A stretch of DNA of 64,000 nucleotides, taken from contig JAUXUT010000149.1 in assembly GCA_030680695.1 (NCBI GenBank), positions 357,000-420,999 on the forward strand, written 5' to 3'. The notes beneath the pieces were generated by a model. The model did no database searches. It had not been told where the DNA came from and saw only the letters and a program-made list of their open reading frames with translations. This DNA is from a bacterium (GTDB taxonomy: Bacteria > Patescibacteriota > Minisyncoccia > Phycocordibacterales > UBA6065). Positions 1 to 64,000 of the stretch are shown piece after piece; positions within the stretch are counted from its first letter, which is position 1, and each line of letters starts with the position of its first letter. The position numbers were made by a program, and so were the translations under genes.

Positions 1-565
1 CGATATCGGCCGGGTTTATCTCGACGTTCGTGTGTTTGCGGATCGGCAAAATAGCGATGGCCACGGTCGAGGTATGAACGCGACCCATTTTTTCTGTTTC
101 AGGAACACGTTGAACGCGATGAACGCCTGTCTCATAGCGGAGCTTTCGATACACATCGCGGCCGTGTATTTCCATAGACACTTCTTTGTATCCACCGACA
201 GATGCTCGGCTTTCATCAAGAAACGAAACCTGCCAGCCATTATTCTGTGCATATGCGCGGTACATGAGCGCGAGTTCCTCGGCAAATAATGCCGCCTCGT
301 CGCCACCCGCACCGGCACGGATTTCCATAATGAGCTCGTTCGGGAATTCTTCTTCCATTTTATCCGCAGCTTCAATTGCTTCAATCTGACGAACGACGTC
401 TTTCTTTTGTATGTCTATATTTTCAAGATCCGCGAGACCCATTTCAGCCATAGAGGTATCAGACGCCATAAGCGCCTTGAGTTCCGTTTCATCCTTCTCG
501 AGCTTCTCGTACATATCAGCGAGATAGGATGTCTTGTGATTCTGCTTGTATTTGGCTAAGTCCAT
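1..565 (-). CDS. prfA: peptide chain release factor 1, N-terminal ~188 aa (C-terminus lies beyond window start)
   Basis: Minus-strand frame from ATG at 565 runs off the window, so it is absent from the ORF track. Translation [11 protein letters not shown]...[24 protein letters not shown]...[28 protein letters not shown] matches RF1 (HRVQRVP-x-T region). Confidence 0.8.
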   Translation of the reverse strand, partial: [188 protein letters not shown]

Positions 566-586
566 GATGATTGTTTGAAAGTATAG

Positions 587-622
587 CAAAAAGAACCTGT
601 TCCCGAGGAACAGGTTCTTTTT
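587..622. terminator. symmetric rho-independent terminator between rpmE and prfA
   Basis: AAAAAGAACCTGTTCC-CGAG-GGAACAGGTTCTTTTT; perfect stem flanked by an A-run and a T-run (bidirectional). Confidence 0.6.
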
Positions 623-625
623 GCG

Positions 626-898
626 TTAAGCCTTCTTGGCCTTATTTGCTGACGATGCTGCGCTGCGGGCCTTGAACTTCTCGACGCGTCCAGCGGTGTC
701 GATAACAGTCTCGTTTCCAGTATAGAACGGATGTGAGGCCGATGAGATTTCGACAGTGTATAGAGGATATTCCTTGCCGTCCTCCCATTTGTCGTTCTCT
801 TTTGTGTCTACGGTAGAGCTTATCAAAAAGCGCACCTTAGACGAGTTGTCCTGGAAGATGACTGGGCGATAGTTCTTTGAATGTATGTCCTTTTTCAT
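626..898 (-). CDS. rpmE: 50S ribosomal protein L31 (type B, no CxxC)
   Basis: [13 protein letters not shown]...[23 protein letters not shown] is the L31 signature; the likely start is the MKKDIH ATG at 898 (ORF track starts at 907). Confidence 0.8.
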
Positions 899-907
899 GA
901 GGTTCAA

Positions 908-936
908 ACTATAGCGTACGAGTGTCCGAAAAGCAA
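908..936 (-). promoter_or_regulatory. sigma70-like promoter for rpmE (TTGCTT-17-TATAGT), giving a leaderless or near-leaderless mRNA
   Basis: Reverse complement reads cTTGCTTttcggacactcgtacgcTATAGTttgaacctcATG; the -10 element ends about 10 nt before the ATG. Confidence 0.45.
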
Positions 937-938
937 GA

Positions 939-960
939 AAGGGCGCACCATGGCGCCCTT
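939..960. terminator. hairpin terminator after the small KGG-repeat gene
   Basis: AAGGGCGCACCATGGCGCCCTT palindrome followed by a T-rich tract on the minus strand. Confidence 0.45.
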
Positions 961-973
961 TCAGGGACTGTTC

Positions 974-1125
974 TAGCTCTGTCCGCCCTTGCGTCCTGCT
1001 TCGCGCGCCCTTTCACGGTCGTTCGCGAAGTTGCCCGGGTTATTGTTCTGGCCCTGGTTCTGGCCGCGCTGATCTCCGTCACGATCATCTGCCATATTGT
1101 CACGATCGTTGTCGTTGTTAGCCAT
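974..1125 (-). CDS. small stress-induced protein with KGG / acidophilic repeats (50 aa)
   Basis: Unlisted ORF (under 60 aa): [50 protein letters not shown]. It is followed by its own hairpin. Confidence 0.45.
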
Positions 1126-1236
1126 ATATTTTATTGTGGTTTAGGTCTAAGCATTCCACAGGGGTGCGGTCATATCTGAGTGCCCTGCCTAGATAGTACG
1201 AGCGGCTTTGCGAAATCTTTCTGCCGCCAGGGCTCG

Positions 1237-2634
1237 CTAGCGACCGATTATGACGTTTATCATATTAGTTTGGATATTTGCTGCTTTTGCCATAACCTGA
1301 TCGCCGTAAAATACATTGGCTGGAACACGACCTGGTGTGCATTTGGTCCCTGAATAATAACGACAGGCAGCATCACGCTCATTTGTGTAACCCCCACCAC
1401 TCGCACCGCGGTCTGAAAGAAGAATAGCGGTCGCCATAATTGCGTGTTTTGGATCCCAAGGATTAGCCTGATCCCCTCTTATCCCAAAAGCTTTGCCAAC
1501 GCGATCCTTAATGAGTTCCCATGTGGACGGAATAAACTGAGTATAGCCCATGGCACCACCGAACCCGCGCCCTGAAAAGTACTTTGCTGACGGCGGACAT
1601 GACACGGGAGTAGATTTCCAGTCCTTATTGAGTCTTGTTGTTATAGAAATGAAAGGAACTGTGTCACGTGGTGCAAACATCACTCGCTCAAATGCCGTGC
1701 CCGAATTCATGCCTTTGCCGTCCCCTGTTACGCTATCAGTAACAAGACATCTTCCTATATTCTTTCCAAAATCGGTCTCTTGTTGAAAAATAGCAAGGAT
1801 GAACGCTGACCTTACGCCAGTTACTTTTGATGCGGCCTCCGCCGCATCGTAAGCATCCCCGAAAGGTACACCATCTCCTGCAACGAGCTCGAAAAGTGTT
1901 GCTCGGATTCTTGATATCTCCGCCTGCTTTCCAGCAACGTATTGTTGATACGTTTTAAGTTCGCCGTTCTTTATGGCAAGGAGCTGGGCCTGCTCGACTT
2001 TTTTCTTGTTAACGAGATTCTGATCTGCTTCAAGTGCCTTTCTTGCATCAGCCTCCTTTACCTTGCGATCTTCAAGTGTGGCTTTTTCCCCTTCAGTCTG
2101 GCTTTTGTATTCCCTAACCTCGTCCACCAGTGTGTTGAGCGAGCCTTTCAGTGTCTGAAACGAATCTACTTCAATAAAAAAATCTGACATCGCGCCGCGC
2201 TTGAGCAATATTTCTGGGAGCGATATAGCGTCGCTCTGGTCCGTACGGCGGATGAGATTGGCTAGAGACGCATGACTCCTGTCGAGCTTGCCCTCCAACT
2301 CGTTCACGGTATTTGCCTTACTACCAATGTCTTTGGTGAGCCCCTCGATGGTCAGAGTACGTAAACGAATCTTAGCCTGAAGAGCCTTAATCTCGGCATC
2401 GATGAGGGCGATAGCTTGTTCGATTGATGACTTCTGGCCTTGGATGCGGGTCACATCCTTGTTTAGGGCCTCTACCTCGGCCTGAAGACGCTTTTCTTCT
2501 TCACGAAGCTGGGCTTCATATGCGGCAGAAGACGACTGGGCGGTGGCCTGAAATGGCGCTGCAAAGCCCGACAGTATACCCAGGGCCGCCAAAAAAGCCA
2601 AAGTGAACGTCAAAGACTTCTTCATAGGCAGCAA
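1237..2634 (-). CDS. secreted coiled-coil protein with a C-terminal MltB/SLT_2-like lytic transglycosylase domain
   Basis: Signal peptide, long coiled coil, then GGAMGYTQFIPSTW ... ANPWDPKHAIMATAILL, which resembles the MltB-family catalytic region. Confidence 0.55.
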   Translation of the reverse strand: MLPMKKSLTFTLAFLAALGILSGFAAPFQATAQSSSAAYEAQLREEEKRLQAEVEALNKDVTRIQGQKSSIEQAIALIDAEIKALQAKIRLRTLTIEGLTKDIGSKANTVNELEGKLDRSHASLANLIRRTDQSDAISLPEILLKRGAMSDFFIEVDSFQTLKGSLNTLVDEVREYKSQTEGEKATLEDRKVKEADARKALEADQNLVNKKKVEQAQLLAIKNGELKTYQQYVAGKQAEISRIRATLFELVAGDGVPFGDAYDAAEAASKVTGVRSAFILAIFQQETDFGKNIGRCLVTDSVTGDGKGMNSGTAFERVMFAPRDTVPFISITTRLNKDWKSTPVSCPPSAKYFSGRGFGGAMGYTQFIPSTWELIKDRVGKAFGIRGDQANPWDPKHAIMATAILLSDRGASGGGYTNERDAACRYYSGTKCTPGRVPANVFYGDQVMAKAANIQTNMINVIIGR

Positions 2635-2698
2635 TTATATCACGGACGGGTCTTTCCAGACGAAAGAAAAAGAGGTCTTGTGACCTCTTTTTCTGGAG

Positions 2699-3364
2699 CT
2701 ATTTGTTGTCCTCGTCTGCGGCGGCTTCACCTTCAGCGCCTTCCTTGGCTTCCTTGCCCTTCTTCTCAACTTCGATAGCAGAAAGGTCTATTGGAGCTAC
2801 TGGTTCCTCTGGCTCGTCCTTAGGTTCGTATACAGATGCGACGATTTCTTCTGCACCAGTCGCGAGGGTAACGCCATGAGGAAGTTTAACGTCCTTGGCA
2901 GTAACAACAGACTTGAAATCAACGAGGCTGGTGATGTCTACCTCGATCTTGTGTGGCAAGTCCTTAGGGAGTGCCTCGACTTCGAGGTCATGGAGAACCT
3001 TAACAAGCGTTCCGCCGAGATCCTTGACTGCAGGGGCGACACCAACGAAATCAAGAGGTACACCGACCTTGAGGGTCTTGCCCTTCTCGAACACGTAGAA
3101 ATCTGCGTGCATTGGTTTGCTGGTGACCGGGTGGAGGTCGAGATCATGGATGAGAGACTCGACTTCGATGCCCTCGCCATTGAGGATAACCACGGTCGAT
3201 TCACCCGCAGCCTTGTAAGCCTTAATGAAATCGTTGACGGCGATGGATATAGGAGTCGATGCTTCCTTCTTGCCGTAAAACACTGCAGGCATCCTGCCGG
3301 ACTTGCGGAGTGCCGCGAGGTCTGCGTTAATGTCCCTTTTCTCTACGTTGAGCGTTATTGCCAT
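2699..3364 (-). CDS. rplY: 50S ribosomal protein L25 / general stress protein Ctc
   Basis: MAITLNVEKRDINADLAALRKSGRMPAVFYGK... matches the L25/Ctc N-domain, with an acidic C-tail. Confidence 0.8.
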   Translation of the reverse strand: MAITLNVEKRDINADLAALRKSGRMPAVFYGKKEASTPISIAVNDFIKAYKAAGESTVVILNGEGIEVESLIHDLDLHPVTSKPMHADFYVFEKGKTLKVGVPLDFVGVAPAVKDLGGTLVKVLHDLEVEALPKDLPHKIEVDITSLVDFKSVVTAKDVKLPHGVTLATGAEEIVASVYEPKDEPEEPVAPIDLSAIEVEKKGKEAKEGAEGEAAADEDNK

Positions 3365-3417
3365 AGGTTTCCTAGTATATACGGAACTTGAAAATTGTAA
3401 AGAAGGGCTGTACCTGG

Positions 3418-4251
3418 CTATGGCTTAAGCTTGTAGAATACCTTGTTGCCTGAATCGAGGCGCATATAATCGAGAGACGAGAGAAATGCCGTTGTCGAAG
3501 AGGCGATGGATCGGTCTGAAAGCACCGCGGCCAAATTTAGCAAGGTTGTGGAAAGGTCGTCAGATGTGTTCACTATAAGTCTGCCTCCCTGCCCAAGAAG
3601 CACGTCTATATATCCCGCATCCTTGAACCACACTTCGCGTGGGTCGACGCCTAGCTTTCCAAGTTCGCGCACAAAAAACTGCATGCGCCTGAAATCCTCG
3701 CTCGGTGCGACCTGCTTGCCTTCTGGCTCACCCATCGGCTCGCCACGATAAGCAATAACCGTCCTTGTAGAAGATCGGTCAAAGATAAGTCCGTTCTCGT
3801 CAACCGAAAAACATCCGACGTCCCTTCCGTCTAATGCGATATCGCCTTCACCATCCGAACACCATCGCGCATCTTCCTCTCGTTCCACGACATTTATCTC
3901 TATTTTTTTGAGCCATGAACGGTCAACGTCGACACTTTTCGCGGCAGGCAATGCTGCGACTGCGTTACGAATAGCTCGGCGTGGATACAAAAATGCATTG
4001 TTGCGAGAAAAAAGTCCGATGTAATTGCCAGACAGTTTCTCGTTGGCGATGGTCCGTATCGTTTCTGATTGGATGCGAGTGTTGCCCGAAACATCAATGA
4101 CTGACAAGGACATGAAATCTAGATGTGACAGCCAGGCCAAACCGAAAAACACGACGAGCGCAAGGGCGAGCCAGAGGATACCGGCCCACGTGAGACGCTT
4201 GCGCTTCCTCGCCTCGATGCCTTTCTGCGCTATCTTCACCTTACTGCGCAT
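3418..4251 (-). CDS. ftsQ: cell division protein FtsQ/DivIB (POTRA domain)
   Basis: N-terminal TM helix, then SVIDVSGNTRIQSETI...VDVDRSWLKKIEINVVEREEDARW in a POTRA-like pattern. Confidence 0.55.
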   Translation of the reverse strand: MRSKVKIAQKGIEARKRKRLTWAGILWLALALVVFFGLAWLSHLDFMSLSVIDVSGNTRIQSETIRTIANEKLSGNYIGLFSRNNAFLYPRRAIRNAVAALPAAKSVDVDRSWLKKIEINVVEREEDARWCSDGEGDIALDGRDVGCFSVDENGLIFDRSSTRTVIAYRGEPMGEPEGKQVAPSEDFRRMQFFVRELGKLGVDPREVWFKDAGYIDVLLGQGGRLIVNTSDDLSTTLLNLAAVLSDRSIASSTTAFLSSLDYMRLDSGNKVFYKLKP

Positions 4252-4264
4252 GGTATGGCGTAGA

Positions 4265-5527
4265 TTATGCCTTTATGCAATCTGAACCGAAGTATTTCTG
4301 GAGGACTTGCGGAATACGGACTGATCCGTCGGCGTTCTGGTTGTTCTCGATGAGTGACACGAGAATGCGTGGTGTTGGGATAGCGGTGCAGTTCAATGAA
4401 TGCGCATAGCGGAGCTTGCCTTCAGCGTCCTTATATCGAATGTTGAAACGCCTGCACTGAAAGTCATGGAAATAAGAAGCTGAGGAAATCTCGCGATACT
4501 TACCTTCTTTTGGAACCCAGAGATTGACGTCGTATTTCTTGACCTGACCGAGACCAAGGTCGCCACCACAGTTCGCCACGGTCTGGTATGGAATGCCGAG
4601 CGACTCGATGAATTCCTCGGTATTGCGGTTAATCTCCTCATGTAGGGCCACCGATGCCTCGTGGGATGCCTCGCAGAGCACGACTTGTTCGAGTTTGTAA
4701 AATTCGTGGACGCGGATGAGGCCTTTCACGTCTTTTGAATGGCTACCGGCTTCGCGGCGGAAACATGGCGAGAAGCCGAGATATTTTACCGGAAAAGTTT
4801 TTGCATCAAGAACCTCTTCACTGTGCATAGCCATGAGCGGTACCTCGGCAGTTCCTGCTAGAACATCGCCATCTTGAGTTGTATAAAAATCCTCAACGTC
4901 GCCGGGCAAGTGTGCTGTGCCGTATAGATTCTGCTTGCGGACAATGACTGGTGGAATAACAGGTGTGAATCCTTTTGCTGAAAAGAAGTCCATTGCGTAC
5001 TGCCAAATAGCGAACGAGAGACGTGCACCGGCGCCTGTGAGGAAATATCCTCGGAAACCGTGGACCTTTGCGCCACGTTCAAAATCAACCATTTTAAGGG
5101 CGGTCATAATCTCGACATGATCCTTGGCTGGGAAATCAAAAGCAGTTTTGTCGCCCCAAGCCTTTACTTCTTTATTATCTGCGTCGTTGTCACCATCAGG
5201 AACAGACATATCTGGTACATTCGGCACGGCGAGCATGAGGGCCTGCCATTCCTTCATTGTTTCTTTGAGCTTCTCTTCTTCTGCTTGAAGCTCGCCCTTG
5301 AGTTTCTTCATCGATTCGAGAAGTTCTGCCTTAAGAGCGGCGTCTACGGACGGAAGTTTTGCCGACACAGCGTTCTGCTCTGCCCTCTTGGCTTCAATCG
5401 ATGTAAGGAGCATTTTGCGGAGATCGTCGAGAGCGACGAGTGCATCAATATCAACATTGACGTGCTTCTTGATGGCGCCAGCCTTCACTATGTCTTTATT
5501 CTCGCGGATGAATTTGATGTCGAGCAT
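4265..5527 (-). CDS. serS: seryl-tRNA synthetase
   Basis: MLDIKFIRENKDIVKAGAIKKHVNVDIDALVALDD... coiled-coil N-arm plus class II core motifs over 420 aa. Confidence 0.9.
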   Translation of the reverse strand: MLDIKFIRENKDIVKAGAIKKHVNVDIDALVALDDLRKMLLTSIEAKRAEQNAVSAKLPSVDAALKAELLESMKKLKGELQAEEEKLKETMKEWQALMLAVPNVPDMSVPDGDNDADNKEVKAWGDKTAFDFPAKDHVEIMTALKMVDFERGAKVHGFRGYFLTGAGARLSFAIWQYAMDFFSAKGFTPVIPPVIVRKQNLYGTAHLPGDVEDFYTTQDGDVLAGTAEVPLMAMHSEEVLDAKTFPVKYLGFSPCFRREAGSHSKDVKGLIRVHEFYKLEQVVLCEASHEASVALHEEINRNTEEFIESLGIPYQTVANCGGDLGLGQVKKYDVNLWVPKEGKYREISSASYFHDFQCRRFNIRYKDAEGKLRYAHSLNCTAIPTPRILVSLIENNQNADGSVRIPQVLQKYFGSDCIKA

Positions 5528-5579
5528 GGGAGTTGATTGGTCTTGATGGTTTCTTTATCTGCCTTGAGTCGTAGAAGCG

Positions 5580-6536
5580 ATGAACCAATACTACAATAAA
5601 AGGCCTATGGATTCCATCTTCAATATACATAAAGTGCAACATGACATAAGAAAGGCCGATAGGTCCACCTGGGGCAAAGACCTGCCCCTGCTTGCACAAA
5701 TGACCTACCCACCGAGAGAGCTTTTCATTCGCGGCGAGGTTCCAGCCCAGGCCATCACGGCCGACGACGCACGTAACGGCAGTGGACACGTATATATGAC
5801 AATTGTTGGGTCGAGAAAGTTCACATCATACGGCAAAGAAGTATGCGAGACACTGATCAAGGGCCTGTGTGGGTTGCCTGTTGTCATAGTTTCTGGCCTT
5901 GCCTTGGGTATTGATTCGATTGCCCATCGCGCTGCGATTGATGCAGGGTTAAAAACTGTTGCCGTGCCAGGCTCGGGCATCGACGATGACAGTATATATC
6001 CAGCGTCCCATCTCACCCTTGCACAAAATATCCTCGAATCTGGCGGCGCCATCATCTCACCATTTCCGTCTGGTATGCGTGGCACCAATTGGATGTTCCC
6101 TACTCGCAATCGGATTATGGCTGGTATATCGCATGCGACGTTGGTCATTGAAGCGGACCTAAAATCTGGCACGTTGATAACGTCCAAACATGCGACCGAA
6201 TTTAATCGCGACGTATTCACAGTCCCAGGATCTATATTTTCGAATCAGAGCGCCGGACCGCATCAGCTGATGCGGTCCGGCGCGACGCCTATCGGCGATG
6301 TCGCCCAATTGCGGGAAGCTCTTGGATTTTCCGACGACGTTGGGCGTCCAGCCATGAACAGGAATCTCACCGATATCGAACTGCGCGTGCTTGCTGAACT
6401 TTCATCGCCAAAATCTATCGACTCGATTATTGAGACGCTTGGAATATCAGCGAGCGAGGCCAGCGTCGTTGTGTCGTCGCTCGAGATGAAGGGTATTGTG
6501 AAGACAGACGGCCAAATAGTAAGAATGGTTGACTAG
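5580..6536 (+). CDS. dprA: DNA processing protein DprA (Smf)
   Basis: VVIVSGLALGIDSIAHRAAIDAG...PGSGIDDDSIYPASH...ILESGGAIISPFP matches the DprA Rossmann core. Confidence 0.85.
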   Translation: MNQYYNKRPMDSIFNIHKVQHDIRKADRSTWGKDLPLLAQMTYPPRELFIRGEVPAQAITADDARNGSGHVYMTIVGSRKFTSYGKEVCETLIKGLCGLPVVIVSGLALGIDSIAHRAAIDAGLKTVAVPGSGIDDDSIYPASHLTLAQNILESGGAIISPFPSGMRGTNWMFPTRNRIMAGISHATLVIEADLKSGTLITSKHATEFNRDVFTVPGSIFSNQSAGPHQLMRSGATPIGDVAQLREALGFSDDVGRPAMNRNLTDIELRVLAELSSPKSIDSIIETLGISASEASVVVSSLEMKGIVKTDGQIVRMVD

Positions 6537-6548
6537 TGGTCAGCCAAA

Positions 6549-7142
6549 TTGTATTATCCGCTGGAACTTCTCTCTTCAACCCCCCCCCTTGTTCCTATGC
6601 ATATCTATATTGGATTGAGTAGCAGTCAGGTCTTCTCGGTTGTCCTTGGTCTGATTCTGCTGGTTGCGGCGATTGTGTTGGCCGTGATTAACCTCAAGCA
6701 AATCGCGGCAAACGGCAAAAAGCCACGTGTGACCATCAAGGTTCATACGCGGCTCGCCCACAGCAACTACAACGATTTGCCGTGTGACGTTTTCATCGTT
6801 CAGACACGGCCAGTCGGGGCAAATGGTGAACTCGTACGCGAGGCAATCGAACGGTCGGGGTACGCCTTCCCGAAGGAACTCATCACCGAATGGCTCACCA
6901 GTCATGCGTCGCTCCTACCTAAGGACGCGACGATTCTGGTCGAACTCAAACCACCCCAAGGCGACCAGAAAGCAGTGGTGACGGAAATCATCACTGACAT
7001 CGCCGGAAGGCCGTACCATGTCGGCACGATGGACTGCTTCCCGTCAGCGGACAGAGTATTTTACGCCGTCGTTGCGACAGAGGACGTCGCTGATACAATT
7101 CCGTATCGGTCAAAAAACAAATTGGTTCCGCATCGTGCGTGA
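6549..7142 (+). CDS. hypothetical membrane-anchored protein
   Basis: One N-terminal TM helix and no recognisable motif. Ends with a TGA stop. Confidence 0.35.
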   Translation: MYYPLELLSSTPPLVPMHIYIGLSSSQVFSVVLGLILLVAAIVLAVINLKQIAANGKKPRVTIKVHTRLAHSNYNDLPCDVFIVQTRPVGANGELVREAIERSGYAFPKELITEWLTSHASLLPKDATILVELKPPQGDQKAVVTEIITDIAGRPYHVGTMDCFPSADRVFYAVVATEDVADTIPYRSKNKLVPHRA

Positions 7143-7148
7143 CCGCGA

Positions 7149-7175
7149 GCCGCCCTTACCAGGCGGCTTTCATTT
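7149..7175 (+). terminator. terminator after the 6549-7142 gene
   Basis: GCCGCCCttaccaGGCGGC followed by tttcatttg. Confidence 0.45.
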
Positions 7176-7220
7176 GTCAAAACAGGACGCAACTATTCAT
7201 GCTTTATTCGTTTCAAAGAG

Positions 7221-7249
7221 TTGCTAATCTTTTCTAGCTCGTGTAATAC
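7221..7249 (+). promoter_or_regulatory. promoter for topA (TTGCTA-17-TAATAC)
   Basis: ttgctaatcttttctagctcgtgTAATAC, with the ATG at 7260 about 11 nt downstream of the -10 element. Confidence 0.35.
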
Positions 7250-7259
7250 TTGCCCACAT

Positions 7260-9521
7260 ATGAGCAAACTTCTCATCGTAGAGTCGCCGGCAAAAGCAAA
7301 AACAATCGGGAAGTATCTCGGCGACGAATATGTCGTTGTTGCATCGGTCGGCCATGTGCGCGACCTGCCGAAATCAAACAAAAAGGCCATCGATATGGAA
7401 AGCTTTACGCCCCATTACGTTGTGTCCGAAGGCAAGGAATCAGTTCTTGCCGATATCAAACGTCTCGCCAAAAAATCTGATGAGGTCTTGCTCGCAACCG
7501 ACCCCGACCGCGAGGGTGAGGCTATCGCATGGCACATCGCCGAAGCCGTAGAATTCGGTGACAAACCGGTACGCCGCGTGGTATTCAACGAAATAACCAA
7601 GGACGCGATTATTGAGGCCCTCAAAAGCCCGCGCGACATCGATCAGAACCTACGCCAGGCACAAGAGGCCCGCCGTGTCCTCGACCGCCTCGTCGGATAC
7701 GACCTTTCTGGCATCATTTGGCAAAAGGTTCGTTATGGATTGTCGGCGGGCCGTGTGCAATCCCCCGCTCTCCGCATCCTAGTCGAACGCGAACGAGAAA
7801 TAGAAGCTTTTAAACCGGAAGGTTATTTTACTATCGTCGCCGAGACAAAAGCCGACACAAAAACAAACAAGAATGAATCTGCGTCGCTTTCACTCACCTG
7901 TTCTGAAGAACCCCGCGACCAAAAAGAAGCCGGCCGAATAGTAACCGTCGGCAAGAAAGAAGTTTGGTCCGTCGCAGACGTACAGGAAACCGAAGCCAAG
8001 CGATCTCCTAAGGCACCATTCACTACATCAACCCTGCAACAGGCGGCTTCGACACGTCTTGGATTCTCGCCATCTCGAACAATGCGTGCCGCCCAAAAAC
8101 TCTATGAAGCTGGCCACATCACGTACATGCGAACCGACTCGACTAACCTTTCAAAACAAGCTGTCGCAAATATAGCAGGCACAATCGAAAAGTTGTTCGG
8201 CAAAGAACTCGTCGAAACGCGCGTATACGCTACGAAATCCAAAAATGCCCAGGAGGCTCACGAAGCTGTCCGCCCAACAGACGCAAACAAACGCGCGGCC
8301 GGATCAACTGATGACGAAAAAAGGTTGTATGGTCTCGTCTGGGCTCGCACCGTCGCGTCGCAAATGAAAGACGGCCGGGTCATGCGCACTAAAATACTCG
8401 CAAACATCGCTTCCAAATCCGTGCCAGATTTCCAGGCAAACGGTTCACGCACCATATACAAAGGATGGCTCGAAGCAGATCCGGCCGCACAAGGCGACGA
8501 CGTCGAATTGCCAAAAGTTTCGAAAGGCGACGCTCTTTCACTCGTCGACATCGTGGCCACCCAGAAATTCACCGAACCACCATCACGATATTCCGAGGCG
8601 GGCCTCGTCAAAGAGCTCGAATCACGCGGCATTGGTCGACCATCCACATACGCATCGATCATCAAGACGCTCGAAGACCGCGAATATGTGACCAAGGAAG
8701 GACGATCGCTCAAACCAACTGACACGGGCATGGTGGTAAGCTCGTTCCTCGAAGATAATTTTGGACAATATATAAGTGACACCTTCACCGCTGAAATGGA
8801 AGACAAGCTCGACGCCATCGCAGACGGTTCGATGGGATACGAGAAAACCCTCGCTGATTTCTATAAACCATTCAGCAAGGAAGTAAAAGCAAAAGAAAAA
8901 CTCGACAAAGCCACCACCCTCGGCGAGGCAGACCCTTCGATGAAATGTCCGAAGTGCGGCGGTTCCATGATCATCAAGCTCGGCCGATCAGGCAAATTCC
9001 TGTCCTGCGCCAAATACCCGGACTGTGACGGCGCCCTTATGTTGGATGGAACAGAAATGCCAAAAGACAAGGTCATCGGCGTTCATCCCGCGCACAACGT
9101 TCCGATCACGCTAAAGTCCGGAAAATACGGCCCGTATGTCGAAATCGAACTGCCACCAGATCCAGAACCTGTTCCTGTGGAAGGCGAAAAGAAAAAGCGA
9201 AAATCAAAAAAGGCTCCAAAACCAAAACTCCGTCGCGCATCTGTACCAAAGGAAGTAAAACCCGAAGAAGTCACCCTCGACCAGGCCGTGCATTACCTTT
9301 CATTGCCACGCCAGCTCGGCACTCATCCTAAAACACAAAAAGTCATCACTGCAAATATAGGCAGATTCGGCCCATACATCGTCCATGACGGCGATTTCCG
9401 CTCAATCAAAAAAGCGTCGGGCGACGATGTGTACAAGATAGGGCTTGATCGAGCTCTCGAGATGCTCAAAGAACCGAAGAAACCGCGAGGATTTAATAAG
9501 AAGAAAAAGCTTGACAAATAG
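7260..9521 (+). CDS. topA: DNA topoisomerase I
   Basis: MSKLLIVESPAKAKTIGKYLG...VGHVRDLP TOPRIM motif and a C-terminal Zn-ribbon (CPKCGG...CAKYPDCDG). The true start is the ATG at 7260; the ORF track over-extends to 7221. Confidence 0.9.
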   Translation: MSKLLIVESPAKAKTIGKYLGDEYVVVASVGHVRDLPKSNKKAIDMESFTPHYVVSEGKESVLADIKRLAKKSDEVLLATDPDREGEAIAWHIAEAVEFGDKPVRRVVFNEITKDAIIEALKSPRDIDQNLRQAQEARRVLDRLVGYDLSGIIWQKVRYGLSAGRVQSPALRILVEREREIEAFKPEGYFTIVAETKADTKTNKNESASLSLTCSEEPRDQKEAGRIVTVGKKEVWSVADVQETEAKRSPKAPFTTSTLQQAASTRLGFSPSRTMRAAQKLYEAGHITYMRTDSTNLSKQAVANIAGTIEKLFGKELVETRVYATKSKNAQEAHEAVRPTDANKRAAGSTDDEKRLYGLVWARTVASQMKDGRVMRTKILANIASKSVPDFQANGSRTIYKGWLEADPAAQGDDVELPKVSKGDALSLVDIVATQKFTEPPSRYSEAGLVKELESRGIGRPSTYASIIKTLEDREYVTKEGRSLKPTDTGMVVSSFLEDNFGQYISDTFTAEMEDKLDAIADGSMGYEKTLADFYKPFSKEVKAKEKLDKATTLGEADPSMKCPKCGGSMIIKLGRSGKFLSCAKYPDCDGALMLDGTEMPKDKVIGVHPAHNVPITLKSGKYGPYVEIELPPDPEPVPVEGEKKKRKSKKAPKPKLRRASVPKEVKPEEVTLDQAVHYLSLPRQLGTHPKTQKVITANIGRFGPYIVHDGDFRSIKKASGDDVYKIGLDRALEMLKEPKKPRGFNKKKKLDK

Positions 9522-9539
9522 GCCTCACGGGTGTATAAT
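9511..9539 (+). promoter_or_regulatory. perfect-consensus sigma70 promoter (TTGACA-17-TATAAT) overlapping the topA stop and firing antisense into the parB 3' end
   Basis: gcTTGACAAAtaggcctCACGGGTGTATAATTagggTATAAGct. The same module recurs at 37586 and 45133. Confidence 0.5.
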
Positions 9540-9578
9540 TAGGGTATAAGCTAGTTAAAACCCTGGTGCTTTAAGCCT

Positions 9579-10559
9579 TTAAAGAGAAAAATTCTTTATA
9601 GAGTACAGGTCCTCGGTATTTTCATCCTCTTTCTTTTCTTCAACAGAACGGTCATCAACAGGAAGCACTGGTTCGGAAGGAACGCCTGCGGCGACTTCTT
9701 GGGTTAGAGATGGCGGCACGGCCCCTTTAGACTGAACAATGTTCAATATCGCCTTGAGGTCTTCTGGCGAGAAAAAGTCTATGGTGATCTTGCCTCCCTT
9801 TTGTTTCTGCTCGATCGAAACGCGGGTACCAAAAGTTTCGGAAAGTTTTTGTTCCATTTCAAGCATCTCTGGATCGAACATGCGTTCCTTTTTTCGCGCC
9901 TTCTCGACGGCGATTTTGCGAGCGATCATTTCGGTCTCACGTACAGTAAGCCTCTTGGAAAGTATCTCTTTGAAAAGAGTTGACTGCTCTTCAGGTCTGT
10001 CTGAAAGCATAAGAAGCGGTCGTGCATGACCCTCGCTTATCTTCCCTGCCGAAAGCGAGTCAAGGATATCAGTCGGCAAGGCAAGCAAACGTATCGAATT
10101 CGAAACATATTCGCGTGACTTGCCGATTTTCTCGGCGACTTGAACGTGCTTGAGGCCGAATTCAGATACAAGTTGGCTGAACGAACGGGCCCTTTCTACT
10201 GGGTTGAGATCCTCGCGTTGAAGGTTCTCTATGATGGCAAGTTCAAGCTTGACCCGAGCGTCGTCGGTGTTGGCGCGTATTATCGCCGGCACCTGCGGAA
10301 GGCCCAGAAGTTTAGATGCGCGCAGGCGGCGCTCGCCGGATATGAGCTCATACTCAACAACCATGCCTCCGTCTTCTTTATGAATCTCTGTCCTTGTGAC
10401 GGTAAGGGGCTGGAGCAATCCGTACATGCGAATTGACTCGGCAAGGTCACGAAGTGCGGCCTCGTCGAATTCACGACGTGGCTGATATGGGTTCGGACGC
10501 ACCTTGTCGGTGTCTATCCAGAATATCGAGTCTCCAAAAAATTGGGATGGCTGTGGCAT
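9579..10559 (-). CDS. parB: chromosome partitioning protein ParB/Spo0J
   Basis: ISGERRLRASKLLGLPQVPAII is the ParB box, with an HTH and a C-terminal dimerisation region. The true start is the MPQPSQ ATG at 10559; the track's N-terminal extension (…GRDSNPQ…) is the antisense translation of tRNA-Leu. Confidence 0.8.
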   Translation of the reverse strand: MPQPSQFFGDSIFWIDTDKVRPNPYQPRREFDEAALRDLAESIRMYGLLQPLTVTRTEIHKEDGGMVVEYELISGERRLRASKLLGLPQVPAIIRANTDDARVKLELAIIENLQREDLNPVERARSFSQLVSEFGLKHVQVAEKIGKSREYVSNSIRLLALPTDILDSLSAGKISEGHARPLLMLSDRPEEQSTLFKEILSKRLTVRETEMIARKIAVEKARKKERMFDPEMLEMEQKLSETFGTRVSIEQKQKGGKITIDFFSPEDLKAILNIVQSKGAVPPSLTQEVAAGVPSEPVLPVDDRSVEEKKEDENTEDLYSIKNFSL

Positions 10560-10619
10560 ACGGTTGGTGAGAAGAGATACAAGGATTTTATCATACAAAT
10601 TATCTTGAGGAAGAATTGA

Positions 10620-10648
10620 TTGAGAAAAGCTCTCCTTTAGTGTAGATT
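10620..10648 (+). promoter_or_regulatory. promoter for tRNA-Leu(CAA) and the downstream endonuclease (TTGAGA-17-TAGATT)
   Basis: TTGAGAaaagctctcctttagtgTAGATT; the -10 element ends about 10 nt before the tRNA 5' end. Confidence 0.35.
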
Positions 10649-10658
10649 TTGCATGTAT

Positions 10659-10739
10659 GCCGAGGTGGCGAAATGGCAACCGCAATCGACTCAAAATCGA
10701 TCGTCGCAAGACTTGAGGGTTCGAGTCCCTCCCTCGGCA
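10659..10739 (+). tRNA. tRNA-Leu (anticodon CAA), class II
   Basis: GCCGAGG acceptor pairs with CCTCGGC; anticodon stem ATCGA/TCGAT with loop CTCAAAA; long variable arm; T-arm GAGGG-TTCGAGT-CCCTC. Confidence 0.8.
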
Positions 10740-10740
10740 C

Positions 10741-11316
10741 ATGATGCATACGCCCAATACAGCCTATATCGTAGGGGTGGCTCTTGGCGACGGGAATCTC
10801 TCTAATCCCAATGGTCGAGCCGTCAGGCTGCGTATAACGTGTGACAAAAAGTACCCGAAGGTTATAGAGAACATACTGATATCATTGAGAGTGGGTCTTC
10901 CTGACAACAAGGTAAGTCTCGTGTATCGGAATGCTCGATGCCTTGATATATCATGTTATTCAAATAAGCTTGAGAACTTACTCGGATGGCGAGCCGATCT
11001 TGGCTCGAAATACCTTCAAAGGGTTCATGTGCCTTCTTGGATATTCAGAGATCCCTGGCTTATCCGACCATGCGTTCGCGGTCTTATAGAGACTGATGGG
11101 TGTGTGTTCACTGACAGGGGCTATACTCATGTCAACTTCACGACTATTATTCCGGAACTAGCGACAGATATGGAAAGAATGCTCACAATTCTGGGATTTA
11201 CGTATTCGACTCAACTAATAATTGCGAAAAGCTCAAATCGTAAGCCAAAATATGTCATAAGGATTTGCAAAAGAGGCAAAGAGTTCGTGGACGAATTTGG
11301 TATAGACAAAAATTAG
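10741..11316 (+). CDS. LAGLIDADG homing endonuclease, two-motif single-chain type
   Basis: VGVALGDGNL and VRGLIETDGCV are the two LAGLIDADG motifs. The ATG lies 1 nt after the tRNA-Leu 3' end. Confidence 0.75.
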   Translation: MMHTPNTAYIVGVALGDGNLSNPNGRAVRLRITCDKKYPKVIENILISLRVGLPDNKVSLVYRNARCLDISCYSNKLENLLGWRADLGSKYLQRVHVPSWIFRDPWLIRPCVRGLIETDGCVFTDRGYTHVNFTTIIPELATDMERMLTILGFTYSTQLIIAKSSNRKPKYVIRICKRGKEFVDEFGIDKN

Positions 11317-11356
11317 TTTTGCAAATAAGACTCACCACTGATAATACTGCCTATAT

Positions 11357-12265
11357 ATGAAGAAACAATTACCGAAAATAATCGTTGTATGCGGCCCCAC
11401 CGCGACCGGCAAGAGCGATCTTGCCGTGCTTTTGGCGCGCGAACTCGACGCTGAAATTGTATCGGCAGACTCGCGCCAAGTGTACAGGGGTATGGACATC
11501 GGGTCAGGTAAAATCACCGCGCGCGAAATGAAAAAAATCCCACATCATCTCCTCGACGTTGCCGACCCGCGCAAGGCGCGATACACCGTTGATGATTTCA
11601 AGCGCGACGGTGAAGCGGCCGTGGCGGATATTCTTTCACGCGGCAGGCTCCCTATCATCTGCGGCGGCACAGGATTTTATATCGACGCCTTGGTCAAAGG
11701 TGAAACATATCCAGATGTGCCGCCGAACCAGACATTGCGCAAACAACTCGCCAACAAAACTGTGGTGCAGCTCATGGCAATGATCCGGAAACTCGACCCT
11801 CGTCGTGCAAAAACCCTCGACCCATTCAACAAAGTCCGCATCATACGCGCGATCGAAATCGCGAAAACCCTAGGCTCGATTCCTAAAGTCCGACGCGCGC
11901 CAAAATACAATGCCTTCTACATCGGCCTCACCCTCGACAAAGAATCTTTGCGAGAAAAGATACACGTTCGTCTTATAAAACGTATCAAAGCCGGCATGGT
12001 CGTCGAAGTGGCGAAACTGAAGACTTCTGGAGTCTCATGGAAACGCCTAGAGGCTTTCGGTCTCGAATACCGATACGTTGCGCTCTACCTCCAGAAAAAA
12101 CTGACAAAAGACGAGATGCTCGCCCAACTCGAATCAGAAATCGTCAGATATGCCCGCCGCCAAATGCAGTGGTTTACGAAGAACAAAGGCATATTGTGGT
12201 TATCGCCAGCCGAAAAACAAAAGGCTCTCATTTCAGCCAAAAAATACTTGAGGGTGTCCGCCTAA
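11357..12265 (+). CDS. miaA: tRNA dimethylallyltransferase
   Basis: IIVVCGPTATGKSDLAVLLA...SADSRQVYRGMDIGSGK matches the MiaA P-loop region. Confidence 0.9.
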   Translation: MKKQLPKIIVVCGPTATGKSDLAVLLARELDAEIVSADSRQVYRGMDIGSGKITAREMKKIPHHLLDVADPRKARYTVDDFKRDGEAAVADILSRGRLPIICGGTGFYIDALVKGETYPDVPPNQTLRKQLANKTVVQLMAMIRKLDPRRAKTLDPFNKVRIIRAIEIAKTLGSIPKVRRAPKYNAFYIGLTLDKESLREKIHVRLIKRIKAGMVVEVAKLKTSGVSWKRLEAFGLEYRYVALYLQKKLTKDEMLAQLESEIVRYARRQMQWFTKNKGILWLSPAEKQKALISAKKYLRVSA

Positions 12266-13413
12266 ACATTAGGCTTTTTCCGTTTAAGATACTCTTTCCC
12301 TTTCAACTTTTCCGGCAGGAAGCTCTCCTTATCGTATTTCTTATAATCTTTACCTTGCCCGAGCTCTTTCATGAGTTTGGTCGGTGCGTTTCGAATCTTC
12401 ATCGGCACCGGCAGGTTACCGTACCTCTTTACATCTTCAATCGCGGCAAAGTAAGCGTCATGCGAAGAGCGATCCTTGGCGGCGAGGGCGAGATATGCCA
12501 CGCCATGGGCGAGGTTAATGCCGGCCTCTGGCATGCCGATAGTCTCGACGGCGCGAAACACCTCGTTCGCCACCACGAGCGCCGTCGGTTGGGCGAGGCC
12601 GATGTCTTCTGAAGCGAATATGACCATCCTGCGAGCGATGAATTTCGGATCTTCCCCACCCTCGACCATACGTGCGAGATAATATATCGCCGCGTCTGCG
12701 TCACCGGACCGCATAGATTTTATAAAAGCCGAAATGGTGTCGTAATGCTCGTCACCTTTCTTATCGAAACGGATAAAAACTTGTTCGAAAGCAGACTTGA
12801 GGTTGCTTATCGTCACCGATCCGTACATGCGCTTGGCGTTTTCGAGCGCTGTGATGGCGATACGAGCATCGCCGTTTGCGAGATTTGCGAGCCAATCAAG
12901 AGCGTCCTTAGGAATCTTTATCTTGGTTCGCTTCAATATCTTCTTGATTTCGTCTTCTGAAAGGCTCTTGAGCACGAACACGCGGCAACGTGAGAGAAGC
13001 GCGGAATTCACTTCGAAACTCGGATTTTCTGTGGTGGCACCAATAAGGATAAGCTTGCCCGACTCGACAGACGGCAAAAGAAAATCCTGCTGTGCCTTAT
13101 TAAAACGATGTATCTCGTCGAGGAACAATACTTTCTGGCGCTGATCGAGAAGGTTCATATCGTCCACGATACGGCGTATGTCGTCCTTGCTCGCCGACAC
13201 GGCGGACAATTCATAAAAACGTGCGTCGAGGGCGTTCGCGTATATGCGAGCCAAAGTCGTCTTGCCGACGCCTGGCGGACCCCACAGTATGAATGAGAAC
13301 AGGTGCCTGTCCTCGATGGCCTTACGCAAGGGCTTTTCCTTCCCCACGATTTCATCCTGTCCGACGAAATCGTCAAGTGTCTCTGGCCTAATTTTGTTAG
13401 CTAGGGGTTCCAT
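12262..13413 (-). CDS. rarA: replication-associated recombination protein A (AAA+ ATPase)
   Basis: LWGPPGVGKTTLARIYA Walker A, the MgsA/RarA arrangement, and a C-terminal helical lid. Confidence 0.85.
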   Translation of the reverse strand: MEPLANKIRPETLDDFVGQDEIVGKEKPLRKAIEDRHLFSFILWGPPGVGKTTLARIYANALDARFYELSAVSASKDDIRRIVDDMNLLDQRQKVLFLDEIHRFNKAQQDFLLPSVESGKLILIGATTENPSFEVNSALLSRCRVFVLKSLSEDEIKKILKRTKIKIPKDALDWLANLANGDARIAITALENAKRMYGSVTISNLKSAFEQVFIRFDKKGDEHYDTISAFIKSMRSGDADAAIYYLARMVEGGEDPKFIARRMVIFASEDIGLAQPTALVVANEVFRAVETIGMPEAGINLAHGVAYLALAAKDRSSHDAYFAAIEDVKRYGNLPVPMKIRNAPTKLMKELGQGKDYKKYDKESFLPEKLKGKEYLKRKKPNV

Positions 13414-13483
13414 ATCGTTAATACGCAGAATTCTACACTATCTTTGTAAAAGGCGCGGACGATATGTTATGCTCAGCCCGTAT

Positions 13484-13557
13484 GGGCGATTAGTTAAGTG
13501 GCATAACGAGGCACTCCAAACGCCTTGTCGGGGGTTCGATTCCCTCATCGCCCGCCA
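13484..13557 (+). tRNA. tRNA-Trp (anticodon CCA)
   Basis: GGGCGAT acceptor pairs with ATCGCCC; loop CTCCAAA; T-arm GGGGG-TTCGATT-CCCTC; CCA is encoded. Confidence 0.85.
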
Positions 13558-13577
13558 GGTATTAGCATGCAACGAAC

Positions 13578-13880
13578 GTGAACCCTTTCACCCTCAACAT
13601 GCCAATCGGTTTCATTGCCTGTTGGATTCAACGAGATGACGATGTCATCCTCACCAAAGAAGCGAATCATTACGGTTATGTATCCGACGTATACATCGAA
13701 GAAACTTGGAGAGGTAAAGGTGTCTTCCAAATACTTCTACAGAAAACTATCGATCATCTCAAGACGCGTAACGTGCAATCAATCAAACTAAATGTTGTTG
13801 CACAAAATGAACGAGCGCTCGCAGCTTACTTAAAAGTAGGATTTAAATCTGAAGAGATCAGTCTTCGAATGAAAATATAA
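13578..13880 (+). CDS. GNAT-family N-acetyltransferase, N-terminally truncated (C-terminal half only)
   Basis: YVSDVYIEETWRGKGVFQILLQ is GNAT motif A (R-x-x-G-x-G). At 100 aa it is too short for a complete GNAT fold. It starts 20 nt after tRNA-Trp. Confidence 0.45.
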   Translation: MNPFTLNMPIGFIACWIQRDDDVILTKEANHYGYVSDVYIEETWRGKGVFQILLQKTIDHLKTRNVQSIKLNVVAQNERALAAYLKVGFKSEEISLRMKI

Positions 13881-13968
13881 AAAGTGTATAACTCTATTGT
13901 GCTCTCGCGCACGCATCTTACAATTAGAGTAGGTCGCATTATTCGAAAACATAACAACAGCTACCGAA

Positions 13969-14082
13969 ATGGTTCGAAAGACCAAAAAATCCGCTCGCAA
14001 AGTTGTTCGCAAAGTAAAGAAGACGGTCAAGCGAACGGTGAAGAAAGCGAAGAAGGCAAAGCGCTCCTCTAAGCGCCGATAG
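13969..14082 (+). CDS. 37-aa polybasic small protein (hypothetical)
   Basis: Unlisted ORF: MVRKTKKSARKVVRKVKKTVKRTVKKAKKAKRSSKRR. It has an upstream TTCGAA-17-TATAAC promoter-like element and a shared terminator immediately downstream. Confidence 0.3.
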   Translation: MVRKTKKSARKVVRKVKKTVKRTVKKAKKAKRSSKRR

Positions 14083-14094
14083 CCAAAAAGAAAA

Positions 14095-14128
14095 CCGCCC
14101 CAGATTTGTCTGAGGCGGCTTTCTTTTA
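14095..14128. terminator. bidirectional terminator shared by the polybasic ORF (+) and rpmG (-)
   Basis: CCGCCCCAGAtttgTCTGAGGCGG stem with T-runs on both strands. Confidence 0.6.
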
Positions 14129-14281
14129 TTTCTTGCTTTCCTTGAAGATGACGCGCTTGCGGAGTTTCTTCGAGTACTTCTTGAGCTCGATTTTGCGCTC
14201 TACCTTGCGCTTGTTTTTGCGAGTGTGGTAGACCTCGCCGGTCTCCTTGTTTCGCAGAATAATGAGTTGGTCCTGGGACAT
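14126..14281 (-). CDS. rpmG: 50S ribosomal protein L33 (Cys-less form)
   Basis: MSQDQLIILRNKETGEVYHTRKNKRKVERKIELKKYSKKLRKRVIFKESKK matches the L33 consensus Y-x-T-x-KNKRN...LELKKY. The true start is MSQ. Confidence 0.75.
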   Translation of the reverse strand: MSQDQLIILRNKETGEVYHTRKNKRKVERKIELKKYSKKLRKRVIFKESKK

Positions 14282-14324
14282 ATGGGTAAAAATGATGTTC
14301 GAAGATATTATCACGAGGCCACCT

Positions 14325-15479
14325 TTACCGCAAGTATACGCGCGGCAAAAGCGGATTAATACGAGTCACTATCTCGTAATTTATGGTACCTGCTCGCGAT
14401 GCCAGCGCCTCGGCAGATATCGAGGTCTTCCCTTGCTTGCCAAGCAGAACGACCTCGTCACCAGCCTTGACCAACGGAATGTCTGTTACATCAATCACAG
14501 TCATGTCCATCGACACGCGGCCAAGGACCTTTGCAAGCTTGCCGCCGACAAGCACTTCGCCAGAGTTCGAAAGGCTTCGCGGAAAGCCGTGCCAGTATCC
14601 GACAGGTATAACGGCAATGCGTGAATCGCGCGTTGCTTCACATGTGAGATCATATCCGATCAGTGCGCCTTTCGGCACGAGCTTCACTTCGTTCACAATG
14701 GTCTTCCATGACAACACTGGGGTAAGAGAAATGCCAGGTAAGACACGGCGTGAGTGTGCCTCAATTTCTGGTGACGGCCACAAACCATAGATGGCGATGC
14801 CTGCACGAGCCATATCAAAATAATAATCTGGCGAAAAAAGAAGTCCTGAACTCGCAGATGCGTGGGTGATGGGTGTAAAACCTTTTTCGCGCAAACGAAA
14901 AATTACTGATTTAAAAGCCCCCGCCTGCTTGAGCGAATAATCTTCGTGGGCCGGGTCTTCCATCGCCGCGAAATGCGTGTATGCACCTTCGATGATTGCT
15001 TTTGTCTCGAAGGTCTTGCCTTCCATGACACGCACAGCTTGTTGGACTTGAGACTCGGGTATACCTTGGCGATGAAGACCAGTATCGAACTTCACATGGA
15101 TTTTTAAACGCCTGAACAGCTTTGCCTTGGCAAGAGCACGTAGACTGTCGAGGGACGAGATGGTGAGAGATACTCCTTTTTTTGCCGCAGTCTCGTAAAG
15201 TTCAGGCATGGTGAAGCCTAGGACTAGTACTGGTGACTTAATGCCGGAAGTGCGCAATTCCAAAGCTTCAGCGAGCTCGTCTACCGCGATCCAGTCTGCC
15301 CCGCCTTTTAATGCGGCCTTGGCACATTCAACCATGCCATGGCCATAAGCATTGGATTTAACCACAGCCATCATAGCTGCCCTACCAGATAGAGCAGATT
15401 TAAGTACCGCAGTGTTGCGCGCGATTGCGCCAAGATTGACCTCAAGCCATGTACGGTACGACTGAGACTTAATCTTCAT
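14325..15479 (-). CDS. alr: alanine racemase
   Basis: AVVKSNAYGHG is the PLP-lysine motif, within a 385-aa Alr fold. The true start is the MKIKSQ ATG at 15479; the track's extension runs through tRNA-Tyr. Confidence 0.8.
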   Translation of the reverse strand: MKIKSQSYRTWLEVNLGAIARNTAVLKSALSGRAAMMAVVKSNAYGHGMVECAKAALKGGADWIAVDELAEALELRTSGIKSPVLVLGFTMPELYETAAKKGVSLTISSLDSLRALAKAKLFRRLKIHVKFDTGLHRQGIPESQVQQAVRVMEGKTFETKAIIEGAYTHFAAMEDPAHEDYSLKQAGAFKSVIFRLREKGFTPITHASASSGLLFSPDYYFDMARAGIAIYGLWPSPEIEAHSRRVLPGISLTPVLSWKTIVNEVKLVPKGALIGYDLTCEATRDSRIAVIPVGYWHGFPRSLSNSGEVLVGGKLAKVLGRVSMDMTVIDVTDIPLVKAGDEVVLLGKQGKTSISAEALASRAGTINYEIVTRINPLLPRVYLR

Positions 15480-15488
15480 AATATTTTG

Positions 15489-15571
15489 TGCGCCGAGAGG
15501 GACTCGAACCCCCGATGCCCAGTGGGCGGGAGATTTACAGTCTCCTGGAATAGCCGCTATCCGATCGGCGC
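15489..15571 (-). tRNA. tRNA-Tyr (anticodon GTA), class II
   Basis: GCGCCGA acceptor pairs with TCGGCGC; anticodon stem GGAGA/TCTCC with loop CTGTAAA; long variable arm; T-arm GGGGG-TTCGAGT-CCCTC. Confidence 0.85.
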
Positions 15572-15658
15572 ATATGCTGGCAAATACTACTCTATCAGAT
15601 TTCACCAGTGAGGCAAATGAAAAGCCGCCACGTGGCGGCTTTTCCTGGTGACGTCGGA

Positions 15659-18346
15659 CTATACCGCCTTCTCACGCACGACTTCTTCCTCGCCGTCTAG
15701 TTCTTTGAGCTGTACCGGTCTCCTGCCCTTCTTCACGTCAAATGTGAAGTGCTCGCCCTTCATACCGACAGATATTGATCCGCCCTTGCCTACACCCTGA
15801 GATATCATGAAGCTCGCGATCTGGGTGAGAATCTTTTCCTGAATGAGACGCTTCAACGGGCGCGCACCGAACTTTGGATCATATCCTTCTTTTGCGAGAT
15901 ATTCGCTGACGGCCGGTGACACGTCGAGTTTGATTTCCTTGTCTGCAAGGCGCTTCACCACGATTTCTATCTGGATTTTTACAATCTCTTTAATAGCTTC
16001 CGGTGAAAGGACATCGAAGAGAATAATCGAATCAAGACGGTTCAAGAATTCTGGCCTGAAGTAGTCCTTGAGGCTGTCCATAACCTTTGCCTTCACGTCT
16101 TCGTATTTTCTTTGTTCCGACAAATCAGACGAGAAGCCGATTCGTTCCATCTTGTCTATGTACTGCGCACCGATGTTTGAAGTGAGAATAATGACAGTAT
16201 TTTTGAAGTTTACAGTGCGACCTTTGGTGTCGGTGAGACGACCATTGTCGAGCACCTGCAGAAGTATGTTGAACACCTCTGGATGGGCTTTCTCGATTTC
16301 GTCGAATAGAATGACAGAATAAGGGCGATGACGGACCATTTCTGTAAGAGAGCCGCCCTCCTCGTATCCAACATATCCTGGAGGCGCACCGATGAGTTTA
16401 GACGTCGAATGTTTATCCATGAACTCTGACATGTCTACACGAATGAGGGACTTTTCATCGTTGAACATGAATTCGGCCAATGCCTTGGTGAGTTCGGTCT
16501 TACCGACGCCGGTTGGACCAAGGAAAAGGAATGAGCCAATAGGCCTGTTTGGGTCGGCGATGCCTGCACGGGCGCGACGGATGGTGTCTGCTATTGACTT
16601 CACTGCCTCGCGCTGGCCGACAACTCGACGATCAATTTCGCTTTCCATGCGCATGAGCTTCTGAACCTCTTCTTCAAGCATCCTTGAAACCGGTATGCCG
16701 GTCCATTTTGAAACAACGATCGCGATATCTTCTTCGGTGATCTCTTCTTTGAGTATGCGACGAGATGTCTGATTTTTCTTGAGTTTCTTTTGCTTGGCAT
16801 CGAGTTCTTTCTCGAGGAGAGGAATCTTGCCGTATCTGATTTCGGCGGCCTTGGCGAGGTCGGCCTTAAGCTCTGCGGCTTCGGCTTCCAGGCGCAATTG
16901 CTCAAGGTCTTTCTTGTTCGACTTGATGCCTGTTATTAACTCTTTCTCGTTCTTCCATTTAAGTTCGAGCTCTTGGGTTGATTCCTTGAGATCAGCTATG
17001 TCTTTTTCTATGGCCTTAACGCGAGCTTTTGGCGCCTTTTCTGTCTCTTTTTTAAGGGCTTCGCGTTCAATTTCAAGACGCATGATTTTCCTGTGCGTTT
17101 CTTCGAGAAGAGGCGGCTTTGATTCGAGCGAAATCTTCAGGGACGATGCTGCCTCGTCGATAAGATCCACAGTTTTGTCTGGAAGGAATCGGTCTGATAT
17201 ATATCGGGATGAAAGGTTTACCGCCGCGACAATAGCGTCATCTGTGATGCGCACACCATGGTACACCTCGTACTTTTCCTTGAGGCCACGAAGTATTGCA
17301 ATGGCATCTTCGATAGAAGGCTCGGTGACGTGCACTGGTTGGAATCGTCGGGTAAGTGCCGGGTCTTTCTCGATATGCTTTTGGTATTCCTTGAGTGTCG
17401 TCGCGCCTATTGCACGGAGTTCGCCACGAGCAAGCGATGGTTTGAGCATGTTCGACGCATCCATCGATCCTTCAGCAGCGCCAGCACCGACGATTGTATG
17501 TATCTCGTCTATGAAAAGAATTATGCGGCCTTCCGAACGCTCGATTTCCTTCATTATGTTCTTGAGGCGCTCTTCGAATTCACCACGGTACTTCGTGCCG
17601 GCAACGAGCTGGCCCAAGTCGAGCAACATGAGTTCCTTATCCTTGAGCGATTCAGGTACGTCGCCCTGAGCCATGCGTAATGCGAGACCTTCAACGATGG
17701 CGGTCTTGCCCACACCTGCTTCACCGATGAGCATTGGGTTATTTTTGGTACGGCGCGAAAGAATCTGGATGATGCGGCTGATTTCTTTGTCGCGTCCAAT
17801 GACGGGATCTAGTTTGTTCTCGGCAGCCATCTTGGTGAGGCTCTTGGTGTATTTGGCGAGGGCGCGAGGCTTCTTCGGAGCATGAGGTTCTGAAGTTTTT
17901 GCGGTTTTGAGGTCTTCGAGAACGTTCACAACCGCCGGGCGACCGATTTTGAAACGTGCGAGGAGTTCTTGTGCTGGTCCAGGTATATCAAGAAGGGCGA
18001 TGAATAGATGTTCGGTTGATATGAACTCGTCCTTGAGTTCGGCTGCGATTTTAGCGGAGCTTTCAAGCGCCTGGGCTAGTTCAGGTGTTAGATATATCTG
18101 ATACGACTGGGAAAGCGTGGCACCAGCACCTGTGCCTTCAAGGGACTCGGCGATGGAGTCAGAGAGCAATATAAGATCTACCTCGAGCTTCTCGAGTATG
18201 GCGTTGACCATGCTCTCTTCCTGAAGGATAAGAGCCGACAATAGATGAAGTGGATTGACGTGGTTCTGGCCACGCTCAATAGCGAGCTCATGAGCTCGTC
18301 TGATGGCTTCTTTTGCTTTGGTTGTGAAATGATTAAGGGGTGGCAT
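15659..18346 (-). CDS. clpB: ATP-dependent chaperone ClpB
   Basis: Clp N-domain, two AAA+ modules (GEAGVGKT and GPTGVGKTE) and a ~120-aa coiled-coil M-domain between them. Confidence 0.9.
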
Positions 18347-19094
18347 ATGGTTTTATGATATCCGAAGCTATGAAGGAATTAGGTGGAGATGAGGCATTTT
18401 TCATACCAATCACCTCGCCTAAGAGATTAACAAGTATGGCGTGGGTGTCAAAAGCCGCATCGCGCACCGATGCCTCGATATATGAGCTGTTTTTGGAAGA
18501 AACTATACCTGTAGCGACGCGAGGCGTTGCTCCCCCACCAATCGCGACGACTGCCTGACCGAGGCTAGCATCGGCGGAATCGGCGAACCGCACGGCACTG
18601 TAAACGCGGGCGTCAAAACGACTTTCAGATTGTTCAGCCGATAAAATAGTGACGCCCGCGTTCGAGTCGTATGACACTGGAAAAAGCGGTACGGAATTTC
18701 CGCCATCGAGTCTTGCCACAAGTGGACCGCCGCTGTTTAGGCCGAGGCGGGCAATGACGCGGCCGGAGGAATTAGCGATGACGCCGAGGCCGACGAACTC
18801 TTCTGTAGATCCCGGCCTTGTTGCAAAAATCCTGACGATGCCTTTGGACGCTATTGCTATTGCTTTGACTACCGCCTCGTCGTCGCGAACAACTATGGTT
18901 TCCTTGGTTGCAGGCGAGTCATCGGACGAGACTCGTTCAATGGTCCTTTCGACCACGCGATTAATCGTCTGTGTGACCGGTGTGCCTGCGCCCTGTTCCA
19001 TAAGAGACACTGTGACAATGCCTGTCGCTATCGAGGACACGAAGCTCACAAGGAGGGCGAGGAGGATGATCTGTTGTTTGTTGAGCTGCTCCAT
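18333..19094 (-). CDS. membrane-anchored divergent trypsin-like (S1C/HtrA-like) domain protein, probably non-catalytic
   Basis: N-terminal TM helix. An LNSGGPLVARLDGG Ser-motif-like segment sits where His is expected, and a second, Ser-less copy of the same region follows (DAAFDTHAILVNLLGEVIGM, compared with HtrA DAAIN-GNSGG-LVNL-GELIGI). The gene overlaps the clpB start by 14 nt. Confidence 0.4.
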   Translation of the reverse strand: MEQLNKQQIILLALLVSFVSSIATGIVTVSLMEQGAGTPVTQTINRVVERTIERVSSDDSPATKETIVVRDDEAVVKAIAIASKGIVRIFATRPGSTEEFVGLGVIANSSGRVIARLGLNSGGPLVARLDGGNSVPLFPVSYDSNAGVTILSAEQSESRFDARVYSAVRFADSADASLGQAVVAIGGGATPRVATGIVSSKNSSYIEASVRDAAFDTHAILVNLLGEVIGMKNASSPPNSFIASDIIKPYATP

Positions 19095-19108
19095 ATAGAT
19101 GAATGATA

Positions 19109-20344
19109 CTACGGATTCTGTGCGAGCATCTCGAGAGCATCGGCTATCCTGTCCACATCCCGCTCATCGATGTCAGGGTCTAGAGTGAACCTCAAAGTGT
19201 TTCTAGACCGCCAACCCTTGCCCTTCAACATAGCGGCAACGACATAAGAATCCTCCTCGCCTTTGAGGCATGAACTCTTGGTCGAGCAAGCGATGCCCAT
19301 CTCGTCGAGCTTGATTACAGCAAATTCAGGATCGGATATGTTTGGAAGCGACACGTTTAAATTATTTGGAAGACGGCGTTCGAGCGTGCCATTGATAGCA
19401 GCATCTGGTATGCGGCGCTCGATATGGGTGACGAGACGATTGCGCATCGCTTTCGCTTTCACGACGCGCGCGTCGCGCCCTTTGTGGGCGAGCTCAAAAG
19501 CCTTGGTAAAACCTGCGATGAGTTCAAGGCTTTCAGTCGTGGCGCGCATGCCGCGTTCCTGTCCCCCGCCGAGGATTAGCGGTGCGCATTCAATACCTCG
19601 GCGTAAGACAAGCGCGCCGACGCCTTTCGGACCCTGCATTTTATGCCCATCCAGTGTCATGGCGTCGGCGCGCATACCTTCCATATCACATGACATCCAC
19701 AACGGCGTCTGGCAAGCATCGACGTGGAATATCGGGTAATCGCTTTCCCTCTCTGCTTTGAGCTTGCGCAGACCGGCACCAATGCGCGACACCTGTTGTA
19801 CTGTACCGATTTCGTTGTTTGCGAGCATACACGTGACAAGCACAGTGTTCGGGCGTACAGCGGCAAGGATGTCTTCGGCGCGGACCACACCATCCTGGCC
19901 GGGGTCGACGAAGGTGATTTTGGCGCCGAGCGAAGCGAGGCGCCTTAATGGTTCGAGCACTGACGAGTGCTCGATCGATGTTGAAACTAAATGCAAATCA
20001 TTTGCATTTGCACCAGCGGCCATACAGGCATCGGTAATGCCACGAATGACAGTATTATTCGCCTCGGTGCCTCCAGATGTGAAATAAACTTCGTCCGGCC
20101 TTGCAGAAACGATATGTGCACAAGAGGTACGGAACGACTCGAGTATTCGTTTTGCCTCGACACCCTCTCGATACAAAGATGATGGATTCGCGGCAGTGCG
20201 ACGAACCGAAGCCATCGCATCTTTCACTTCAGGATGCATCGGTGCGGTAGCCGCCCAGTCTGCATAGATACGCCGAGCCGCTCCGAGAAGCGATAAGCGT
20301 GCCGGACCAGAAAAACTCGATACAAGGTTAGAGAAGAAGGACAT
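19109..20344 (-). CDS. cysteine desulfurase (NifS/IscS class V aminotransferase)
   Basis: FTSGGTEANN and SGHKMQGPKGVGAL (PLP-Lys) motifs. Confidence 0.85.
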   Translation of the reverse strand: MSFFSNLVSSFSGPARLSLLGAARRIYADWAATAPMHPEVKDAMASVRRTAANPSSLYREGVEAKRILESFRTSCAHIVSARPDEVYFTSGGTEANNTVIRGITDACMAAGANANDLHLVSTSIEHSSVLEPLRRLASLGAKITFVDPGQDGVVRAEDILAAVRPNTVLVTCMLANNEIGTVQQVSRIGAGLRKLKAERESDYPIFHVDACQTPLWMSCDMEGMRADAMTLDGHKMQGPKGVGALVLRRGIECAPLILGGGQERGMRATTESLELIAGFTKAFELAHKGRDARVVKAKAMRNRLVTHIERRIPDAAINGTLERRLPNNLNVSLPNISDPEFAVIKLDEMGIACSTKSSCLKGEEDSYVVAAMLKGKGWRSRNTLRFTLDPDIDERDVDRIADALEMLAQNP

Positions 20345-20397
20345 GCGAACATGATACGAGGCGCGCGACTAAAAAACAAATAAAAAGCTGATAAACA

Positions 20398-20904
20398 TTG
20401 CTTCAAGCCGCTTTTTCGGCTAGTATAAACCGCATGACGATCTCTCCTGACATGCTGATTGGTATCCTCATAGGCCTCGTCGCTATCGTCGCGTTGGGGC
20501 TTATCCGCCTTGAAGTGAAGCTCCGCAGGCTCTGCCGCGGCGCACAGGGCAAAGACCTTGAGGCAAGCATGAACAAGATGCATGACGGCATCGAATCGTT
20601 GCAGAAATTCGAGACGGAATCGAAGTCATATTTCAAGAACGTTGAACGTCGCTTGCGAAGATCCGCCCAGGCCGTAGACGTCGTCAAATTCAACGCCTTC
20701 AAAGGTGACGGCCTGGGCGGAAACCAGTCCTTCGCCGCCGCCATCCTCGACGAGGACGGCAACGGCGCCGTCATATCGAGCCTCTACTCCCGTGACCGTG
20801 TTTCTGTATTCTCGAAACCGATAAAACGGTTTGCCGGCGAGATTGAACTTTCCCAGGAAGAAACCGACGCTGTGTCCCGCGCCAAGGCCAAACTGTCTGC
20901 ATAA
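20398..20904 (+). CDS. DUF4446-family membrane protein
   Basis: N-terminal TM, then VVKFNAFKGDGLGGNQSFAAAILDEDGNGAVISSLYSRD, matching the DUF4446 core pattern (V-R-Y-N-A-F...QSFS-x-ALLD). The likely start is MTISPDM at 20434. Confidence 0.55.
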   Translation: MLQAAFSASINRMTISPDMLIGILIGLVAIVALGLIRLEVKLRRLCRGAQGKDLEASMNKMHDGIESLQKFETESKSYFKNVERRLRRSAQAVDVVKFNAFKGDGLGGNQSFAAAILDEDGNGAVISSLYSRDRVSVFSKPIKRFAGEIELSQEETDAVSRAKAKLSA

Positions 20905-20953
20905 CGACGAGAAATGAACCGACACCCACACCAGAATCTATACGTACACCAAC

Positions 20954-22510
20954 ATGGCAAAGAAAACCGCACAACAGAATACGACTGTAAAACCAACCGC
21001 TTCGGAAAAGCGTCCACCTGTCGTGGCTGTGATGGGTCATATCGACCACGGTAAATCGACACTTCTCGACTACATCCGAAAATCTAACGTCGTAGACACC
21101 GAAGCTGGCGGAATCACTCAACGCATCAGCGCCTACGAAGTAACCCGGAAATCAAAAAGCGGCACAGAAGAACGTGTCACATTCATCGACACCCCGGGAC
21201 ACGCTGCCTTTTCTGGTATGCGTGAACGAGGCGCAACCACTGCTGACATATGCATACTCGTCGTTTCATCAGAAGACGGCGTCAAACCTCAAACCGTCGA
21301 GGCTTACAAACAAATTAAAACCGCGGGTGTACCGTTCATCGTCGCTATCACCAAAATAGACAAGCCGACCGCGAACGTCGAACGTGCAAAGATTTCGCTC
21401 GCCGAGAATGAAATATACCTAGAAGGCTACGGTGGCGATATCTCATACGTACCTGTATCTGCTAAATCAGGCGATGGTATCGACGATCTCCTCGAACTCA
21501 TACTCCTTACCGCAGAAGTCGCGGAATTCAAGGGCGACCGCAATGCCCTCGCATCGGGCTCGATCATCGAAGCTCATCGCGATCCAAAGAAAGGCATCAG
21601 CGCGACACTTATTGTAAAAGACGGTTCTCTCGGTACTGGCCAGTTCGTTGCGTGCGGAAGCGCTTGGTCCCCTACCCGCATGCTTGAAGATTTCGCTGGT
21701 AAAAAAATCGTCACAGTATCTTTCTCATCCCCACTACGCGTCATCGGCTGGAACGAGGCTCCACAGGTCGGCGGACAGTTCGTCACGTTCGCATCGAAAT
21801 CTGACCTGGAAGACCATCTTGAAACCATACGCGAGTCCAAACTCCGTCCCGTAAACAATCCTGGTGCACCAATCGCCGCGCCCAAGGTGCCAGAAGAGTC
21901 AGACAAGGCCTCGCTCCCGCTCATCATCAAAGCCGACGTCCTTGGCTCGGCCGAAGCTATCGAAAAAGAACTCTCGAAACTCGGTAACGAACGTATCGCA
22001 CCAAAAATCATCCTCGCATCGATAGGAGACATAACCGAATCAGACATCAAAGTTGCAGGCGGTGGCACAGACACCGTAGTACTCGGCTTCAACGTTCGTA
22101 TGGATAGCCAGGCCAAGGCCATGGTCGAACGCCTCGGAATCTCGTACCAATCTTTCGACATCATCTACAAGCTTATCGAATGGGTCGACGAGCTCATCAA
22201 ACAGCGCACCCCGAAAGTCGCAGCCGAAGAAATTGTCGGTAAGGCAAAGATACTCAAGTACTTCAGCGCCATGAAAGACAAACAAATCGTAGGAGGCAAG
22301 GTCATAGACCGAGAAATCGGCCTCGGCCATATCGTGAAAATCGTCCGCCGCGAAACCACCATCGGTCAGGGCGTCATCCGCGAGCTCCAACAGGCCAAAG
22401 TCAAGACATCGACGGTGAAAGAAGGCTTTGAATTCGGCGCCATGATCGATTCCAAGATCGAGCTCGCCCCAGGCGACGTACTCGAAGATTTCGTGGTCGT
22501 GGAAAAATAA
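20954..22510 (+). CDS. infB: translation initiation factor IF-2 (short form lacking N-terminal domains)
   Basis: VVAVMGHIDHGKSTLLDYIRKSNV G-domain, then domains II and C1/C2. Confidence 0.9.
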   Translation: MAKKTAQQNTTVKPTASEKRPPVVAVMGHIDHGKSTLLDYIRKSNVVDTEAGGITQRISAYEVTRKSKSGTEERVTFIDTPGHAAFSGMRERGATTADICILVVSSEDGVKPQTVEAYKQIKTAGVPFIVAITKIDKPTANVERAKISLAENEIYLEGYGGDISYVPVSAKSGDGIDDLLELILLTAEVAEFKGDRNALASGSIIEAHRDPKKGISATLIVKDGSLGTGQFVACGSAWSPTRMLEDFAGKKIVTVSFSSPLRVIGWNEAPQVGGQFVTFASKSDLEDHLETIRESKLRPVNNPGAPIAAPKVPEESDKASLPLIIKADVLGSAEAIEKELSKLGNERIAPKIILASIGDITESDIKVAGGGTDTVVLGFNVRMDSQAKAMVERLGISYQSFDIIYKLIEWVDELIKQRTPKVAAEEIVGKAKILKYFSAMKDKQIVGGKVIDREIGLGHIVKIVRRETTIGQGVIRELQQAKVKTSTVKEGFEFGAMIDSKIELAPGDVLEDFVVVEK

Positions 22511-22532
22511 TCGATAATATAAACCTAACGAC

Positions 22533-22856
22533 ATGGCATTCAGCAAAACACGATTCGAGGAACTAATTCGCGAGCTCGCCTCGAAATTCCTATCTATGGA
22601 ATCGAACAGGACTTCCCTCATCACGGTGACGCGTGTCGAATCAGACCCAAAGGGATCTGTAGCAAACATATACTTCACCGTGTTCCCCGACACCCAACAG
22701 AACGCGGCGCTTGATTTTGTAAAGCGTCAGAGGAGCGAATTTCGTGCATTCCTCAAGAATAACGCCCGTCTCATGCGCATTCCACACGTAGATTTCCATA
22801 TCGATGCTGGTGAACGCAGCCGTCAAAAAATTGACGGGCTCATGGGAGGGCTTTAG
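22533..22856 (+). CDS. rbfA: ribosome-binding factor A
   Basis: 107 aa with a KH-like RbfA pattern (…NRTSLITVTRVESDPKGSVANIYFTV…). Confidence 0.8.
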   Translation: MAFSKTRFEELIRELASKFLSMESNRTSLITVTRVESDPKGSVANIYFTVFPDTQQNAALDFVKRQRSEFRAFLKNNARLMRIPHVDFHIDAGERSRQKIDGLMGGL

Positions 22857-22885
22857 GATTATTTTATCTGCCCCGCATTCCACCT

Positions 22886-22916
22886 TTCTTCCCATCGTCC
22901 TAAAATTGGACGATGG
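22886..22916 (+). promoter_or_regulatory. perfect 12-bp stem hairpin sequestering the start codon of the downstream homing endonuclease
   Basis: TTCCCATCGTCC-taaaatt-GGACGATGGGAA; the 3' arm contains the ATG at 22913. Confidence 0.35.
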
Positions 22917-23590
22917 GAATACGACATACAGTAAACGAAGTCTTCTTTAGAGATTGGAACCCGAGGATGGCCTACACACTCGGTTACATATTCGCCGACG
23001 GATGTCTTGAGTATTACCCACGATTCAGACAAAAATATGTATCGATAGCAAGTACAGACAAAGATACACTAGAAAGACTGAGAGACTGGATGGATTCAAA
23101 ACATAGGATATCATCGCGCAAATCACCGCATGCTAATGGTGCTCAAATATTTGTACTCCGAATCGGAAATGCGAGACTCTACGATTCACTTACGCTACGA
23201 GGACTTTATCCGAGAAAATCTCTGACCGTGCCTTTTCCCCAAGTACCAAAAGATATACTCCATCATTTTGTGAGAGGCTACTTCGATGGCGATGGCTGTG
23301 TCGCACTTGAAAAAGTGATAAGAAAATCAGGCGCCATACGTCCACGCAAGCTCAATGTCATATTCACCTCAGGAAGCGAGACCTTTCTTCATAACCTCGC
23401 TTTAGCTCTAGAGCGATTCTCCTGCGTTAAGCCGCAAAATATCATACGAGCGTGGACCGCATTCCAACTGCGGTATTCCACAACAGACAGCGAGGCACTG
23501 TTTCGCTTTATGTATTCGGATGCGACTGACGACGAGTATCTTAAAAGAAAACATGCTATATTCATTGAGCATTTTTCCTTGAAGTCCTAG
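22913..23590 (+). CDS. LAGLIDADG homing endonuclease, two-motif type (second copy, different subfamily)
   Basis: LGYIFADGCL and VRGYFDGDGCV motifs. The stop codon overlaps the first nt of tRNA-Cys. An alternative start at MAYTLGY is possible. Confidence 0.7.
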   Translation: MGIRHTVNEVFFRDWNPRMAYTLGYIFADGCLEYYPRFRQKYVSIASTDKDTLERLRDWMDSKHRISSRKSPHANGAQIFVLRIGNARLYDSLTLRGLYPRKSLTVPFPQVPKDILHHFVRGYFDGDGCVALEKVIRKSGAIRPRKLNVIFTSGSETFLHNLALALERFSCVKPQNIIRAWTAFQLRYSTTDSEALFRFMYSDATDDEYLKRKHAIFIEHFSLKS

Positions 23591-23657
23591 TGGCGAAGCT
23601 GGTTAACGCGACGGTCTGCAAAACCGTTATTCGCCGGTTCGATCCCGGCCTAGGACT
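23584..23657 (+). tRNA. tRNA-Cys (anticodon GCA)
   Basis: GTCCTAG acceptor pairs with CTAGGAC; anticodon stem ACGGT/ACCGT with loop CTGCAAA; T-arm GCCGG-TTCGATC-CCGGC. Confidence 0.85.
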
Positions 23658-23667
23658 CAATAAAATA

Positions 23668-23753
23668 TGGTGGGCCAGGTGGGAGTCGAACCCACACGCC
23701 TTTCGGCAAGAAATTTTAAGTCTCTCGTGTATAACCAGTTTCACCACTGGCCC
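23668..23753 (-). tRNA. tRNA-Leu (anticodon TAA), class II
   Basis: Reverse complement gives GGGCCAG...CTGGCCC-A-CCA; loop CTTAAAA; long variable arm; T-arm GTGGG-TTCGACT-CCCAC. Confidence 0.85.
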
Positions 23754-23815
23754 AATGCTCAAAGCCTATCATAAAACTGGAAAAAACCAGTGATGTGCGC
23801 TAGGATATTCCACAT

Positions 23816-23888
23816 CCGCCCTTAGCTCAGCTGGTAGAGCAGATCCCTCTTAAGGATAAGGTCGTAGGTTCGATCCCTACAGGGCGGA
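23816..23888 (+). tRNA. tRNA-Lys (anticodon CTT)
   Basis: CCGCCCT acceptor pairs with AGGGCGG (C1:G72); TAGCTCAGCTGGTAGAGC D-arm; loop CTCTTAA; T-arm GTAGG-TTCGATC-CCTAC. There is a G27·A43 mismatch. Confidence 0.7.
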
Positions 23889-23902
23889 CAAACGTTAAAG
23901 AA

Positions 23903-23925
23903 AACCGCCTGTGGCGGTTTTCTAG
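23903..23925 (+). terminator. terminator after tRNA-Lys
   Basis: AACCGCCtgtGGCGGTT followed by a T-run. Confidence 0.5.
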
Positions 23926-24054
23926 TTTGGCCGAGCCGGAGCCATATTTTTCGTCTCGAAAAATGGCGAGGCGGGGTCGCGGGTTCAGAGCGCGACGGCG
24001 CGAGGAAACCTGTGACGACCGGCTTCTCTCGTGTATACTTGGTCGATACACCCT

Positions 24055-24135
24055 GCGCGGGTGGTGAAATGGCAGACACACTTGCCTTAGGAGCAAGCGC
24101 CGCAAGGCATGGAGGTTCAAGTCCTCTCCCGCGCA
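24055..24135 (+). tRNA. tRNA-Leu (anticodon TAG), class II
   Basis: GCGCGGG acceptor pairs with CCCGCGC; anticodon stem CTTGC/GCAAG with loop CTTAGGA; long variable arm; T-arm GGAGG-TTCAAGT-CCTCT. Confidence 0.85.
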
Positions 24136-24188
24136 CAATTACCGGATTGCTTGACTTTGCGCACGTAAATTGAGATAACGTGTGTTAA

Positions 24189-24563
24189 ATGAACATTAAA
24201 CCCACGAGAACGAGGACGCTGCTCCTCGTCGAGGATACTGACATACTACGAGACTTGCTCGAATTCGCCCTAGAAAGCCACCATTTTGTGGTAGTAGCGA
24301 AAAGCTCCTTTGCGGCGGGCCTACGGGCCATCCAAAAACAGGAGTATTTCGCCATCATCACGGACCAATTTCTGGGCGACGGCCATGGGACTGATCTTCT
24401 TGAGGAGGCCAAGGTTGAGCAACCTAATGCCCTTAGGTACCTCATGAGTTCAGCTCCAGAACCCAAGGGCCATTGCGCCCACACATTCTTGAGCAAGCTT
24501 GATCCAGCTCCGCTTCAACAACGGCTGTTGATAGCCATCGAAAAGGCAGGGTCTCGCAAATAA
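24189..24563 (+). CDS. stand-alone response-regulator receiver (REC) domain protein
   Basis: LLLVEDTDILRDL is the acidic pocket; IITDQ is the phospho-acceptor Asp; FLSKL carries the conserved Lys. There is no output domain. Confidence 0.65.
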   Translation: MNIKPTRTRTLLLVEDTDILRDLLEFALESHHFVVVAKSSFAAGLRAIQKQEYFAIITDQFLGDGHGTDLLEEAKVEQPNALRYLMSSAPEPKGHCAHTFLSKLDPAPLQQRLLIAIEKAGSRK

Positions 24564-24585
24564 CTCAGTGTATTTAACACCTTCA

Positions 24586-24611
24586 AGCCACCCTACCAAG
24601 GGTGGTTTTTT
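24586..24611 (+). terminator. rho-independent terminator after the REC gene
   Basis: CCACCCtaccaaGGGTGG followed by TTTTTT. Confidence 0.6.
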
Positions 24612-24659
24612 CTTCCAAGATATGCATTTCTGGCGCTTAACCAAGGCCTAAATCTCCCC

Positions 24660-24688
24660 TTGACTTTTTATACATAAGGTAGTATAAT
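24660..24688 (+). promoter_or_regulatory. near-perfect sigma70 promoter (TTGACT-17-TATAAT) for the SPFH/NfeD-like pair
   Basis: cTTGACTttttatacataaggtagTATAATtg, followed by an AGGAGA ribosome-binding site 8 nt before the ATG at 24759. Confidence 0.6.
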
Positions 24689-24758
24689 TGAACGTAAGGC
24701 AGTAATTGGGTCGGTATGCGCCGTCCCCTGCTCTTTGAAACTTTAGGAGAAAATTACT

Positions 24759-26078
24759 ATGAAAAACCAGACCGTGATGGGGATGATCCTGTGGATCTTC
24801 GCCTTCTTCATCGCAGTCGCACTGTCCATCTACTTGATGGGTGTTGCGAACGTGCTCGTCTTAGGGCTCGGGACACTGATTTCACTCCCCTTGTGGGCGT
24901 GGGCAGTGTATCTGAGCGCGAAGACCGATCGACAGTTCACCTTCCGACGCACCGGAGAAATCAAGTTCAGTAAGGACGGCGAGGTGATCGACACGGTCAT
25001 CGCTCACGTCCCAGGGTTCTTCTATGACAAGGAGAACGATCTGATGGTCGAAGAGAAAGGCTCCGCGAACGGGCAGGGCGATGAGACAGACAGTAAGTTC
25101 TCTCGCTTGGTCAAGAAATTGGCCTCGGTCTTCGTGAAGGATGCGAAGAAGGACAAATCGGGCCTCGTGCTCGTGAGTCTCCTTTATCCATACCGCCGGC
25201 TTCACAGCTGGAAGTTCACGTGGACCAAGTTCGCGTCCAAGACACACAGCGAGGCGGGACGGGATCGGGTGTTCGATGATTACCTCATCGAGGAACGGAC
25301 AGAAGATGCGATAAAAAGCCTCTACTTCCAATACATCTACCCGATCGTGGTCAGGGAAATCGACCTCAAGGGCAAGATTCAGATAAAGATCCTGCTCCAG
25401 GTTACCCTCCGCGTGCGAAAGCCGTTGCACATCATCGGCTTTTACAAGGGAAACTTCCTGTCGGCCGTGATATCCGAAATCAAGGGCATTGTGGATAACG
25501 GCGTCGGTCATACCAAGGACATTGATGAATGGTATGCCGAAGACAGGGAGTCCGTCATCGACAAACTCCTGCACCCTTACAAGAACAAACTCTTGCAGGT
25601 GCTCGGGGGTGATCTCGAAATAGTGGACGCGTCCTACGTCAGCTTCGATTTCGACGGACCGAACGCCGAAATCAATCGAAAGGCCGCGTCCCAGAAAGAG
25701 CTTAATCGGCTAGAGGGTGACGGCACCATCGAAAAGGCGACGAAAGAAGCCGAGGCTGAGAAGAAACGGGCCGAACAAGAGATCACGAGGGCCCAGGGCG
25801 CGGCAAGAGCAGCCGAGCATGAGGCAACGGCCATAACGAGCATCGCTGCGGCGAAAGCTGCAGATGTCCGTATGGCTCTCGAGCAAGCGGCAAAGCATCC
25901 CCAGGGCGTGGAATTCCTCCTTGCGCGTGAGCGCACGGCGGCAACCGCTGCCTTCCGTGGCTCCACCCTGATCATGGATGGTTCTCGTGGAGGCGTCATG
26001 GTTTCAGCTGGCGAAAGCAAGCCGACCCAAGGCGAACCCAAGAAGGACAAGAAAGGCGAGAAGGAGGTGTCATCATGA
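24759..26078 (+). CDS. SPFH/band-7 (flotillin/YqiK-like) membrane protein, divergent
   Basis: Two N-terminal TM helices; a central region with a beta-rich core (KGKIQIKILLQVTLRVRKP); a C-terminal EA-rich helix (EAEAEKKRAEQEITRAQGAARAAEHEA...) that resembles the SPFH C-terminal AERE...AEGE region. Confidence 0.45.
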   Translation: MKNQTVMGMILWIFAFFIAVALSIYLMGVANVLVLGLGTLISLPLWAWAVYLSAKTDRQFTFRRTGEIKFSKDGEVIDTVIAHVPGFFYDKENDLMVEEKGSANGQGDETDSKFSRLVKKLASVFVKDAKKDKSGLVLVSLLYPYRRLHSWKFTWTKFASKTHSEAGRDRVFDDYLIEERTEDAIKSLYFQYIYPIVVREIDLKGKIQIKILLQVTLRVRKPLHIIGFYKGNFLSAVISEIKGIVDNGVGHTKDIDEWYAEDRESVIDKLLHPYKNKLLQVLGGDLEIVDASYVSFDFDGPNAEINRKAASQKELNRLEGDGTIEKATKEAEAEKKRAEQEITRAQGAARAAEHEATAITSIAAAKAADVRMALEQAAKHPQGVEFLLARERTAATAAFRGSTLIMDGSRGGVMVSAGESKPTQGEPKKDKKGEKEVSS

Positions 26079-26794
26079 ATCTCTTGAGCCAAACTTCCGC
26101 ATGGATGCTGTGGGTCGCGGTGACCCCCATCGCTGTGGCGATCTTGATAGTCATCATGATGTCCACGGATGCCAAGGATTGGATGAAGTCAACGGTTGCG
26201 GGTCAGACCGCGAACGGCAAAACCATCGCGATCCTCTGTGTCCTGATAACAGCCACGAACTACATCATCTCAAAGTTTAACTACGAGTGGTGGTGGGCGT
26301 TGTGGTTGCATGGACCGTTCTTCATGGTTAACCTTGCCATATTGCTGGGCTGCTGGATTAGCATGTCTACCTTCGGGAAACTCGCGAAGGTGGGCGCTGT
26401 CATCATGGTAGCCTTCGCTCTGGCGGGTTGGATCAAGGTTGCTGTCGAGTCGCCGACCAGGGCCGAGATTGCGGCCCAAGCTTCGGAAAGACAACAAGCG
26501 CAAGTCATGGTCCCAACCTTCCAACGAATCGAGGACACCATCCAAGTCCGCAAGGGCGAATGGTCTCACCCGATTGTTGCTGGCGACATCATTCAGATTC
26601 AGTCGGTCACCGGTCTATACGTTCGGTATGATGGGAAAGGCACCGGAAAGCCTATGGCGCCCGGGGTCAAGAACATCATCCCGTTCGAGGCGGTGATGCA
26701 GGAAGTCCGGTCAACCGACCAGGCCTTCTGGATCAAATATTGGCGCGTGGTGCCCACAACGGCACTGGGTGGCGATGATGATCCACTAGACTGA
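26075..26794 (+). CDS. NfeD-like membrane protein (4 TM plus C-terminal beta-barrel), SPFH partner candidate
   Basis: ATGA overlap with the upstream gene. Four TM helices, then RKGEWSHPIVAGDIIQIQSVTGLYVRYDG, which resembles the NfeD C-terminal GE-x-W...G-x-V-x-V motif. Confidence 0.4.
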   Translation: MNLLSQTSAWMLWVAVTPIAVAILIVIMMSTDAKDWMKSTVAGQTANGKTIAILCVLITATNYIISKFNYEWWWALWLHGPFFMVNLAILLGCWISMSTFGKLAKVGAVIMVAFALAGWIKVAVESPTRAEIAAQASERQQAQVMVPTFQRIEDTIQVRKGEWSHPIVAGDIIQIQSVTGLYVRYDGKGTGKPMAPGVKNIIPFEAVMQEVRSTDQAFWIKYWRVVPTTALGGDDDPLD

Positions 26795-26814
26795 AACTGT
26801 TCTTTAGTCAGGCA

Positions 26815-26846
26815 AAGGCCGCGCATTCTATGCGCGGCCTTTTTTC
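26815..26846. terminator. strong bidirectional terminator between the SPFH/NfeD operon and the pilin-like array
   Basis: GGCCGCGCAttctaTGCGCGGCC followed by TTTTTT. Confidence 0.65.
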
Positions 26847-26862
26847 TTTCCCTGTTCTTTAC

Positions 26863-27111
26863 CTACACCCCAAGCGTTCGTTCGAGGACTGCGATAATCC
26901 CCCACACCGAGATCATGATGAAGAGACCGACGGTGCTCCAGAGGATATGATTCTTACCCTGAGTGCGATCTGCGTCGCCGTCACCTTTGATGAAGTAGAC
27001 GTAAACTCCGTAGATGAAGTATACGATCGCGGCCGCAAACATAAGCTGGACGAGCGGATTGACCACTGCGGCAAAGAAGCTCCGTACCAGATCGTTATCG
27101 GTCGCATTCAT
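26863..27111 (-). CDS. small two-helix membrane protein, paralog 1 of the TrbC/VirB2-like family (no signal peptide)
   Basis: FAAAIVYFIYGVYVYFIKGDGDADRTQGKNHILWSTVGLFIMISVWGIIAVL shares the C-terminal helix-G[DE]xxG-x-AK-x-I-x-IIGLF-x-W-x-L module with the four upstream paralogs. Confidence 0.4.
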   Translation of the reverse strand: MNATDNDLVRSFFAAVVNPLVQLMFAAAIVYFIYGVYVYFIKGDGDADRTQGKNHILWSTVGLFIMISVWGIIAVLERTLGV

Positions 27112-27114
27112 CGA

Positions 27115-27483
27115 CTATCGAGGAAGGTTAAGGTTGTTGAGCGGATCCGTGTTTCCTCGTGGAGCGGTGTTGTCGAGTCCAAAAGAGTTGACGAGGATGT
27201 TTACAAGTCCCCATACCGACACCATCACGAAAAGAGCGATGATACCGTAAACAATCTTGTCTTTTGCTGCCTCTTTAGCACCTTCGTCTCCTGCGAGGAC
27301 GTACTTCGCGATACCGTAGATGAAGTATACGACTGCAGCAGCAATAATAAGAGGAAGTGCGACACTGAGGATGTCGGTGATGAACCTGATGACGCCATTA
27401 AGGTCGGTGACGTTCTCAGTTACCTGAGCCGCCACTACCGACGGGAGCGCGAACGATAGCGCTGCGATGCCGAGTGTTTTCAT
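27115..27483 (-). CDS. secreted two-helix membrane protein, paralog 2 (TrbC/VirB2-like topology)
   Basis: Signal peptide MKTLGIAALSFALPSVVAA|QV, then IIAAAVVYFIYGIAKYVLAGDEGAKEAAKDKIVYGIIALFVMVSVWGLVNIL. Confidence 0.45.
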   Translation of the reverse strand: MKTLGIAALSFALPSVVAAQVTENVTDLNGVIRFITDILSVALPLIIAAAVVYFIYGIAKYVLAGDEGAKEAAKDKIVYGIIALFVMVSVWGLVNILVNSFGLDNTAPRGNTDPLNNLNLPR

Positions 27484-27523
27484 ACGTTATTGTAAAGCCT
27501 GATAATTAATTAAAGGCCCCTAT

Positions 27524-27532
27524 ATTATACCA
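27524..27532 (-). promoter_or_regulatory. internal extended -10 promoter (TGGTATAAT) upstream of paralogs 2 and 1
   Basis: The reverse complement of tataccagcc reads ggcTGGTATAAT, about 40 nt upstream of the paralog-2 ATG in a 90-nt intergenic gap. Confidence 0.35.
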
Positions 27533-27573
27533 GCCAGAAACAGCTCCGAAAAGAGTCTGGGGATAAACGCGGC

Positions 27574-28056
27574 CTATCTTGGCGCCACGAGCTGTGGCGG
27601 GTTCTTGGCGTTAGTGTCAGAGAGCCTGAAGGTGTTATCGAGGATGTTAACCAAGCCCCAAATCGAAACCATCACGAAAAGACCGATGATGCCGTACAGG
27701 ATGATATTTCTACCCTCCTCTCTGCCTCCCTCTGTCATGAACTTCCATGCGCCATAAACCACATATAGCACCGAGAAGGCCATGATTAGATATACCGCGT
27801 AGTTGAAGAATCCGATAATACAGCTCACCACCCCAGCGACACCCTCCGATTTGAGATTCGAACATGACGAGATGCCGCCGCTGACCGACGGATTAGTAGC
27901 CACCACACGTCCCGTGTTGCCGACCTGCGTATATTGACCGCCGGACATAAACTCAACATATCCTTGAGGAATCTGCTGTTGTGCCAAAGAGACCGAAGGT
28001 GCAACAACAAACACCACAGCAGAAACAAGAAGCGTGACGACAAGTAATCTTTTCAT
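27574..28056 (-). CDS. secreted two-helix membrane protein, paralog 3 (Cys pair plus TrbC/VirB2-like C-module)
   Basis: Signal peptide; SSCSNLKSEGVAGVVSC; then AVYLIMAFSVLYVVYGAWKFMTEGGREEGRNIILYGIIGLFVMVSIWGLVNIL. Confidence 0.45.
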   Translation of the reverse strand: MKRLLVVTLLVSAVVFVVAPSVSLAQQQIPQGYVEFMSGGQYTQVGNTGRVVATNPSVSGGISSCSNLKSEGVAGVVSCIIGFFNYAVYLIMAFSVLYVVYGAWKFMTEGGREEGRNIILYGIIGLFVMVSIWGLVNILDNTFRLSDTNAKNPPQLVAPR

Positions 28057-28057
28057 G

Positions 28058-28489
28058 TTATCTGAAGCTATCTATGAGATTTTTAATGACTTCTGTAATG
28101 ACGTTCGCTCCGATAAGGAGGATTGCTCCTATAATTGTATACTTAAATGTATTTTTTGCATCCGTTATCTTATCCTCGCTTCCCTGCGCCACCACAAATT
28201 TGAAGCCCGATATGATAAGGAACACCGCAATCACGGCATAACTGAGGCTGTAGACGAAGTTGATGACCTTGAATATAAGGCCGCCGATGCTGTCCACGCC
28301 TTTCAATGGATTACAAAGCATCGTCTCGCAATTCTTCTGAGGCACAGGAGCAGGAGCTCGTTCCTGGGTAATGCCCTGCTCTCTTTCTTGGGTAATAGGC
28401 GGCAATGTCTGAGTTGGAGTCTGTGCTATCGCCACTGTTGGCACAAATAAGAGTGCGGCAACGAGAAAGATCTTGATAATAGTGTTCAT
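28058..28489 (-). CDS. secreted two-helix membrane protein, paralog 4
   Basis: Signal peptide; KNCETMLCNP; then VYSLSYAVIAVFLIISGFKFVVAQGSEDKITDAKNTFKYTIIGAILLIGANVITEVI. Confidence 0.4.
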   Translation of the reverse strand: MNTIIKIFLVAALLFVPTVAIAQTPTQTLPPITQEREQGITQERAPAPVPQKNCETMLCNPLKGVDSIGGLIFKVINFVYSLSYAVIAVFLIISGFKFVVAQGSEDKITDAKNTFKYTIIGAILLIGANVITEVIKNLIDSFR

Positions 28490-28492
28490 ATG

Positions 28493-29044
28493 CTAATTGC
28501 CGAGGAACTTATTGATAAACGATTCCGAGCTCTGGCTGCCGCCAATATTGTCGGCAAGGAAGTATCCGAGGAAAGCCTTCACAACTACGAATGCCGCAAG
28601 AATCCAGAACAAACCGATTATAAACGGCATCAACATCGATTTGGCCTTGGCCACTTTGCCTGAATCGCCGTTCGCCGTCAGATATGTGAAGGCAATCCAC
28701 ATGATCATACCAAGGGCGAGAGGTATGGCGAGATACAAGAGGAAGTTCACAATTCGGTTGGCGAGGATAAGAACGTGCTTGTATTCGCACGCCTCGCTAC
28801 CTTCGACGTAAACTGGCCTTGTCGTGCTGACGGGCTTTCCGCTCGAATCGGTCCCCATTACCGTCTCGAACATAGGTTGTCCGCTCGCATCAAGCTTCTG
28901 TTTCTTTACCCCATCACATGGGATGAGCTGGAAGCCAGGATCTTCTGGCCTGTCGACTTTTTGGGCGAAAGCGATGGAAGCTGGGGCGGCCAAGAACATT
29001 GCGAGTACCGTGGCCGAAAGAATCATGAACGAAAGCTTCTTCAT
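28493..29044 (-). CDS. secreted two-helix membrane protein, paralog 5
   Basis: Signal peptide; Cys pair (IPCDG...EACEY); then LLYLAIPLALGMIMWIAFTYLTANGDSGKVAKAKSMLMPFIIGLFWILAAFVVVKAFL. Confidence 0.4.
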   Translation of the reverse strand: MKKLSFMILSATVLAMFLAAPASIAFAQKVDRPEDPGFQLIPCDGVKKQKLDASGQPMFETVMGTDSSGKPVSTTRPVYVEGSEACEYKHVLILANRIVNFLLYLAIPLALGMIMWIAFTYLTANGDSGKVAKAKSMLMPFIIGLFWILAAFVVVKAFLGYFLADNIGGSQSSESFINKFLGN

Positions 29045-29048
29045 GCTA

Positions 29049-30332
29049 TTACTGGTTAGTCCTAATGATAGAGTCTATCTCTGAGCTCGCCGCCGATACT
29101 GCTTGGCTCGCACGATAACGACCACTCGTCACGTTATCGACGAGCCTCTCGAATACAATATTGGTCGCTTCACGGTTCGGATCAAGCCACGCTCTGGCCA
29201 TTAAAGCACTGCGGTAGAAAACGGCCGTATATGCGCTTCCAGGTGTCGAGGCCAAGAGGTCTCGACGTACAGGCGGAAGGCCAGATTTTGATGCCCATAG
29301 ATTCTGGAGGTTCGAACCAGTCAAGATTGCCGCGGCTGATACTGATGGACCGATATTCGGCGAACTCTTCAGAAAAGCGAAGGCTGTCATATGACCGAAA
29401 GTTGCAGTCCTACCCGAGGCTTGTGGTATGACTGCAACATCGAAATTCAAGTTTGGGTTGGCAGACCTGATGCCCTGAAGTTCACTCGCATAGCCAAAAT
29501 ACATGGCAAGCTTCCCCGCTATAAACATGTCACGGTCGTTCATAAGCGAGCGATTCCATGTATAAGCTGGCTTTGATGGATTGGAGAACTCCGTAAAGAA
29601 ATTAATGGCCTGCTCGCCAGGAACTTGTCCTTGGCTCACACCGAATACGCTCGTCACTATGCCGCGGGCGTCGCGGGCAACGATCGGCGTTCCTGCTTGC
29701 ATCGAAAGCAGGGCGAGCATATCTTTGTAGTGGACGATATTCGCGGACGATCCCATGGCCACCATCGCTTGTGATATGCCTCCACCAACATCTTTCTTAA
29801 TTACTTTCGGGGCGAGCGCATAAAGTTCATTCCAAGTGGTCGGCGGGAGGCTTACGCCCGCCTCGCCGAATATCTCACGGTTCCAATACATAACCATTGG
29901 ATTGACCGAGAACGGCAAACCGATGACCCCGCCTGGGACGAGGTAGAGCTCGCTTCCCTCTATGAATGAATCCTTGAAGGTGCGTTCGGAATAGTTCTCG
30001 AACGGAACGACGAAAAACTTGTCTGCCTGCTTGAGGATGAGGTCCTGTGGCCAGAGAACCATGTCTGGACCCTGTCCGCGAGCCAATGATGCAATCAGTT
30101 CGGATTCGAAAGTCGCGGCCTGTTTTTGGACATATACGACGTTAAGCTGGTCTCGGTACTCGAGCCTTGCATCGCCGAGAAATCCCGACATGAGGCTATG
30201 TGGGAAAGTGCCCCACAACACAACCTGGGGCGCCTCACCAGAATTATTTGTGCGGTTTAGGGCGAAGAGCGCCACGCCGAAGACTGCGCATGCGATGAGT
30301 ACTCCGGTGAATATAAGTTGAAAGCGTGACAT
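29049..30332 (-). CDS. membrane-anchored extracellular solute-binding protein (ABC-type family 1 fold), orphan
   Basis: N-terminal TM; LVPGGVIGLPFSVNPMVMYWNREIFGEAGVSLPPTTWNELYALAPKV matches the family 1 SBP hinge region. No permease or ATPase genes are adjacent. Confidence 0.55.
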   Translation of the reverse strand: MSRFQLIFTGVLIACAVFGVALFALNRTNNSGEAPQVVLWGTFPHSLMSGFLGDARLEYRDQLNVVYVQKQAATFESELIASLARGQGPDMVLWPQDLILKQADKFFVVPFENYSERTFKDSFIEGSELYLVPGGVIGLPFSVNPMVMYWNREIFGEAGVSLPPTTWNELYALAPKVIKKDVGGGISQAMVAMGSSANIVHYKDMLALLSMQAGTPIVARDARGIVTSVFGVSQGQVPGEQAINFFTEFSNPSKPAYTWNRSLMNDRDMFIAGKLAMYFGYASELQGIRSANPNLNFDVAVIPQASGRTATFGHMTAFAFLKSSPNIGPSVSAAAILTGSNLQNLWASKSGLPPVRRDLLASTPGSAYTAVFYRSALMARAWLDPNREATNIVFERLVDNVTSGRYRASQAVSAASSEIDSIIRTNQ

Positions 30333-30338
30333 GTGGCC

Positions 30339-30866
30339 TTATTGCTTGCGGAATATCATACCATAATGGTGCGCCCCGGCCGTAAACTCGCGATCGAAAG
30401 CGAAACCAGTCTCGTGTGCGAGCTTCATGGCGTCGTCCTTGTACACGACATGACCTGGATGTGGGCCAATCTGCCCAAACGATCCGGACCACTCAATAAG
30501 CATGAACTTCCCTTTTTGCTTGAGGATGCGTTTTGCCTCCAAGAAAAATGTTTTCTTGTCTTCGAGCATGAACAGAATGTTTGATGCGATACAAGCGTCA
30601 ACCGAAACATCACGAATCTTAGAGCCACCGAGTTTCTCGAGATCCCCTGCAATCACATCGATATTACGAATATGTTGTCGTTGGGCTTCTTTCTTGAGCC
30701 TGTCGAGAAGATCTCGTTGAACGTCCACAGCGTAAACCTTACCCGTTGGGGCGACGGCCTTGGCGGCGGCGAGACTATAAAAGCCAGAACCTGCACCAAG
30801 ATCCGCAACAATGTTTCCGTCAGATAAACCTGCCTCTTCGACGTTTCGCTCGGGATTGCTGAACAT
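30339..30866 (-). CDS. class I SAM-dependent methyltransferase
   Basis: VADLGAGSGFYSL is motif I (GxGxG), with a Rossmann-like succession over 175 aa. Confidence 0.7.
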   Translation of the reverse strand: MFSNPERNVEEAGLSDGNIVADLGAGSGFYSLAAAKAVAPTGKVYAVDVQRDLLDRLKKEAQRQHIRNIDVIAGDLEKLGGSKIRDVSVDACIASNILFMLEDKKTFFLEAKRILKQKGKFMLIEWSGSFGQIGPHPGHVVYKDDAMKLAHETGFAFDREFTAGAHHYGMIFRKQ

Positions 30867-30889
30867 GCTTAAAGTATAGCAAATATAGA

Positions 30890-30921
30890 AAAGAAAAAGG
30901 CCCGCTCTTGCGCGCGGGCCT
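30890..30921 (-). terminator. terminator after the 30936-32171 gene
   Basis: The minus strand reads GGCCCGCGCGcaagaGCGGGCC followed by TTTTTCTTTTC. Confidence 0.6.
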
Positions 30922-30935
30922 CGACAAAATAACTT

Positions 30936-32171
30936 TTACCGCACATACACTATCCGTAGCGGCTTGCCATCGGCACGGGGCCTCGGCAGCCAGAACTGTG
31001 CCTTTTGGACGTCTTCGGGCAGGTTGATGACCGTCGTCGGCACCCCATCAATGATGACCGTCGATAAATGCATCTCGATTGGCTCACTGATGATGGGCTT
31101 CCTGGCGAACCACGGACTGAAGTCCATGGTCACGTAGACGCCGCGCGGGTCATCGATAATCACCCTGCCTTGATCGACCGCCCGCTTGCTGAACCAACGT
31201 GGATTCACGTTGTCGCCGGGACCGTAGACCAACTCCTGGCGCTTGCCCATCAGACGATCGGCGTCCGCGAAGACCCGGCCCGAATGAACGGGCGCCGGCT
31301 CGACAACTGGAACAGGTGCCGGGACTGGCTTTGGCTGCTCGACCGCTGGTGCCGGTGCTGGCTCTGGTTCTACCTTAGGAGCAGGCTCAGGTTGTGCAAC
31401 GGGTACTGGCGGATCAGGACGCTTGAACAGCTCGAGGAACTCCGCGAAGAGACCTCTCGCCTTAGCAGCATCTTCCGCCGTCGAAGCACTGGTTGTTTCA
31501 ATCTCGACGGCAGCAGCGTGAACATCATCGATTTTGCCGATGATTTCATCCTTGGACCGATTGACGGCTTCAATGGTCGCGTTGGCACGACCGTCGGCTA
31601 CTTCGCTCTGTTCAACCAAGATCGTTCCAATATCCTTCTTGAGCGACACGAGGCCCTTCTCGACGGACGTGACGACCCGGCTGCCGCTGAGGCTGCCTAT
31701 GACCACGATCACGAAGGTGCAGGCGAGCATGACGGACGAGAGACCAATGAACCAGGGCCAGAAAGGCCGCGACTTGTTCTTCTCGACACAAGCACAGGTC
31801 ACTGCGTTCTCTTGAGAGTTGGTATCTCGAGAAGCACCGATGCTGGCCTTGATTTCCTTGACTGCGCCGTCGATCTTTTCGTCGATTTTCGCTTCGAGGG
31901 TGGCCTGCAAGGTCCCGACGGCTTCGGTCGCCGCACTGGCTTCGGCCCTGGTCTTTTCAACTTCACCTTCAAGGCTCCCGATGGATTCATTGACCTCTTT
32001 GAATCCTTTTTTAATGAGAACCTCTTGGGCATGCTGTTTCTTGACGAACGCCATGAAGGGCTTGCGCCCCTTGACGGAGATTTCCTTCGCGAGATCACGA
32101 AGAAAGGTTCTGGTGACGGTCCGGGACGGACCAGCATCTTCTGCGGTTGGCATATGTATGTGGGGTTTCAA
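30936..32171 (-). CDS. hypothetical single-pass membrane protein with a Pro-rich (PxP) linker and C-terminal extracytoplasmic domain
   Basis: Cytoplasmic coiled-coil N-region, TM helix FWPWFIGLSSVMLACTFVIVVIG, a PEPAPKVEPEPAPAPAVEQPKPVPAPVPVVEPAP linker, and a ~115-aa C-domain with no recognised motif. Confidence 0.35.
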   Translation of the reverse strand: MKPHIHMPTAEDAGPSRTVTRTFLRDLAKEISVKGRKPFMAFVKKQHAQEVLIKKGFKEVNESIGSLEGEVEKTRAEASAATEAVGTLQATLEAKIDEKIDGAVKEIKASIGASRDTNSQENAVTCACVEKNKSRPFWPWFIGLSSVMLACTFVIVVIGSLSGSRVVTSVEKGLVSLKKDIGTILVEQSEVADGRANATIEAVNRSKDEIIGKIDDVHAAAVEIETTSASTAEDAAKARGLFAEFLELFKRPDPPVPVAQPEPAPKVEPEPAPAPAVEQPKPVPAPVPVVEPAPVHSGRVFADADRLMGKRQELVYGPGDNVNPRWFSKRAVDQGRVIIDDPRGVYVTMDFSPWFARKPIISEPIEMHLSTVIIDGVPTTVINLPEDVQKAQFWLPRPRADGKPLRIVYVR

Positions 32172-32285
32172 AGATCAACATGATCGGCTGGGCGCTGTCG
32201 CGCCCGAGAAAGCCGTTCTTGCTTATCCTGCTTCTACCATGCTGACGACTGAATGTCAAAACAATTTCGTGGCCCGGCACAATAC

Positions 32286-32306
32286 AAAAACCGCCTTGCG
32301 GCGGTT
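32286..32306 (-). terminator. terminator after gyrA
   Basis: The minus strand reads AACCGCCGCAAGGCGGTT followed by TTTTGTATT. Confidence 0.55.
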
Positions 32307-32318
32307 GTCAATTCCAAA

Positions 32319-34808
32319 CTACAGACAAACAACGGATGCGAGCGAATCCCCGTCACGCAATTTCATTATACGCACACCCTGGGTCGAGCGACCGAGGACT
32401 GGGATTTCGGCGAGCGAGACACGAACAACCTGCGATTTCTTGGACATCGCAACGAGCTCGCTGTCTTCTTCGGTGACAACCTTGGCCGATATAATTGGCC
32501 CGGTCTTATCGGTGCAATTCATTGTGAGAATTCCTGATCCGCCGCGACCCTGGGTCTTGTACTCGCTCATCTCGGTGGTCTTGCCGTAGCCATTCTTTGA
32601 TATGACCATGAGGCGAGTGCCCTTGGCGCCGGCCTTCACAACATCGGCGCTGATAACTGTGTCACCTTTGGCAAGATTGATGCCGCGGACACCCATGGCA
32701 GAACGTCCCATCTCGCGCACGTCGGCTTCCTCGAACCTGATTGACTGGCCGTCGGCTGTAACAATAGAAACGTCGTTGCCTTTAGACGAGAACGATGCGG
32801 ATGTGAGCGCGTCGCCTGGTTCAAGGGTGATGGCGATGATGCCAGATCGGCGCACATCGTGGAACGATTCTGCTTTCACCTTCTTCACTGTTCCCTGCTT
32901 GGTAACCATCATAATAGAAAGTTCTGTCGAACCCTTGGTCGCCTTCGGCATGGAAAGAATTGATGTGACCTTCTCGTTGTCGGCAAGCGACAAGAAATTC
33001 ACAAGGGCCTTGCCCTTGGTCGCACGGCGGCCTTCTGGGAGCTCGTACATCTTGATCTGATATGCCTTCCCCTTGTCTGTAAAGAAGAGCATATCAGCAT
33101 GGGTGTTCGCGGTGACGAGGTTTGTGACGAAATCCTCTTCCTTTGTATCAAGGTCGATTACGCCAACACCGCCGCGTTTCTGTTTGCGGTACTCATCCGG
33201 CATGGTTCGTTTAACATATCCGCCCTGGGTGAGCACGAGCACATTTTCGACGTCTGGAATAAGGTCTTCGTCAGACATGGCTTTCACGCCGCCCTTGATG
33301 ACACGTGTGCGACGTTCATCGCCGAACTTTGCCTTGATGTCGGCGAGCTCTTGTTTGATAACGCCGAGGATTTTCTTCGGCGAGGCGAGAAGTGCTTTCA
33401 ATTCCTCGATAAGAGCCTGGACAGATTTGAGTTCATCCTCAACTTTCTTGCGCTCAAGTCCTGCGAGCTTTTGGAGGCGCATGTCGAGAATTGCCTGGGC
33501 CTGAAGGACCGAGAACTTGAAGGTTTTCATGAGACCAGCCTTGGCATCTTCAACGGACGCAGACTTGCGGATCAGTTTGATGATCTCGTCTATGTGGTCG
33601 AGGGCTTTCTTGAGGCCAAGCAAGATGTGTTCACGAGCCTCGGCAATGCGAAGATCGTATGCGCTGCGGCGTTTAACCACCTCGATGCGGTGCTCGATGA
33701 AGTTTTCAAGAATAGTCTTGAGGGCAAGAGTTTCTGGACGACCCTTCACGAGGGCGACGATGTTCAAATGGAACGTATCTTCGAGTTGAGTGTGCTTGAA
33801 CAGGAAGTTAAGAATCTTCTGTGGATGTGAACCTTGTTTAAGATCAATAACGATACGAATGTCTTTTGCAGATTCGTCGCGGAGGCCCTTGATGCCTTCG
33901 ATTTTCTTTTCGCGGACGAGGTTTGCGATATTAACGATGAGGTCGGCCTTAATCACGCGATATGGAATCGATGTGATGATAATTTGGAACTGGCCAGCCT
34001 TGTTCTCGACGATTTCAGCGTCGCCACGTGTGACGATGCCGCCCTTTCCAGTAGTATATGCGTGATGAATATCTTTTTCGCCGTAAATATTTCCGCCCGT
34101 AGGAAAGTCAGGTCCTTTTATAAATTGTAGAAGGTCCTCGGTTGAAGCGTCCTTGTTTTCAATAAGATGAGTCGTCGCATCAATGACTTCGCTCAGGTTA
34201 TGCGGAGGAATGTTCGTTGCCATTCCCACTGCGATACCAAGAGTACCGTTGAGAAGAAGATTGGGAACGGCTGTTGGTAGAACCGTAGGCTCCTTCTTTG
34301 TGTTGTCGTAGTTCGGACGGAAGTCCACTGTTTCCTTCTCGAGGTCTTTGAGAAGTTCACCTGCGAGGCGCGACATTTTAGCCTCGGTGTATCGGTACGC
34401 GGCCGCACCGTCACCGTCGATCGATCCGAAGTTTCCTTGGCCGATGACGAGTGGATATCGCATCGAGAAATCCTGGGCCATTTTCACCATCGCCTCGTAC
34501 ACAGACGAGTCACCGTGCGGATGATATTTACCGAGCACGTCTCCCACGATCGTCGCAGACTTTTTTGTCTTGGCTGATGCGGTGAGACCGATGTCGTTCA
34601 TCGCATACAAAATACGGCGGTGAACGGGTTTTAGTCCGTCGCGAACATCAGGAAGCGCGCGAGCCGTAATGACGGACATCGCGTAGTCGAGATACGACTC
34701 GCGCATCTCTGTAACTATCGAGCGTGCCTGTATGCCCTTCTCTTCGAACGGCAGCTTTGGATCCGGCGTGGCGGCCGAGGGATTGGAATTGGGATTCTTT
34801 GGGCTCAT
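32319..34808 (-). CDS. gyrA: DNA gyrase subunit A
   Basis: [15 protein letters not shown] active-site Tyr region, plus a C-terminal beta-pinwheel, over 829 aa. Confidence 0.95.
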
Positions 34809-34828
34809 GCGGTAAGGCTTTATATGGC

Positions 34829-35179
34829 TTAGTTACTGTCTATTATATCAGAAGTGGTCGAACTTGTCGCGTCTTCGGTCATAACTTGCTCTGATTCTAG
34901 GTCTGATTCTTGCCCTGATCCGAAGGCTTCACTCGAGGCACCTATGGCGCCATCAATGTCCCTCAAAAATTGCCTCCAGGACTCAGCGATACCTGATGCG
35001 GCTGCAGACGAAGAACTCTCGCGCTCTTCAGGAATAAAAGTGCCAGACTTGATACGTAGCACGAGCGTCGTCGCCCACAGCACGACAATGATAGTGATGA
35101 CCGTGACTGAGAATATCACAACGAATCGGTGTCGCACGGGTTCCGGACTCCTTCTCAGTTTGTCTATATATTCAAACAT
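34829..35179 (-). CDS. hypothetical small membrane protein
   Basis: Single TM ([23 protein letters not shown]) with an acidic, Ser-rich tail. Confidence 0.3.
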
Positions 35180-35206
35180 GATGTGAGCGGCCCTCGGGCC
35201 GCAATA

Positions 35207-35836
35207 TTAAGCCTGAGGCTCGAGTACCACTACGTCGCCCTCCCTGCCTTCCAAGTCCTTCTTCTTGATGGTGAGCTTGTCTTGCGGTTTCTGGGCTTCC
35301 TCGCCCGCTTCTTTCAAGAATGCCTTGAGAGCAGCCTTGTCGTCGAAATAAAGTGGCACTATAAGCTTTGGCTCGAGATTAACCGCGAGTTTGCTCGCAT
35401 CAGCTGGCGAAAGCGATCCTTCCGCACCTACCGGCACAAAAAGTATATCGATGTCGTCGATCGATTCTGCCACCTCGCTTGGAAGTTCTTTTGACGAGAT
35501 TGCTCCGAGAAAACACAAGTTCATGTTTTCGAGATTCACCGTATATACAGTGTTGATGCGCTCCTCGCCCTTGTATTTTGATTCGGTCTTGAAGCCTTTG
35601 ATAAAGACGCCTTTAATCTCGTACTCCCCCGGACCTGTTACCGCGAAAGCCTGGCGATCGCCAAGGGACGCCTGATCCACGCCGTTGAAATCCTCGTGAT
35701 TGATCGAGACAAGTGCCACATCCGCACCAAAACGTGACGCCTTGAATTTGGAGTCCTTGGATATCGGGTTGACCGAAAGCGTGATGTCGCCAAATTGAAC
35801 CTTGACCGATGCGCCGCCCTGGTATGTGAGTATCAT
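35207..35836 (-). CDS. metallo-beta-lactamase-fold (Lactamase_B_3 / UPF0173-like) protein
   Basis: MILTYQGGASVKVQFGDITLSVNPI...ADVALVSINHEDFNG resembles the MKITYLGHS...ILITHGHGDH pattern but has a degenerate His cluster. Confidence 0.45.
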   Translation of the reverse strand: MILTYQGGASVKVQFGDITLSVNPISKDSKFKASRFGADVALVSINHEDFNGVDQASLGDRQAFAVTGPGEYEIKGVFIKGFKTESKYKGEERINTVYTVNLENMNLCFLGAISSKELPSEVAESIDDIDILFVPVGAEGSLSPADASKLAVNLEPKLIVPLYFDDKAALKAFLKEAGEEAQKPQDKLTIKKKDLEGREGDVVVLEPQA

Positions 35837-36049
35837 AGGTCTAGAGTATAGAATATTCGGACTTTTCTTACTAGATTGACAAAGGCGCGAACGCTTTTGC
35901 CTTTTACGGCCATATATGGTATCTTTTCCGCACCTGACTTCCGTCAGTTTTTTGTTTAGTTTTTATTTATTTCGCCCGCTCGGTAACCCTCCTTTCGTGA
36001 ACAACGGCCAGAGAATCTGGAAGGGAGAGCCGAAACGGCCATTTCATTC

Positions 36050-37138
36050 ATGTCAGAAGAAATCAAGAAGGTAGAGACGGTGATGAGCAAGATGCTTGCT
36101 GATACCGCTACTCCTCCTAACGTTGGCGACCTCATCGAAGGTTCTGTTATTGCTATCGACAAGAAGGGACTCTTCGTAGATCTCCCTCCATTCGGAACAG
36201 GTATCATTTACGGTCGCGAGTATATGCTCGCCCGCGATGTTATCAAGAAGATCAACATCGGAGACAGAGTCTCTGCAAAAATCGTTGATGCGTCGAACAA
36301 GGACGGCTATATCGAACTCTCTCTCAAGGAAGCTCGCCAGGCGCTCATTTGGACCGAGGCAGAGCAGGCAATCGTCGACAAAACCATCCTCGAACTCCCT
36401 ATCAAGGAAGCGAACAAGGGCGGTCTCATCATTGAATGGCAGGGCATCCAGGGCTTCCTCCCTGCGTCCCAGCTTAAACCAGAGCACTATCCACGTGTTC
36501 AGGACGGCGACAAGGATTCTATTCTTGTTGAGCTCAAGAAACTCGTTGGCACCCGCCTCGCAGTTTCGATCATTGGTGCGTTCCCCAAGGAAGGCAAACT
36601 CATTTTCTCTGAGAAAAACTCTGCAGCAGGTGCAGACAAAGCAGTCGCAGTTGCCAAGTTCAAAGTTGGCGATGAAGTTGAGGGTAAGGTCACCGGAATG
36701 GTGGACTTCGGTGTCTTCGTCAAAATCGATGAGGGTCTTGAAGGTCTCGTTCACATCTCTGAAATCGACTGGGCTCTCGTTGAGGATCCAAAGACTCGTT
36801 TCAAGGTTGGCGACAAGGTCAACGTGAAGGTCATCGAGGTTAAGGACGGCAAGGTGTCCCTCTCGATTAAGGCCCTCAAGCCAAACCCATGGTCAGAGGC
36901 AGGTAAGAAATACAAGAAGGACATGGCCGTAAAGGGCGTTGTCATCAAGTTCAACCGCCACGGAGCGCTCGCCTCGATCGAAGAAGGCATCGCTGGCCTC
37001 GTGCACGTCTCAGAGTTTGGCTCGGAAGAAAAGCTCCGCCAGAACCTCGAGCTCGGCAAAGTATATCCGTTCAAGATTACCCTCTTTGATGCGGGCAATC
37101 AGAAGATGACTCTCGCCTTCGCCGGAGAAAAGAAATAG
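36050..37138 (+). CDS. rpsA: 30S ribosomal protein S1 (four S1 domains)
   Basis: Repeated S1 OB-fold units (GDLIEGSVIAI..., GDRVSAKIVD..., GDEVEGKVTGMVDFGVFVKI..., GDKVNVKVIEV..., KGVVIKFNRHGALASI...). Confidence 0.85.
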   Translation: MSEEIKKVETVMSKMLADTATPPNVGDLIEGSVIAIDKKGLFVDLPPFGTGIIYGREYMLARDVIKKINIGDRVSAKIVDASNKDGYIELSLKEARQALIWTEAEQAIVDKTILELPIKEANKGGLIIEWQGIQGFLPASQLKPEHYPRVQDGDKDSILVELKKLVGTRLAVSIIGAFPKEGKLIFSEKNSAAGADKAVAVAKFKVGDEVEGKVTGMVDFGVFVKIDEGLEGLVHISEIDWALVEDPKTRFKVGDKVNVKVIEVKDGKVSLSIKALKPNPWSEAGKKYKKDMAVKGVVIKFNRHGALASIEEGIAGLVHVSEFGSEEKLRQNLELGKVYPFKITLFDAGNQKMTLAFAGEKK

Positions 37139-37155
37139 TCTCGAATATCCTCCGC

Positions 37156-37455
37156 CTATATCGGCAAATCATGAACAGCACGCGCAATTATGCGCGTCGC
37201 TTTTCGTATATCTGATTTCCAGAGTTCCTGTTTGTGTCCAAGACCTATTCTCCGAACCAGATGGCGTCCTTCAAGTCTTTTCATAATAGTCGGTAGCGAG
37301 CCGCGTGGAATTTCCGAATATCGTGCAATCGCCGACATGCTTTTTGCTACTCGTGATAAAAGTAGGATTTTCCGTTCGGATTCAGAAAGGCCGAGTATGT
37401 CGAAGGCTTTTTGCAAAGCCGCGTCGCGATTCTCGTGTTCATTTTGCGTTTTCAT
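37156..37455 (-). CDS. winged-helix transcriptional regulator (TrmB/MarR-like HTH)
   Basis: 99 aa; LGLSESERKILLLSRVAKSMSAIARYSEIPRGSLPTIMKRLEGRHLVRR is an HTH plus wing. Confidence 0.5.
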   Translation of the reverse strand: MKTQNEHENRDAALQKAFDILGLSESERKILLLSRVAKSMSAIARYSEIPRGSLPTIMKRLEGRHLVRRIGLGHKQELWKSDIRKATRIIARAVHDLPI

Positions 37456-37487
37456 CCCTCCCTTATACCATCATCTTTTTGAGAACA

Positions 37488-37524
37488 GTGGGACATTTGA
37501 TGAAAATTTCATCAAATGTCCCAC
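37488..37524. promoter_or_regulatory. perfect 18-bp inverted repeat (candidate operator) between the HTH regulator gene and the sRNA promoter
   Basis: GTGGGACATTTGATGAAA-A-TTTCATCAAATGTCCCAC, 33 nt upstream of the regulator ATG. No T-run suits a terminator. Confidence 0.5.
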
Positions 37525-37585
37525 GTATTGAAAAAAGCATTAAAGAGCCCCGTAAGGCCGTTAAATGGCACGGTCGCCAAAAGGC

Positions 37586-37614
37586 TTGACAAAATAATGG
37601 CACGGGTGTATAAT
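37586..37614 (+). promoter_or_regulatory. perfect-consensus sigma70 promoter (TTGACA-17-TATAAT) for the ORF-less transcript
   Basis: gcTTGACAAAataatggCACGGGTGTATAATTgtaTATAAGtct; same module as at 9511. Confidence 0.6.
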
Positions 37615-37620
37615 TGTATA

Positions 37621-37762
37621 TAAGTCTTTCTGTTATTTTGTTTCTACCCGTCTCACGACGGGCACTCGGCCACAGGTACCAAGTCGGTTCCTTGTTGCGG
37701 CGGTGGTGGGGTATCATCCCGCGACAGAAATAAGGGCGCTCCACTCTGGAGCGCCCTTTTTA
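37621..37762 (+). ncRNA. candidate small non-coding RNA (~140 nt, unknown family)
   Basis: The transcript is bounded by the consensus promoter and the intrinsic terminator AAGGGCGCTCCactctGGAGCGCCC-TTTTTATTT. It contains no ATG and has internal hairpins (CCCGTCtcacGACGGG). Confidence 0.4.
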
Positions 37763-38407
37763 TTTATTGAACTGCGCGTTGTACTCACCCATCGCACGTT
37801 CCGGCGAATCGGTCACAGACATCTCGAGACAATCCACCACTTTCTTTATAACTTTTTTAAGTTCATCGGCTTCCTTGTCTTTGAACTCGGCGACTATGAA
37901 ATTGTCGGTGATGGTGTCGTGGTCTGGCTTCTTCAAAGCACCTTTGGCCGTGGCCGGTGTGATGCCAATGCGAATGCGATAAAAAGCCTGGGTGCCGAGG
38001 GCGCGGATGACCGAGTCAACACCCTTGTGGCCACCGGCACTTTTGTCCCACGATACTTTGGCCTTGCCCAAAGGTATGTCGAGATCGTCATGGACAACGA
38101 TAACGTCGGCGAGGGCCTTTTTTGGCTTGCCGTCCGGACCTTTCACTTTCTTCGCGCCTTTGGCGTATTTGGTTAAGGCCGAACCACTCTTGTTCATAAA
38201 GGTCTCGGGCAGTACGAGCGTTACCTTGCCTCCCTTACTTCCCTTGCCACCAACCTTCCCCGACAAAACCAAAGCATTGGTTTTCTTGTCGAATTCAAAA
38301 TCGCCGAGGTCCGCCTTTTTTGCAAACTTCTGCACTGCTTCGCGGCCCGCATTGTGTCGCGTGCCTTCGTATTCTTGTCCTGGGTTTCCTAGTCCGATGA
38401 TTATCAT
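37760..38407 (-). CDS. pth: peptidyl-tRNA hydrolase
   Basis: MIIIGLGNPGQEYEGTRHNAGREAV...VVHDDLDIPLGK matches the Pth catalytic His region. There is a ~35-aa C-terminal extension. Confidence 0.85.
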   Translation of the reverse strand: MIIIGLGNPGQEYEGTRHNAGREAVQKFAKKADLGDFEFDKKTNALVLSGKVGGKGSKGGKVTLVLPETFMNKSGSALTKYAKGAKKVKGPDGKPKKALADVIVVHDDLDIPLGKAKVSWDKSAGGHKGVDSVIRALGTQAFYRIRIGITPATAKGALKKPDHDTITDNFIVAEFKDKEADELKKVIKKVVDCLEMSVTDSPERAMGEYNAQFNK

Positions 38408-38512
38408 AATGAGAATAGGATACCATGCCTTTCAGCAAGCCGACATGGTGTGCCACTTCCTGTCAACGTCGCTTGCGAGCTATACTTACGCATCAATTAA
38501 CCGCTCTACTAT

Positions 38513-39121
38513 ATGGACAATACCCCGCCGGTCGGCCCGCACAACAAACGAGAGCGCAAGTCAGTCTCCTTCCTCAAAGACCTCGTAAAATACGCCCTGA
38601 CCGCCATCATCATCGTTGTACCGATTCGCCTTTGGGTGGCCCAACCTTTCGTGGTCAATGGCTCGTCTATGGATAACACCTTCAGAAACGGCCAGTACCT
38701 CATCGTAGACGAGCTGACATACCGTTTCCGCGAGCCAGAACGCGGCGAGGTCGTCATATTTCGATATCCAAAGGAACCTTCTAAATATTTCATCAAGCGT
38801 CTTGTAGGCTTACCCGGAGAGACGGTAATGGTAAGGGACGATAAAGTCACGATTAGAAATGACCAGTATCCGGACGGGGTCCTGCTATCTGAACCGTACG
38901 CCCAATCACGCACCTTTGGTAACGTGACCGTTACACTCAAGGCAGATGAATATTTCGTAATGGGCGACAACCGTGTAGTGAGCTCTGACTCGCGCGTTTG
39001 GGGACCGCTCCCGAAAGACGACATCATCGGACGTCCGATTGTGAGGCTCATGCCACTCAGTAGAATGGGAATGTTGCCAGGAGCAGTTTCGACATCGACG
39101 ATTATCCAGGAAACGAACTAA
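38513..39121 (+). CDS. lepB: signal peptidase I
   Basis: VVNGSSMDNTF (Ser box), FIKRLVGLPGETV (Lys box) and GDNRVVSSDSRVWG (box E). Confidence 0.85.
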   Translation: MDNTPPVGPHNKRERKSVSFLKDLVKYALTAIIIVVPIRLWVAQPFVVNGSSMDNTFRNGQYLIVDELTYRFREPERGEVVIFRYPKEPSKYFIKRLVGLPGETVMVRDDKVTIRNDQYPDGVLLSEPYAQSRTFGNVTVTLKADEYFVMGDNRVVSSDSRVWGPLPKDDIIGRPIVRLMPLSRMGMLPGAVSTSTIIQETN

Positions 39122-39125
39122 CTAT

Positions 39126-40370
39126 ATGAATATCAAGGCAATGCCGGCTAAGAAGGTTAAAAAGATCGAGCATCCTAAATACGTTTCCTATGACCATGTC
39201 GATGCAGCTGGAGAGGCCGCACTCTTCTATGGATTTACTCCACTCACCCATCCACACATCCATCCGAACGACAGTGCCGCCGCAAAATCCATATCTGAAG
39301 GTGAGATTGTTATTGACCATGACGACCATTCCGAAGGAGCGGTAGTCCGACTCGAAGAAAAAATTGCTCTCTTGCGCCTCCATGAACGCGAGAAACTCAT
39401 CGCGACCCCACAGCCTGTTATGTTGTATTACCGCAAACCTTTCATAGGCGACCGCCGCAAGCCGAACCCTAAAGAAGTCCACCACGGCCTCGAAATCCTA
39501 GGTACTAACAAATCCATCGCCGAAGCATTGCTTATCAAGGCGTCGCTTGCCATCCTTACAGACGCCGGCGAAACAGACCTTCGTGTAGAAATAAACTCAA
39601 TCGGCGACAAAGAATCGATTGCACGTTTCTCGCGCGAAATAACGGCTTACTATCGCCGATTCCTTAACGAGCTCCCAGCCAACTGCAAGCAACTCATGAA
39701 AAAGGACGTGTTCAGCCTCCTTGGCTGTGATCACGAGGCTTGCCTGCGACTTGCACAAGACTGCCCAAAGTCGATCAACTTCCTTTCGGAAGCCTCGCGT
39801 CAGCATTTCAAAGAAGTGCTCGAATACCTCGAGGAACTTGGTATCCCGTACACGATTAACAACTCGCTTGTCGCCAATCGCGACTACTGCAGCGAAACCG
39901 TATTCGAGATACGCGGATCGGATCCAAAGGGTCATCCAAAGGCCATCGGCATCAGGTATGACACCCTGGCCAAACGCCTTGGACACAAAAAAGAGCTTCC
40001 TGCCGTAGGTGTATCGCTCGCCATCAACAAAAAAGCTGCCAAAACTGCAGCGGTAAAGAAAACTGTCATCGCAAAAATCCTCGATCCTCAAATTTGCTTC
40101 ATGCAGCTCGGTTTTGAGGCAAAGCTCAAGTCGCTTGAATTGCTCGAGATACTCCGCAAGGCACGAATCCCAGTAAACCACTCGCTCGCCAAAGACAAGA
40201 TGGCTGGCCAGATTGGCATGGCTGAAAAAATGCAGGCCCCAGTCGTAGTCATCATGGGCAAGAAAGAAGCCATGGAAGGATCGGTTATCGTTCGCGAAAC
40301 ATCCACACGATCACAGGACACTATTCGATTCGACGACGTTGCCGCACAGCTCAAGAAGTTTAAAGTATAG
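39126..40370 (+). CDS. hisS: histidyl-tRNA synthetase-like class II enzyme (divergent N-terminus)
   Basis: YYRKPFIGDRRKPNPKEVHHGLEILG matches HisRS motif 2; IGIRYDTLAKRLGHKKELPAVGVSLAI matches motif 3 (GGRYD...PAVGF). A C-terminal anticodon-binding-like domain is present, but canonical motif 1 is not evident. Confidence 0.55.
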   Translation: MNIKAMPAKKVKKIEHPKYVSYDHVDAAGEAALFYGFTPLTHPHIHPNDSAAAKSISEGEIVIDHDDHSEGAVVRLEEKIALLRLHEREKLIATPQPVMLYYRKPFIGDRRKPNPKEVHHGLEILGTNKSIAEALLIKASLAILTDAGETDLRVEINSIGDKESIARFSREITAYYRRFLNELPANCKQLMKKDVFSLLGCDHEACLRLAQDCPKSINFLSEASRQHFKEVLEYLEELGIPYTINNSLVANRDYCSETVFEIRGSDPKGHPKAIGIRYDTLAKRLGHKKELPAVGVSLAINKKAAKTAAVKKTVIAKILDPQICFMQLGFEAKLKSLELLEILRKARIPVNHSLAKDKMAGQIGMAEKMQAPVVVIMGKKEAMEGSVIVRETSTRSQDTIRFDDVAAQLKKFKV

Positions 40371-40373
40371 AAA

Positions 40374-40478
40374 GCTCCGTATGCCCTTTCCTGGAGACCA
40401 TCGGAGGCCGACGGGCCGAGATCGAGCGCCCGGCCTCCAAGGCCGGGACGCGTGCTCCGGGAAAGGGCCATACGGGGC
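40374..40478 (+). promoter_or_regulatory. ~105-nt nested inverted-repeat element upstream of rpsU
   Basis: The outer ~20-bp stem (GCTCCGTATGCCCTTTCCTGGAG ... CTCCGGGAAAGGGCCATACGGGGC) encloses an inner hairpin (GGAGGCCG ... CGGCCTCC). Confidence 0.35.
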
Positions 40479-40520
40479 GAACCTTGAGCTTTTCCTAGCC
40501 ATATGATAAGCTATCGACCT

Positions 40521-40775
40521 ATGGCAACAAACGTAGAAGTATCGCGAAACGGCACCGAAAATCCCCTCTCCCTTTTGAGGCGCTTCACAAAGCGCGTCCA
40601 GGGATCTGGTATTCTTCCTCGCGTCCGAAAGGATCGATACCACGAGCGAACCTTGTCTCACTACAAGACCAAGATGAAGACGCTCGAGGGCATCAAACGC
40701 CGCGAGGAACGCGCCGAGCTCATCAAACTGGGCAAAATCAATCCTGAGGCAGAGCGCGCAGCTCGCCGACGATAA
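40521..40775 (+). CDS. rpsU: 30S ribosomal protein S21
   Basis: VEVSRNGTENPLSLLRRFTKRVQGSGILPRVRKDRYHERTLSHYKTKMK matches the S21 pattern (V-x-V...ALRRFKR...R-R-x-Y-E). The start is at MATNVEV; the track starts at 40503. Confidence 0.6.
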   Translation: MATNVEVSRNGTENPLSLLRRFTKRVQGSGILPRVRKDRYHERTLSHYKTKMKTLEGIKRREERAELIKLGKINPEAERAARRR

Positions 40776-40783
40776 TCCGACCA

Positions 40784-41161
40784 ATGTCGGTTTCCATTCT
40801 AAACAAGACCAAAGGCAAGCTCCCCCGCTTGCCTTTCGCGTCTATGAAAGATGCGGTGCTCGGTGCCGAATATGAACTTTCCCTTGTATTTGTCGGGGAT
40901 GCAGAATCTCGCCGTATCAACATAGAAACGCGCGACAAGGATTATGTCCCGAACGTCCTCTCGTTCGAACTTGATGACTGGTCTGGTGAGATATTCATAA
41001 ACCCAAAAGAGGCTGCCCGACAGGCAAAAGATTTTGGCCGAACGCCTTCAAACATGATTGTATTTCTGTATATCCACGGCCTTTGCCATTTGAAAGGATT
41101 GAAGCATGGTAGTAAGATGGAGAGAACAGAGGTTGGATTCCGTAAGGAGTTCGGCATCTAG
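40784..41161 (+). CDS. ybeY: rRNA maturation endoribonuclease YbeY
   Basis: IHGLCHLKGLKHG is the H-x-x-x-H-x-x-x-x-x-H zinc motif. Confidence 0.8.
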   Translation: MSVSILNKTKGKLPRLPFASMKDAVLGAEYELSLVFVGDAESRRINIETRDKDYVPNVLSFELDDWSGEIFINPKEAARQAKDFGRTPSNMIVFLYIHGLCHLKGLKHGSKMERTEVGFRKEFGI

Positions 41162-41170
41162 GACCTCCCC

Positions 41171-42322
41171 ATGCGTAAGCACACCGCCGTAGGCATAGAC
41201 ATTGGCACCCAAGACATTAAGGTCGTGGTGGCTTCTTCTGACGGCACAGGCGAGCGAGCCTTGCCGAAGATAATCGGCACATCTACTGTCGAGTCTAAAG
41301 GCGTGCGCCATGGATATGTAGTGAACATTTCCGAAACCGCCAAGTCATTGCGCATCGCCATTGCCCAGGCCGAACGCGCATCCGGAGTAAAAATCCGCAA
41401 GGCCTTCGTATCAATTGGCGGCGTGAGCCTCCAGAGCGTTTCGACTCTTGGGTCGGTAATCATATCGCGCGGCGATTCTGAAGTATCAGAACTCGACCTC
41501 GACAAGGCAACTGCCGCTGCCGAACGCAATCTTTCAACATCGCAAACTTCGAACAGGCGCATCATTCACACGATACCTCTTTCATATCGCATCGACGGAA
41601 AACCAGTATTCGGACGACCGCAAGGAATGAAGGGTAACAAGCTCGAAGCAAAAGTTCTCTTTATCACTTGCCTGACGCAGCACCTCGAAGACCTCATCGA
41701 GACCTGCGACGAAGCAGGCGTCGAAGTGCTCGACGTAACCGCCGCGCCGATTGCCGCATCGCTCGTCCTTCTTTCCAAGAACCAAAAAGTCGCCGGCTGT
41801 GTGCTCGCAGATATGGGTTCTGAAACCACTTCCATTGTCGTATACGAGAACAATCTCCCGATATCGCTGGAAGTATTCCCGATCGGCTCGACCGACGTTA
41901 CAAACGACATCGCTCTTGGGCTCAAAATACCGATCGAAGACGCCGAAGGCGTGAAGCGCGGCGGCCCGGCCGCCGCGCAGTTCTCGAAGAAAAAGCTCGA
42001 CGATATTATGGGCGCGCGACTATACGATATATTCGAACTGATCGAAGAGCACCTAAAAAAGATTGATCGAAACGGACTTCTCCCTGCTGGAATTATCCTT
42101 TCGGGTGGTGGATCTGGTATTTCTGGCATTGACGGGCTCGCCAAGGAATCCCTTGGGCTCCCTTCGCGTGTTATATTGGCGCGCGATTCGGCAATATCCG
42201 TCGCCTACGGCCTCGGTATGCTCGGATTAGGCACGGAAGAAGCCAATGACGTTCATGGCGTGCGACGCGGAACGTCGATGCTCGCAAAACCACTCGCCTG
42301 GCTAAGACAACTCCTCCCATAA
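41171..42322 (+). CDS. ftsA: cell division protein FtsA
   Basis: Actin-like fold: VGIDIGTQDIKVVVA phosphate-1 and ILSGGGSGISGIDGLAKESLGLPSRV adenosine motif. Confidence 0.85.
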   Translation: MRKHTAVGIDIGTQDIKVVVASSDGTGERALPKIIGTSTVESKGVRHGYVVNISETAKSLRIAIAQAERASGVKIRKAFVSIGGVSLQSVSTLGSVIISRGDSEVSELDLDKATAAAERNLSTSQTSNRRIIHTIPLSYRIDGKPVFGRPQGMKGNKLEAKVLFITCLTQHLEDLIETCDEAGVEVLDVTAAPIAASLVLLSKNQKVAGCVLADMGSETTSIVVYENNLPISLEVFPIGSTDVTNDIALGLKIPIEDAEGVKRGGPAAAQFSKKKLDDIMGARLYDIFELIEEHLKKIDRNGLLPAGIILSGGGSGISGIDGLAKESLGLPSRVILARDSAISVAYGLGMLGLGTEEANDVHGVRRGTSMLAKPLAWLRQLLP

Positions 42323-42335
42323 AGGCCACCTTGTC

Positions 42336-42361
42336 AACCCCTTGATACATAAGGGGTTTTT
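42336..42361 (+). terminator. terminator after ftsA, overlapping the ftsZ promoter
   Basis: AACCCCTTgatacatAAGGGGTT followed by TTTTT. Confidence 0.5.
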
Positions 42362-42369
42362 GCTATAAT
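42342..42369 (+). promoter_or_regulatory. ftsZ promoter (TTGATA-16-TATAAT)
   Basis: TTGATAcataaggggtttttgcTATAAT, about 55 nt upstream of the ftsZ ATG. Confidence 0.5.
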
Positions 42370-42423
42370 CCGCCTACGTTACCAAACCCCGAACGAGAAC
42401 CCTCGCGCGGCTTATAAAACACA

Positions 42424-43614
42424 ATGCCAAATATCGTTCCAGAAGTAGAGACATTCGCACGAATCAAGGTTATTGGAGCCGGCGGCTCGGGCAAAAACAC
42501 CGTGAACCACATGGTTGCTGCCAAGGTTAAGGGTGTCGAGTTTATCGCCATCAACACCGACGCCCAGGACCTCCATCACTCACTCGCCAAGAAAAAGATC
42601 CATATCGGTAAGAACCTAACCAAGGGTCTGGGAACCGGCATGAACCCAGAGCTCGGCCGACGCGCAGTTGAAGAAACAAAAGAAGAACTCCAGGAAGCAA
42701 TCAAAGGTGCTGACATGGTATTCGTCGCAGGCGGTCTCGGCGGAGGAACAGGATCAGGCGCAACTCCAGTAATCGCCAAAACTGCAAAGGAACTTGGCGC
42801 ACTCACCATCGGTGTTGTCACCAAGCCATTCTTCTTCGAAGGAAACCAGCGCATGAAGATTGCAGACGTCGCTCTTGAGGCTCTTCGCAAGGAAGTTGAC
42901 GCACTCATCGTCATTCCAAACGACCGACTCATGGCAAACATCGACAGGAACACTACTGCCAAGGCCGCTTTCGCCATCTGCGACGAGGTCTTGAAACAGG
43001 CTGTTGAAGGTATCTCTGACCTCATCACCACCCCAGGAACTATCAACATAGACTTTGCCGACATCCGATCTATCCTCGAAAACACTGGATCAGCTCTCAT
43101 GGGTATCGGTACCGCATCTGGCGAGAAACGAGCCGAGGACGCCGCAAAAATGGCAATCTCGTCCCCTCTCCTAGACATCTCGATTGCTGGCGCCAAGGGT
43201 GTGCTCTTCTCTATCGCCGGCGGTGACGACCTCACCATGTTCGAAATTCAGGACGCTGCAAAGGTCATCACTGAATCGATTGACCCGAACGCCAAGGTAA
43301 TCTTCGGAACCGTACGTGATGACAAGCTGAAGAAGGGTGAAGTAAAAGTCACCGTCATCGCTGCTGGTTTTGGTGACTCCCCTACGCTCGCACCACTTTC
43401 TAAACCTAAGTCTCTCTTCTCGTCGTCCACTCCAGAAGAAAAGAAAGAAGAGTCCAAGAAAGCCATCCATAACACCGTGTCCGCCCCTGCGCCACGCACA
43501 GAGGAAAAACCTCTAGCCAAGATGGATGACAAGAAACCTTCTATCCCAACCATCGATTCTGATGACGATGACAATTGGGGCGCGGTGCCGGCGTTTCTCC
43601 GACGAAAAAAGTAA
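42424..43614 (+). CDS. ftsZ: cell division protein FtsZ
   Basis: GGGTGSGATPVIAKTAKE is the tubulin signature, with an Asp-rich C-terminal tail. Confidence 0.9.
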   Translation: MPNIVPEVETFARIKVIGAGGSGKNTVNHMVAAKVKGVEFIAINTDAQDLHHSLAKKKIHIGKNLTKGLGTGMNPELGRRAVEETKEELQEAIKGADMVFVAGGLGGGTGSGATPVIAKTAKELGALTIGVVTKPFFFEGNQRMKIADVALEALRKEVDALIVIPNDRLMANIDRNTTAKAAFAICDEVLKQAVEGISDLITTPGTINIDFADIRSILENTGSALMGIGTASGEKRAEDAAKMAISSPLLDISIAGAKGVLFSIAGGDDLTMFEIQDAAKVITESIDPNAKVIFGTVRDDKLKKGEVKVTVIAAGFGDSPTLAPLSKPKSLFSSSTPEEKKEESKKAIHNTVSAPAPRTEEKPLAKMDDKKPSIPTIDSDDDDNWGAVPAFLRRKK

Positions 43615-43622
43615 GGGTTCAG

Positions 43623-43715
43623 AAAAGGAGGCCCTGTGAAGCACGGATATTTTCCTACTGGAAAATTCCTCGAGCTCGCGCCGTCGAGCTCGCTAGTCTT
43701 CACAGGGCCTCCTTT
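43623..43715. terminator. large ~93-nt stem-loop between convergent ftsZ and the 43718-43999 gene (bidirectional terminator candidate)
   Basis: AAAAGGAGGCCCTGTGAAG ... CTTCACAGGGCCTCCTTTT outer stem, with an inner CGAGCTCG x2 palindrome. Confidence 0.45.
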
Positions 43716-43717
43716 TC

Positions 43718-43999
43718 TTACCTTTGTTCGAGTCTCGTGATGCGGGAATGTAAAGTGAGAACATCTTCCCTGTCTGCCTTACGTATAGCAAGATCGTCTA
43801 TCTTACGTTCAAGCCTTTCAAATCCGTCGAACACCATTTCGAAACCTTCCATCATTTTTGCTTCGAGCCGCCCGAGCTTAGTATCAAGCTTCTCATCAAG
43901 CTTGGCATCGAGCTTAGTTTCGAGCTTCTCATCCAAAAGCCTCTCGAACACGCCGACCGTGAGCACGTCATCCCTGTTGATTTTATCAAGCATGATCAT
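43718..43999 (-). CDS. small coiled-coil protein (hypothetical)
   Basis: Heptad-like KLETKLDAKLDEKLDTKLGRLEAKM repeats and no TM. A GGTATAAT -10-like element lies ~20 nt upstream. Confidence 0.3.
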   Translation of the reverse strand: MIMLDKINRDDVLTVGVFERLLDEKLETKLDAKLDEKLDTKLGRLEAKMMEGFEMVFDGFERLERKIDDLAIRKADREDVLTLHSRITRLEQR

Positions 44000-44146
44000 A
44001 GAAGTTGAAAGATTATACCGCTAATCCATCTTCGCATTCCAGCGCAGAATGTCATCACGACACAGATAAAATAAAGCTCAAGAAATTCGGAGAAAAAAGC
44101 CGCGCTTACTCTGCACTTTATTTTTCGTATGTCAATGAATCCATTG

Positions 44147-44155
44147 GCCGTCCAT
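44147..44155 (+). promoter_or_regulatory. extended -10 promoter element (TGGTACAAT) upstream of trxB
   Basis: The TGnTACAAT element sits 22 nt before the ATG at 44177; there is no good -35. Confidence 0.3.
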
Positions 44156-44176
44156 TTGGTACAATAGTCCCTACCT

Positions 44177-45094
44177 ATGTACGACTTGGCAATCATCGGC
44201 GGCGGACCAGCGGGCGTTGCGGCGGGCGTCTATGCTTCGCGCAAGCGCCTCAAAACCATATTCATCACCAAGGACTGGAACAGCCAATCCACCGTATCCG
44301 AAGGCATCGAAAACTGGATCGGCACGGTCAAGATTTCCGGCCCGGATTTCGCAAAATCATTGGAATCACATCTGCGTGCATACGCGGCAGATGTTGTAGA
44401 CATAAAGGTCGGCGAGTGGGTAACCAAAGTATCGGGCACAGACGGCGATTTCACTGTTGAATCAGACAAGGAATCGTACAAGACCAAGTCTGTGCTCGTT
44501 ACAACTGGTTCGGCACGCCGCAGACTCGACGTCCCCGGCGCCGATCAGTTTGAACACAAAGGCGTCACATACTGCGCTTCTTGTGACGGCCCAGTATTTT
44601 CCGGCCAAGAAGTCGTCGTGGTGGGCGGCGGCAATGCAGCGTTCGAAAGCGCCGCCCAACTCCTTGCTTACTGTTCCAAAGTTACGCTTCTCAACCGTTC
44701 TGGCGAGTTCCGCGCCGACCCATCAACCGTTGCCAAGGTTCTTGCTCACCCAAATATGGTCGCCATAAAAAATGCTGTCCCGACCGAAATAAAGGGTTCC
44801 AAGTTTGTAACAAGTATTTCGTACAAAGACACCGTGACCGGCACCACAACAGACATTCCCGCCGCCGGGATATTCGTCGAGATCGGATCTCTCCCTGCAA
44901 CTGGTTTTGTGCAGGGCCTCGTAGACCTTGACCCGACGGGACACATCAAAGTGGATCCCCTTACCCAAGCAACTTCCGCAAAAGGCGTCTGGGCGGCCGG
45001 CGATTCGACCGACGGTCTATATCACCAGAACAATATTGCTGCGGGTGATGCTGTAAAAGCCCTCGAAGACATATACCTCCATCTGCGCGCATAA
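44177..45094 (+). CDS. trxB: thioredoxin-disulfide reductase
   Basis: IIGGGPAGVAAGVYA (FAD), CASCDG redox-active disulfide and VVGGGNAAFESA (NADPH). Confidence 0.9.
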   Translation: MYDLAIIGGGPAGVAAGVYASRKRLKTIFITKDWNSQSTVSEGIENWIGTVKISGPDFAKSLESHLRAYAADVVDIKVGEWVTKVSGTDGDFTVESDKESYKTKSVLVTTGSARRRLDVPGADQFEHKGVTYCASCDGPVFSGQEVVVVGGGNAAFESAAQLLAYCSKVTLLNRSGEFRADPSTVAKVLAHPNMVAIKNAVPTEIKGSKFVTSISYKDTVTGTTTDIPAAGIFVEIGSLPATGFVQGLVDLDPTGHIKVDPLTQATSAKGVWAAGDSTDGLYHQNNIAAGDAVKALEDIYLHLRA

Positions 45095-45132
45095 TCTTGC
45101 GTAAGGCCTATACATGGCCATATTTTTGTCTA

Positions 45133-45162
45133 TTGACAAACACCCCTGAATGGGTGTATAAT
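45133..45162 (+). promoter_or_regulatory. consensus sigma70 promoter (TTGACA-18-TATAAT) for the 97-aa ORF
   Basis: aTTGACAAAcacccctgaaTGGGTGTATAATatatag; shares TTGACAAA and GGGTGTATAAT with the promoters at 9511 and 37586. Confidence 0.55.
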
Positions 45163-45170
45163 ATATAGAA

Positions 45171-45464
45171 ATGAGTGCTTCCATCCCCTTCGGGACAGAC
45201 GGAACTCTTTCTGTGAATTTTGAAAAGGGCACGGCGAATGTGAGCCTGATGAACGTCATGGCGGGCAATCCAACTGGATTTGCACGCAAGGCGGCCAACA
45301 GGCTCGGCTGCGGGTCAGAGCTCATCCCTATCCAAGGATCGCTCGCCGCGGACTACCGCTTTATCTTCGAGGCTCCGGCCTCGCAAGACACGGAATCCTT
45401 CTTGCGCTCACTGCGCGAAAAGCTTTCCGAGATCCTCGATATCACAGATCGGTTCTCGATCTGA
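45171..45464 (+). CDS. hypothetical 97-aa protein in a self-contained, probably highly expressed unit
   Basis: MSASIPFGTDGTLSVNFEKGTANVSLMNVMAGNPTGFARKAANRLGCGSELIPIQG... has no TM helix or signal peptide and no motif I recognise. Confidence 0.35.
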   Translation: MSASIPFGTDGTLSVNFEKGTANVSLMNVMAGNPTGFARKAANRLGCGSELIPIQGSLAADYRFIFEAPASQDTESFLRSLREKLSEILDITDRFSI

Positions 45465-45480
45465 ATCCCCTCTCACTCAA

Positions 45481-45510
45481 GGCCCCACGCATGCGCGGGG
45501 CCTTTTTCTT
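45481..45510 (+). terminator. terminator after the 97-aa ORF
   Basis: GGCCCCacgcatgcgcGGGGCC followed by TTTTTCTTTTCC. Confidence 0.55.
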
Positions 45511-45539
45511 TTCCTTTCTTTATCTTTTCGGGAATCTTT

Positions 45540-46472
45540 CTATTTAAACAATCCCAGAAACACAATCGGATCCACAGACACTTCGTTGATACGGACGGTC
45601 AGATGCAGGTGTGCGGCCTCTGCATATCCCGTCTGCCCTGCCATGCCGATACGATTGCCGCGGCGAATCTTCTCGCCTTGCGCAACATCGATACGCGAAA
45701 GGTGCATATAAAAAGTCTGGACGCCTAGGCCGTGGTCTATGACGACAGTCTTGCCATAATTTCTTCCTTCCTGGACGAGCCGTACGATGCCGTCATTCAT
45801 GGCGAGAACCGGCGTGGTTTCGTTCGCACGGAAATCAGTGCCTTTGTGCGTGATGTTTTGGCCGACCGTGCTTCGCGAATATCCGTAATCGTCGGTTATG
45901 ATTGAATCCTTCAACGGATACGAGAAAGGTTTGTTCCACAATGACTGTGGCGCGGTCTCAAGGCCGAGGAGGCCCTTATTCTCTTGTTCAAGGGTGTTAA
46001 CGAGCGTCGTCGCGGCCGCAGGTGTATTGCCACCAAGCTTGGCTGGTATGCCAAAAGGTGCCTCGATTTTCGGGCGCTGATTCAGACGGATGTGCGAGCG
46101 AACGATGCGGCCGTCTGCAAATGATACGAGCACGGTCGATGTGGCTGGTTTTTCTTTTATATCAGAGCCATACAACGCCCAGGTCGCACCGTCGTATTCG
46201 AAGGGTGAGAGGACCTTTGGGCCGAGCATGATGTACCTGACGGACGCATCATCGGCACGGGCGACCATGACGGCGATTGGCTGACCCTGAATGGGGTTTT
46301 CTGGGTAGAACGAAACTATAGGCGCGGCAACTGGGGCGGCAGAGGCGATAGAGGCAGTAGAAGCGAAAATAATCGATATGAGGGCGACTGGGAGCATACT
46401 CGTATTATACGCGAACAGAAAAGCCGCCCGGTGATGGGCGGTTTTTCTTTTCATCAGCAGGCATCGTATCAT
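45540..46472 (-). CDS. secreted M23-family peptidase (LytM-like)
   Basis: Signal peptide; HKGTDF...VVIDHGLGVQTFYMHLSRIDV...GQTGYAEAAHLHLTV carries the M23 H-x-x-x-D and H-x-H motifs. Confidence 0.8.
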   Translation of the reverse strand: MIRCLLMKRKTAHHRAAFLFAYNTSMLPVALISIIFASTASIASAAPVAAPIVSFYPENPIQGQPIAVMVARADDASVRYIMLGPKVLSPFEYDGATWALYGSDIKEKPATSTVLVSFADGRIVRSHIRLNQRPKIEAPFGIPAKLGGNTPAAATTLVNTLEQENKGLLGLETAPQSLWNKPFSYPLKDSIITDDYGYSRSTVGQNITHKGTDFRANETTPVLAMNDGIVRLVQEGRNYGKTVVIDHGLGVQTFYMHLSRIDVAQGEKIRRGNRIGMAGQTGYAEAAHLHLTVRINEVSVDPIVFLGLFK

Positions 46473-46474
46473 GC

Positions 46475-47167
46475 CTAGTTCCTCTTGTCGCTTATGACCC
46501 TACCATCGTCGAGCTTCACCACGCGCTTGGCGAGCATACTGTATTCTTCTTCGTGGGTGACCATAATAATAGTCTGTCCTTGGGCGTGAATTTCCTCGAA
46601 AAGCTCCATGACCGTGCGCGAAGATTCATTGTCGAGGTTCGCGGTCGGTTCGTCTGCGAATAGTATCTGAGGCTTATGAGCCAAGGCACGGGCAACAGAC
46701 ACGCGTTGCTGTTCGCCTCCAGAAAGCTGCCCAGGGAGGTTTGTAAACCTGTGACCAAGGCCAACGCGTTCCAATGCTGTGTGGGCTTCCGTATAGGCGA
46801 CCATTTTGGACTTGCCTTGCATCATGAGAGGCAGTGCGACGTTCTCTTCTGCGGTGAGGTCCGGCAGAAGGGCGTAATCCTGGAATACATATCCGAGCTG
46901 ATTAAGACGGAACATGGTTTTCTCGTCCGGCGTCATGGCGTGGGTGTCGGTACCGAATACTATGATCTCACCTGACGTTGGCTCATCAAGGAGCGACAAC
47001 TGATACAAAAAGGTGGATTTACCTGCGCCCGATCGTCCGATGATGGCGATGAATTCCCCTTCCTCGACAGTGAAGTCTATGCCCTTCAATACGTGCGTTT
47101 CTTTATCGCCGTTCTTGAACGATTTTGTGAGGCCGCGTACTTCTATGAGTTTATTCTTGTATTTCAT
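46475..47167 (-). CDS. ABC transporter ATP-binding protein (MacB/FtsE/LolD type)
   Basis: IIGRSGAGKSTFL Walker A, LSGGEQQRVSVARAL signature and ILFADEPT Walker B. The true start is MKYKNK at 47167; the track's 47224 start would overlap the permease by 44 nt. Confidence 0.85.
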   Translation of the reverse strand: MKYKNKLIEVRGLTKSFKNGDKETHVLKGIDFTVEEGEFIAIIGRSGAGKSTFLYQLSLLDEPTSGEIIVFGTDTHAMTPDEKTMFRLNQLGYVFQDYALLPDLTAEENVALPLMMQGKSKMVAYTEAHTALERVGLGHRFTNLPGQLSGGEQQRVSVARALAHKPQILFADEPTANLDNESSRTVMELFEEIHAQGQTIIMVTHEEEYSMLAKRVVKLDDGRVISDKRN

Positions 47168-47180
47168 GGCTTTGGTATGA

Positions 47181-48428
47181 CTAGTTTCGTCCAAGGATAG
47201 AATCGAGGATATTCTTGCGCACAATCATACGAGCCGGTATGTATCCCGCAATGATAGTGGTAAAGACAAGAAGAGCGATGCGCAACATAGTCCCGTCGAG
47301 CGGCGCGACCAAGATGCCGTCGGAGAACGGAAAGTTAATCGGATTAGCCGCGATGTACGGCTGGAGAATAACGTACAGCACGAAAAGTCCAATGGACGAG
47401 CCGATGACCGCGTAAAATATCGACTGGAAAACATATGACGTTTCAATCGCTGTGCCGCTGATGCCGATTCCCTTCATGATACCGATGAACTTGCGGCGCG
47501 TGATGGCGTTTATGAAGATGACGATGAATATCGTAATCGAGGCGACGGCAAGACCGATCGAGCTGATCATGTTTCCGAGAAGGGCGAATGTGGCCTTGAT
47601 ATCTTGAAGAAACTTCGGCTGGGCATCCTCGAAAGTCTGGACGCGAGCAAACTCCCCCACGCCGGATCTGATTAAGCTGTCACGAACGACTACCGCACTG
47701 GCGCCAGGTTTTAGTTTGATGGATATTTCATCTACGTTATAGTCACCGCGGCCGATGAGCGAGCGGAACTGAGAATCGACCATAAAAACGCGGAATGCGA
47801 GTTCGTCTACTTTTGCTTGAATAATGCCCTTCACTGTGACTTCGCGCGTGATGCCGTTGACCGTAATGCGCACCTTGTCGCCGATATTGATGTCAGAAAG
47901 AGTTGTAAAGCCTGGTGATTCAATCGGCAAGTATTTTTTCAAAAGGTTGGCGCCGATAAGTACCTGATCATAATCGCCAGGTTCAAGGTATTCACCCTCG
48001 ACGATAAAGCGAGAAAGGTTAGTGGTCTGGTCTTCGGCCACAGGGTCAATGCCCACGAAACTACCGCCCGCGCGCTCGATCTCGTCTGGGTCTATCGCCT
48101 CTTTATAATGAGCTTCGATCGTGCCACCCTGCAGGTATCGGGCCGCAAAAACCTGCGCCTCGGGCAACGCCGCGACAATCGAAAGTACCTGCGGACTTTG
48201 CTCGATATAATCCTTCTTCGGCAGGTTAGATATGATGACGTCGCTCGTATAATAAATCTTGTTCGCCTCGACTGCGCCTTCGATCAAGCCAACAAGCACA
48301 CCAGACACCACCACAAGATTAAGGAATGTGAGTGCCATCACAAAAACGATAAGACTTGTTGTCCATATGCTCGCCCTGCGCACCTGGCGCAATGCGAGAA
48401 AGAATCCTATACGTATAAATTGAGGCAT
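47181..48428 (-). CDS. ABC transporter permease (FtsX/MacB-like, large extracytoplasmic loop)
   Basis: N-terminal TM, a ~230-aa periplasmic domain and three C-terminal TM helices, which is the FtsX-like topology. Confidence 0.7.
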   Translation of the reverse strand: MPQFIRIGFFLALRQVRRASIWTTSLIVFVMALTFLNLVVVSGVLVGLIEGAVEANKIYYTSDVIISNLPKKDYIEQSPQVLSIVAALPEAQVFAARYLQGGTIEAHYKEAIDPDEIERAGGSFVGIDPVAEDQTTNLSRFIVEGEYLEPGDYDQVLIGANLLKKYLPIESPGFTTLSDINIGDKVRITVNGITREVTVKGIIQAKVDELAFRVFMVDSQFRSLIGRGDYNVDEISIKLKPGASAVVVRDSLIRSGVGEFARVQTFEDAQPKFLQDIKATFALLGNMISSIGLAVASITIFIVIFINAITRRKFIGIMKGIGISGTAIETSYVFQSIFYAVIGSSIGLFVLYVILQPYIAANPINFPFSDGILVAPLDGTMLRIALLVFTTIIAGYIPARMIVRKNILDSILGRN

Positions 48429-48446
48429 GTGGTGATATTACTCTTC

Positions 48447-49916
48447 CTATTTCGCAGGATTAAGGAATATTGTTTCGCCTTCCGTGAGCCCGGACAAAAC
48501 CTCGACGTTGCCGCGGGAATCGGTCGAACCTGTAACTACGATGCGCTCTTGCGCGGACTCGGTCGCCATAAAGACAATTTTCTGGCCATCACGGTCGAGC
48601 ACGGCACGAGAAGGAACCATGACAGTCTCTGGCTTGCGTAGGGTTTCAATCGAAACGTTGGCCGTCATACCAGGGCGAACACGTATGTCCGACTCCTTGA
48701 AAGCGAGTTCGATTTTGTAGTTTGAGACACCATCACGAACGGTCTCAGCAGGATCAATATGCGACACTGTCGCAAAGAACTTTTCTGTCGAGCCATAGGC
48801 GTCGAGGGTGATTTCCGCCTCGTTGCCAATGCGTATACCAGCGATCGAAACCTCTGGCACAAAGGCTTCTATTTTCAGGTCTGGGCTTATAACAGAAACA
48901 AGGGTAGCGTTCTGTGACACAGTCTCGCCCACTTTCGCATCCTGACGCGATACGATGCCGGCAAACGGCGCACGAATAGTGGTGTCAGAAAGCTGGGCGC
49001 GATATGCGGCCACGTTCGCCTCGGCAGCAGCCACGCGGGCGGCTTGCACCGACACATCCGAAAATACGCCGCTCACACGGTCGGTCTGGGATGCGAGATC
49101 GGTGAGGGCTGAGTTCACAGCACTGCGGGCCGATGCAATGTCGGTGCGATATTTATCAATAGTCGCCTGGGTAAGATTCGAATTTGTCTCCATGGTGTTG
49201 ACCGCTATCGCTACATCGTTCAGAAAAGCCACAACGGTCGCACCATATGACTTGGACAAGGCGAGTGCCTCGGCCGCACCAGCAGAATTATTGCCGATGG
49301 TCGCTGCAAGCAAAGACCAACGTGTAAAAACGTCCTCGACATCAATACGGGAGGAGTTAATCCTCATGCGTAGTTCATATCCCTTGAATGACGGCATGAT
49401 TTCTGGGTTTTGAGAACTCGGATTGGTGAAAAGCTGGTCCACCTTGTTGTGGACGGCGTCATCAGCCGCCGTATAGGCGGTGACAATTTTCTGGGCGGTT
49501 TCACCCTGAACGTTATCAACCTTGGCCGCGCCCGTCGAACCAGTCGTACCAACCGAACCACCCTGGAGGGCCGAGAGCTCGGCACGCGCCGCGACGAGAT
49601 CAGATTCGGCCTTCAAAAGATTCGCAGCCACGCTCGCCTTGTCGAGTTCGACGATTGCCTCGCCTGCCCTGACCGAATCTCCCACTGATTTATTCACACT
49701 AGACACAGTGCCACCTGCGGTAAAGGCGAGGTTGGCACTCTGGCGAGAAACCACCTTGCCCGATACGCGCACAGATCGCACAAGGTCCCCTTTTGCGACG
49801 ACGGCCGTTTCTCGCTTACCATTACCATCACCAGTAAACGCAAAGCCCGCTATCGCAAGCACGATGATAATAGCGCCAATAACCAGTCCTTTCTTGCCTT
49901 TAAAGTATTTCTTCAT
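48447..49916 (-). CDS. HlyD/MacA-family periplasmic adaptor (membrane fusion protein)
   Basis: N-terminal TM, biotinyl/lipoyl-like hairpin, long coiled coil and beta-barrel. The C-terminal region TVMVPSRAVLDRDGQKIVFM is typical of membrane fusion proteins. Confidence 0.65.
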   Translation of the reverse strand: MKKYFKGKKGLVIGAIIIVLAIAGFAFTGDGNGKRETAVVAKGDLVRSVRVSGKVVSRQSANLAFTAGGTVSSVNKSVGDSVRAGEAIVELDKASVAANLLKAESDLVAARAELSALQGGSVGTTGSTGAAKVDNVQGETAQKIVTAYTAADDAVHNKVDQLFTNPSSQNPEIMPSFKGYELRMRINSSRIDVEDVFTRWSLLAATIGNNSAGAAEALALSKSYGATVVAFLNDVAIAVNTMETNSNLTQATIDKYRTDIASARSAVNSALTDLASQTDRVSGVFSDVSVQAARVAAAEANVAAYRAQLSDTTIRAPFAGIVSRQDAKVGETVSQNATLVSVISPDLKIEAFVPEVSIAGIRIGNEAEITLDAYGSTEKFFATVSHIDPAETVRDGVSNYKIELAFKESDIRVRPGMTANVSIETLRKPETVMVPSRAVLDRDGQKIVFMATESAQERIVVTGSTDSRGNVEVLSGLTEGETIFLNPAK

Positions 49917-49963
49917 ATTTGTGCCGTCCAGTATACGATATAAGGACGAGTCTTATCAAAGGG

Positions 49964-50542
49964 CTATTTCTCGGTGTTCCTCCGGAGCCATGCGCGTACA
50001 TTACGCACGATAAGGTTAAGGGTGATGACCGCGAGAATGGAAAGGACGATGATACGGAACTCGTACCTGCGTATATCGCCCAGTATTGCCTCTAAAACAT
50101 CGCCGGCCAAGTATCCCGCGCTTACAAATATAATCGCCCAACAAACCGCCCCGAGCGCATTCCACATAAGGAACCGCGAGGTAGGAATACTTGTTGTGCC
50201 CATGCTAAACGGCACGACATGTCGAAATCCGTACATGAACCGCATTGAAAAGGATGCAATTTCTGGCCTCCTTTCAACAAAGGCGCTCGGCCTGCGTATG
50301 AGGTGTCGAAAATATGGGAAACGCGCGAATATCCAGTCTCTTTTGTACCTGCCAAGGAAGAAGAAAGACCAGTCTCCAACGACTGCTCCTATAGCGGCGA
50401 ACAATACGAGCATGGAAAATGACAGGTATTCACCGTGAGAGGAAAGGCCGCCCAGCAATACTACCGATTCACCTTCGAATATTGATCCAACAAAAACGGC
50501 GAGGTAGCCATATGACTCGATGAATTGGGTGACTGGGAGCAT
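49964..50542 (-). CDS. DedA-family (SNARE-associated) membrane protein
   Basis: ESYGYLAVFVGSIFEGESVVLLGGL... is the DedA signature [F/Y]-x-x-x-R-x-x-x-G region. Confidence 0.7.
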   Translation of the reverse strand: MLPVTQFIESYGYLAVFVGSIFEGESVVLLGGLSSHGEYLSFSMLVLFAAIGAVVGDWSFFFLGRYKRDWIFARFPYFRHLIRRPSAFVERRPEIASFSMRFMYGFRHVVPFSMGTTSIPTSRFLMWNALGAVCWAIIFVSAGYLAGDVLEAILGDIRRYEFRIIVLSILAVITLNLIVRNVRAWLRRNTEK

Positions 50543-50640
50543 GGTTGTGTCATGCTATCACATAGTGAATAGTGTCGGGAATCGGTCACGGGTCCTCGCC
50601 TGCTGACTCGGCCCGCGTTATGTCTGCTTTTTCTTTGCGT

Positions 50641-50712
50641 TGTGACCCTACGGGGAATCGAACCCCGATTACAGCCTTGAAAAGGCCGTGTCCTAACCGT
50701 TAGACGATAGGG
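50641..50712 (-). tRNA. tRNA-Glu (anticodon TTC)
   Basis: Reverse complement gives GGCCCTA...TAGGGTC-A; anticodon stem CGGCC/GGCTG with loop TTTTCAA; T-arm CGGGG-TTCGATT-CCCCG. Confidence 0.8.
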
Positions 50713-50802
50713 CCGGATAAACTTTCCGACGGCTATCAATATAGCCCTTTTTTGCCTTTTTGGCAAAAAAGGGCTAGTATGATGCGGCTAAGACAACACC
50801 AT

Positions 50803-50889
50803 GGAGAGGTGGCAGAGTGGTCGAATGCACCAGTTTCGAAAACTGGCAGGCTCGCAAGGGTCTCGGGAGTTCGAATCTCCCCCTCTCCG
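50803..50889 (+). tRNA. tRNA-Ser (anticodon CGA), class II
   Basis: GGAGAGG acceptor pairs with CCTCTCC; anticodon stem CCAGT/ACTGG with loop TTCGAAA; long variable arm; T-arm GGGAG-TTCGAAT-CTCCC. Confidence 0.85.
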
Positions 50890-50895
50890 CAAGAC

Positions 50896-50926
50896 CAAAA
50901 AATCCATGCGAAGGCATGGATTTTTT
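50896..50926. terminator. perfect bidirectional terminator after tRNA-Ser
   Basis: AAAAAATCCATGC-gaag-GCATGGATTTTTT. Confidence 0.65.
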
Positions 50927-51119
50927 GCGTCTCTGCGGCAGAGTAAAGAGATGAGAAAGGCGGAGCGCCCGAGCGAAGCGAGGCCTCCCACATGGGAGGC
51001 TTTGTTATTCTCAAATCTTTATAAAATCTGGCGAGATGTAATTACCCCCTTATTATACACCCAAACATAGGTATTTGTCAAGCACCTCTCAGCACCACAC
51101 ATAAGGTAAGATTATTTCC

Positions 51120-51461
51120 ATGATAAAGGAACAATTCACAGGCTTTTTCCATTTCGTCCGCACACAAGGTGTGGCCGGTTTTGCAATAGGCTTCATCCTC
51201 GGTCGGGCGGTGTCGGACCTTATTGGCTCGTTCGTAAATGACATCATAAACCCTGTTATTGGTCTGGCGCTCACCCGTTTTACTGACCTCGCTTCCCTGT
51301 CTGTCTCGATCAATGGCTCGACCATCGGATATGGCAAGTTCATCTCGCTTTTCATCAACTTCCTCATCCTTGCGGCGGTCGTGTATTTCGGTATAAAAAA
51401 GCTTTCCGAGAAGTTCGATCAGCCGAAAGATGCCCCGCTTGCCCCGGGTGTGAAGAAATAG
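51120..51461 (+). CDS. mscL: large-conductance mechanosensitive channel
   Basis: MIKEQFTGFFHFVRTQGVAGFAIGFILGRAVSDLIGSFVNDIINPVIGLAL matches the MscL TM1 and periplasmic loop consensus. Confidence 0.8.
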   Translation: MIKEQFTGFFHFVRTQGVAGFAIGFILGRAVSDLIGSFVNDIINPVIGLALTRFTDLASLSVSINGSTIGYGKFISLFINFLILAAVVYFGIKKLSEKFDQPKDAPLAPGVKK

Positions 51462-51475
51462 TAAAGTGTCCTTAT

Positions 51476-51552
51476 GCGCGCTTAGCTCAGTTGGCTAGAG
51501 CATCTCATTGACGTTGAGAGGGTCGGGGGTTCAAGTCCCTCAGCGCGCACCA
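51476..51552 (+). tRNA. tRNA-Val (anticodon GAC)
   Basis: GCGCGCT acceptor pairs with AGCGCGC-A-CCA; TAGCTCAGTTGGCTAGAGC D-arm; anticodon stem TCTCA/TGAGA with loop TTGACGT. Confidence 0.85.
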
Positions 51553-51553
51553 C

Positions 51554-54220
51554 ATGGACTGGTACAAGCTTTCTCCTTCAGAAACGTTCGCCGAGCTCGG
51601 TTCAAGAGAACACGGACTTTCCGATGCCGAGGCAAGGCGAAGGCTCGCAGAAAAAGGCCCTAATTCCCTGCCCGAGGCCAAGACAGACTCCCTGATTTCA
51701 ATATTCTTACGGCAATTCGCGAGCCCTATCATATATATACTCCTGGGCGCCGCCACGATTGTCCTTCTGCTCGGTGACATCGTGGACGCCTCGATCATCG
51801 CGGCGGTGCTTTTCATAAACGCGATTGTCGGTGCAGTCCAAGAAGGCCGCGCGCAGAACACGATGGCAGCCCTGCGTCGCATGGTGCAGACAACCGCTGT
51901 TGTGCTCCGTGATGGCAAAGAAGCGATCATGCCGTCCGAACAGGTTGTCCCCGGCGACATCATCGTCCTTCGTGAAGGCGACAAAGTTCCTGCCGACGCC
52001 CGTATCGCTGAATCGAACGCCTTGAAAGCCGAGGAAGCGGCCCTAACTGGTGAATCATCGTCCGTGCTTAAAATGAGTGATTCGATCGCGGCCAACGACT
52101 TGCCTGCATCAGACCAAACAAACATGGTGTTCCGCGGAACATACATCATCGGGGGCGACGCACGAGCGGTTGTTGTTGCAACTGGCAAGGATACAGTTAT
52201 CGGTGGCATATCGCAGATGCTTGAATCGCTCGACACTGAAGTGCCTTTGAAGGCGAGCATCCGCAAGCTTTCTCATATTATCGTTGGTGTGGTTCTTTCT
52301 GTATGTGCTCTGATATTTACTATCGGAATAATGCGAGGCATACCGTTCGAAGATATGTTCGTCACCGCCGTTGCGGTCGCCGTATCGGCGACACCTGAAG
52401 GTCTGCCTGTTGTTGTGACAATTGTGCTCGCAGCAGGAATGTATCGCATGAGCCGCCAAAACGCCCTTGTAAGGAAGCTTCAGGCAGTCGAGGCGCTCGG
52501 ACAAGCGACCGTTATCGCCGTAGACAAGACAGGCACCATCACTCTCAACCAAATGGCCGTTGAAAAGCTCTGGGTATCATCAGGTATGCATGACATCGAG
52601 GCGAACGGATACAATCCCGAAGGCGGAGTTTCCATGAACGGAAATAAACTCGAACCACTCGACCATGCAGATTTGCTCGCCGCAGGAAGGATCGCGGCCT
52701 TCACGGCTGGATCTGCTATCGCATATTCCGAAGAGGAAAAAGAATGGAAACGTCTTTCTGGCGACCCTACCGAAACCGCCCTTCTCATCTTGTCGAAAAA
52801 AATCGGCTTCGAAAAATCCGTCCTTGAATCAGAACATCCGCGCGCCCTCGACATTCCGTTCAGTTCTCATACCAAATACCACGCATCTATTAATAAGACA
52901 CCTGACGGTCTCTCCTTCTCGGTGGCTGGAGCTCCGGAAGTTGTGCTCGAAAACAGTTCGACCATATGGAAAAACGGAAAATCTGTGCGCCTTACAAACG
53001 AGGACAAAAGCGCCATTGAATCGGCCTTACTCGGTATGTCGTCGCTCGGTCTGCGCGTTGTTGCTCTTGCTGTACGAATGGGTCATGAATCGGCGATCGT
53101 GCCCGATTCCCTGCCAGAACTTTGTTTCGTCGGCCTCGCCGGTATAAGTGACAGTGTACGAAGCGATGTGAACGACGCACTTAGACGCGCCCAAGAAGCT
53201 GGGGTAAAAACCGTAATGATAACCGGCGACCATCCTGAAACCGCCAGGGCCATAGCCCAAAAGGTCGGCATATGGAAAGAAGGCGACCGTGTGATAACCG
53301 GAAAAGACCTTGCAGCCTTAAACGAAGTGGAGCTTGCCCATGTCCTTGGCGAAACAAGTGTATTCGCTCGCGTCGCACCACAAGACAAGCTCAAAATAAT
53401 CGAGGCCTATCGCAAGCGCGGCGACACGATTGCGATGACGGGTGACGGAGTGAACGACGCACTATCCCTCGCCGCAGCTGACCTTGGTGTAGCCATGGGA
53501 AAAATTGGTACTGAGGTGGCCAAAGAAGCCGCAGACATCGTCCTTCTCGATGACAGTTTTGCGAGCATCGTCGCCGCGATTGAAGAAGGTCGAAACGTGT
53601 ACCGATCTATCAAGAAAGTTATACTTTATCTGTTCTCTACTTCTATCGGCGAGATACTGACCATAACTTTCGCCATGATTATTGGCTTCTCGATTCCTTT
53701 GCTTGCCACCCAGATTCTTTGGTTGAACTTCGTCACAGGTAGTTTCCTTGTCATATCGCTCGCCCTTGAACCGCGCGAAAAGAATCTTCTCATGCCATCC
53801 AAGCGCAAAACATCTCTCATTGATCGCCTTATGGTTGGAAGAATACTGCTCATCGCCCCAACTATGGCGATTGTCTCGCTTATAATGTTTGCTTCTTATA
53901 TCGAACAAGGATTTGTTGTTGCCTCGACTGTTGTGCTCTGTACCCTTGCTGTATGTCAGTGGTATCACACATTCAATTGCCGCACGGAAAGGCATTCGGT
54001 ATTTGGACGGACACTTTGGAGAAATAAATATCTCCTTGGTGCAATCGCTCTTGTTGTCGGACTTCAGATGCTTGCTGTATACGCGCCGTTCATGCAGAAA
54101 ATCCTCTACACTACACCAATTGGATTATCAGACTGGCTGATTATCGCCGGTGCGTCGCTCGCTGTGGTTCTCGTCGAAGAAATCCGCAAGGCGTTCGTCC
54201 GTCTGACCGTCAGTAAATAA
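51554..54220 (+). CDS. P-type cation-transporting ATPase (type IIA Ca2+-ATPase-like)
   Basis: DKTGTITLNQM phosphorylation site, TGDHPETARAIA, GDGVNDALSLAAADLGVAMG hinge, and 10 TM helices. The ATG is 1 nt after the tRNA-Val CCA. Confidence 0.9.
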   Translation: MDWYKLSPSETFAELGSREHGLSDAEARRRLAEKGPNSLPEAKTDSLISIFLRQFASPIIYILLGAATIVLLLGDIVDASIIAAVLFINAIVGAVQEGRAQNTMAALRRMVQTTAVVLRDGKEAIMPSEQVVPGDIIVLREGDKVPADARIAESNALKAEEAALTGESSSVLKMSDSIAANDLPASDQTNMVFRGTYIIGGDARAVVVATGKDTVIGGISQMLESLDTEVPLKASIRKLSHIIVGVVLSVCALIFTIGIMRGIPFEDMFVTAVAVAVSATPEGLPVVVTIVLAAGMYRMSRQNALVRKLQAVEALGQATVIAVDKTGTITLNQMAVEKLWVSSGMHDIEANGYNPEGGVSMNGNKLEPLDHADLLAAGRIAAFTAGSAIAYSEEEKEWKRLSGDPTETALLILSKKIGFEKSVLESEHPRALDIPFSSHTKYHASINKTPDGLSFSVAGAPEVVLENSSTIWKNGKSVRLTNEDKSAIESALLGMSSLGLRVVALAVRMGHESAIVPDSLPELCFVGLAGISDSVRSDVNDALRRAQEAGVKTVMITGDHPETARAIAQKVGIWKEGDRVITGKDLAALNEVELAHVLGETSVFARVAPQDKLKIIEAYRKRGDTIAMTGDGVNDALSLAAADLGVAMGKIGTEVAKEAADIVLLDDSFASIVAAIEEGRNVYRSIKKVILYLFSTSIGEILTITFAMIIGFSIPLLATQILWLNFVTGSFLVISLALEPREKNLLMPSKRKTSLIDRLMVGRILLIAPTMAIVSLIMFASYIEQGFVVASTVVLCTLAVCQWYHTFNCRTERHSVFGRTLWRNKYLLGAIALVVGLQMLAVYAPFMQKILYTTPIGLSDWLIIAGASLAVVLVEEIRKAFVRLTVSK

Positions 54221-54224
54221 AATT

Positions 54225-55391
54225 ATGAGAATACTCGGCATAGAAACATCCTGCGACGAGACTGCCATCAGCATCATCGACGTTGATGAGGCCGCTAATT
54301 CGGTCCGTGTCCTCGCAAACATCGTGCATACGCAAATGGATTTGCATACGCCTTATGGTGGAGTCTTTCCTATGCTTGCCAAACGTGAACACGCTAAAAA
54401 CCTCGTGCCTGTACTCAAACAAGCGCTCGATGCGGCGGCCATGCACACACCAGGCACAACCTCAATCGACCTCGCACAGACCGAGGAAATACTTAAACTC
54501 GAGCCAGAACTTTTCACGGCCTTCAAAGCGTTTGTGCCGACCATCGCAAAGCCAAACATAGACTTGATATCAGTCACTGCAGGACCGGGCCTTGAACCAG
54601 CTCTTTGGGTCGGTATTGGATTCGCTCGTGCCCTATCGCTCGCTTGGAATGTACCTGTCGTACCTGCAAACCACATGGAAGGCCATGTCCTCGCTGCGCT
54701 CATTGCACCAATCTCGGAAGGCGCATATGACCTCCTTAATCGAAGAATTCTATATCCTGCCCTTTCACTTCTCATTTCAGGGGGCCATACACAGATTGTC
54801 GTCACTGATGCAGTTGGTTCGTATCGCATCGCCGGTGACACGCGCGACGATGCGGTTGGAGAGTGTTTCGACAAGGTCGCTCGCACTCTCGGCCTCGCAT
54901 ATCCTGGCGGACCAAAAGTTTCAAAACTTGCTGCCGAGGCGCGCGCCGAAGGAATCGAATCACCTGAACCATTGCCACGACCGATGATAGATTCTCCCGA
55001 CCTAGACTTCTCATTCTCTGGCCTCAAAACCGCCGTATTGTATCTAACTAAACGCGTAACACTCGACGAACGCACAATCAAAGGCATTTGCCGTGAGGCC
55101 GAAGACGCTGTGACCGACGTACTTGTTGCCAAGGTCCGGAAAGCGATTGAAATATATGCCGTCGAAACCATGATTGTGGGCGGGGGCGTCATTGCCAACC
55201 CACACATCAGACAGGCGCTTGAACGACTCGCCGTAGATTCGACCGTAAAACTTCTCTTGCCCCATACAGACCATTCAACAGACAATGCCCTCATGATGGC
55301 TCTTGCGGGTTATTTCAATACTGACAAGGCTTTGCAACCAGGCGCAGACATAGTCGCCAAAGGCACCCTCCCTATCGGTCCACGCGCCTGA
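54225..55391 (+). CDS. tsaD: tRNA N6-adenosine threonylcarbamoyltransferase
   Basis: MRILGIETSCDETAISII...GGVFPMLAKREH matches the Kae1/TsaD metal-binding H-x-x-x-H region. Confidence 0.9.
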   Translation: MRILGIETSCDETAISIIDVDEAANSVRVLANIVHTQMDLHTPYGGVFPMLAKREHAKNLVPVLKQALDAAAMHTPGTTSIDLAQTEEILKLEPELFTAFKAFVPTIAKPNIDLISVTAGPGLEPALWVGIGFARALSLAWNVPVVPANHMEGHVLAALIAPISEGAYDLLNRRILYPALSLLISGGHTQIVVTDAVGSYRIAGDTRDDAVGECFDKVARTLGLAYPGGPKVSKLAAEARAEGIESPEPLPRPMIDSPDLDFSFSGLKTAVLYLTKRVTLDERTIKGICREAEDAVTDVLVAKVRKAIEIYAVETMIVGGGVIANPHIRQALERLAVDSTVKLLLPHTDHSTDNALMMALAGYFNTDKALQPGADIVAKGTLPIGPRA

Positions 55392-55416
55392 CCGAAACAC
55401 TCACACAAGACAAGAA

Positions 55417-55450
55417 AAGCCGCTCCTTTCGGAGCGGCTCGAGATTTTTA
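55417..55450. terminator. bidirectional terminator between tsaD and the 55465-55875 gene
   Basis: AGCCGCTCCtttcGGAGCGGCT followed by cgagaTTTTTA. Confidence 0.55.
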
Positions 55451-55464
55451 TGACCACCCACGAC

Positions 55465-55875
55465 TCATGCGCACTTTCTGTGCTCAGCCATAATCAATGA
55501 CCGAGACTTCTCAATGGAACGGATCACTGACTCGACGATCCGACCGTTGTCCATGTGCTCGAGGATGACGACTACCGCGATGAAGCGGTTGTATCTCCTC
55601 CGAGACTGTTTAAACCTGAACCTCCGAGCAAAATGTTCTGAACTTTTCACCTGAAGGAACACTTTGCCAAGATCATGGGTTTCGATAACATAATCAATTC
55701 CTTTATGATCCTGATCCGGGGTGGCCGGATACACAGTATGGAACCACTCAGGGAGCTTGTTCTGTCGCTCCATAAGGGCATCGAGAACTCGCACCTCCGT
55801 TTCTCTCCCTTTGCGCACGACCGCTTCGTGGCCCACGAGGCTAAACAGCCTCGATGTTCTGGTGAGGGCTTTCAT
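55465..55875 (-). CDS. hypothetical protein with a possible PD-(D/E)xK nuclease-like core
   Basis: GIDYVIETHDLGKVFLQVKSS fits a D...(E/Q)xK spacing. The assignment is weak. Confidence 0.25.
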   Translation of the reverse strand: MKALTRTSRLFSLVGHEAVVRKGRETEVRVLDALMERQNKLPEWFHTVYPATPDQDHKGIDYVIETHDLGKVFLQVKSSEHFARRFRFKQSRRRYNRFIAVVVILEHMDNGRIVESVIRSIEKSRSLIMAEHRKCA

Positions 55876-55956
55876 GGGGCTTCCCTTGCATTAAACATAA
55901 AAACGGTGAAAAAATCAATCGTTTCTGATATCATGAGCGAACCTATCTAATCGCCA

Positions 55957-58167
55957 ATGGAACCAAAGAAACCGCCATCCCAGCAACCATATCCGCCTGC
56001 AAACATCCCTGCGAAGTTCCTCAAACCATATGACCCAGCCTCGACGGAGGACGGCATATATAAGGCTTGGATTGATTCTGGATATTTCAACCCAGACAAT
56101 CTCCCTGCCCGTCACAAGGAGCCGTTCTCCATCGTGCTCCCACCTCCGAACGTGACGGGTATCCTTCATATGGGTTCAGCATTCATGATCGCCATCGAAG
56201 ACATCATGGTGCGATATAAACGTATGCGCGGATTCAAGACACTTTGGATTCCTGGAACGGATCATGCCGCCATTGCCACACAATCAAAAGTTGAGGGGGA
56301 TATATACAAAAAAGAAGGTAAGCGCCGCCAGGACCTCGGGCGCGAAGAACTGGTCCGCCGCATCGAAGCCTTCGCCAAAGAAAGCCACGACTCCATCGTG
56401 AATCAAATCCGCAAGGTCGGCGCATCAGTTGATTGGTCGCGTGAAGCGTACACCCTCGACGAGAAACGCTCGCTCGCTGTGCGAACCGTGTTCAAGATGA
56501 TGAATGACGAAGGCCTTATATACCGCGGCTATCGCGTTGTGAACTGGGACCCGAAAGGTCAGACGACCATATCAGACGACGAAATCGTATACACCGAGGG
56601 CAAGGGCAAGCTATACACCTTTAAATATTCAAAGGACTTCCCTATCTCTATCGCAACCACAAGACCAGAAACCAAAGTTGGCGACACTGGCGTTGCCGTG
56701 CATCCTGATGATCCCAGATATCAGCAATACATTGGCAAGGAATTCGATATCGAATTCGCGGGCGAGAAAATCCATATCAAAGTCGTTGGGGACAATGAAG
56801 TAAATCCGGAATTCGGCACAGGTGCGGTCGGAGTCACTCCAGCCCACAGTCACGTTGATTATGAAATTTCCCAACGTCATGGCTTGCCAATTGTTCCGGT
56901 CATAAACGAGTACGCCAAAATGAGCGTCACAGGCCCAATGCTCGCCGGCAAGAAAACAACCGACGCGCGCGAGACAGTTGTGGCTTGGCTCAAAGACCAG
57001 GGCCTTCTTGAAAAAGAAGAGGAAATCCCTCAAAACATGTCCACTGCCGAACGAACCGGCGGCATCGTTGAACCGTTGCCGAAACTACAATGGTTCGTGA
57101 ACGTGAATAAGAAAATACCTTCGCGAGGCAATCGATCCTTAAAGGAACTCATGCTCGACGCTGTGACGAAGGACGGTATCAAAATCATCCCGGAAAATTT
57201 CGAACGTGTGTATATGCATTGGATATCGAATCTCCGCGACTGGTGCATATCGCGCCAGATTTGGTTCGGTCATCGTGTGCCTGTTTGGTATCGCACAGAC
57301 GCGTCAGGAAAAGATGAATTGTATTGCGGCGTCACACCCCCATCCGGCGAAGGTTGGACACAAGATGAAGACACCCTCGACACCTGGTTCTCTTCGGGCC
57401 TTTGGACATTCTCTACTCTTGGTTGGCCTGAAGAAACCGCCGATTTCAAAACCTTCCACCCTACAGCTGTACTCGAAACGGGGTATGATATCCTGCCGTT
57501 CTGGGTCGCGCGAATGATACTTATGTCGCAATACGTGCTCGGTACTGTTCCATTTAAAACCGTCTATTTCCACGGCATCGTACGTGACGAGAAGGGCCGT
57601 AAAATTTCAAAGTCGCTAGGTAACAACATTGATCCAGTGGACATGGCTATGAAATATGGTGCCGATGCTGTACGCATGGGCCTCATTGTTGGCACAGGTC
57701 CCGGTTCAGATTCGAAAATCAGCGAAAACAAGATAAAAGGCTACAAGAACTTCGCGAACAAAATCTGGAACATCACCCGATTCGTCCTTTCTTCGACTGA
57801 AGGTGTTTCTCTCGACCGTGGCTTCACAGAATGGTCTGCGGACGACGCAAAAATTATGTCTAACTTCTCTGCCCTGCTCGTCGAAGTGACAAAAGAAATG
57901 GACGAATTCAAATATCACATTGTTGCCGAGAAACTATACGGATATGTATGGCGCGAATTCGCCGATGTCATACTCGAAGCATCAAAAAAAGTGCTCGCCG
58001 AAGGAAGCGATGCGGATAAAATATCCCGAAAACAACTCCTCCTCCACATCCTTGAAAAATCCCTACGCGCCCTTCATCCTTTCGCGCCTTTCGTAACCGA
58101 GGAAATATGGAAAGATATGCCGATAGCGGACAAAAAACCCCTCATTATCGAGGAATGGCCACGGTAA
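55957..58167 (+). CDS. valS: valyl-tRNA synthetase (compact form lacking the C-terminal coiled coil)
   Basis: PPPNVTGILHMGSAFMIAIEDIMVRYKRMRGFKTLWIPGTDHAAIATQ HIGH region and KISKSLGN KMSKS motif. Confidence 0.85.
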   Translation: MEPKKPPSQQPYPPANIPAKFLKPYDPASTEDGIYKAWIDSGYFNPDNLPARHKEPFSIVLPPPNVTGILHMGSAFMIAIEDIMVRYKRMRGFKTLWIPGTDHAAIATQSKVEGDIYKKEGKRRQDLGREELVRRIEAFAKESHDSIVNQIRKVGASVDWSREAYTLDEKRSLAVRTVFKMMNDEGLIYRGYRVVNWDPKGQTTISDDEIVYTEGKGKLYTFKYSKDFPISIATTRPETKVGDTGVAVHPDDPRYQQYIGKEFDIEFAGEKIHIKVVGDNEVNPEFGTGAVGVTPAHSHVDYEISQRHGLPIVPVINEYAKMSVTGPMLAGKKTTDARETVVAWLKDQGLLEKEEEIPQNMSTAERTGGIVEPLPKLQWFVNVNKKIPSRGNRSLKELMLDAVTKDGIKIIPENFERVYMHWISNLRDWCISRQIWFGHRVPVWYRTDASGKDELYCGVTPPSGEGWTQDEDTLDTWFSSGLWTFSTLGWPEETADFKTFHPTAVLETGYDILPFWVARMILMSQYVLGTVPFKTVYFHGIVRDEKGRKISKSLGNNIDPVDMAMKYGADAVRMGLIVGTGPGSDSKISENKIKGYKNFANKIWNITRFVLSSTEGVSLDRGFTEWSADDAKIMSNFSALLVEVTKEMDEFKYHIVAEKLYGYVWREFADVILEASKKVLAEGSDADKISRKQLLLHILEKSLRALHPFAPFVTEEIWKDMPIADKKPLIIEEWPR

Positions 58168-58189
58168 AGGTGCGGTAGAATAGATACGT

Positions 58190-58897
58190 ATGCTCGAAAG
58201 CATCCCTATGTCGTCCGCTCTCTTTTATTCTCTCATCGGAGGTATCCTTCCTGCCCTTTTCTGGCTCTGGTTTTGGACGCGGGAAGACAAACTCCATCCG
58301 GAGCCGCGATCCCGTCTCCTTCTCACCTTCATCGCCGGTATGATTGCTGTGCCACTCGTGTACTTTCCACAGCGTTGGACTTATGAATATTTTGGCACAA
58401 TAAACACGTCGCTTCTCCTCGCCTGGGCGGTCATCGAGGAACTAGCAAAATATATCGTCGTAGGTTTCGCAGCACTGCGCAGTCGAGATTATGACGAACC
58501 GATTGATGCCATGACATACCTCATCACTGGCGCCCTCGGTTTTGCGGCTCTCGAAAACACACTTTTTATCCTCAATCCGTTCCTTGCGGGCGAAACGATG
58601 CAAACAATATTCGCCCAAGGCAATATGCGTTTTATTGGGGCATCACTCCTGCATGTTGTCACTGCTGCGGTGCTCGGATACTGTATAGGTCGCGAGTTTT
58701 ATAGGCCTACGATTGAAAAGAATCTCTGGCGTATATTCGGCCTCTCTCTCGCCATCGCATTGCACACTCTCTTCAACGTGTTTATAATATACGGGAACGG
58801 AAGCAAGACTTTTCTCGTCTTCTCGTGCGTATGGATTGCTGGGATTATAGTCCTACTTCTATTCGAGAAAATAAAACAGATAAAAGCCAACAACTAA
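58190..58897 (+). CDS. prsW: PrsW-family intramembrane metalloprotease
   Basis: EELAKY (EExxK), FAALENTLF (FxxxE) and HTLFN motifs within a multi-TM scaffold. Confidence 0.65.
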   Translation: MLESIPMSSALFYSLIGGILPALFWLWFWTREDKLHPEPRSRLLLTFIAGMIAVPLVYFPQRWTYEYFGTINTSLLLAWAVIEELAKYIVVGFAALRSRDYDEPIDAMTYLITGALGFAALENTLFILNPFLAGETMQTIFAQGNMRFIGASLLHVVTAAVLGYCIGREFYRPTIEKNLWRIFGLSLAIALHTLFNVFIIYGNGSKTFLVFSCVWIAGIIVLLLFEKIKQIKANN

Positions 58898-58898
58898 C

Positions 58899-59348
58899 AT
58901 GCAACCAGCGAAAAAATCGTTCTTCGAGCGTCTCACCGGCAATGGCAGGGTCGAGGACGAGATGATTGATGGCGAGGAATCAGATTCTCGCGCCAACATA
59001 CTCGAAGAGTCTGAAACAGACGGTCAACTCACCGTGGATGTATACCAAACTCCTAATGAAATCGTCATCAGGACGATGGTTGCTGGTGTAAAACCAGAAG
59101 ATCTCGACATAAACATCACCCGCGACATGGTTTCTATACGAGGCAGCCGCGAAGAATCGACAGAATCCCACAACCAGGATTATTTCCATCGCGAACTTTA
59201 CTGGGGCTCATTCTCAAGGACCATCATGCTCCCCGAGGAAATCGAGGTTGAGGAAGCAGAGGCCGTCGAGAGACATGGACTCCTCACCATCAAGCTTCCA
59301 AAAATAGACAAGTCCAAGCAAAATAAGCTCCGCGTAAAGTCGGTATAG
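58899..59348 (+). CDS. Hsp20/alpha-crystallin family small heat-shock protein
   Basis: LTVDVYQTPNEIVIRTMVAGVKPEDLDINITRDMVSIRGSRE...GLLTIKLPK matches the alpha-crystallin domain. Confidence 0.8.
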   Translation: MQPAKKSFFERLTGNGRVEDEMIDGEESDSRANILEESETDGQLTVDVYQTPNEIVIRTMVAGVKPEDLDINITRDMVSIRGSREESTESHNQDYFHRELYWGSFSRTIMLPEEIEVEEAEAVERHGLLTIKLPKIDKSKQNKLRVKSV

Positions 59349-59373
59349 GCGCCACAAGGCCCCCTAGACGCAA

Positions 59374-59406
59374 GAAATCGCCCTATACGGGGCGATTTCT
59401 TGTTTT
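59374..59406 (+). terminator. terminator after the Hsp20 gene
   Basis: AGAAATCGCCCtatacGGGGCGATTTCT followed by TGTTTT. Confidence 0.6.
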
Positions 59407-59481
59407 GGTGCTTGGACCCAGGTTCGAACTGGGGACCCCTTCCTCTTCAGGGAAGTGCTCTACCAACTGAGCTATCCAAGC
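59407..59481 (-). tRNA. tRNA-Phe (anticodon GAA)
   Basis: Reverse complement gives GCTTGGA-TAGCTCAGTTGGTAGAGC...CTTCC-CTGAAGA-GGAAG...TTCGAAC...TCCAAGC-A-CCA. Confidence 0.85.
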
Positions 59482-59542
59482 AATCCTGGCCCACCGTGGG
59501 CCCGTATAATGTAAGCTTTTTTGAGCCAAATCGCAAGCAGAA

Positions 59543-59764
59543 CTATGTGGTGCCAAATACAGCCTCTTCCAAGGAACCAACGCGGTTGTCGTCAATCCGA
59601 TTTGAAAGTGCATTGAAACGATAGTCGATCTTTTGATCGAGACCGTCGATTTTTTTATCCAACCTCCCGATTTCGGTTCTCAGCTCATGGCGCATGACGT
59701 CTTTAACCTCTTCGAGGCCCCGCATCGTCATTTCAGCCAGCTTGTCGATAGTAATCTTCCCCAT
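59543..59764 (-). CDS. small coiled-coil protein (hypothetical; possible paralog of 43718-43999)
   Basis: EIGRLDKKIDGLDQKIDYRFNALSNRIDD heptad pattern and no TM. Confidence 0.3.
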   Translation of the reverse strand: MGKITIDKLAEMTMRGLEEVKDVMRHELRTEIGRLDKKIDGLDQKIDYRFNALSNRIDDNRVGSLEEAVFGTT

Positions 59765-59831
59765 GCCGTCATCTTAACACAGCAACAATCTCCGTAGAGA
59801 GTGGAACGATATCCACACTTTTAGATTTTAT

Positions 59832-60050
59832 TTAGATCGAAAGGATCTGACTGTACGCGTCCTTCGCGGTATCCACATATGGCTGTAGGAAATACAAGGC
59901 CCCTAGCGAAAGACCGATAATAAATAACCAGTAAACGGCCGTCATGATGTTCGCTATGCGGCGGGAGCGTTTGAGCATCTTGAGATCGCGCGAGTTGGAG
60001 GCGGTCGCTTCGCGTATTTCTACTAACATCTGGTGTTCTTCTGGTGTCAT
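59832..60050 (-). CDS. small single-TM protein (holin-like topology; hypothetical)
   Basis: 72 aa; charged N-terminus, then one TM (IMTAVYWLFIIGLSLGALYFL), immediately downstream of the giant S74 protein. Confidence 0.25.
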   Translation of the reverse strand: MTPEEHQMLVEIREATASNSRDLKMLKRSRRIANIMTAVYWLFIIGLSLGALYFLQPYVDTAKDAYSQILSI

Positions 60051-60069
60051 GAGTCTATGATATCACGGC

Positions 60070-63000
60070 TTACCCGGTCGCCTCTTCTTCTAGCACCGGC
60101 TCTGGTTCTTGTGCCTCATCATTGTCGTAATTTACGAGTGAAACCGTCTTCGCTGATACACCGTTCCAATTGATATCCACGCTCGACGATACTCCAACTA
60201 TGACCGTGTACGAGACGGGTCCATCAATCTCGGAGTCATCGACACCGGTAATCGTTATCGTCTGATAGACATTCCAGTTCGACGGTGTAAACGTAATTGT
60301 TGAATGCGATAACTCGCCCTCAGTCGGATCAGATATCGTTATCGGGAACGTGACGTCGGCAAGAGGGGCGGAATCTAGTACAACCGTGAACGATGCGGCG
60401 CCGCCCCCCTCGCTTGTCGATAATTCTGGTGCGTGGGTAATGGTGTACTTACCTGTGGCTGTCGAAACCGGCGATTCATCGACGTTGTTATTCCCGGCAT
60501 TAGACTGAGGCTCTGGATTGCCAGAAGGCGCAACTGTGCCGCCACAGACACCGGACTCGCTCTTCATTGCACCGTTCTCGACGAACATACAAACTGGCTC
60601 CCCTGTCGCGCGGTCAAATATGGTGATACCTGATGCCGCAAGGTTATTCGTATCGCCAACTGTAAGGCTTTTTGTCTGGATGAAGTCTGCAACAATTGCC
60701 ACAAATCTGACATACGCGTTCTCGATCGTCGCGCCTAACGATGAGAACCAACCAGAGACAATGGACGTAACGGTCGAGGTTGAGGTCTGACCCATGGTTG
60801 AGCCGCTTGCTAACAGCGACTCGATGGAGTCAAGCCTGCTTTCCGTGAGCGAAAGGCGTGCTGTCGTAGACGCGAGCGAGATATCTAACTCTTTCACCGC
60901 ATTTACGATTGATGCTAGTATTGGCCTTTCAGCGAGCGACAGATATCCTTGCGAATTAGTAAATACAGCTTCAGGTATGAATTCCCCGATGTTCTGCGCA
61001 GAGAATCCGGCATATACGTTGAACGTTTCTAGACCCGACGTCCCATTCCATCGGTACAGGATTGGGGTTATACCGCGGATATCAGCGAGGCCACGTCCAA
61101 ACGAGCCTGTTATGTCCTTGAGCCTTTCATCGGACGACGCTGTGACGTTTCCAAGCGTATCTGTCACGAGGTTTCCGCCCGCACTACCGAGTGCTTCGAA
61201 ACGAACAGTACCGGTGTTCGTAAGCTGAGCCGATGGTGAGGTGGTACCGATGCCCACGTTCCCTCCGCTTGTCACAACGAACCGCGACGATGTCGCAAGA
61301 GCTGTGACACTCGAGACGCGAAACAGGTCCGACGTTGCGTTATTGAGTCCGACTAGGTCGAGGCGTGCGGCCGGGGTCGTCGACCCGATGCCGACCGAGC
61401 CCGATCGCATGGTTACGATCTGCTCTCCTGCCGCGTAAAACGTGAGGAGGTTCTGGATAGCGCCTATGTCAGAGCCGAACTGTATGCCCCTATCAGAACC
61501 GACGACCTTCACGTCAATGACAGGCCTGTCTGTGCCGCCCTGATATGTAGAAAGAGTGAATGGGTTGTTGGAACTGAACCTATTAGTTATGGTCGTGCGA
61601 TATATGTCACTTGCAGAAAGGCGTATATCCGTTTGGGCGTTCTGTCGATATGCCTCAATCGTGGTACCAGGAGTCGTAGTACCAATACCGACATTACCCT
61701 CATTCGTGATCCTGAGCCTTTCGACTATAGAAGCTCCTGTCCCTCCAGAGTTTGTGAAGAAAGTGAGACCAGACTGAAAGTTACCTGTGTTTTCACGAAC
61801 ACCAGCTATCCTCGCGCCAATCGAGTCAGAACCGAAGAAGTCGAAATCTATAGCAGCAGAAGTACCAACTGCACCGCCTTCATTTTTGAGTTTAACTCCA
61901 GCAATAGTATTACCAGAACTTGAACTATAGACCTCAAGTTTTCTCGTAGCACTTACCGTGCCGATACCAACATTTCCATTATCCAACACGGTCACTCGTG
62001 GGGTATTTGCAGAGTCAGCAAGCTGTAAAAGATTTCCTGTGCCGGTGCCAGAACCTGTGACAGAAAGCTTCGCAGAAGGAGATGTTGTACCGATGCCGAC
62101 GTTTCCATTATCAAGCACCGTGAACCTTTCAACATTAGCCGAATTCGCAACTGTGAATGCTCTACCCGTGCCGGTGCCGGAACCTGTGACAGAAAGCTTC
62201 GCAGAAGGAGATGTTGTACCGATGCCGAAGTTGCCCGTAGGAGATACCGCGAAACTGTACGCGCCCGCAACATCATCAAAGAGACCAATCCCACCCGCAA
62301 GCGTTCCGGCGGAATCGCTCGCTATAATACGCCATGAGCGACCGCCCGTTCCGGTGTTAAGGAGGCCTAAAGAGAGATTTCCCTGGGCGGCAAGCTGCGC
62401 CGATCCAGAGATGGTCAATGAGAAGCCAGGGGTTGTTGTACCAATTCCGACGTTACCTGCGGCGGTAATCCTCATCTTTTCTGAAGCGGTAACTCCTGAA
62501 GATGTATAAAATGCCATCACAGAACCGTACCCACCTCCGGAATAGACTCCGAGCGCCTTGAGGTTGATCACCGATGTACCAACACCCCCCGGATTTGTAT
62601 AAGAACCATCAACTCCGAAACCACTACCGTAGTTCGAGTTCAAAGATGGCGTATTCACCATGAGAGACGATCCAGCAGTGCCCACTGCTCCAACAGTAAG
62701 CTGACCGGTTGTAAGAGTACTACCCCCAACACCCCAAGAAAGGCTTGAAGAACCCGTAAAGGAAACTGTACCGGTAGCCGTGAGATTCGCTACTGAAAGA
62801 TTACCAGAAAAGAGTCCATCACCCTGAACCGAAAACTTTTGTGAAGGTGTAGTTGTGCCGATTCCGACGTTTCCATTATCAAGCACAGTGAACCTTTCCG
62901 TGTTCGCCGAATTCGCAACTGTGAATGCCCTACCTGTGCCGGTGCCAGAACCTGTGACCGCAAGACGTGCTACTGGCGATGTTGTGCCTATTCCAACGGC

Positions 63001-64000
63001 CGTAGTGGTATAACGAACCAACTCGGTGCCACCCACATAAAATGATATCGGTCTGCCTGAATTGTCTCCTTCAAAATATGACCCCACAGAGTCGGCTCCA
63101 AGCCTGAAGAAACTTCCAGGCGTACTAGCACTGTGAAAAGCTCCGACACCGACAACATCAAGTGCCCGTGATGGTGTAGTTGTGCCGATACCCACATTCC
63201 CCGACGCCGTCACAGTAAACCTGGTTGAACCACTTGTTTCTAAATGCAAATCATTTGCATCATTCGTGCCCAGTATTGCAGCAGCCCCGAATGAATTGCC
63301 GTTGTGTTGGAAGAACGACGCACCGAAACCAAGAGATGATGTGGCAATCGACGTAACATTACCACTCTGGCCGAAGAGGACGCCTGAAAGGGATCCGACC
63401 GAAAGACCTGATGTGGTGGTGGTTCCAGTTGCGGTCATGTCCACTGATGTGAGATTGCCCGTGAAGTATCCATTACCCTCGACAGAGAGGCGCTCTGAAG
63501 GAGACGTGGTACCGATGCCGACGTTGCCTGTGGAAGTAATACGCATCGCCTCGGATGCTCCCGTGTAGAAACTAAGGAGTGCGGCCCCTACACCCGAAGC
63601 GGTCCTCGACTGAATAAAGCTTCCAGTGGCATCGACTCCGAAATCAAGTTGATTGACAGAGTTCACCACTTTCACATTTGTGTCGTCGGCTGTATCGCGC
63701 GCAACAACAAGTCTCTGTGTTGGAGATGTGGTGCCGATACCGATGTTGCCATCAGCAGTCACTGTGACACGCGCGATACCATTCGTCTCGAAGTTTAGGT
63801 CGAACGCATCGTTTGTTCCAATCGTCGTGGTGGTTCCGAACGAGTTACCGTCGTTCATGAATGCATCGCCGACGATTGCTGCAACCGATGTTGTACCGAC
63901 ATCACCATTAGCAGCGACAAGTATTCCAGTGAGTCCACCGAGAGTGAGCGAACCTTGCACCGATATATTGCCGCCGACAGATGCGTTATCTGCGATAGAT
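60070..64000 (-). CDS. giant beta-helical repeat protein (over 1300 aa, N-terminus beyond the window) with a peptidase-S74 intramolecular-chaperone domain and a C-terminal extension
   Basis: Dozens of GN(V/I)GIGTT(S/T)PS and TGSGTGTG repeats. SSDERLKDITGS...GFSAQNIGEFIPEAV matches the S74 (endosialidase chaperone) SDxRLK motif. The frame stays open to the window edge. The track's M is actually a GTG codon. Confidence 0.7.
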   Translation of the reverse strand, partial: SIADNASVGGNISVQGSLTLGGLTGILVAANGDVGTTSVAAIVGDAFMNDGNSFGTTTTIGTNDAFDLNFETNGIARVTVTADGNIGIGTTSPTQRLVVARDTADDTNVKVVNSVNQLDFGVDATGSFIQSRTASGVGAALLSFYTGASEAMRITSTGNVGIGTTSPSERLSVEGNGYFTGNLTSVDMTATGTTTTSGLSVGSLSGVLFGQSGNVTSIATSSLGFGASFFQHNGNSFGAAAILGTNDANDLHLETSGSTRFTVTASGNVGIGTTTPSRALDVVGVGAFHSASTPGSFFRLGADSVGSYFEGDNSGRPISFYVGGTELVRYTTTAVGIGTTSPVARLAVTGSGTGTGRAFTVANSANTERFTVLDNGNVGIGTTTPSQKFSVQGDGLFSGNLSVANLTATGTVSFTGSSSLSWGVGGSTLTTGQLTVGAVGTAGSSLMVNTPSLNSNYGSGFGVDGSYTNPGGVGTSVINLKALGVYSGGGYGSVMAFYTSSGVTASEKMRITAAGNVGIGTTTPGFSLTISGSAQLAAQGNLSLGLLNTGTGGRSWRIIASDSAGTLAGGIGLFDDVAGAYSFAVSPTGNFGIGTTSPSAKLSVTGSGTGTGRAFTVANSANVERFTVLDNGNVGIGTTSPSAKLSVTGSGTGTGNLLQLADSANTPRVTVLDNGNVGIGTVSATRKLEVYSSSSGNTIAGVKLKNEGGAVGTSAAIDFDFFGSDSIGARIAGVRENTGNFQSGLTFFTNSGGTGASIVERLRITNEGNVGIGTTTPGTTIEAYRQNAQTDIRLSASDIYRTTITNRFSSNNPFTLSTYQGGTDRPVIDVKVVGSDRGIQFGSDIGAIQNLLTFYAAGEQIVTMRSGSVGIGSTTPAARLDLVGLNNATSDLFRVSSVTALATSSRFVVTSGGNVGIGTTSPSAQLTNTGTVRFEALGSAGGNLVTDTLGNVTASSDERLKDITGSFGRGLADIRGITPILYRWNGTSGLETFNVYAGFSAQNIGEFIPEAVFTNSQGYLSLAERPILASIVNAVKELDISLASTTARLSLTESRLDSIESLLASGSTMGQTSTSTVTSIVSGWFSSLGATIENAYVRFVAIVADFIQTKSLTVGDTNNLAASGITIFDRATGEPVCMFVENGAMKSESGVCGGTVAPSGNPEPQSNAGNNNVDESPVSTATGKYTITHAPELSTSEGGGAASFTVVLDSAPLADVTFPITISDPTEGELSHSTITFTPSNWNVYQTITITGVDDSEIDGPVSYTVIVGVSSSVDINWNGVSAKTVSLVNYDNDEAQEPEPVLEEEATG

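Follow-up and report, generated by a model that had tools for sequence, protein, structure and literature searches.

Four exact consensus promoters in a 64-kb Patescibacteria sequence: predicted strong housekeeping-sigma promoters ahead of two candidate small RNAs and a conserved small-protein gene

The stretch of DNA analyzed here (64 kb in full; referred to as the window) contains four exact matches to the promoter pattern TTGACA-N16-18-TATAAT on its two strands, while dinucleotide shuffles yielded an expectation of 0.02. Three of these modules lie on the plus strand (module 1, positions 9511 to 9539, CTTGACAAA-N10-GGGTGTATAAT; module 2, 37586 to 37614, CTTGACAAA-N10-GGGTGTATAAT; module 3, 45133 to 45162, TTGACAAA-N11-GGGTGTATAAT), and the fourth lies on the minus strand (module 4, 51052 to 51081, CTTGACAAA-N11-GGGTGTATAAT). 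The -35 and -10 hexamers stand 17 nt apart in modules 1 and 2, and modules 3 and 4 have a spacer of 18 nt. An earlier, sequence-only reading had reported exact matches at 9511, 37586, and 45133. All three were recovered, but its count of three loci missed the site at 51081 to 51052 on the minus strand, outside the range of that reading. The shared extended context that it described was borne out, as TTGACAAA-N10/11-GGGTGTATAAT fits all four sites (0.00 expected in 100 shuffles of the window). The sites have in common the 12 hexamer positions and eight further bases, and the shared pattern specifies 19 bases. A further element, TATA(A/G)(A/G) at the transcription start, fared less well. TATAAG or TATAGA is present at sites 1 to 3, but at differing offsets (6, 3 to 5, and 2 nt past the -10 hexamer), and the element is absent from site 4 and from four of five homologous promoters elsewhere; it is not conserved.

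The four promoters form a discrete class. Matches at 12 of 12 hexamer positions number four in the window (0.0 expected) and matches at 11 of 12 number two (0.33 expected), while there is no excess at 10 of 12 (eight; 6.7 expected) or 9 of 12 (46; 52 expected). Since a window scan for GGTGTATAAT with up to one mismatch recovered only the four sites, the window holds no degenerate copies of the module. When seven such promoters from four organisms were aligned, the invariant positions were TTGACAA, one A three bases farther on, and GGTGTATAAT; one further invariant column is attributable to chance, and the spacers and flanks do not align. Among the repeat families listed in a window-wide search, none covers the four sites, and the only inverted repeats flanking them are terminators and a palindrome at site 2. 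The spacers and flanks of the sites are unrelated, and the modules are therefore not a dispersed repeat; nor do they behave as a mobile promoter, the similarity being confined to the two promoter blocks.

Module 3 starts 39 nt past a trxB-like gene and precedes a 97-aa ORF (45171 to 45464, plus strand) that belongs to a small conserved family. The gene is followed by an intrinsic terminator (45481 to 45513, plus strand; GGCCCCACGCATGCGCGGGGCC and then a T run), which was read directly from the sequence and is not among the sites given by a consensus terminator scan. The ATG is located 8 nt past the -10 hexamer and has no Shine-Dalgarno sequence, and the gene is therefore predicted to be leaderless. 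Leader length varies within the family (about 0 to 3 nt in three members, about 11 nt in one, and 45 to 70 nt in two). The protein has a full-length homolog at 36% identity, and a profile search retrieved eight proteins at E <= 0.001 (including the query and this first homolog), the weakest of which is a 628-aa protein aligned only locally. Searches of Pfam and NCBIfam gave no match to the 97-aa protein, and its structure model is confident (pLDDT 88.3) and has no specific fold match. Six of the six family members examined (i.e., those in the window, L201, L202/203, L207, L208, and L209; about 26 to 36% protein identity) keep TTGAC[A/T/C]-N17/18-(G)GGTGTATAAT upstream, with GGATGTACAAT in place of the latter block in L209. 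The promoter of this family is thus better conserved than its protein sequence. The best evidence for function is comparative and consists of this retention of the promoter, which five other organisms keep ahead of their homologs of the gene.

Sites 2 and 4 each precede a candidate small RNA. Small RNA 2 (about 145 nt; 37620 to 37766, plus strand) is predicted to have a three-hairpin body and a long-range closing stem, followed by an intrinsic terminator with a U tract (37732 to 37758). Its minimum free energy is -64.4 kcal/mol (z = -6.6), and it contains no ATG. Small RNA 4 (about 150 nt; 50895 to 51045, minus strand) has a minimum free energy of -58.6 kcal/mol (z = -6.0) and ends in a bidirectional terminator (50896 to 50927) common to a convergent tRNA-Ser gene, while its sole ATG, located in a hairpin loop, opens a frame that enters the tRNA-Ser gene in antisense. 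Module 4 starts 8 nt past the stop codon of a conserved 91-aa ORF; in relatives, tRNA genes come immediately after this ORF, and small RNA 4 is missing. Both candidates have the generic features of independent small-RNA genes (i.e., a promoter, a terminator, a stable fold, and no plausible ORF). Rfam 15 at the gathering threshold returned only tRNAs from the whole window, and a permissive search of three regions matched only terminator hairpins and gave no family for either RNA. Neither RNA had a homolog by blastn and nhmmer among 80 syntenic relatives and the other loci examined, and with zero homologs among the loci searched, conservation with compensatory base changes was not found. In a scan for RNA-RNA duplexes of both RNAs with the window, the best z-scores (-3.7 and -4.7 in about 8,500 windows) correspond to the expected tail.

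Divergent from small RNA 2 is a 99-aa winged-helix-like ORF (37156 to 37455, minus strand), and both belong to an insert, specific to this lineage, that separates the S1 gene from pth. The ORF, which the NCBI MAG annotation lists as hypothetical, is a near-match to a TrmB-type helix-turn-helix (E = 3e-5; 24.2 bits, just under the Pfam cutoff of 25.6). It is absent from relatives, and a homolog search matched only the ORF itself. Between it and module 2 lies a 63-bp palindrome with 31-nt arms (37475 to 37537), which is possibly an operator. A phage origin of the site-2 cassette and of the 97-aa protein was considered and rejected, with no match in a phage collection for the cassette DNA or, by tblastn, for the protein.

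At site 1, the -35 hexamer falls within the 3'-terminal codons (K-L-D-K-stop) of topA, a gene identified by Pfam, the TopA tail being KKKKLDK in the window and KKKKE or KKKAE in relatives. The predicted transcript (9546 to 9700, plus strand; start placed by its spacing from the -10) would overlap, in antisense, the 3' end of parB, a minus-strand gene that ends at 9579 and whose ParB domains were confirmed by Pfam. This region has no stable fold (z = +1.15), and no terminator-like site was found downstream of the module. In the relative L205, a -35 hexamer is also embedded in the 3'-terminal codons of topA, but the promoter there drives an ORF of 101 aa that is missing from the window; site 1 may be the leftover of a lost cargo gene. 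The three targets proposed earlier for the exact sites (i.e., a candidate small RNA, the 97-aa protein, and a transcript antisense to the parB 3' end) are therefore all recognizable in the sequence, the small RNAs being in fact two.

A phylogenetic footprint is present at site 3 and absent at sites 1, 2, and 4, the units of which do not occur in relatives. These three sites are missing from the syntenic positions of all relatives, and any function of theirs is thus without support from conservation. This distribution also speaks for a rival proposal, in which the modules would be copies of the old promoter of the 97-aa gene, acquired by capture or gene conversion, with some of them (chiefly site 1) now relics: site 3 is ancient, and sites 1, 2, and 4 lie in lineage-specific inserts or at variable junctions. 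A signature specific to this genome, TTGACAAA together with YGGGTG, is common to the four sites; in addition, AAARGC precedes the -35 and CAC...T surrounds the -10 at both site 1 and site 2, and the L205 promoter with its 101-aa ORF is a further point in favor. We nevertheless judge such an origin improbable. Copying is not demonstrable, since the spacers and flanks are dissimilar and the listed repeat families include none that connects the sites, and relics would be expected to decay, whereas all four sites are perfect (12/12 plus the eight extra positions) and no degenerate copies exist. This proposal concerns origin and not present function, and it is therefore compatible with the explanation that we prefer, namely that the sites are housekeeping-sigma promoters.

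With only four sites and nothing else, the sample is small, and one could regard the matches as an artifact of chance or composition, or as a repeat other than a promoter (e.g., the end of a miniature mobile element). We consider this extremely improbable. The shuffles predict 0.02 and 0.00 such sites, the sites are correctly oriented ahead of units with a terminator or an ORF, the promoter is kept upstream of homologous genes in other organisms, and neither flanking similarity nor inverted terminal repeats are seen. The statistics and the conservation together refute this reading.

We searched for the GGTG context in relatives. In 867 kb of their sequence, GGTG precedes TATAAT at 8 of the 29 sites with a good -35 hexamer and at none of the 521 others (Fisher, 2e-11), and the idea that the extension is no commoner than the bare hexamers predict is not borne out. 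Four of these eight sites belong to one gene family and are therefore not independent; without them, the counts are 4 of 25 versus 0 of 521. All 13 GGTGTATAAT 10-mers in the window and relatives have TTGAC[A/T/G] 17 to 18 nt upstream. Perfect 12/12 promoters number four in the 64-kb window versus six in 810 kb of relatives. The window sites also have features of their own, with AA after the -35 at four of four sites (versus two of eight GGTG promoters of relatives) and G at -17 at four of four (versus three of eight).

The module also occurs widely outside this organism. In contigs representing one genome per species, the 19-base pattern has at least 119 matches, while about 17 are expected by simple arithmetic; those listed are mostly from Clostridia and Patescibacteria and lie upstream of genes or terminated RNAs. 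In viral contigs, the pattern occurs at least 120 times with GGGTG, versus 63 times with GGGAG and 17 times with GGGTC, and the canonical GGTGG-TATAAT is also abundant there, like GGGTG-TATAAT (at least 120 among the matches listed). Its frequency in Clostridia, in other Patescibacteria, and in phage contigs marks it as a widespread optimum of housekeeping-sigma promoters and not as a new system.

These comparisons also bear on the idea that the bases beyond the hexamers (AAA after the -35 and YGGGTG before the -10) are the site of a regulator whose regulon comprises the four units. The window sites do resemble each other more than they resemble the GGTG promoters of relatives, a winged-helix ORF and a 63-bp palindrome adjoin site 2, and housekeeping genes do not use the module. 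However, the two conserved blocks shift independently with the 17- or 18-nt spacing, while the site of a dimeric regulator would have a fixed spacing. We found no convincing dyad symmetry on reading the sequence, the palindrome is absent at the other three sites, and the occurrence of the same 19 bases ahead of unrelated genes in Clostridia, other Patescibacteria, and phages points to RNA polymerase as the reader. A regulator is thus unlikely.

We conclude that the four sites are almost certainly strong housekeeping-sigma promoters, because their conserved bases are the exact hexamers at 17/18 nt and a plausible unit lies behind each; this agrees with the assignment to sigmaA made earlier. More specifically, they are probably four maximal-strength promoters (sigma-A/sigma-70 type) of this small Patescibacteria genome, which is probably of Paceibacteria/Parcubacteria, judging from TopA hits at 76 to 80% identity. 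The earlier ranking of them as the strongest of the organism goes beyond the evidence, which covers 64 kb of a contig of about 650 kb. The hexamers match at 12 of 12 positions at all four sites within a spacing of 17 +/- 1 bp, and each site is oriented ahead of a transcription unit, although site 1 is ahead of antisense parB sequence only. Sigma region 4 would read TTGACA and region 2 would read TATAAT at the optimal spacing of 17 to 18 bp. The accessory contexts (i.e., A-rich bases immediately after the -35 and GGTG at -16 to -13, flush with the -10) also appear to be kept, and they would add to RNA polymerase binding or stabilize the upstream edge of the transcription bubble. Sites 2 and 4 would each yield a highly structured RNA of about 150 nt that ends at a terminator, site 3 would yield a leaderless mRNA for the conserved 97-aa protein with its own terminator, and site 1 would fire antisense into the 3' end of parB without cargo. 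Transcription and its strength, the start points, the role of GGTG, and the functions of the RNAs and the protein are what we infer from sequence. The housekeeping genes and the 11 tRNA genes of the window are without the module, which would be surprising for a simple marker of the highest expression.

Another point against this explanation is that GGTG is not the canonical TGn extended -10, which the same lineage keeps at ftsZ. The ftsZ promoter (42342 to 42369, plus strand; TTGATA-N16-TGcTATAAT) is outside the module class, and its footprint, with a canonical TGn, is kept upstream of ftsZ in about ten relatives. As an internal control, this conserved promoter indicates that the lineage uses sigma-70-type elements. 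A one-base register shift in how the sigma factor of the lineage reads the extended -10 was rejected as the source of GGTG, given the canonical TGn conserved at ftsZ.

The modules resemble consensus sigma-70/sigma-A promoters, such as strong phage early and synthetic promoters, in their exact hexamers, 17- to 18-bp spacing, and use ahead of short units that are presumably expressed at a high level. Perfect 12/12 promoters are rare in the natural genomes of model bacteria, while the window has four in 64 kb, all with eight further shared bases. Voskuil and Chambliss (in 1998), along with the E. coli literature, are said to have described the TRTG motif of the Gram-positive "-16 region" and the extended -10 TGn. 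Like those promoters, the modules carry a G/T-rich element that adjoins the -10 on its upstream side, here enriched only where a -35 is present. Unlike in TGn, the TG of the window sites lies at -14/-13, flush with TATAAT (GGGTG|TATAAT), and not at -15/-14; the sites do not have T at -15 and G at -14, and a promoter scan scores no TG before the second hexamer. Putative mobile promoters, reportedly defined by Matus-Garcia et al. in 2012 as identical upstream regions ahead of unrelated genes, are similar in that the same promoter sequence precedes nonhomologous cargo in one genome, but the likeness here is limited to roughly 20 functional bases, with no extended identical segment.

The promoters of Patescibacteria (i.e., candidate phyla) are essentially uncharacterized, and our literature search on them found nothing. 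A search on the motif string found nothing relevant except a list of Thermotoga maritima promoters from a triad pattern algorithm (PMC2412878). This list includes CTTGACA-N-GGTGTATAAT upstream of the pilin-related TM_1271 and GAGTGTATAAT upstream of a tRNA-Ser gene (PMC2412878), and the flush (G)GTG context thus occurs in other deep-branching bacteria. Unlike the window class, the list consists of predictions for one organism, and no GGTG-defined class is described there (PMC2412878). The leaderless mRNAs of Mycobacterium and Deinococcus (PMC3898074, PMC4007540) resemble site 3, L201, and L209 in having the -10 located 7 to 10 nt before the start codon and no Shine-Dalgarno sequence; they differ in that leader length is not conserved in the 97-aa family, whose leaderless status is predicted.

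The promoters therefore appear genuine, strong, and of a known, ordinary kind, although the set of four is useful. What seems new is their cargo, two RNAs and one protein family of predicted expression, which is modestly interesting. The modules served as signposts to two unannotated structured RNAs and a small-protein family, kinds of genes that are missed in the annotation of reduced symbiont genomes. The discrete match spectrum (four perfect sites and otherwise no excess of consensus-like sites in the window) suggests a genome in which the majority of genes rely on weak or noncanonical promoters and a few tiny units are driven maximally. If verified, a compact promoter of high strength whose accessory context is defined would serve as a practical part in the new genetic systems of Patescibacteria. 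A bolder and rather speculative proposal is that Patescibacteria, and perhaps Clostridia and their phages, have a discrete class of "super-promoters" in which the flush GGTG (-16 to -13) is an obligatory third element, distinct from TGn and always accompanied by a full -35. Such promoters would be reserved for tiny accessory transcripts (i.e., structured small RNAs and an often leaderless small-protein family), with copies installed beside conserved genes as lineage-specific cassettes.

A near-consensus promoter at 24660 to 24688 (plus strand; TTGACT-N17-TATAAT), previously listed as a variant of the module, is real and matches at 11 of 12 positions, but it is preceded by GGTAG and does not have the GGGTG extension. 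The SPFH pair proposed behind it was not substantiated, as neither gene has a Band_7 (PF01145) or other SPFH match in Pfam, even at E <= 1. The gene at 24759 to 26078 has no Pfam match at E <= 1, and that at 26075 to 26794 has only chance-level matches (E of about 0.2 to 0.3). The unit has a leader of roughly 65 nt with AGGAG, followed by the two genes, which form a membrane-protein unit. The protein encoded at 24759 to 26078 carries an EA-rich coiled-coil tail, a feature merely reminiscent of SPFH proteins.

Four exact matches to TTGACA-N16-18-TATAAT were found by pattern search in the window, compared with 0.02 expected from dinucleotide-preserving shuffles. The sequence-only reading had counted three of them (module 1, 9511 to 9539, N17; module 2, 37586 to 37614, N17; module 3, 45133 to 45162, N18; all plus strand). 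These are all present, but the count was incomplete, as a fourth module (N18) is located on the minus strand at 51081 to 51052. The longer pattern TTGACAAA-N10/11-GGGTGTATAAT (i.e., the -35 and -10 blocks; 19 specified bases overall) fits all four sites, with 0.00 matches expected (100 shuffles); chance matches are excluded. In a graded count of consensus positions (A at -11 and T at -7 required; first-order Markov expectations), the window contained 4 sites with 12/12 consensus bases (0.0 expected), 2 with 11/12 (0.33 expected), 8 with 10/12 (6.7 expected), and 46 with 9/12 (52 expected). Since there is no excess in the consensus-like background, the perfect sites form a discrete class. One 11/12 site is the previously noted variant at 24660 (TTGACT-N17-TATAAT, with GGTAG before the -10 element), while the other is the ftsZ promoter (TTGATA-N16-TGcTATAAT). 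The motif TATA(A/G)(A/G), earlier placed at +1 as a shared feature, occurs at three sites, but its distance from the -10 element differs among them, and it is missing from site 4 as well as from four of five homologous promoters elsewhere.

We built an alignment of 200-nt segments spanning the four sites and three related promoters found in other organisms. The only invariant columns were TTGACAA, another A three bases on, GGTGTATAAT (i.e., GGTG plus the TATAAT core), and one column ascribable to chance, while the spacers and flanks failed to align. Among the families listed in a direct-repeat search of the whole window, none covers sites 1 to 4. We rejected a dispersed repeat, given that the similarity is limited to the promoter blocks and that no listed repeat family lies at the sites. 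The conserved blocks remain constant while the spacing between them varies (17 nt at sites 1 and 2; 18 nt at sites 3 and 4), which is the behavior of elements read by a sigma factor; a protein operator would hold the spacing fixed. A binding site for a shared regulator overlapping the modules is thus unlikely, and the recurrence of the module across phyla (see below) also argues against it. Another reading, concerning origin rather than function, is that the modules are copies of a promoter and that some are relics. The window sites are indeed more alike than the GGTG promoters of relatives, sharing AAA after the -35 element, G at -17, and a pyrimidine at -18, which may reflect copying within the genome or an optimum specific to it. 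However, all four sites are perfect, which speaks against decay, and decayed copies are absent, because a search of the window for GGTGTATAAT with up to one mismatch yielded only these four sites.

The GGTG extension lies flush against TATAAT (positions -16 to -13). In 867 kb of sequence from relatives, exclusive of the window, GGTG preceded 8 of the 29 TATAAT hexamers with a -35 element (within one mismatch) and 0 of the 521 others (Fisher's test, 2e-11); without the four sites of the 97-aa family described below, the counts were 4/25 and 0/521. Across the window and relatives, all 13 occurrences of GGTGTATAAT have TTGAC[A/T/G] 17 to 18 nt upstream. GGTG does not correspond to the canonical extended -10 element, because its TG falls at -14/-13. 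A lineage-wide shift of register was rejected, since the ftsZ footprint retains the canonical TGn in about 10 relatives (as tTGcTATAAT or tTGgTATGAT). The region upstream of ftsZ (window 42342 to 42369; loci L121 to L133 of other organisms) reads TTGWWA-N16-TGnTATRAT followed by a leader motif, ACCAAACC, kept in about 10 relatives, and it constitutes a clean phylogenetic footprint for a canonical extended -10 promoter in Patescibacteria.

The 19-base module is not lineage specific. The pattern had at least 119 matches in one-genome-per-species contigs, compared with about 17 expected (an arithmetic estimate); among the matches listed, most were from Clostridia/Oscillospiraceae and Patescibacteria and lay 5' of genes or terminated RNAs. 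In viral contigs, the pattern had at least 120 matches, as did the canonical GGTGG-TATAAT. Of the variants of GGGTG, GGGAG and GGGTC had lower counts there (63 and 17, respectively); therefore, the preference for T at -14, and above all for G at -13, extends well beyond the clade. A published list of strong-promoter candidates in Thermotoga maritima includes CTTGACA-N-GGTGTATAAT (PMC2412878). Other perfect promoters were common in the clostridial loci, numbering 43 over 870 kb; they typically have AA following the -35 element and TRTGn preceding the -10 element. Four 8-kb blocks from Patescibacteria or uncultured organisms (L010, L018, L047, and L110) each carry a second GGGTGTATAAT promoter beyond the selected one; therefore, the module may be frequent in several other candidate-phyla lineages. 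In Ruminococcus and Oscillospiraceae (L002, L016, L033, L051, L056, L058, L064, L069, L096, L099, and L120), the same perfect promoter heads, immediately 3' of the pattern match, a transcript of about 55 to 60 nt consisting essentially of one long hairpin and a U tail, (CATA)GAGGCAAGGRCGYC ... GRCGYCCTTGTCTC TTTTTT. Compensatory changes are visible between these loci, and no Rfam family was found in the ten that were searched.

The modules are genuine and of a well-known type, and the best-supported reading is that they would act as maximal-affinity promoters for the housekeeping sigma factor. In this reading, the A-rich bases after the -35 element and GGTG before the -10 element are a widely used accessory optimum, in which GGTG would contact sigma region 3 or stabilize the double-stranded DNA at the upstream bubble fork. 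We infer that the units headed by the modules are expressed. The novelty is modest and resides in a discrete, all-or-nothing spectrum of promoters in a Patescibacteria genome, in a flush GGTG that is invariably accompanied by a full -35 element, and in the cargo, i.e., two structured RNAs lacking annotation and a family of small proteins in which the promoter has outlasted the protein sequence.

Site 3 heads a 97-aa ORF, followed by a GC-rich hairpin and a T run. No Shine-Dalgarno sequence is present, and the unit is predicted to be monocistronic and leaderless. The product corresponds to one record in an NCBI MAG (locus tags Q8L64_), and the ORF is also present on a second assembly. We found a full-length homolog at 36% identity (common motifs, GNPTGFARK and TDRFS). 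A profile search of 1.84 billion representatives (E <= 0.001) returned eight proteins, including the query and this homolog; the weakest match was a 628-aa protein, aligned only locally. In the DNA of five other members, the gene is usually 3' of trxB and a DUF417-like gene. The promoter in the window (TTGACA-N18, GGGTGTATAAT; -10 to ATG, 8 nt) has counterparts in L201 (TTGACA-N17, GGGTGTATAAT; 10 nt), L202/L203 (TTGACA-N17, cGGTGTATAAT; about 48 nt, with a 45-nt leader), L207 (TTGACT-N17, GGGTGTATAAT; 18 nt), L208 (TTGACA-N17, GGGTGTATAAT; leader of about 70 nt), and L209 (TTGACC-N17, GGATGTACAAT; 10 nt). Members share only 26 to 36% protein identity with the window copy, yet the promoter is kept; conservation is thus stronger in the promoter, GGTG included, than in the protein. 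Such a footprint across family members shows that the module at this locus is functional and old. The structure model of the 97-aa protein is confident (pLDDT, 88.3), with no specific fold match; for its function, there is a weak lead toward chaperone-like binding.

We compared the gene order with 80 metagenome loci retrieved by FtsZ search (FtsZ 65 to 91% identical; 810 kb in total). The order is kept (829-aa protein, S1, gap, pth, then ftsA, ftsZ, trxB, and a variable stretch), with an S1-pth gap of between 10 bp and 2 kb. Exact hexamer pairs number only 6 across the 810 kb. The 91-aa ORF 5' of site 4 is conserved, and tRNA genes come directly after it in relatives. The candidate small RNA at site 2 (RNA 2) and the neighboring winged-helix ORF were found in none of the 80 relatives. 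These absences, together with that of the site-4 insert, indicate that sites 1, 2, and 4 are lineage-specific additions at variable junctions between conserved genes. In the closest relative (L121), TTGACAAA-N-AGGTGTATAAT occupies the same post-trxB place and heads a methyltransferase gene. In the S1-pth gap of L125 (features at 4216 to 5247), TTGACAAG-N-TGGTGTATAAT heads a terminated RNA of about 110 to 120 nt, which overlaps in antisense the 3' end of a transposase-like gene (HTH_38 domain); this promoter carries a perfect GGTGTATAAT. Between ftsZ and trxB, the window has a 93-aa ORF (43718 to 43999, minus strand), weakly conserved in the closest relative only, with an in-frame tandem repeat at 12/24-nt spacing (43873 to 43933).

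RNA 2 (about 145 nt) comprises three hairpins, a long-range closing stem, and a 12-bp terminator with a U tract (minimum free energy, -64.4 kcal/mol; z = -6.6); it contains no ATG and matches no Rfam family. A 99-aa winged-helix-like ORF (37156 to 37455, minus strand) diverges from it, with a TrmB-type helix-turn-helix match below threshold (E = 3e-5); a homolog search found only its own record, one NCBI MAG entry (locus tags Q8L64_). Between the two lies a 63-bp palindrome with 31-nt arms (37475 to 37537). The arrangement resembles a cassette (regulator, operator, and RNA) present as an insert in the S1-pth gap. No homolog of the cassette was found anywhere, and no phage link was detected for the cassette or the 97-aa protein. 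At site 4, the candidate small RNA (RNA 4; about 150 nt; minimum free energy, -58.6 kcal/mol; z = -6.0) ends in a perfect 14-bp bidirectional terminator common to a convergent tRNA-Ser gene and matches no Rfam family.

The -35 element of module 1 sits within the final codons of topA (K-L-D-K-stop; 9507 to 9521). The TopA C terminus is KKKKLDK in the window versus KKKKE or KKKAE in nearly all relatives (P0004 to P0060), and the additional L-D-K codons spell out the -35 hexamer. TopA matches at 76 to 80% identity carry the source names Candidatus Parcubacteria, Paceibacterota, or Taylorbacteria, which places the organism in Patescibacteria, probably in Paceibacteria. A distance of 33 nt separates the predicted start (about 9546) from the stop of convergent parB, and the product would be an antisense RNA across the parB 3' end. 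The 155 nt 3' of this start fold no better than shuffles (z = +1.15), and no terminator was found downstream. The topA-parB junction varies among relatives: in L205, the final topA codons (KKKLD-stop) contain a TTGACT -35 element, accompanied by a CATAAT -10 element and a 101-aa ORF, while L206 has a 146-aa ORF on the opposite strand. Given this variability and the L205 ORF, site 1 may be a promoter whose cargo was lost. The KKKLD end occurs in two distant relatives, of which L205 was the one examined. A LAGLIDADG-like ORF adjoins parB at the same position in the window (10741 to 11316, directly 3' of tRNA-Leu) and in relatives (L205, 13988 to 14650; L206, 10673 to 11242), an unusual setting for a domain of the homing-endonuclease type, being outside any intron or intein.

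Among the targets proposed in the sequence-only reading, the small RNA (in fact, two such RNAs), the 97-aa protein, and the putative antisense parB transcript agree with the sequence. The SPFH pair assigned to the 24660 promoter did not hold up, as significant Pfam matches are lacking for both genes (the first has no match at a cutoff of E <= 1, and the second has chance-level matches only). These two membrane-protein genes (24759 to 26794) include, in the first, an EA-rich coiled-coil tail reminiscent of SPFH/HflK, with no Band_7 domain detected. Elsewhere in the window, a 1,296-aa ORF (60070 to 63960, minus strand) contains repeats at multiples of about 129 nt, with a 34-nt core occurring nine times, and probably encodes a large repetitive surface protein.

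What the first reader, a model, noticed from the sequence alone, without database searches (positions are those of the whole stretch)
10659..23657. Two free-standing LAGLIDADG homing endonucleases, each physically abutting a tRNA gene
The first endonuclease (10741-11316) begins 1 nt after tRNA-Leu(CAA). The second (22913-23590) ends inside the first 7 nt of tRNA-Cys, and its ATG is buried in a perfect 12-bp hairpin (22886-22916). They belong to different subfamilies, so they are not recent duplicates. Both are double-motif single-chain enzymes and neither sits inside an obvious intron or intein, as both tRNAs are intact. tRNA-adjacent, intron-less homing endonucleases are uncommon. The arrangement suggests tRNA-linked homing targets, or domesticated endonucleases expressed by tRNA co-transcription under tight translational control.
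Basis: partly seen in the sequence, partly recalled or inferred. Interest (0 to 1): 0.55.

Follow-up and report, generated by a model that had tools for sequence, protein, structure and literature searches.

The report
Homing endonuclease genes docked on tRNA ends
Two unrelated LAGLIDADG endonuclease genes in this ultra-small (Patescibacteria) bacterial genome sit flush against the ends of two tRNA genes, and each belongs to a large family found at that same tRNA in many other genomes but missing from the closest relatives, which points to selfish genes that have made tRNA gene boundaries their home.

Summary
HE1 (10741-11316) starts one base after tRNA-Leu(CAA). HE2 (22913-23590) stops 7 nt inside tRNA-Cys(GCA). 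Its ATG lies in a perfect 12-bp hairpin, which is at 22889-22919, not 22886-22916. Both are two-domain LAGLIDADG proteins with intact catalytic Asp residues, and no intron or intein surrounds them.

The adjacency is a family property, not a coincidence. About 70 of 81 HE1 homologue loci lie directly 3' of tRNA-Leu(CAA), roughly half with the start codon 0-5 nt from the tRNA. About 60 of 80 HE2 homologue loci lie directly 5' of tRNA-Cys, and most read into the tRNA. More distant branches sit at tRNA-Asp, Met and Leu(UAA). Only 1 of 81 phage-borne relatives is next to a tRNA.

Synteny is conserved, yet nine relatives chosen without regard to the endonucleases have the same tRNAs with empty sites. 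HE1 divergence does not track host divergence. The tRNA alleles linked to the endonucleases are unusually diverged. Some HE1 loci keep a displaced second tRNA 3' end.

Best reading: free-standing, mobile homing endonuclease genes living in tRNA leaders and trailers, co-transcribed with the tRNA and removed by tRNA end-processing. Cleavage is untested. I found no published description. It is a new variant of a known kind.

The parts
10620..10648 (+). Promoter-like site TTGAGA-N17-TAGATT, 10 nt before tRNA-Leu(CAA). Probable promoter of the tRNA-HE1 transcript.
   Evidence: Consensus scan. The same TTGAGA...TAGATT motif lies upstream of tRNA-Leu(CAA) in relatives with and without HE1.
10659..10739 (+). 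tRNA-Leu(CAA). Intact, no encoded CCA, discriminator A at 10739.
   Evidence: ARAGORN and Rfam at 58.5 bits. 99% identical to the tRNA of HE1-bearing L170, but 74-85% identical to those of HE-less relatives depending on the identity measure.
10741..11316 (+). HE1, a 191-aa free-standing LAGLIDADG endonuclease gene. Motif 1 is at 10765-10800 (catalytic D17) and motif 2 at 11071-11106 (D119).
   Evidence: PF14528, E = 4e-9. Invariant residues. Model pLDDT 94.2, with top fold matches I-Tsp061I and I-DmoI. About 70 of 81 homologue loci lie directly 3' of tRNA-Leu(CAA).
11317..11356 (+). 40-nt spacer between the HE1 stop and the miaA ATG. It contains the promoter-like site TTTGCA-N16-GATAAT (11318-11345) and a weak candidate remnant of a tRNA 3' end (aagactcaccactgata, about 11327-11343).
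   Evidence: The remnant scores 1.6, between the 95th and 99th percentiles of controls, so it is not significant on its own. In HE-less L161 and L166 the miaA ATG abuts the tRNA directly.
11357..12265 (+). miaA (tRNA isopentenyltransferase), the conserved right-hand flank of the HE1 site.
   Evidence: Pfam IPPT, E = 1e-62. Synteny.
22533..22856 (+). rbfA, the conserved left-hand flank of the HE2 site.
   Evidence: Pfam RBFA. Synteny infB-rbfA-HE2-tRNA-Cys. In HE-less relatives rbfA ends 0-81 nt before tRNA-Cys.
22889..22919 (+). Perfect 12-bp inverted repeat (hairpin). The 7-nt loop (22901-22907) holds a -10-like TAAAAT (22901-22906) ending 6 nt before the ATG. The 3' arm contains the HE2 start codon.
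   Evidence: In L169 the 5' arm has four changes, all wobble-compatible. 13 of 54 family members have a comparable start-codon hairpin at z <= -2. 23 of 56 have TTGCAG-N16-18-TATAAT 5-8 nt (mostly 6) before the start codon, against 0.9% of control positions.
22913..23590 (+). HE2, a 225-aa free-standing LAGLIDADG endonuclease gene. Motif 1 is at 22973-23008 (D29) and motif 2 at 23267-23302 (D127). The last 7 nt are also the first 7 nt of tRNA-Cys.
   Evidence: PF14528, E = 3.5e-11. Profile match to the PDB entry 2dch, E = 3.7e-7. Model pLDDT 91.2. dN/dS = 0.09 against L169. About 60 of 80 homologue loci lie directly 5' of tRNA-Cys.
23584..23657 (+). tRNA-Cys(GCA), intact. Its allele is very different from that of HE-less relatives.
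   Evidence: 61-67% identical to the tRNA-Cys of seven HE-less relatives, which are 84-96% identical to one another. Nearly identical to the tRNA-Cys of HE2-bearing L169.

Best explanation
HE1 and HE2 are free-standing LAGLIDADG homing endonuclease genes from two lineages. Each lineage has specialised on the boundary of one tRNA gene: HE1 on the 3' end of tRNA-Leu(CAA), HE2 on the 5' end of tRNA-Cys(GCA).

Shown:
- The position is conserved across each family.
- The fold and catalytic residues are intact.
- Close relatives have empty sites in the same synteny.
- HE1 phylogeny is discordant with the host.
- The tRNA alleles next to the endonuclease genes are unusually diverged.
- Some HE1 loci carry a second, displaced tRNA 3' end.

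Inferred:
- The enzymes cut endonuclease-free alleles in or next to the tRNA gene. Repair from an occupied allele then copies the endonuclease gene together with the adjacent, presumably resistant, tRNA allele. This is intronless homing with co-conversion.
- The ORF lies in the transcribed 5' leader or 3' trailer of the tRNA precursor. Ordinary tRNA end-processing (RNase P at the 5' end, RNase Z or similar at the 3' end) therefore removes it from the mature tRNA. This makes the insertion harmless, as splicing does for intron- or intein-borne endonucleases.
- HE1 is transcribed from the tRNA-Leu promoter and is probably translated as a leaderless mRNA after 3' processing.
- HE2 has a -10 box 6 nt before its ATG, so it is leaderless from its own start site. 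The hairpin would mask the ATG on read-through transcripts from rbfA.
- Because the HE2 stop codon lies inside the tRNA, RNase P cleavage would leave a non-stop mRNA, which should keep expression low.
For: Family-wide adjacency:
- HE1 family: 70 of 82 profile hits lie beside a same-strand tRNA-Leu(CAA). Most exceptions are contig ends or a masked tRNA.
- An ATG lies 0-5 nt after the tRNA end in 31 of 70 loci, and several more loci have a TTG at +1.
- HE2 family: 61 loci lie directly 5' of tRNA-Cys. In 37 of 59 the ORF ends inside the tRNA; in the rest it ends 0-18 nt before it.
- Deeper branches sit at tRNA-Asp, tRNA-Met and tRNA-Leu(UAA).
- Negative control: 1 of 81 distant relatives on viral contigs has a tRNA within 150 nt.

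Active-enzyme features: invariant catalytic Asp in both motifs; two-domain fold matching I-Tsp061I and I-DmoI; HE2 dN/dS = 0.09.

Mobility:
- Synteny is conserved: topA-parB-tRNA-HE1-miaA and infB-rbfA-HE2-tRNA-Cys.
- Nine distinct relatives anchored on ClpB (76-88% identity) have both tRNAs but neither endonuclease: 0 of 9 for HE2, 0 of 7 for HE1.
- The insertion sizes (616 and about 700 nt) equal the ORFs plus short spacers.
- HE1 distance correlates with ParB and TopA at 0.09 and 0.13, whereas ParB correlates with TopA at 0.62.
- Discordant pairs exist. Window and L043 have ParB 84% but HE1 51%. L004 and L009 have ParB 44% but HE1 71%.
- HE-less L161 is closer to the window in host proteins than the HE1 carriers L170, L001 and L043. 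Yet the window shares its tRNA-Leu allele (99%) with L170, not with L161 (85%).
- At equal host distance, tRNA-Leu identity is 90% between HE-less genomes, 80% between an HE-bearing and an HE-less genome, and 78% between HE-bearing genomes.
- The window's tRNA-Cys is 61-67% identical to that of its relatives, which are 84-96% identical to each other.
- 6 of 68 HE1 loci carry a strong second copy of a tRNA-Leu 3' end just after the HE1 stop, against 0.19% of controls. Its sequence differs from the intact tRNA's own tail. L049 and L062 have a degenerate tRNA piece between the intact tRNA and HE1.

Expression: promoter-like sites and hairpin data.
Against: - No cleavage activity, target site or homing event has been observed. 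All mobility evidence is comparative.
- Between carriers that are close relatives, the endonucleases diverge about as fast as ordinary proteins. Window against L170: HE1 65%, miaA 64%. Window against L169: HE2 85%, infB 79%. Much inheritance is therefore vertical.
- HE2's dN/dS of 0.09 would also fit a host-beneficial gene.
- No degraded endonuclease pseudogenes were found at empty sites, so the classic invade-decay-lose cycle is not documented.
- The non-tRNA half of any junction-spanning target is poorly conserved between genomes. This makes cross-lineage homing by simple double-strand-break repair harder.
- tRNA remnants are clear in only about 9% of HE1 loci and absent for HE2.
- The tRNA allele comparisons rest on three HE1 carriers and short sequences.
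- ORFs that start flush with a tRNA are common in these genomes. The geometry may reflect the host's operon style rather than the endonuclease's insertion point.
Confidence: 0.6

Rival explanations
1. Domesticated or host-beneficial LAGLIDADG proteins. Each is kept next to 'its' tRNA gene because it serves that locus. It could be a WhiA-like DNA-binding regulator of the tRNA operon, a maturase-like RNA chaperone, or a guardian that destroys foreign copies of the tRNA gene.
For: Strong purifying selection on HE2 (dN/dS 0.09). Many invariant residues at about 50% family identity. The same tRNA partner and synteny recur across very distant lineages. Divergence looks vertical between closely related carriers. 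Intact ORFs predominate among the loci found.
Against: Absent from nine relatives chosen independently of the endonucleases, all of which keep the tRNAs. A conserved host role is therefore unlikely. The catalytic Asp residues are retained rather than degenerate as in WhiA. The WhiA model is not met (13.2 bits against a cut-off of 44.1; no HTH domain). HE1 phylogeny is uncoupled from the host. Duplicated tRNA ends flank some copies.
Confidence: 0.2
2. Stranded relics. These would be former homing endonuclease genes, perhaps once in tRNA or rRNA introns, that are now immobile and inactive. They would persist only because they are co-transcribed with a tRNA and cost little.
For: Patescibacteria carry many LAGLIDADG genes in rRNA introns and group I introns in tRNAs (PMC11270868, PMC13011429). 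No homing event is documented here.
Against: Full-length ORFs with invariant catalytic residues across hundreds of clusters, and dN/dS of 0.09, are not what neutral relics show. No intron RNA was detected. The tRNAs are uninterrupted, and the family sits at tRNA ends, not at anticodon-loop intron positions.
Confidence: 0.1
3. Cargo of a larger mobile element. The endonuclease genes would be passengers of an integrase-type island or prophage that targets tRNA genes, not autonomous elements.
For: tRNA genes are classic integration sites. A minority of HE1 loci show a direct repeat of the tRNA 3' end, as att sites would.
Against: Comparison of empty and occupied sites shows insertions of only about 620 and 700 nt, lying between conserved housekeeping genes. 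No integrase or other cargo is present. Close relatives are essentially absent from viral contigs.
Confidence: 0.03

Closest known systems
Free-standing homing endonucleases of T-even phages, 'intronless homing' (notably SegB in the T4 tRNA gene cluster; PMC2330249)
   Same: The endonuclease gene lies in an intergenic position between conserved genes and next to tRNA genes. Related genomes show presence or absence of it. The proposed spread is by cleavage of the endonuclease-free allele with co-conversion of neighbouring markers.
   Different: SegB is a GIY-YIG enzyme in a phage. Here the enzymes are LAGLIDADG enzymes in bacterial chromosomes. Each subfamily is tied to one tRNA identity and to one end of the tRNA. 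The ORFs are flush with, or overlap, the mature tRNA sequence. Cleavage has been demonstrated for SegB but not here.
LAGLIDADG endonucleases in rRNA introns of Patescibacteria/CPR (PMC11270868) and the archaeal rRNA-intron enzymes I-DmoI and I-Tsp061I
   Same: Same protein superfamily and same monomeric two-domain fold. Same host phylum. Both exploit a highly conserved structural-RNA gene.
   Different: Those genes sit inside introns or insertions that interrupt the rRNA. HE1 and HE2 do not interrupt the RNA gene and have no ribozyme. They sit exactly outside the mature ends.
Group I introns in Patescibacteria tRNA genes (PMC13011429)
   Same: Same phylum, and tRNA genes serve as the niche for selfish elements.
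   Different: Those elements are in the anticodon loop (positions 35/36 and others), mostly lack endonuclease genes, and the few that have one encode HNH enzymes. That paper does not mention endonucleases flanking tRNAs.
Mitochondrial tRNA punctuation
   Same: ORFs directly abut tRNAs on one or both sides. In L141 and L149 the endonuclease ORF starts right at the end of tRNA-Met; in L141 it runs 10 nt into tRNA-Asp, and in L149 it stops 9 nt before it. This implies mRNA ends made by tRNA processing and leaderless translation.
   Different: This is a bacterial chromosome. Stop codons are not completed by polyadenylation; the HE2 stop lies inside the tRNA. Processing has not been shown.
WhiA (domesticated LAGLIDADG DNA-binding protein)
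   Same: Bacterial, free-standing, two LAGLIDADG-like domains. Some database entries label HE1 relatives as WhiA.
   Different: WhiA has an extra C-terminal HTH domain, has lost the catalytic residues, and is universally conserved in its clades. HE1 scores 13 bits against a cut-off of 44, keeps both Asp residues, and is patchily distributed.

Membership tests
LAGLIDADG homing endonuclease (PF14528 LAGLIDADG_3) | Sequence match above the curated threshold | tested here: met
   HE1 scores 37 bits and HE2 43.6 bits, against a cut-off of 22.5.
LAGLIDADG homing endonuclease (PF14528 LAGLIDADG_3) | Two LAGLIDADG helices, each ending in a catalytic acidic residue | tested here: met
   HE1 D17 and D119, HE2 D29 and D127, invariant in 27 and 26 aligned relatives.
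LAGLIDADG homing endonuclease (PF14528 LAGLIDADG_3) | Pseudo-dimeric alpha-beta-beta-alpha-beta-beta-alpha fold | tested here: met
   Models have pLDDT 94 and 91. Foldseek top hits are I-Tsp061I (E about 1e-9), I-DmoI, I-AniI and PI-SceI.
LAGLIDADG homing endonuclease (PF14528 LAGLIDADG_3) | Site-specific cleavage of a long (about 20 bp) DNA target | not testable with these tools
   This needs purified protein and substrates made from endonuclease-free alleles.
Intron- or intein-encoded homing endonuclease | The ORF is embedded in a self-splicing intron or an intein that interrupts a host gene | tested here: not met
   Rfam found only tRNAs at gathering thresholds. Both tRNAs are intact. The ORFs are stand-alone, and the insertions equal the ORF plus short spacers.
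Free-standing homing endonuclease / intronless homing (Seg/Mob type) | The gene is inserted between conserved genes and is present or absent among related genomes | tested here: met
   Synteny is conserved. Empty sites occur in nine relatives anchored on ClpB.
Free-standing homing endonuclease / intronless homing (Seg/Mob type) | Co-conversion of flanking markers with the endonuclease gene | tested here: inconclusive
   tRNA alleles linked to the endonucleases are more diverged than host distance predicts. The window shares its tRNA-Leu allele with carrier L170 rather than with the closer HE-less L161. The samples are small and the sequences short.
Free-standing homing endonuclease / intronless homing (Seg/Mob type) | The enzyme cuts the endonuclease-free genome near the insertion point | not testable with these tools
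   No biochemical data.
WhiA | Match to the equivalog model TIGR00647, a C-terminal HTH domain, and loss of the catalytic residues | tested here: not met
   13.2 bits against a cut-off of 44.1. HE1 is 191 aa with no extra domain. The catalytic Asp residues are retained.
Integrase-type tRNA-targeting island | A recombinase gene and cargo bounded by direct repeats of the tRNA 3' end | tested here: not met
   No recombinase is present and the insert is about 0.6-0.7 kb. tRNA 3'-end repeats occur in only 6-14 of 68 HE1 loci.
tRNA-punctuated expression (mitochondrial type) | ORFs abut tRNAs with no spacer | tested here: met
tRNA-punctuated expression (mitochondrial type) | mRNA ends generated by RNase P and RNase Z, and leaderless translation | not testable with these tools
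   This needs mapping of transcript ends.

The most novel reading that the evidence does not exclude
tRNA end-processing may serve as a third way, beside self-splicing introns and inteins, for homing endonuclease genes to live harmlessly in highly conserved genes. On this reading, whole LAGLIDADG lineages in Patescibacteria have each adapted to one tRNA identity and one tRNA end. They travel together with part or all of the tRNA, which would explain the replacement alleles, the displaced tRNA ends and the dual-coded overlaps between ORF and tRNA. They would be expressed as leaderless mRNAs made by tRNA processing or by a promoter placed at the start codon.
Probability: 0.4. Interest if true: 0.8.

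Novelty: new variant of a known kind. Interest (0 to 1): 0.66.

Why it matters
Homing endonucleases are thought to survive in conserved genes only by hiding in introns or inteins, or by sitting loosely between phage genes. A family-wide docking on exact tRNA ends, specific to tRNA identity, in the very small genomes of Patescibacteria would define a new niche for selfish genes.

It would also have practical consequences:
- It would explain a recurrent class of 'hypothetical' or 'WhiA-like' genes, and the annotation artefacts in which ORFs are extended through tRNAs.
- It would indicate gene flow and tRNA allele replacement in an uncultured phylum.
- It would supply many natural LAGLIDADG scaffolds whose targets could be predicted from empty alleles.
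- It exposes tRNA-punctuated, probably leaderless gene expression in these bacteria.

Tried and rejected
1. Mirror-image remnant for HE2. A position-weight scan for a displaced tRNA-Cys 5' end upstream of HE2 found 1 of 53 loci, no better than controls. Matching each locus to its own tRNA showed no covariation (5.22 against 5.29). The GTCCTA repeat in the window and in L169 is therefore treated as chance.
2. Hidden intron or other RNA family. Rfam returned only tRNAs.
3. Degraded HE1 pseudogenes in the longer tRNA-miaA gaps of L252, L164 and L163. None was found with maximum-sensitivity HMM and tblastn searches.
4. WhiA membership. Rejected.
5. Sequence search of the PDB with the HE1 profile. 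It gave only spurious BamA hits. The fold search was needed instead.
6. Phage origin. There is no close HE1 relative in viral contigs. Only distant HE2-like genes occur there, and they are not next to tRNAs.
7. Co-phylogeny of HE1 with its tRNA. The correlation is -0.02; the tRNA is too short to be informative.
8. Universal translational masking by the hairpin. Only 13 of 54 relatives have a hairpin at z <= -2.
9. Literature. Searches found papers on rRNA-intron LAGLIDADG genes and on tRNA introns in this phylum, but none describing endonuclease genes flanking tRNAs. The library does not cover all journals.

Full report
**Source and context.** The window is a bacterial chromosome with housekeeping genes: topA, parB, miaA, rarA, alr, clpB, a short infB and rbfA. 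It has eleven scattered tRNA genes. Exact copies of HE2 and ClpB lie on a 649-kb NCBI contig labelled only 'MAG: bacterium'. The nearest relatives are named Paceibacterota, Taylorbacteria or Patescibacteria. This is a Patescibacteria (CPR) genome.

**The observation.** It holds.
- tRNA-Leu(CAA) ends with discriminator A at 10739. One C follows, then the HE1 ATG at 10741.
- The HE2 stop TAG (23588-23590) lies in the acceptor stem of tRNA-Cys, which starts at 23584.
- Both proteins pass the PF14528 threshold.
- Each has two LAGLIDADG motifs with invariant catalytic Asp residues.
- Both give confident two-domain models whose best structural matches are I-Tsp061I and I-DmoI.
- The two proteins resemble each other only at the motifs.
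- The hairpin is a perfect 12-bp inverted repeat at 22889-22900 / 22908-22919, with z = -6.6. That is 3 nt from the stated coordinates.
- Rfam finds no intron or other RNA family.

**The adjacency is a family trait.** The first clue came from gene calls of homologues. They carry N-terminal extensions (HE1) or C-terminal extensions (HE2) that are in-frame translations of tRNA-Leu(CAA) and tRNA-Cys.

I fetched 80 HE1-family loci from species-representative genomes and 80 HE2-family loci from metagenomes.
- HE1: 70 of 82 profile hits are directly 3' of a same-strand tRNA-Leu(CAA). Most exceptions are contig ends, or a tRNA partly masked by Ns.
- An ATG lies 0-5 nt from the tRNA end in 31 of 70 loci. 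Several more loci start with TTG at +1.
- HE2: 61 hits are directly 5' of tRNA-Cys(GCA). In 37 of 59 the ORF runs into the tRNA and stops in the D-loop region, usually in the same frame. In the others it stops 0-18 nt before the tRNA.
- More distant HE2-like branches occupy the 5' side of tRNA-Asp, the 3' side of tRNA-Met, the 3' side of tRNA-Cys, or the 3' side of tRNA-Leu(UAA). In L141 and L149 one ORF fills the gap between tRNA-Met and tRNA-Asp: it starts flush with tRNA-Met in both, runs 10 nt into tRNA-Asp in L141, and stops 9 nt before tRNA-Asp in L149.
- As a control, only 1 of 81 distant relatives on viral contigs has a tRNA within 150 nt.

**Mobile or resident?** Synteny is conserved across lineages whose housekeeping proteins are only 40-80% identical: topA-parB(-)-tRNA-Leu-HE1-miaA and clpB...infB-rbfA-HE2-tRNA-Cys-tRNA-Leu(UAA)-tRNA-Lys. 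That allowed an unbiased sample.

All nine distinct genomes with DNA (ClpB 76-88% identical) have tRNA-Cys right after rbfA. Seven of them also cover the other site and have tRNA-Leu(CAA) between parB and miaA. None has HE1 or HE2. No pseudogene remnants are detectable.

The occupied sites differ from the empty ones by 616 nt (site 1) and about 700 nt (site 2). That is the ORF plus a short spacer.

Across carriers, HE1 divergence is almost uncorrelated with ParB or TopA divergence (0.09 and 0.13), while ParB and TopA correlate at 0.62. Clear discordances exist in both directions.

HE-less L161 is closer to the window in host proteins (ParB 89%, ClpB 88%) than the carriers L170, L001 and L043. 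The three carriers' HE1 proteins are only 50-65% identical to the window's.

The tRNAs tell the same story.
- At equal host distance, tRNA-Leu identity is 90% among HE-less genomes but 78-80% when a carrier is involved.
- The window shares a 99% identical tRNA-Leu with carrier L170, against 85% with L161.
- Its tRNA-Cys is 61-67% identical to those of the HE-less relatives, which are 84-96% identical to each other.

Six of 68 HE1 loci have a strong extra copy of a tRNA-Leu 3' end just after the HE1 stop (controls 0.19%). Its sequence differs from the intact tRNA's own tail. L049 and L062 have a decayed tRNA piece between an intact tRNA and HE1. These duplications suggest the endonuclease gene moves together with tRNA sequence.

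**Counter-evidence.** Between closely related carriers the endonucleases diverge like ordinary proteins. HE2 is under strong purifying selection, with dN/dS = 0.09. This fits an active, recurrently selected selfish nuclease, but also a beneficial gene. I therefore keep a domestication rival at about 0.2.

**Expression.**
- tRNA-Leu(CAA) has a conserved promoter-like TTGAGA-N17-TAGATT in both carriers and non-carriers. HE1 has no room for its own signals, so it must ride on that transcript.
- ORFs that start flush with a tRNA are general here. miaA abuts tRNA-Leu in HE-less L161 and L166. In the window, tRNA-Val is followed at +1 by an 888-aa ORF and tRNA-Tyr at +8 by alr. This suggests leaderless mRNAs produced by tRNA 3' processing, which is an inference.
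- In the HE2 family, 23 of 56 loci carry TTGCAG-N16-18-TATAAT ending 5-8 nt (18 of 23 at 6 nt) before the start codon, against 0.9% at control positions. This points to a leaderless transcript from the family's own promoter, which would also drive tRNA-Cys.
- The window keeps the -10 (TAAAAT) at the same 6-nt spacing, in the loop of the hairpin. The -35 is weak.
- The close relative L169 keeps the stem through four wobble-compatible changes. About a quarter of the family has a comparable start-codon hairpin.
- The hairpin would mask the ATG only on read-through transcripts from rbfA.

**Comparison with what is known.** The closest analogue is intronless homing by free-standing phage endonucleases, notably SegB in the T4 tRNA cluster (PMC2330249). 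LAGLIDADG genes in CPR rRNA introns (PMC11270868) and group I introns in CPR tRNAs (PMC13011429) are known. Those papers, and my other searches, do not describe endonucleases flanking tRNAs.

I file this as a new variant of a known kind: free-standing LAGLIDADG homing endonucleases whose niche is the exact boundary of a specific tRNA gene. The window is unusual among its close relatives in carrying two such elements.

Noticed in passing
window 51476-54220; window 15488-15571 and alr 14325-15605; L161 17093-18110; L166 15817-16799: Ordinary genes also start flush with tRNA 3' ends. tRNA-Val(GAC) is followed at +1 by an 888-aa ORF that I judged a P-type ATPase from its N-terminal sequence only (no domain search run). 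tRNA-Tyr is followed at +8 by alr. In HE-less relatives the miaA ATG abuts tRNA-Leu(CAA), which from prior knowledge should belong to the class of tRNAs that MiaA modifies. This suggests tRNA-punctuated, leaderless gene expression in this lineage.
   Followed up: partly
L166 16803-17081 (- strand): A 92-aa GIY-YIG domain ORF ends 3 nt before the 5' end of tRNA-Leu(CAA) in a relative that lacks HE1. A second nuclease family therefore uses a tRNA boundary.
   Followed up: no
L141 4927-5660; L149 1860-2600: A distant HE2-like ORF starts right at the 3' end of tRNA-Met(CAT) as called by ARAGORN. In L141 it ends 10 nt inside tRNA-Asp(GTC); in L149 it stops 9 nt before that tRNA. The ORF essentially fills the gap between the two tRNAs.
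   Followed up: partly
L140 and L144, about 5001-6570: There are two LAGLIDADG genes in one tRNA cluster: HE2-like, tRNA-Cys, tRNA-Leu(TAA), then a second HE2-like gene (29% identical) starting flush with tRNA-Leu(TAA).
   Followed up: no
L030 about 3100-3190; L056 about 4900-4990: Two HE1-family genes are not next to a tRNA. They share an upstream motif (gcgattttgaaaat.g...gcgagcttggtaaaataaa), which suggests another insertion context.
   Followed up: no
L044 9112-9540 (- strand): A second, 31%-identical HE1-like gene has its tblastn match 117 nt from tRNA-Tyr(GTA), and the profile-matched ORF reaches the tRNA. It is in a genome that also has HE1 at tRNA-Leu(CAA).
   Followed up: no
L253 4842-5462 (- strand): A 206-aa ORF with no Pfam hit and no match to either endonuclease profile lies between tRNA-Leu(TAA) and tRNA-Lys in an HE-less relative. 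It may be another tRNA-cluster insert of unknown kind.
   Followed up: no
database entries P0005, P0013, P0017, P0024, P0124, P0127, P0154 and others: Public gene calls for these families are often extended through the neighbouring tRNA, giving N- or C-terminal tails such as '...VGSSPTSGT' or '...SLQNCHARVRIPP'. Some entries are labelled WhiA. This is a systematic annotation artefact.
   Followed up: yes
L173 3001-3779: This is the only 'viral' contig (427 kb) with an HE2-like gene next to a tRNA (tRNA-Trp, 54 nt downstream). It could be a jumbo phage or a mis-binned cellular contig.
   Followed up: no
window 18333-19094 (- strand): A 253-aa ORF overlapping the clpB start has no Pfam hit here. 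Its counterparts in relatives show weak Trypsin_2 hits.
   Followed up: no

Follow-up and report, generated by a model that had tools for sequence, protein, structure and literature searches.

What drives the expression of a protein-coding gene whose start codon lies directly against the 3' end of a tRNA gene? This question is raised by a 64,000-nt stretch of DNA, hereafter the window, from a Paceibacterota bacterium of the candidate phyla radiation (CPR) with a tiny, reduced genome. The original prediction listed four protein-coding genes adjoining tRNA 3' ends and proposed that tRNA processing generates their mRNA 5' ends. All four junctions were confirmed in position on the window sequence (Table 1). 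Three of them, tRNA-Val–ATPase, tRNA-Tyr–alr, and tRNA-Leu(CAA)–LAGLIDADG, lead into intact genes with starts fixed by homology, whereas the fourth, tRNA-Trp–GNAT, leads into a 5'-truncated remnant. Statistics on spacing were drawn from the window, which covers ~10% of its own genome, together with 82 loci (~13 kb per relative, designated by L numbers) of related CPR genomes. The underlying genes were called with our own heuristic (longest ORF, trimmed at tRNAs).

Table 1. Coordinates of the window features considered here
Feature	Coordinates	Strand	Remarks
rpmE (L31)	626..898	-	TATAGT ends 9 nt before ATG
Promoter-like TTGAGA-17-TAGATT	10620..10648	+	10 nt between the -10 box and tRNA-Leu(CAA) +1
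tRNA-Leu(CAA)	10659..10739	+	Discriminator A10739; CCA not encoded; C at 10740
LAGLIDADG_3 homing-endonuclease-like gene, 191 aa	10741..11316	+	Pfam LAGLIDADG_3, E = 4e-9
miaA (IPP transferase)	11357..12265	+	Own promoter-like TTTGCA-16-GATAAT at 11318-11345
tRNA-Trp(CCA)	13484..13557	+	Body to 13554, encoded CCA 13555-13557
GNAT acetyltransferase remnant, 100 codons	13578..13880	+	GTG start, 20 nt after tRNA-Trp CCA
alr, alanine racemase, 384 aa	14325..15479	-	ATG at 15479, homologue alignment
tRNA-Tyr(GTA)	15489..15571	-	Discriminator A15489; CCA not encoded; Rfam 50.4 bits
clpB terminator-like hairpin (15639-15627) and -10-like TAGAGT, TAGTAT	15572..15639	-	5' of tRNA-Tyr
mscL	51120..51461	+	TAAGAT 7 nt 5' of ATG; gene ends 14 nt 5' of tRNA-Val
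tRNA-Val(GAC)	51476..51552	+	Body 51476-51549, encoded CCA 51550-51552
P-type (Ca2+-type) ATPase, 888 aa	51554..54220	+	Profile match, homologues

Start codons at the four junctions

The ATPase ATG follows one C after the CCA of tRNA-Val, 4 nt past the discriminator. The LAGLIDADG gene starts 1 nt past the discriminator of tRNA-Leu(CAA), and 9 nt (CAAAATATT) separate the discriminator of tRNA-Tyr from the alr ATG. Mis-assigned start codons, with the true starts further 3' and carrying their own signals, might be suspected where an ORF open through the tRNA forces the first start codon after it. The protein alignments render this extremely improbable. Position 1 of the Pfam Cation_ATPase_N profile aligns to residue 3 of the ATPase, and the next in-frame start codon is 76 codons further 3'. 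In alr, R9, W11, E13, and N22 are invariant across 29 homologues, with ATG 15479 the sole start codon 5' of them; given the invariance of R9, W11, and E13, a later start is impossible. The LAGLIDADG protein carries an N-terminal, motif-like helix (YIVGVALGDGN), its first LAGLIDADG helix running from residue 8, and its homologues align along 96–100% of the query. Separately, the alr ORF of the window is open through tRNA-Tyr and gives a spurious 426-aa reading, and gene callers now run such ORFs into the tRNA, as in L095.

The GNAT ORF matches only residues 71–162 of a 164-aa GNAT protein in the closest relative and only positions 44–116 of the Pfam profile. In L091, tRNA-Trp is followed by a 103-aa ORF and then by a full GNAT gene, and the region 3' of tRNA-Trp differs between relatives (cupin, CYTH, ankyrin, and unknown genes). 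Being a real but 5'-truncated ORF, it was dropped as a junction example; the tRNA-Trp–GNAT junction is a deletion scar or pseudogene outside the proposed mechanism. A tRNA-targeted integrative island at this site was also rejected, since neither a second copy of the tRNA-Trp 3' 25 nt (direct repeat, up to 3 mismatches) nor an integrase-like ORF in 13558-14324 was found.

Promoter signals and spacing across the clade

Leaderless promoters are the norm in this clade. In 83/697 clade genes, precisely 6 nt separate the end of an upstream TANNNT hexamer from the called start, compared with ~18 per background position, and Shine–Dalgarno (SD) 4-mers give a weak signal. Of 59 window genes, 18 carry a TANNNT ending 4–12 nt before the start (7/59 in a control window), and seven of the 59 have an SD-like 4-mer. 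The genome thus uses SD sites sparingly, and many of its ATGs have a -10 box 6–9 nt 5' of them, a pattern typical of leaderless genes, with transcription expected to begin at or beside the AUG. The prediction that rpmE is leaderless with its own -10 element agrees with this pattern: the position of TATAGT points to a promoter-driven leaderless or near-leaderless mRNA. The anti-SD motif itself is missing from about half of Parcubacteria (PMC9297842). The broader suggestion of a genome-wide strategy stands for leaderless promoters (~30% of window genes) but not for the tRNA route, which accounts for three of the seven co-oriented tRNA–gene pairs in the window.

The three junction genes lack such signals. 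No TANNNT was found at their leaderless -10 position, which is occupied by the tRNA acceptor stem; GGAG, GAGG, and AGGA are absent from their spacers (1–9 nt); and neither promoter-like nor terminator-like sites were found within the junction tRNA bodies or spacers. The earlier observation that the spacing leaves no place for a promoter or SD holds for the three intact genes, and the motifs are absent as well. Each of the three tRNAs has its own -10 box, and clade tRNAs show a peak of TANNNT ending 8–9 nt before +1. Upstream of tRNA-Val, a -10-like TAAAGT ends 8 nt before +1, and mscL and tRNA-Val may share a transcript. The clpB hairpin and the TAGAGT/TAGTAT boxes mark the putative beginning of a tRNA-Tyr–alr unit. 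From these features, we strongly infer that tRNA and gene are co-transcribed at all three junctions.

A cryptic promoter inside the tRNA gene would instead yield a leaderless mRNA as the primary transcript, with no need for tRNA processing. The prevalence of leaderless promoters in the clade and a CAAAAT within the 9-nt alr spacer are compatible with this, but CAAAAT ends only 3 nt before the ATG, whereas 6 nt is optimal in the clade. The stretch from -12 to -7 relative to the ATGs falls in G+C-rich acceptor stem (tccctcggca, agcgcgcacc) with neither a TANNNT hexamer nor a promoter-like match, and tRNA function limits how far the tRNA sequence can vary. We regard a cryptic promoter as very unlikely.

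Tight spacing is confined to the tRNA 3' side with a co-oriented gene. By our heuristic calls, gaps of ≤10 nt occur in 24/84 co-oriented tRNA-to-gene pairs, compared with 1/48 divergent pairs, a control with equal start-calling bias (Fisher p = 6e-5), and with 7/151 for all other tRNA sides (p = 8e-7). In the window, the discriminator and the start codon are separated by 1 nt for Leu, 4 nt for Val, and 9 nt for Tyr, and spacers of 0–10 nt occur in 23 clade junctions. Spacers of ≤10 nt are G-poor, and the start codon is ATG at 21 of these 23 junctions.

The individual junctions recur in relatives. Contact or overlap of tRNA-Val with the ATPase ATG is also present in two other genomes. The junction reads gcgcA-CCA-C-ATG in the window and gcgcA-CC-ATG in L003 (ATPase 86% identical) and L001/L002 (67%), such that in L001 and L003 the terminal A of CCA is the A of the ATPase ATG. 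The order mscL, tRNA-Val, ATPase is the same in L001 and L003. The ATPase of L085, which has no joined tRNA, is preceded by TGATATAAT, then 7 nt, then ATG. Six other genomes (L007, L011, L012, L014, L049, and L054) place tRNA-Tyr 3–10 nt from the start codon of alr. In L091, L092, and L006, a hairpin and, after it, a -10 box (TAGTAT, TACCAT, or TACTAT) lie between tRNA-Tyr and alr, with 7–9 nt from the box to the ATG. Given that L091 and L092, the closest relatives of the window, lack the tight junction, the tRNA-Tyr–alr arrangement in the window arose by recent collapse within this lineage and is not an ancient conserved state. Across 72 alr loci, a TANNNT ends 5–9 nt before a candidate ATG in 34 (13 and 11 at two control offsets), and an SD-like motif occurs in only seven. 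Since alr and ATPase genes without a joined tRNA carry a terminator hairpin and/or a -10 box 7–9 nt before the ATG, the tRNA 3' end fills the place of a leaderless promoter.

At tRNA-Leu(CAA), most relatives have miaA immediately 3' of the tRNA. The spacer is 2–13 nt in L007, L009, L024, L031, L059, and L063, and L090 shows the same A-c-ATG geometry as the LAGLIDADG junction of the window. The order tRNA-Leu(CAA), LAGLIDADG, miaA is found in the window, in L093 and L094 (spacers 8–10 nt), and, as order only, in L095. The LAGLIDADG gene is absent from the site in L007, L009, L031, and L090 and persists as a fragment in L080. The gene is an insertion into an otherwise direct tRNA-Leu(CAA)–miaA junction, and miaA was the ancestral partner of the tRNA. 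The LAGLIDADG_3 match and length of ~190 aa resemble free-standing homing endonuclease genes, and one intergenic site that is filled in a number of genomes and holds a degenerate copy in L080 has the pattern of the homing-gene life cycle. Unlike homing endonuclease genes in introns or inteins, it resides in neither but exactly at a tRNA 3' end, where the putative endonuclease gene appears to borrow the transcription of tRNA-Leu(CAA).

Such histories leave room for tight junctions as neutral by-products of compaction, deletion, or insertion at tRNA 3' ends, with no expression logic and some of the ORFs dead. The truncated GNAT ORF, the variable gene content 3' of tRNA-Trp, the mobile-type LAGLIDADG insertion, and the recent collapse of a terminator–promoter module at tRNA-Tyr–alr all accord with neutrality. 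We nevertheless consider it quite improbable: alr, the ATPase, and miaA are intact and conserved and must be expressed; junctions recur at 45–86% protein identity; tight spacing is specific to co-oriented tRNA-to-gene-start pairs (24/84 versus 1/48 and 0/40); and the tRNA-Trp 3' end has no direct repeat.

A possible route from tRNA maturation to mRNA 5' ends

The reading that we favor, and judge to be probably correct, is that tRNA excision from a shared transcript creates the leaderless or near-leaderless mRNA 5' end at the three junctions. RNA polymerase would start at the tRNA's own promoter, 1–10 nt 5' of the tRNA (or, for tRNA-Val, alternatively at the mscL promoter), and would transcribe the tRNA and, with no terminator in the way, the gene that follows it. 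The tRNA 3'-maturing endonuclease would then cut after the discriminator or after C74, freeing an mRNA that begins with a 5'-monophosphate and has a 0–9 nt leader. Such a cut, together with a CCA-adding enzyme, is needed anyway given that most clade tRNA genes lack an encoded CCA. The processed mRNA would be translated like promoter-made leaderless mRNAs, in an SD-independent, 5'-end-dependent manner. The sequence itself establishes the junction anatomy, the missing promoter, SD, and terminator motifs, the conservation, and the leaderless, SD-poor setting; a processed, near-leaderless mRNA is the interpretation that fits best, with the cut position, its nuclease, and how translation starts all inferred. 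The 8–10 nt spacers of alr in the window and of some relatives exceed the 0–5 nt usually counted as leaderless, and those of 9–10 nt would give near-leaderless mRNAs at best.

CCA is encoded in 25/137 tRNA genes, and C directly follows the discriminator in 117/137. The 112 genes without CCA imply an RNase Z-type endonuclease and a CCA-adding enzyme; a gene for either was not found in the window (~10% of the genome) or in the relatives' loci (~13 kb each). RNase P, also credited in the original prediction with making the mRNA 5' end, has been discarded because it cleaves the 5' side of tRNAs; the 5' end of a downstream mRNA can come only from a 3'-side, RNase Z-like endonuclease. An encoded CCA inhibits B. 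subtilis-type RNase Z, and the classical RNase Z model has no simple fit to the CCA-encoding tRNA-Val, above all where CCA and ATG share an A. In L001 and L003, unless the CCA is repaired, a single precursor can supply either a complete tRNA or an undamaged AUG, but not the two together. This poses a concrete enzymological question: which nuclease acts on a CCA-bearing tRNA whose terminal A is common to the AUG? RNase J, RNase III, and PNPase are kept in CPR genomes (PMC12641178).

Co-transcription would also permit ordinary 30S-type, SD-independent internal initiation at an A/U-rich, unstructured start, making the processed 5' end irrelevant. Initiation of this kind could be S1-assisted, as in Bacteroidetes or this organism's operon-internal genes. 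Many operon-internal genes of this organism must already start without an SD, an S1 protein gene lies at 36050-37138, and the spacers are G-poor and A-rich, some reaching 8–10 nt. There is also a precedent in Flavobacterium, where mRNA structure tunes SD-less starts (PMC6847099). However, at spacers of 1–4 nt, the 30S footprint 5' of the AUG would consist of the folded acceptor and T arms, so the tRNA must be removed first, and its removal puts the AUG at the 5' end anyway. The preponderance of ATG at tight junctions is as expected of 5'-end-dependent initiation, and the same genes have leaderless-type promoters where they are not joined to a tRNA. Internal initiation is therefore unlikely.

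A wider interpretation, to which we give slightly less than even credence, is that tRNA genes serve as interchangeable substitutes for leaderless promoters in Paceibacterota, arising through repeated terminator–promoter deletion, with the tRNA 3' endonuclease setting the mRNA 5' end. A cut after the conserved C74 may give an exact 5'-AUG at A-c-ATG junctions, and the arrangement would amount to tRNA punctuation of the mitochondrial kind that evolved independently in bacteria. If true, expression of alr, miaA, a cation pump, and a homing endonuclease would be tied to tRNA transcription and maturation.

Relation to known systems

No published bacterial precedent for leaderless mRNAs made by tRNA processing was found in the literature. 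The closest analogue is mitochondrial tRNA punctuation, reportedly described by Ojala, Montoya, and Attardi in 1981, in which the mRNAs freed by tRNA excision are leaderless. RNase P and RNase Z/ELAC2 cut the tRNAs from polycistronic transcripts (PMC5716156, PMC6924987). As in mitochondria, the junctions place a co-oriented start codon 0 to a few nucleotides from the tRNA 3' end, the junction mRNAs lack their own promoter or SD, and the order mscL, tRNA-Val, ATPase matches an mRNA–tRNA–mRNA arrangement; under our proposal, tRNA 3' processing would likewise set the mRNA 5' end and translation would start at a 5'-terminal AUG. Unlike mitochondria, the bacterial chromosome has many promoters, including one for each tRNA; only some genes are tRNA-fed; spacers reach 9–10 nt; and there is no sign of stop codons completed by polyadenylation.

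Promoter-driven leaderless mRNAs occur in Actinobacteria, Deinococcus-Thermus, and archaea (PMC3898074, PMC4633059, PMC3160421, PMC6028130). The junction genes share with them the lack of an SD and the preference for ATG, and many window and clade genes have the corresponding -10 box ~6–7 nt before the start. The three junction genes differ in lacking that box, and their proposed 5' end would be a processed 5'-monophosphate rather than a primary 5'-triphosphate. The E. coli thrU-tyrU-glyT-thrT-tufB operon is a mixed tRNA–protein operon whose coding region keeps a long leader with an SD. The window units resemble it in joining tRNA and protein gene, with tRNA excision proposed, but the junction genes have neither leader nor SD. 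Post-transcriptional leaderless mRNAs are made by E. coli MazF (as cited in PMC3848588). There too an endonuclease cuts just 5' of the AUG, as proposed for the window. MazF, however, is a stress-induced toxin that recognizes ACA sites and leaves a 5'-OH, whereas our proposal invokes constitutive tRNA maturation.

If true, the proposal would add a third bacterial route to leaderless mRNAs, beside primary transcription and toxin cleavage, and would indicate that a cellular bacterium whose genome is reduced can evolve the logic of mitochondrial punctuation. It predicts a testable signal in any metatranscriptome containing these organisms and would improve gene-start and operon prediction for thousands of CPR genomes. 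It would also help explain gene expression in CPR bacteria that lack an anti-SD sequence.

Junctions between tRNA genes and coding sequences

All 11 tRNA genes that ARAGORN identified in the window were confirmed by Rfam. The whole-window Rfam gathering scan misses tRNA-Tyr, but a scan restricted to its surroundings gives it 50.4 bits; the miss is a filter artefact and the gene is not defective. At four junctions, a tRNA 3' end adjoins the start of a co-oriented gene, and reading each directly confirmed the coordinates of the original prediction.

Positions of the junction tRNAs and of other features discussed in the text
Feature	Positions	Strand	Detail
tRNA-Leu(CAA)	10659-10739	+	CCA not encoded; single C, then ATG 10741
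LAGLIDADG gene	10741-11316	+	
tRNA-Trp	13484-13554, then CCA	+	20 nt, then GTG 13578 (GNAT)
Region 3' of tRNA-Trp	13558-14324		Variable content
37-codon ORF	13969-14082	+	Lys/Arg-rich
rpmG (L33)	14126-14281	-	Small gene downstream of alr
tRNA-Tyr(GTA)	15571-15489	-	CCA not encoded; CAAAATATT, then ATG 15479 (alr)
IF-2	20954-22510		518 aa
225-aa ORF	22913-23590		TAAAAT, 6 nt, ATG
tRNA-Cys	23584-23658		
S1	36050-37138		362 aa
YbeY	40784-41161		
tRNA-Val(GAC)	51476-51549, CCA 51550-51552	+	single C, then ATG 51554 (ATPase)

Later alternative start codons for the junction genes were ruled out by homology. For the ATPase, the P-type architecture is complete, with position 1 of the Pfam Cation_ATPase_N profile falling at residue 3 and the next in-frame start 76 codons away. 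Both Ala_racemase domains (Pfam) were found in the alanine racemase (alr). Aligned with 29 homologues, it shows no variation at R9, W11, E13, and N22, and ATG 15479 is the sole start codon that follows the tRNA and precedes R9. The 191-aa LAGLIDADG_3 protein carries its first motif from residue 8, with homologue coverage of 96-100%. Three of the four proposed tRNA-adjoining genes are therefore solid, and the fourth, GNAT, is a pseudogene. Its Pfam match is confined to Acetyltransf_1 profile positions 44-116. The closest relative has a 164-aa GNAT, of which residues 71-162 align to the window ORF; there, a 103-aa ORF stands between tRNA-Trp and the full GNAT. The window copy is thus a 5'-deleted remnant aligning to the C-terminal part of its homologue only, and this junction was not counted as an example.

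The DNA 3' of tRNA-Trp varies in content between the window and seven loci from related CPR (Paceibacterota) genomes (L006, L007, L009, L012, L014, L090, L091), holding cupin, CYTH, ankyrin, GNAT, or unidentified ORFs. An integrative island at this site was ruled out, as there is neither a tRNA 3'-end repeat nor an integrase. The small gene rpmG lies downstream of alr here and in L091 and L092, with the 37-codon ORF nearby; ORF lists with an 80-aa minimum omit both.

To judge tight spacing against chance, gaps were counted between heuristically called genes, each taken as the longest ORF with its start trimmed at any tRNA. The gap is at most 10 nt in 24/84 co-oriented tRNA-to-gene-start pairs and in 125/431 co-oriented gene pairs; the similarity of these rates indicates operon-like spacing. 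The corresponding counts are 1/48 for divergent gene/tRNA pairs, which carry the same start-calling bias (Fisher p = 6e-5 against co-oriented tRNA-to-gene pairs), 0/40 for convergent pairs, and 6/63 where a gene end faces a tRNA start; against all the other tRNA sides taken together, the co-oriented tRNA-to-gene pairs give p = 8e-7. Among 23 junctions with spacers of 0-10 nt from the discriminator, the last tRNA nucleotide before CCA, 21 start with ATG, and the spacers are poor in G (c, ca, cat, caa, caaa, caat, and similar).

tRNA promoters and 3'-end formation

Across 137 clade tRNA genes (window plus L001-L084), the -10-like box TANNNT peaks 8-9 nt before tRNA +1 (43 cases), indicating that the tRNAs are transcribed from promoters of their own with very short 5' leaders, predicted at about 1-3 nt for all 11 window tRNAs and clade-wide. 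T occupies position -1 in 73/137, and TAT precedes all four junction tRNAs. These four fit the clade pattern: TTGAGA-17-TAGATT stands ahead of tRNA-Leu, TAAAGT lies 8 nt ahead of tRNA-Val, and TAGAGT and TAGTAT precede tRNA-Tyr after the clpB terminator hairpin. Expression of the downstream genes from cryptic promoters inside the tRNA bodies was ruled out on sequence; a scan of the window found no promoter-like or terminator-like sites within the tRNAs or spacers. Given the sequence, the three intact, conserved genes very probably have no route to expression other than co-transcription with the tRNA.

With spacers of 1-4 nt, a tRNA folded alongside would keep the AUG out of the ribosome's reach. 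Because the tRNA must mature in any case, the cut forming its 3' end would also form the mRNA 5' end, with a leader of 0-9 nt. The proposal that tRNA processing creates these mRNAs is partly backed by sequence and comparison; the part assigned to RNase P fails, since this enzyme acts on the tRNA 5' side and could at most set where an mRNA lying upstream, such as that of mscL, has its 3' end. Two coding sequences end inside a tRNA gene. The 225-aa ORF, with a leaderless-type promoter, has its stop codon within the 5' end of tRNA-Cys, and an ORF in L003 (466-1167) ends 10 nt inside tRNA-Val (1158). RNase P cleavage would be expected to strip the stop codon from such mRNAs.

CCA is encoded in only 25/137 tRNA genes, so that, by established tRNA biology, an endonucleolytic 3' cut followed by CCA addition must be routine. 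Searches of about 50 window proteins, a small part of the genome, gave no match to RNase Z or a CCA-adding enzyme (Pfam, NCBIfam), and tblastn with an approximate B. subtilis RNase Z sequence found none in the fetched loci, which cover little of each genome. B. subtilis-type RNase Z acts poorly on a tRNA that bears CCA, as tRNA-Val does. C follows the discriminator in 117/137 genes, with CAA in 51/137; together with the scarcity of CCA, this C may be a conserved 3'-processing signal or the mark of a cut falling after C74. In Propionibacterium acnes, cleavage between the two Cs has been observed (PMC3848588).

Exchange of tRNA ends and promoters among relatives

The order mscL, tRNA-Val, ATPase recurs in L001/L002 (ATPase 67% identical) and L003 (86%). 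The junction there reads gcgcA-CC-ATG, so that the last A of the encoded tRNA-Val CCA doubles as the first nucleotide of the ATPase ATG (L001, 9925-10003; L003, 1158-1235). CCA repair would then be needed for one precursor to supply both the tRNA 3' end and the start codon in full. No tRNA precedes ATPase homologues at 60% and 52% identity; a metagenome scan gave only five loci, the two useful ones (52%) both lacking the tRNA. At 52% identity, TGATATAAT, a textbook extended -10 box, is followed after 7 nt by the ATG.

The order clpB, tRNA-Tyr, alr is widespread among relatives. The tRNA-Tyr/alr junction is tight (3-10 nt after the discriminator) in L007, L011, L012, L014, L049, and L054. In the closest relatives, L091 and L092, and in L006, a hairpin stands 3' of tRNA-Tyr (e.g., AAAACCAGCttcgGCTGGTTTT), followed by TAGTAT, TACCAT, or TACTAT and, 7-9 nt later, the alr ATG. 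A -10-like box ending 5-9 nt before the candidate ATG was found at 34/72 alr loci (controls, 13 and 11), and an SD-like (Shine-Dalgarno) motif at 7/72. The junction comparisons show a tRNA 3' end and a leaderless promoter as alternative occupants of one position, with lineages switching between tRNA-joined and promoter-driven states.

In relatives, the IPP transferase gene miaA comes next after tRNA-Leu(CAA), at 2-13 nt; L090 (ccccggcA-c-ATG) has the geometry seen in the window. In the window, the LAGLIDADG gene fills this junction and miaA has its own promoter-like site. The insertion is also present in L093 and L094 (spacers 8-10 nt) and, by order only, in L095, around 2900-3600 in each of the three, and a decayed LAGLIDADG fragment occupies the same site in L080 (8114-8395). 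Homologues of about 190 aa with 50-65% identity number more than 1000 in CPR metagenomes. L003 carries a LAGLIDADG-like ORF just 5' of tRNA-Val, and in L057 a homologue lies 5' of tRNA-Tyr.

Translation initiation with few Shine-Dalgarno motifs

The relatives of the ATPase and alr belong to Paceibacterota/Parcubacteria, and the anti-SD motif is absent in about half of Parcubacteria (PMC9297842). Very few window genes carry an SD motif (an SD-like 4-mer in 7/59), and in many a TATAAT-like box stands 6-12 nt ahead of the ATG. TANNNT ends 4-12 nt before the start in 18/59 window genes versus 7/59 in a control window. In 79 related loci, 83/697 genes (heuristic gene calls) have it ending exactly 6 nt ahead of the start, versus about 18 per background position, which is the classical bacterial leaderless signature. 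The nearby -10 element claimed for rpmE is present as TATAGT, 9 nt ahead of the ATG. The literature searched, with incomplete full-text coverage, yielded no statement that CPR genes are leaderless.

The window encodes a short IF-2, which matches positions 80-581 of the 587-position NCBIfam profile and so lacks a long N-terminal extension, as well as S1 and YbeY. These could bear on initiation in an SD-poor organism.

Nor did the same literature describe any bacterial leaderless mRNA that arises by tRNA processing. Within bacteria, the closest parallels are leaderless mRNAs transcribed from their own promoters and mixed tRNA-protein operons whose leaders bear an SD; the nearest analogue of the junctions is mitochondrial tRNA punctuation. 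Sequence and comparative evidence partly supports a tRNA-processing origin for leaderless mRNAs here. Trimming or 30S/S1-type initiation may be required where the leader is 9-10 nt long. Given the ATG bias, the absent SD, and the leaderless state of the same genes elsewhere, it is somewhat likely that the junction mRNAs are translated like leaderless mRNAs.
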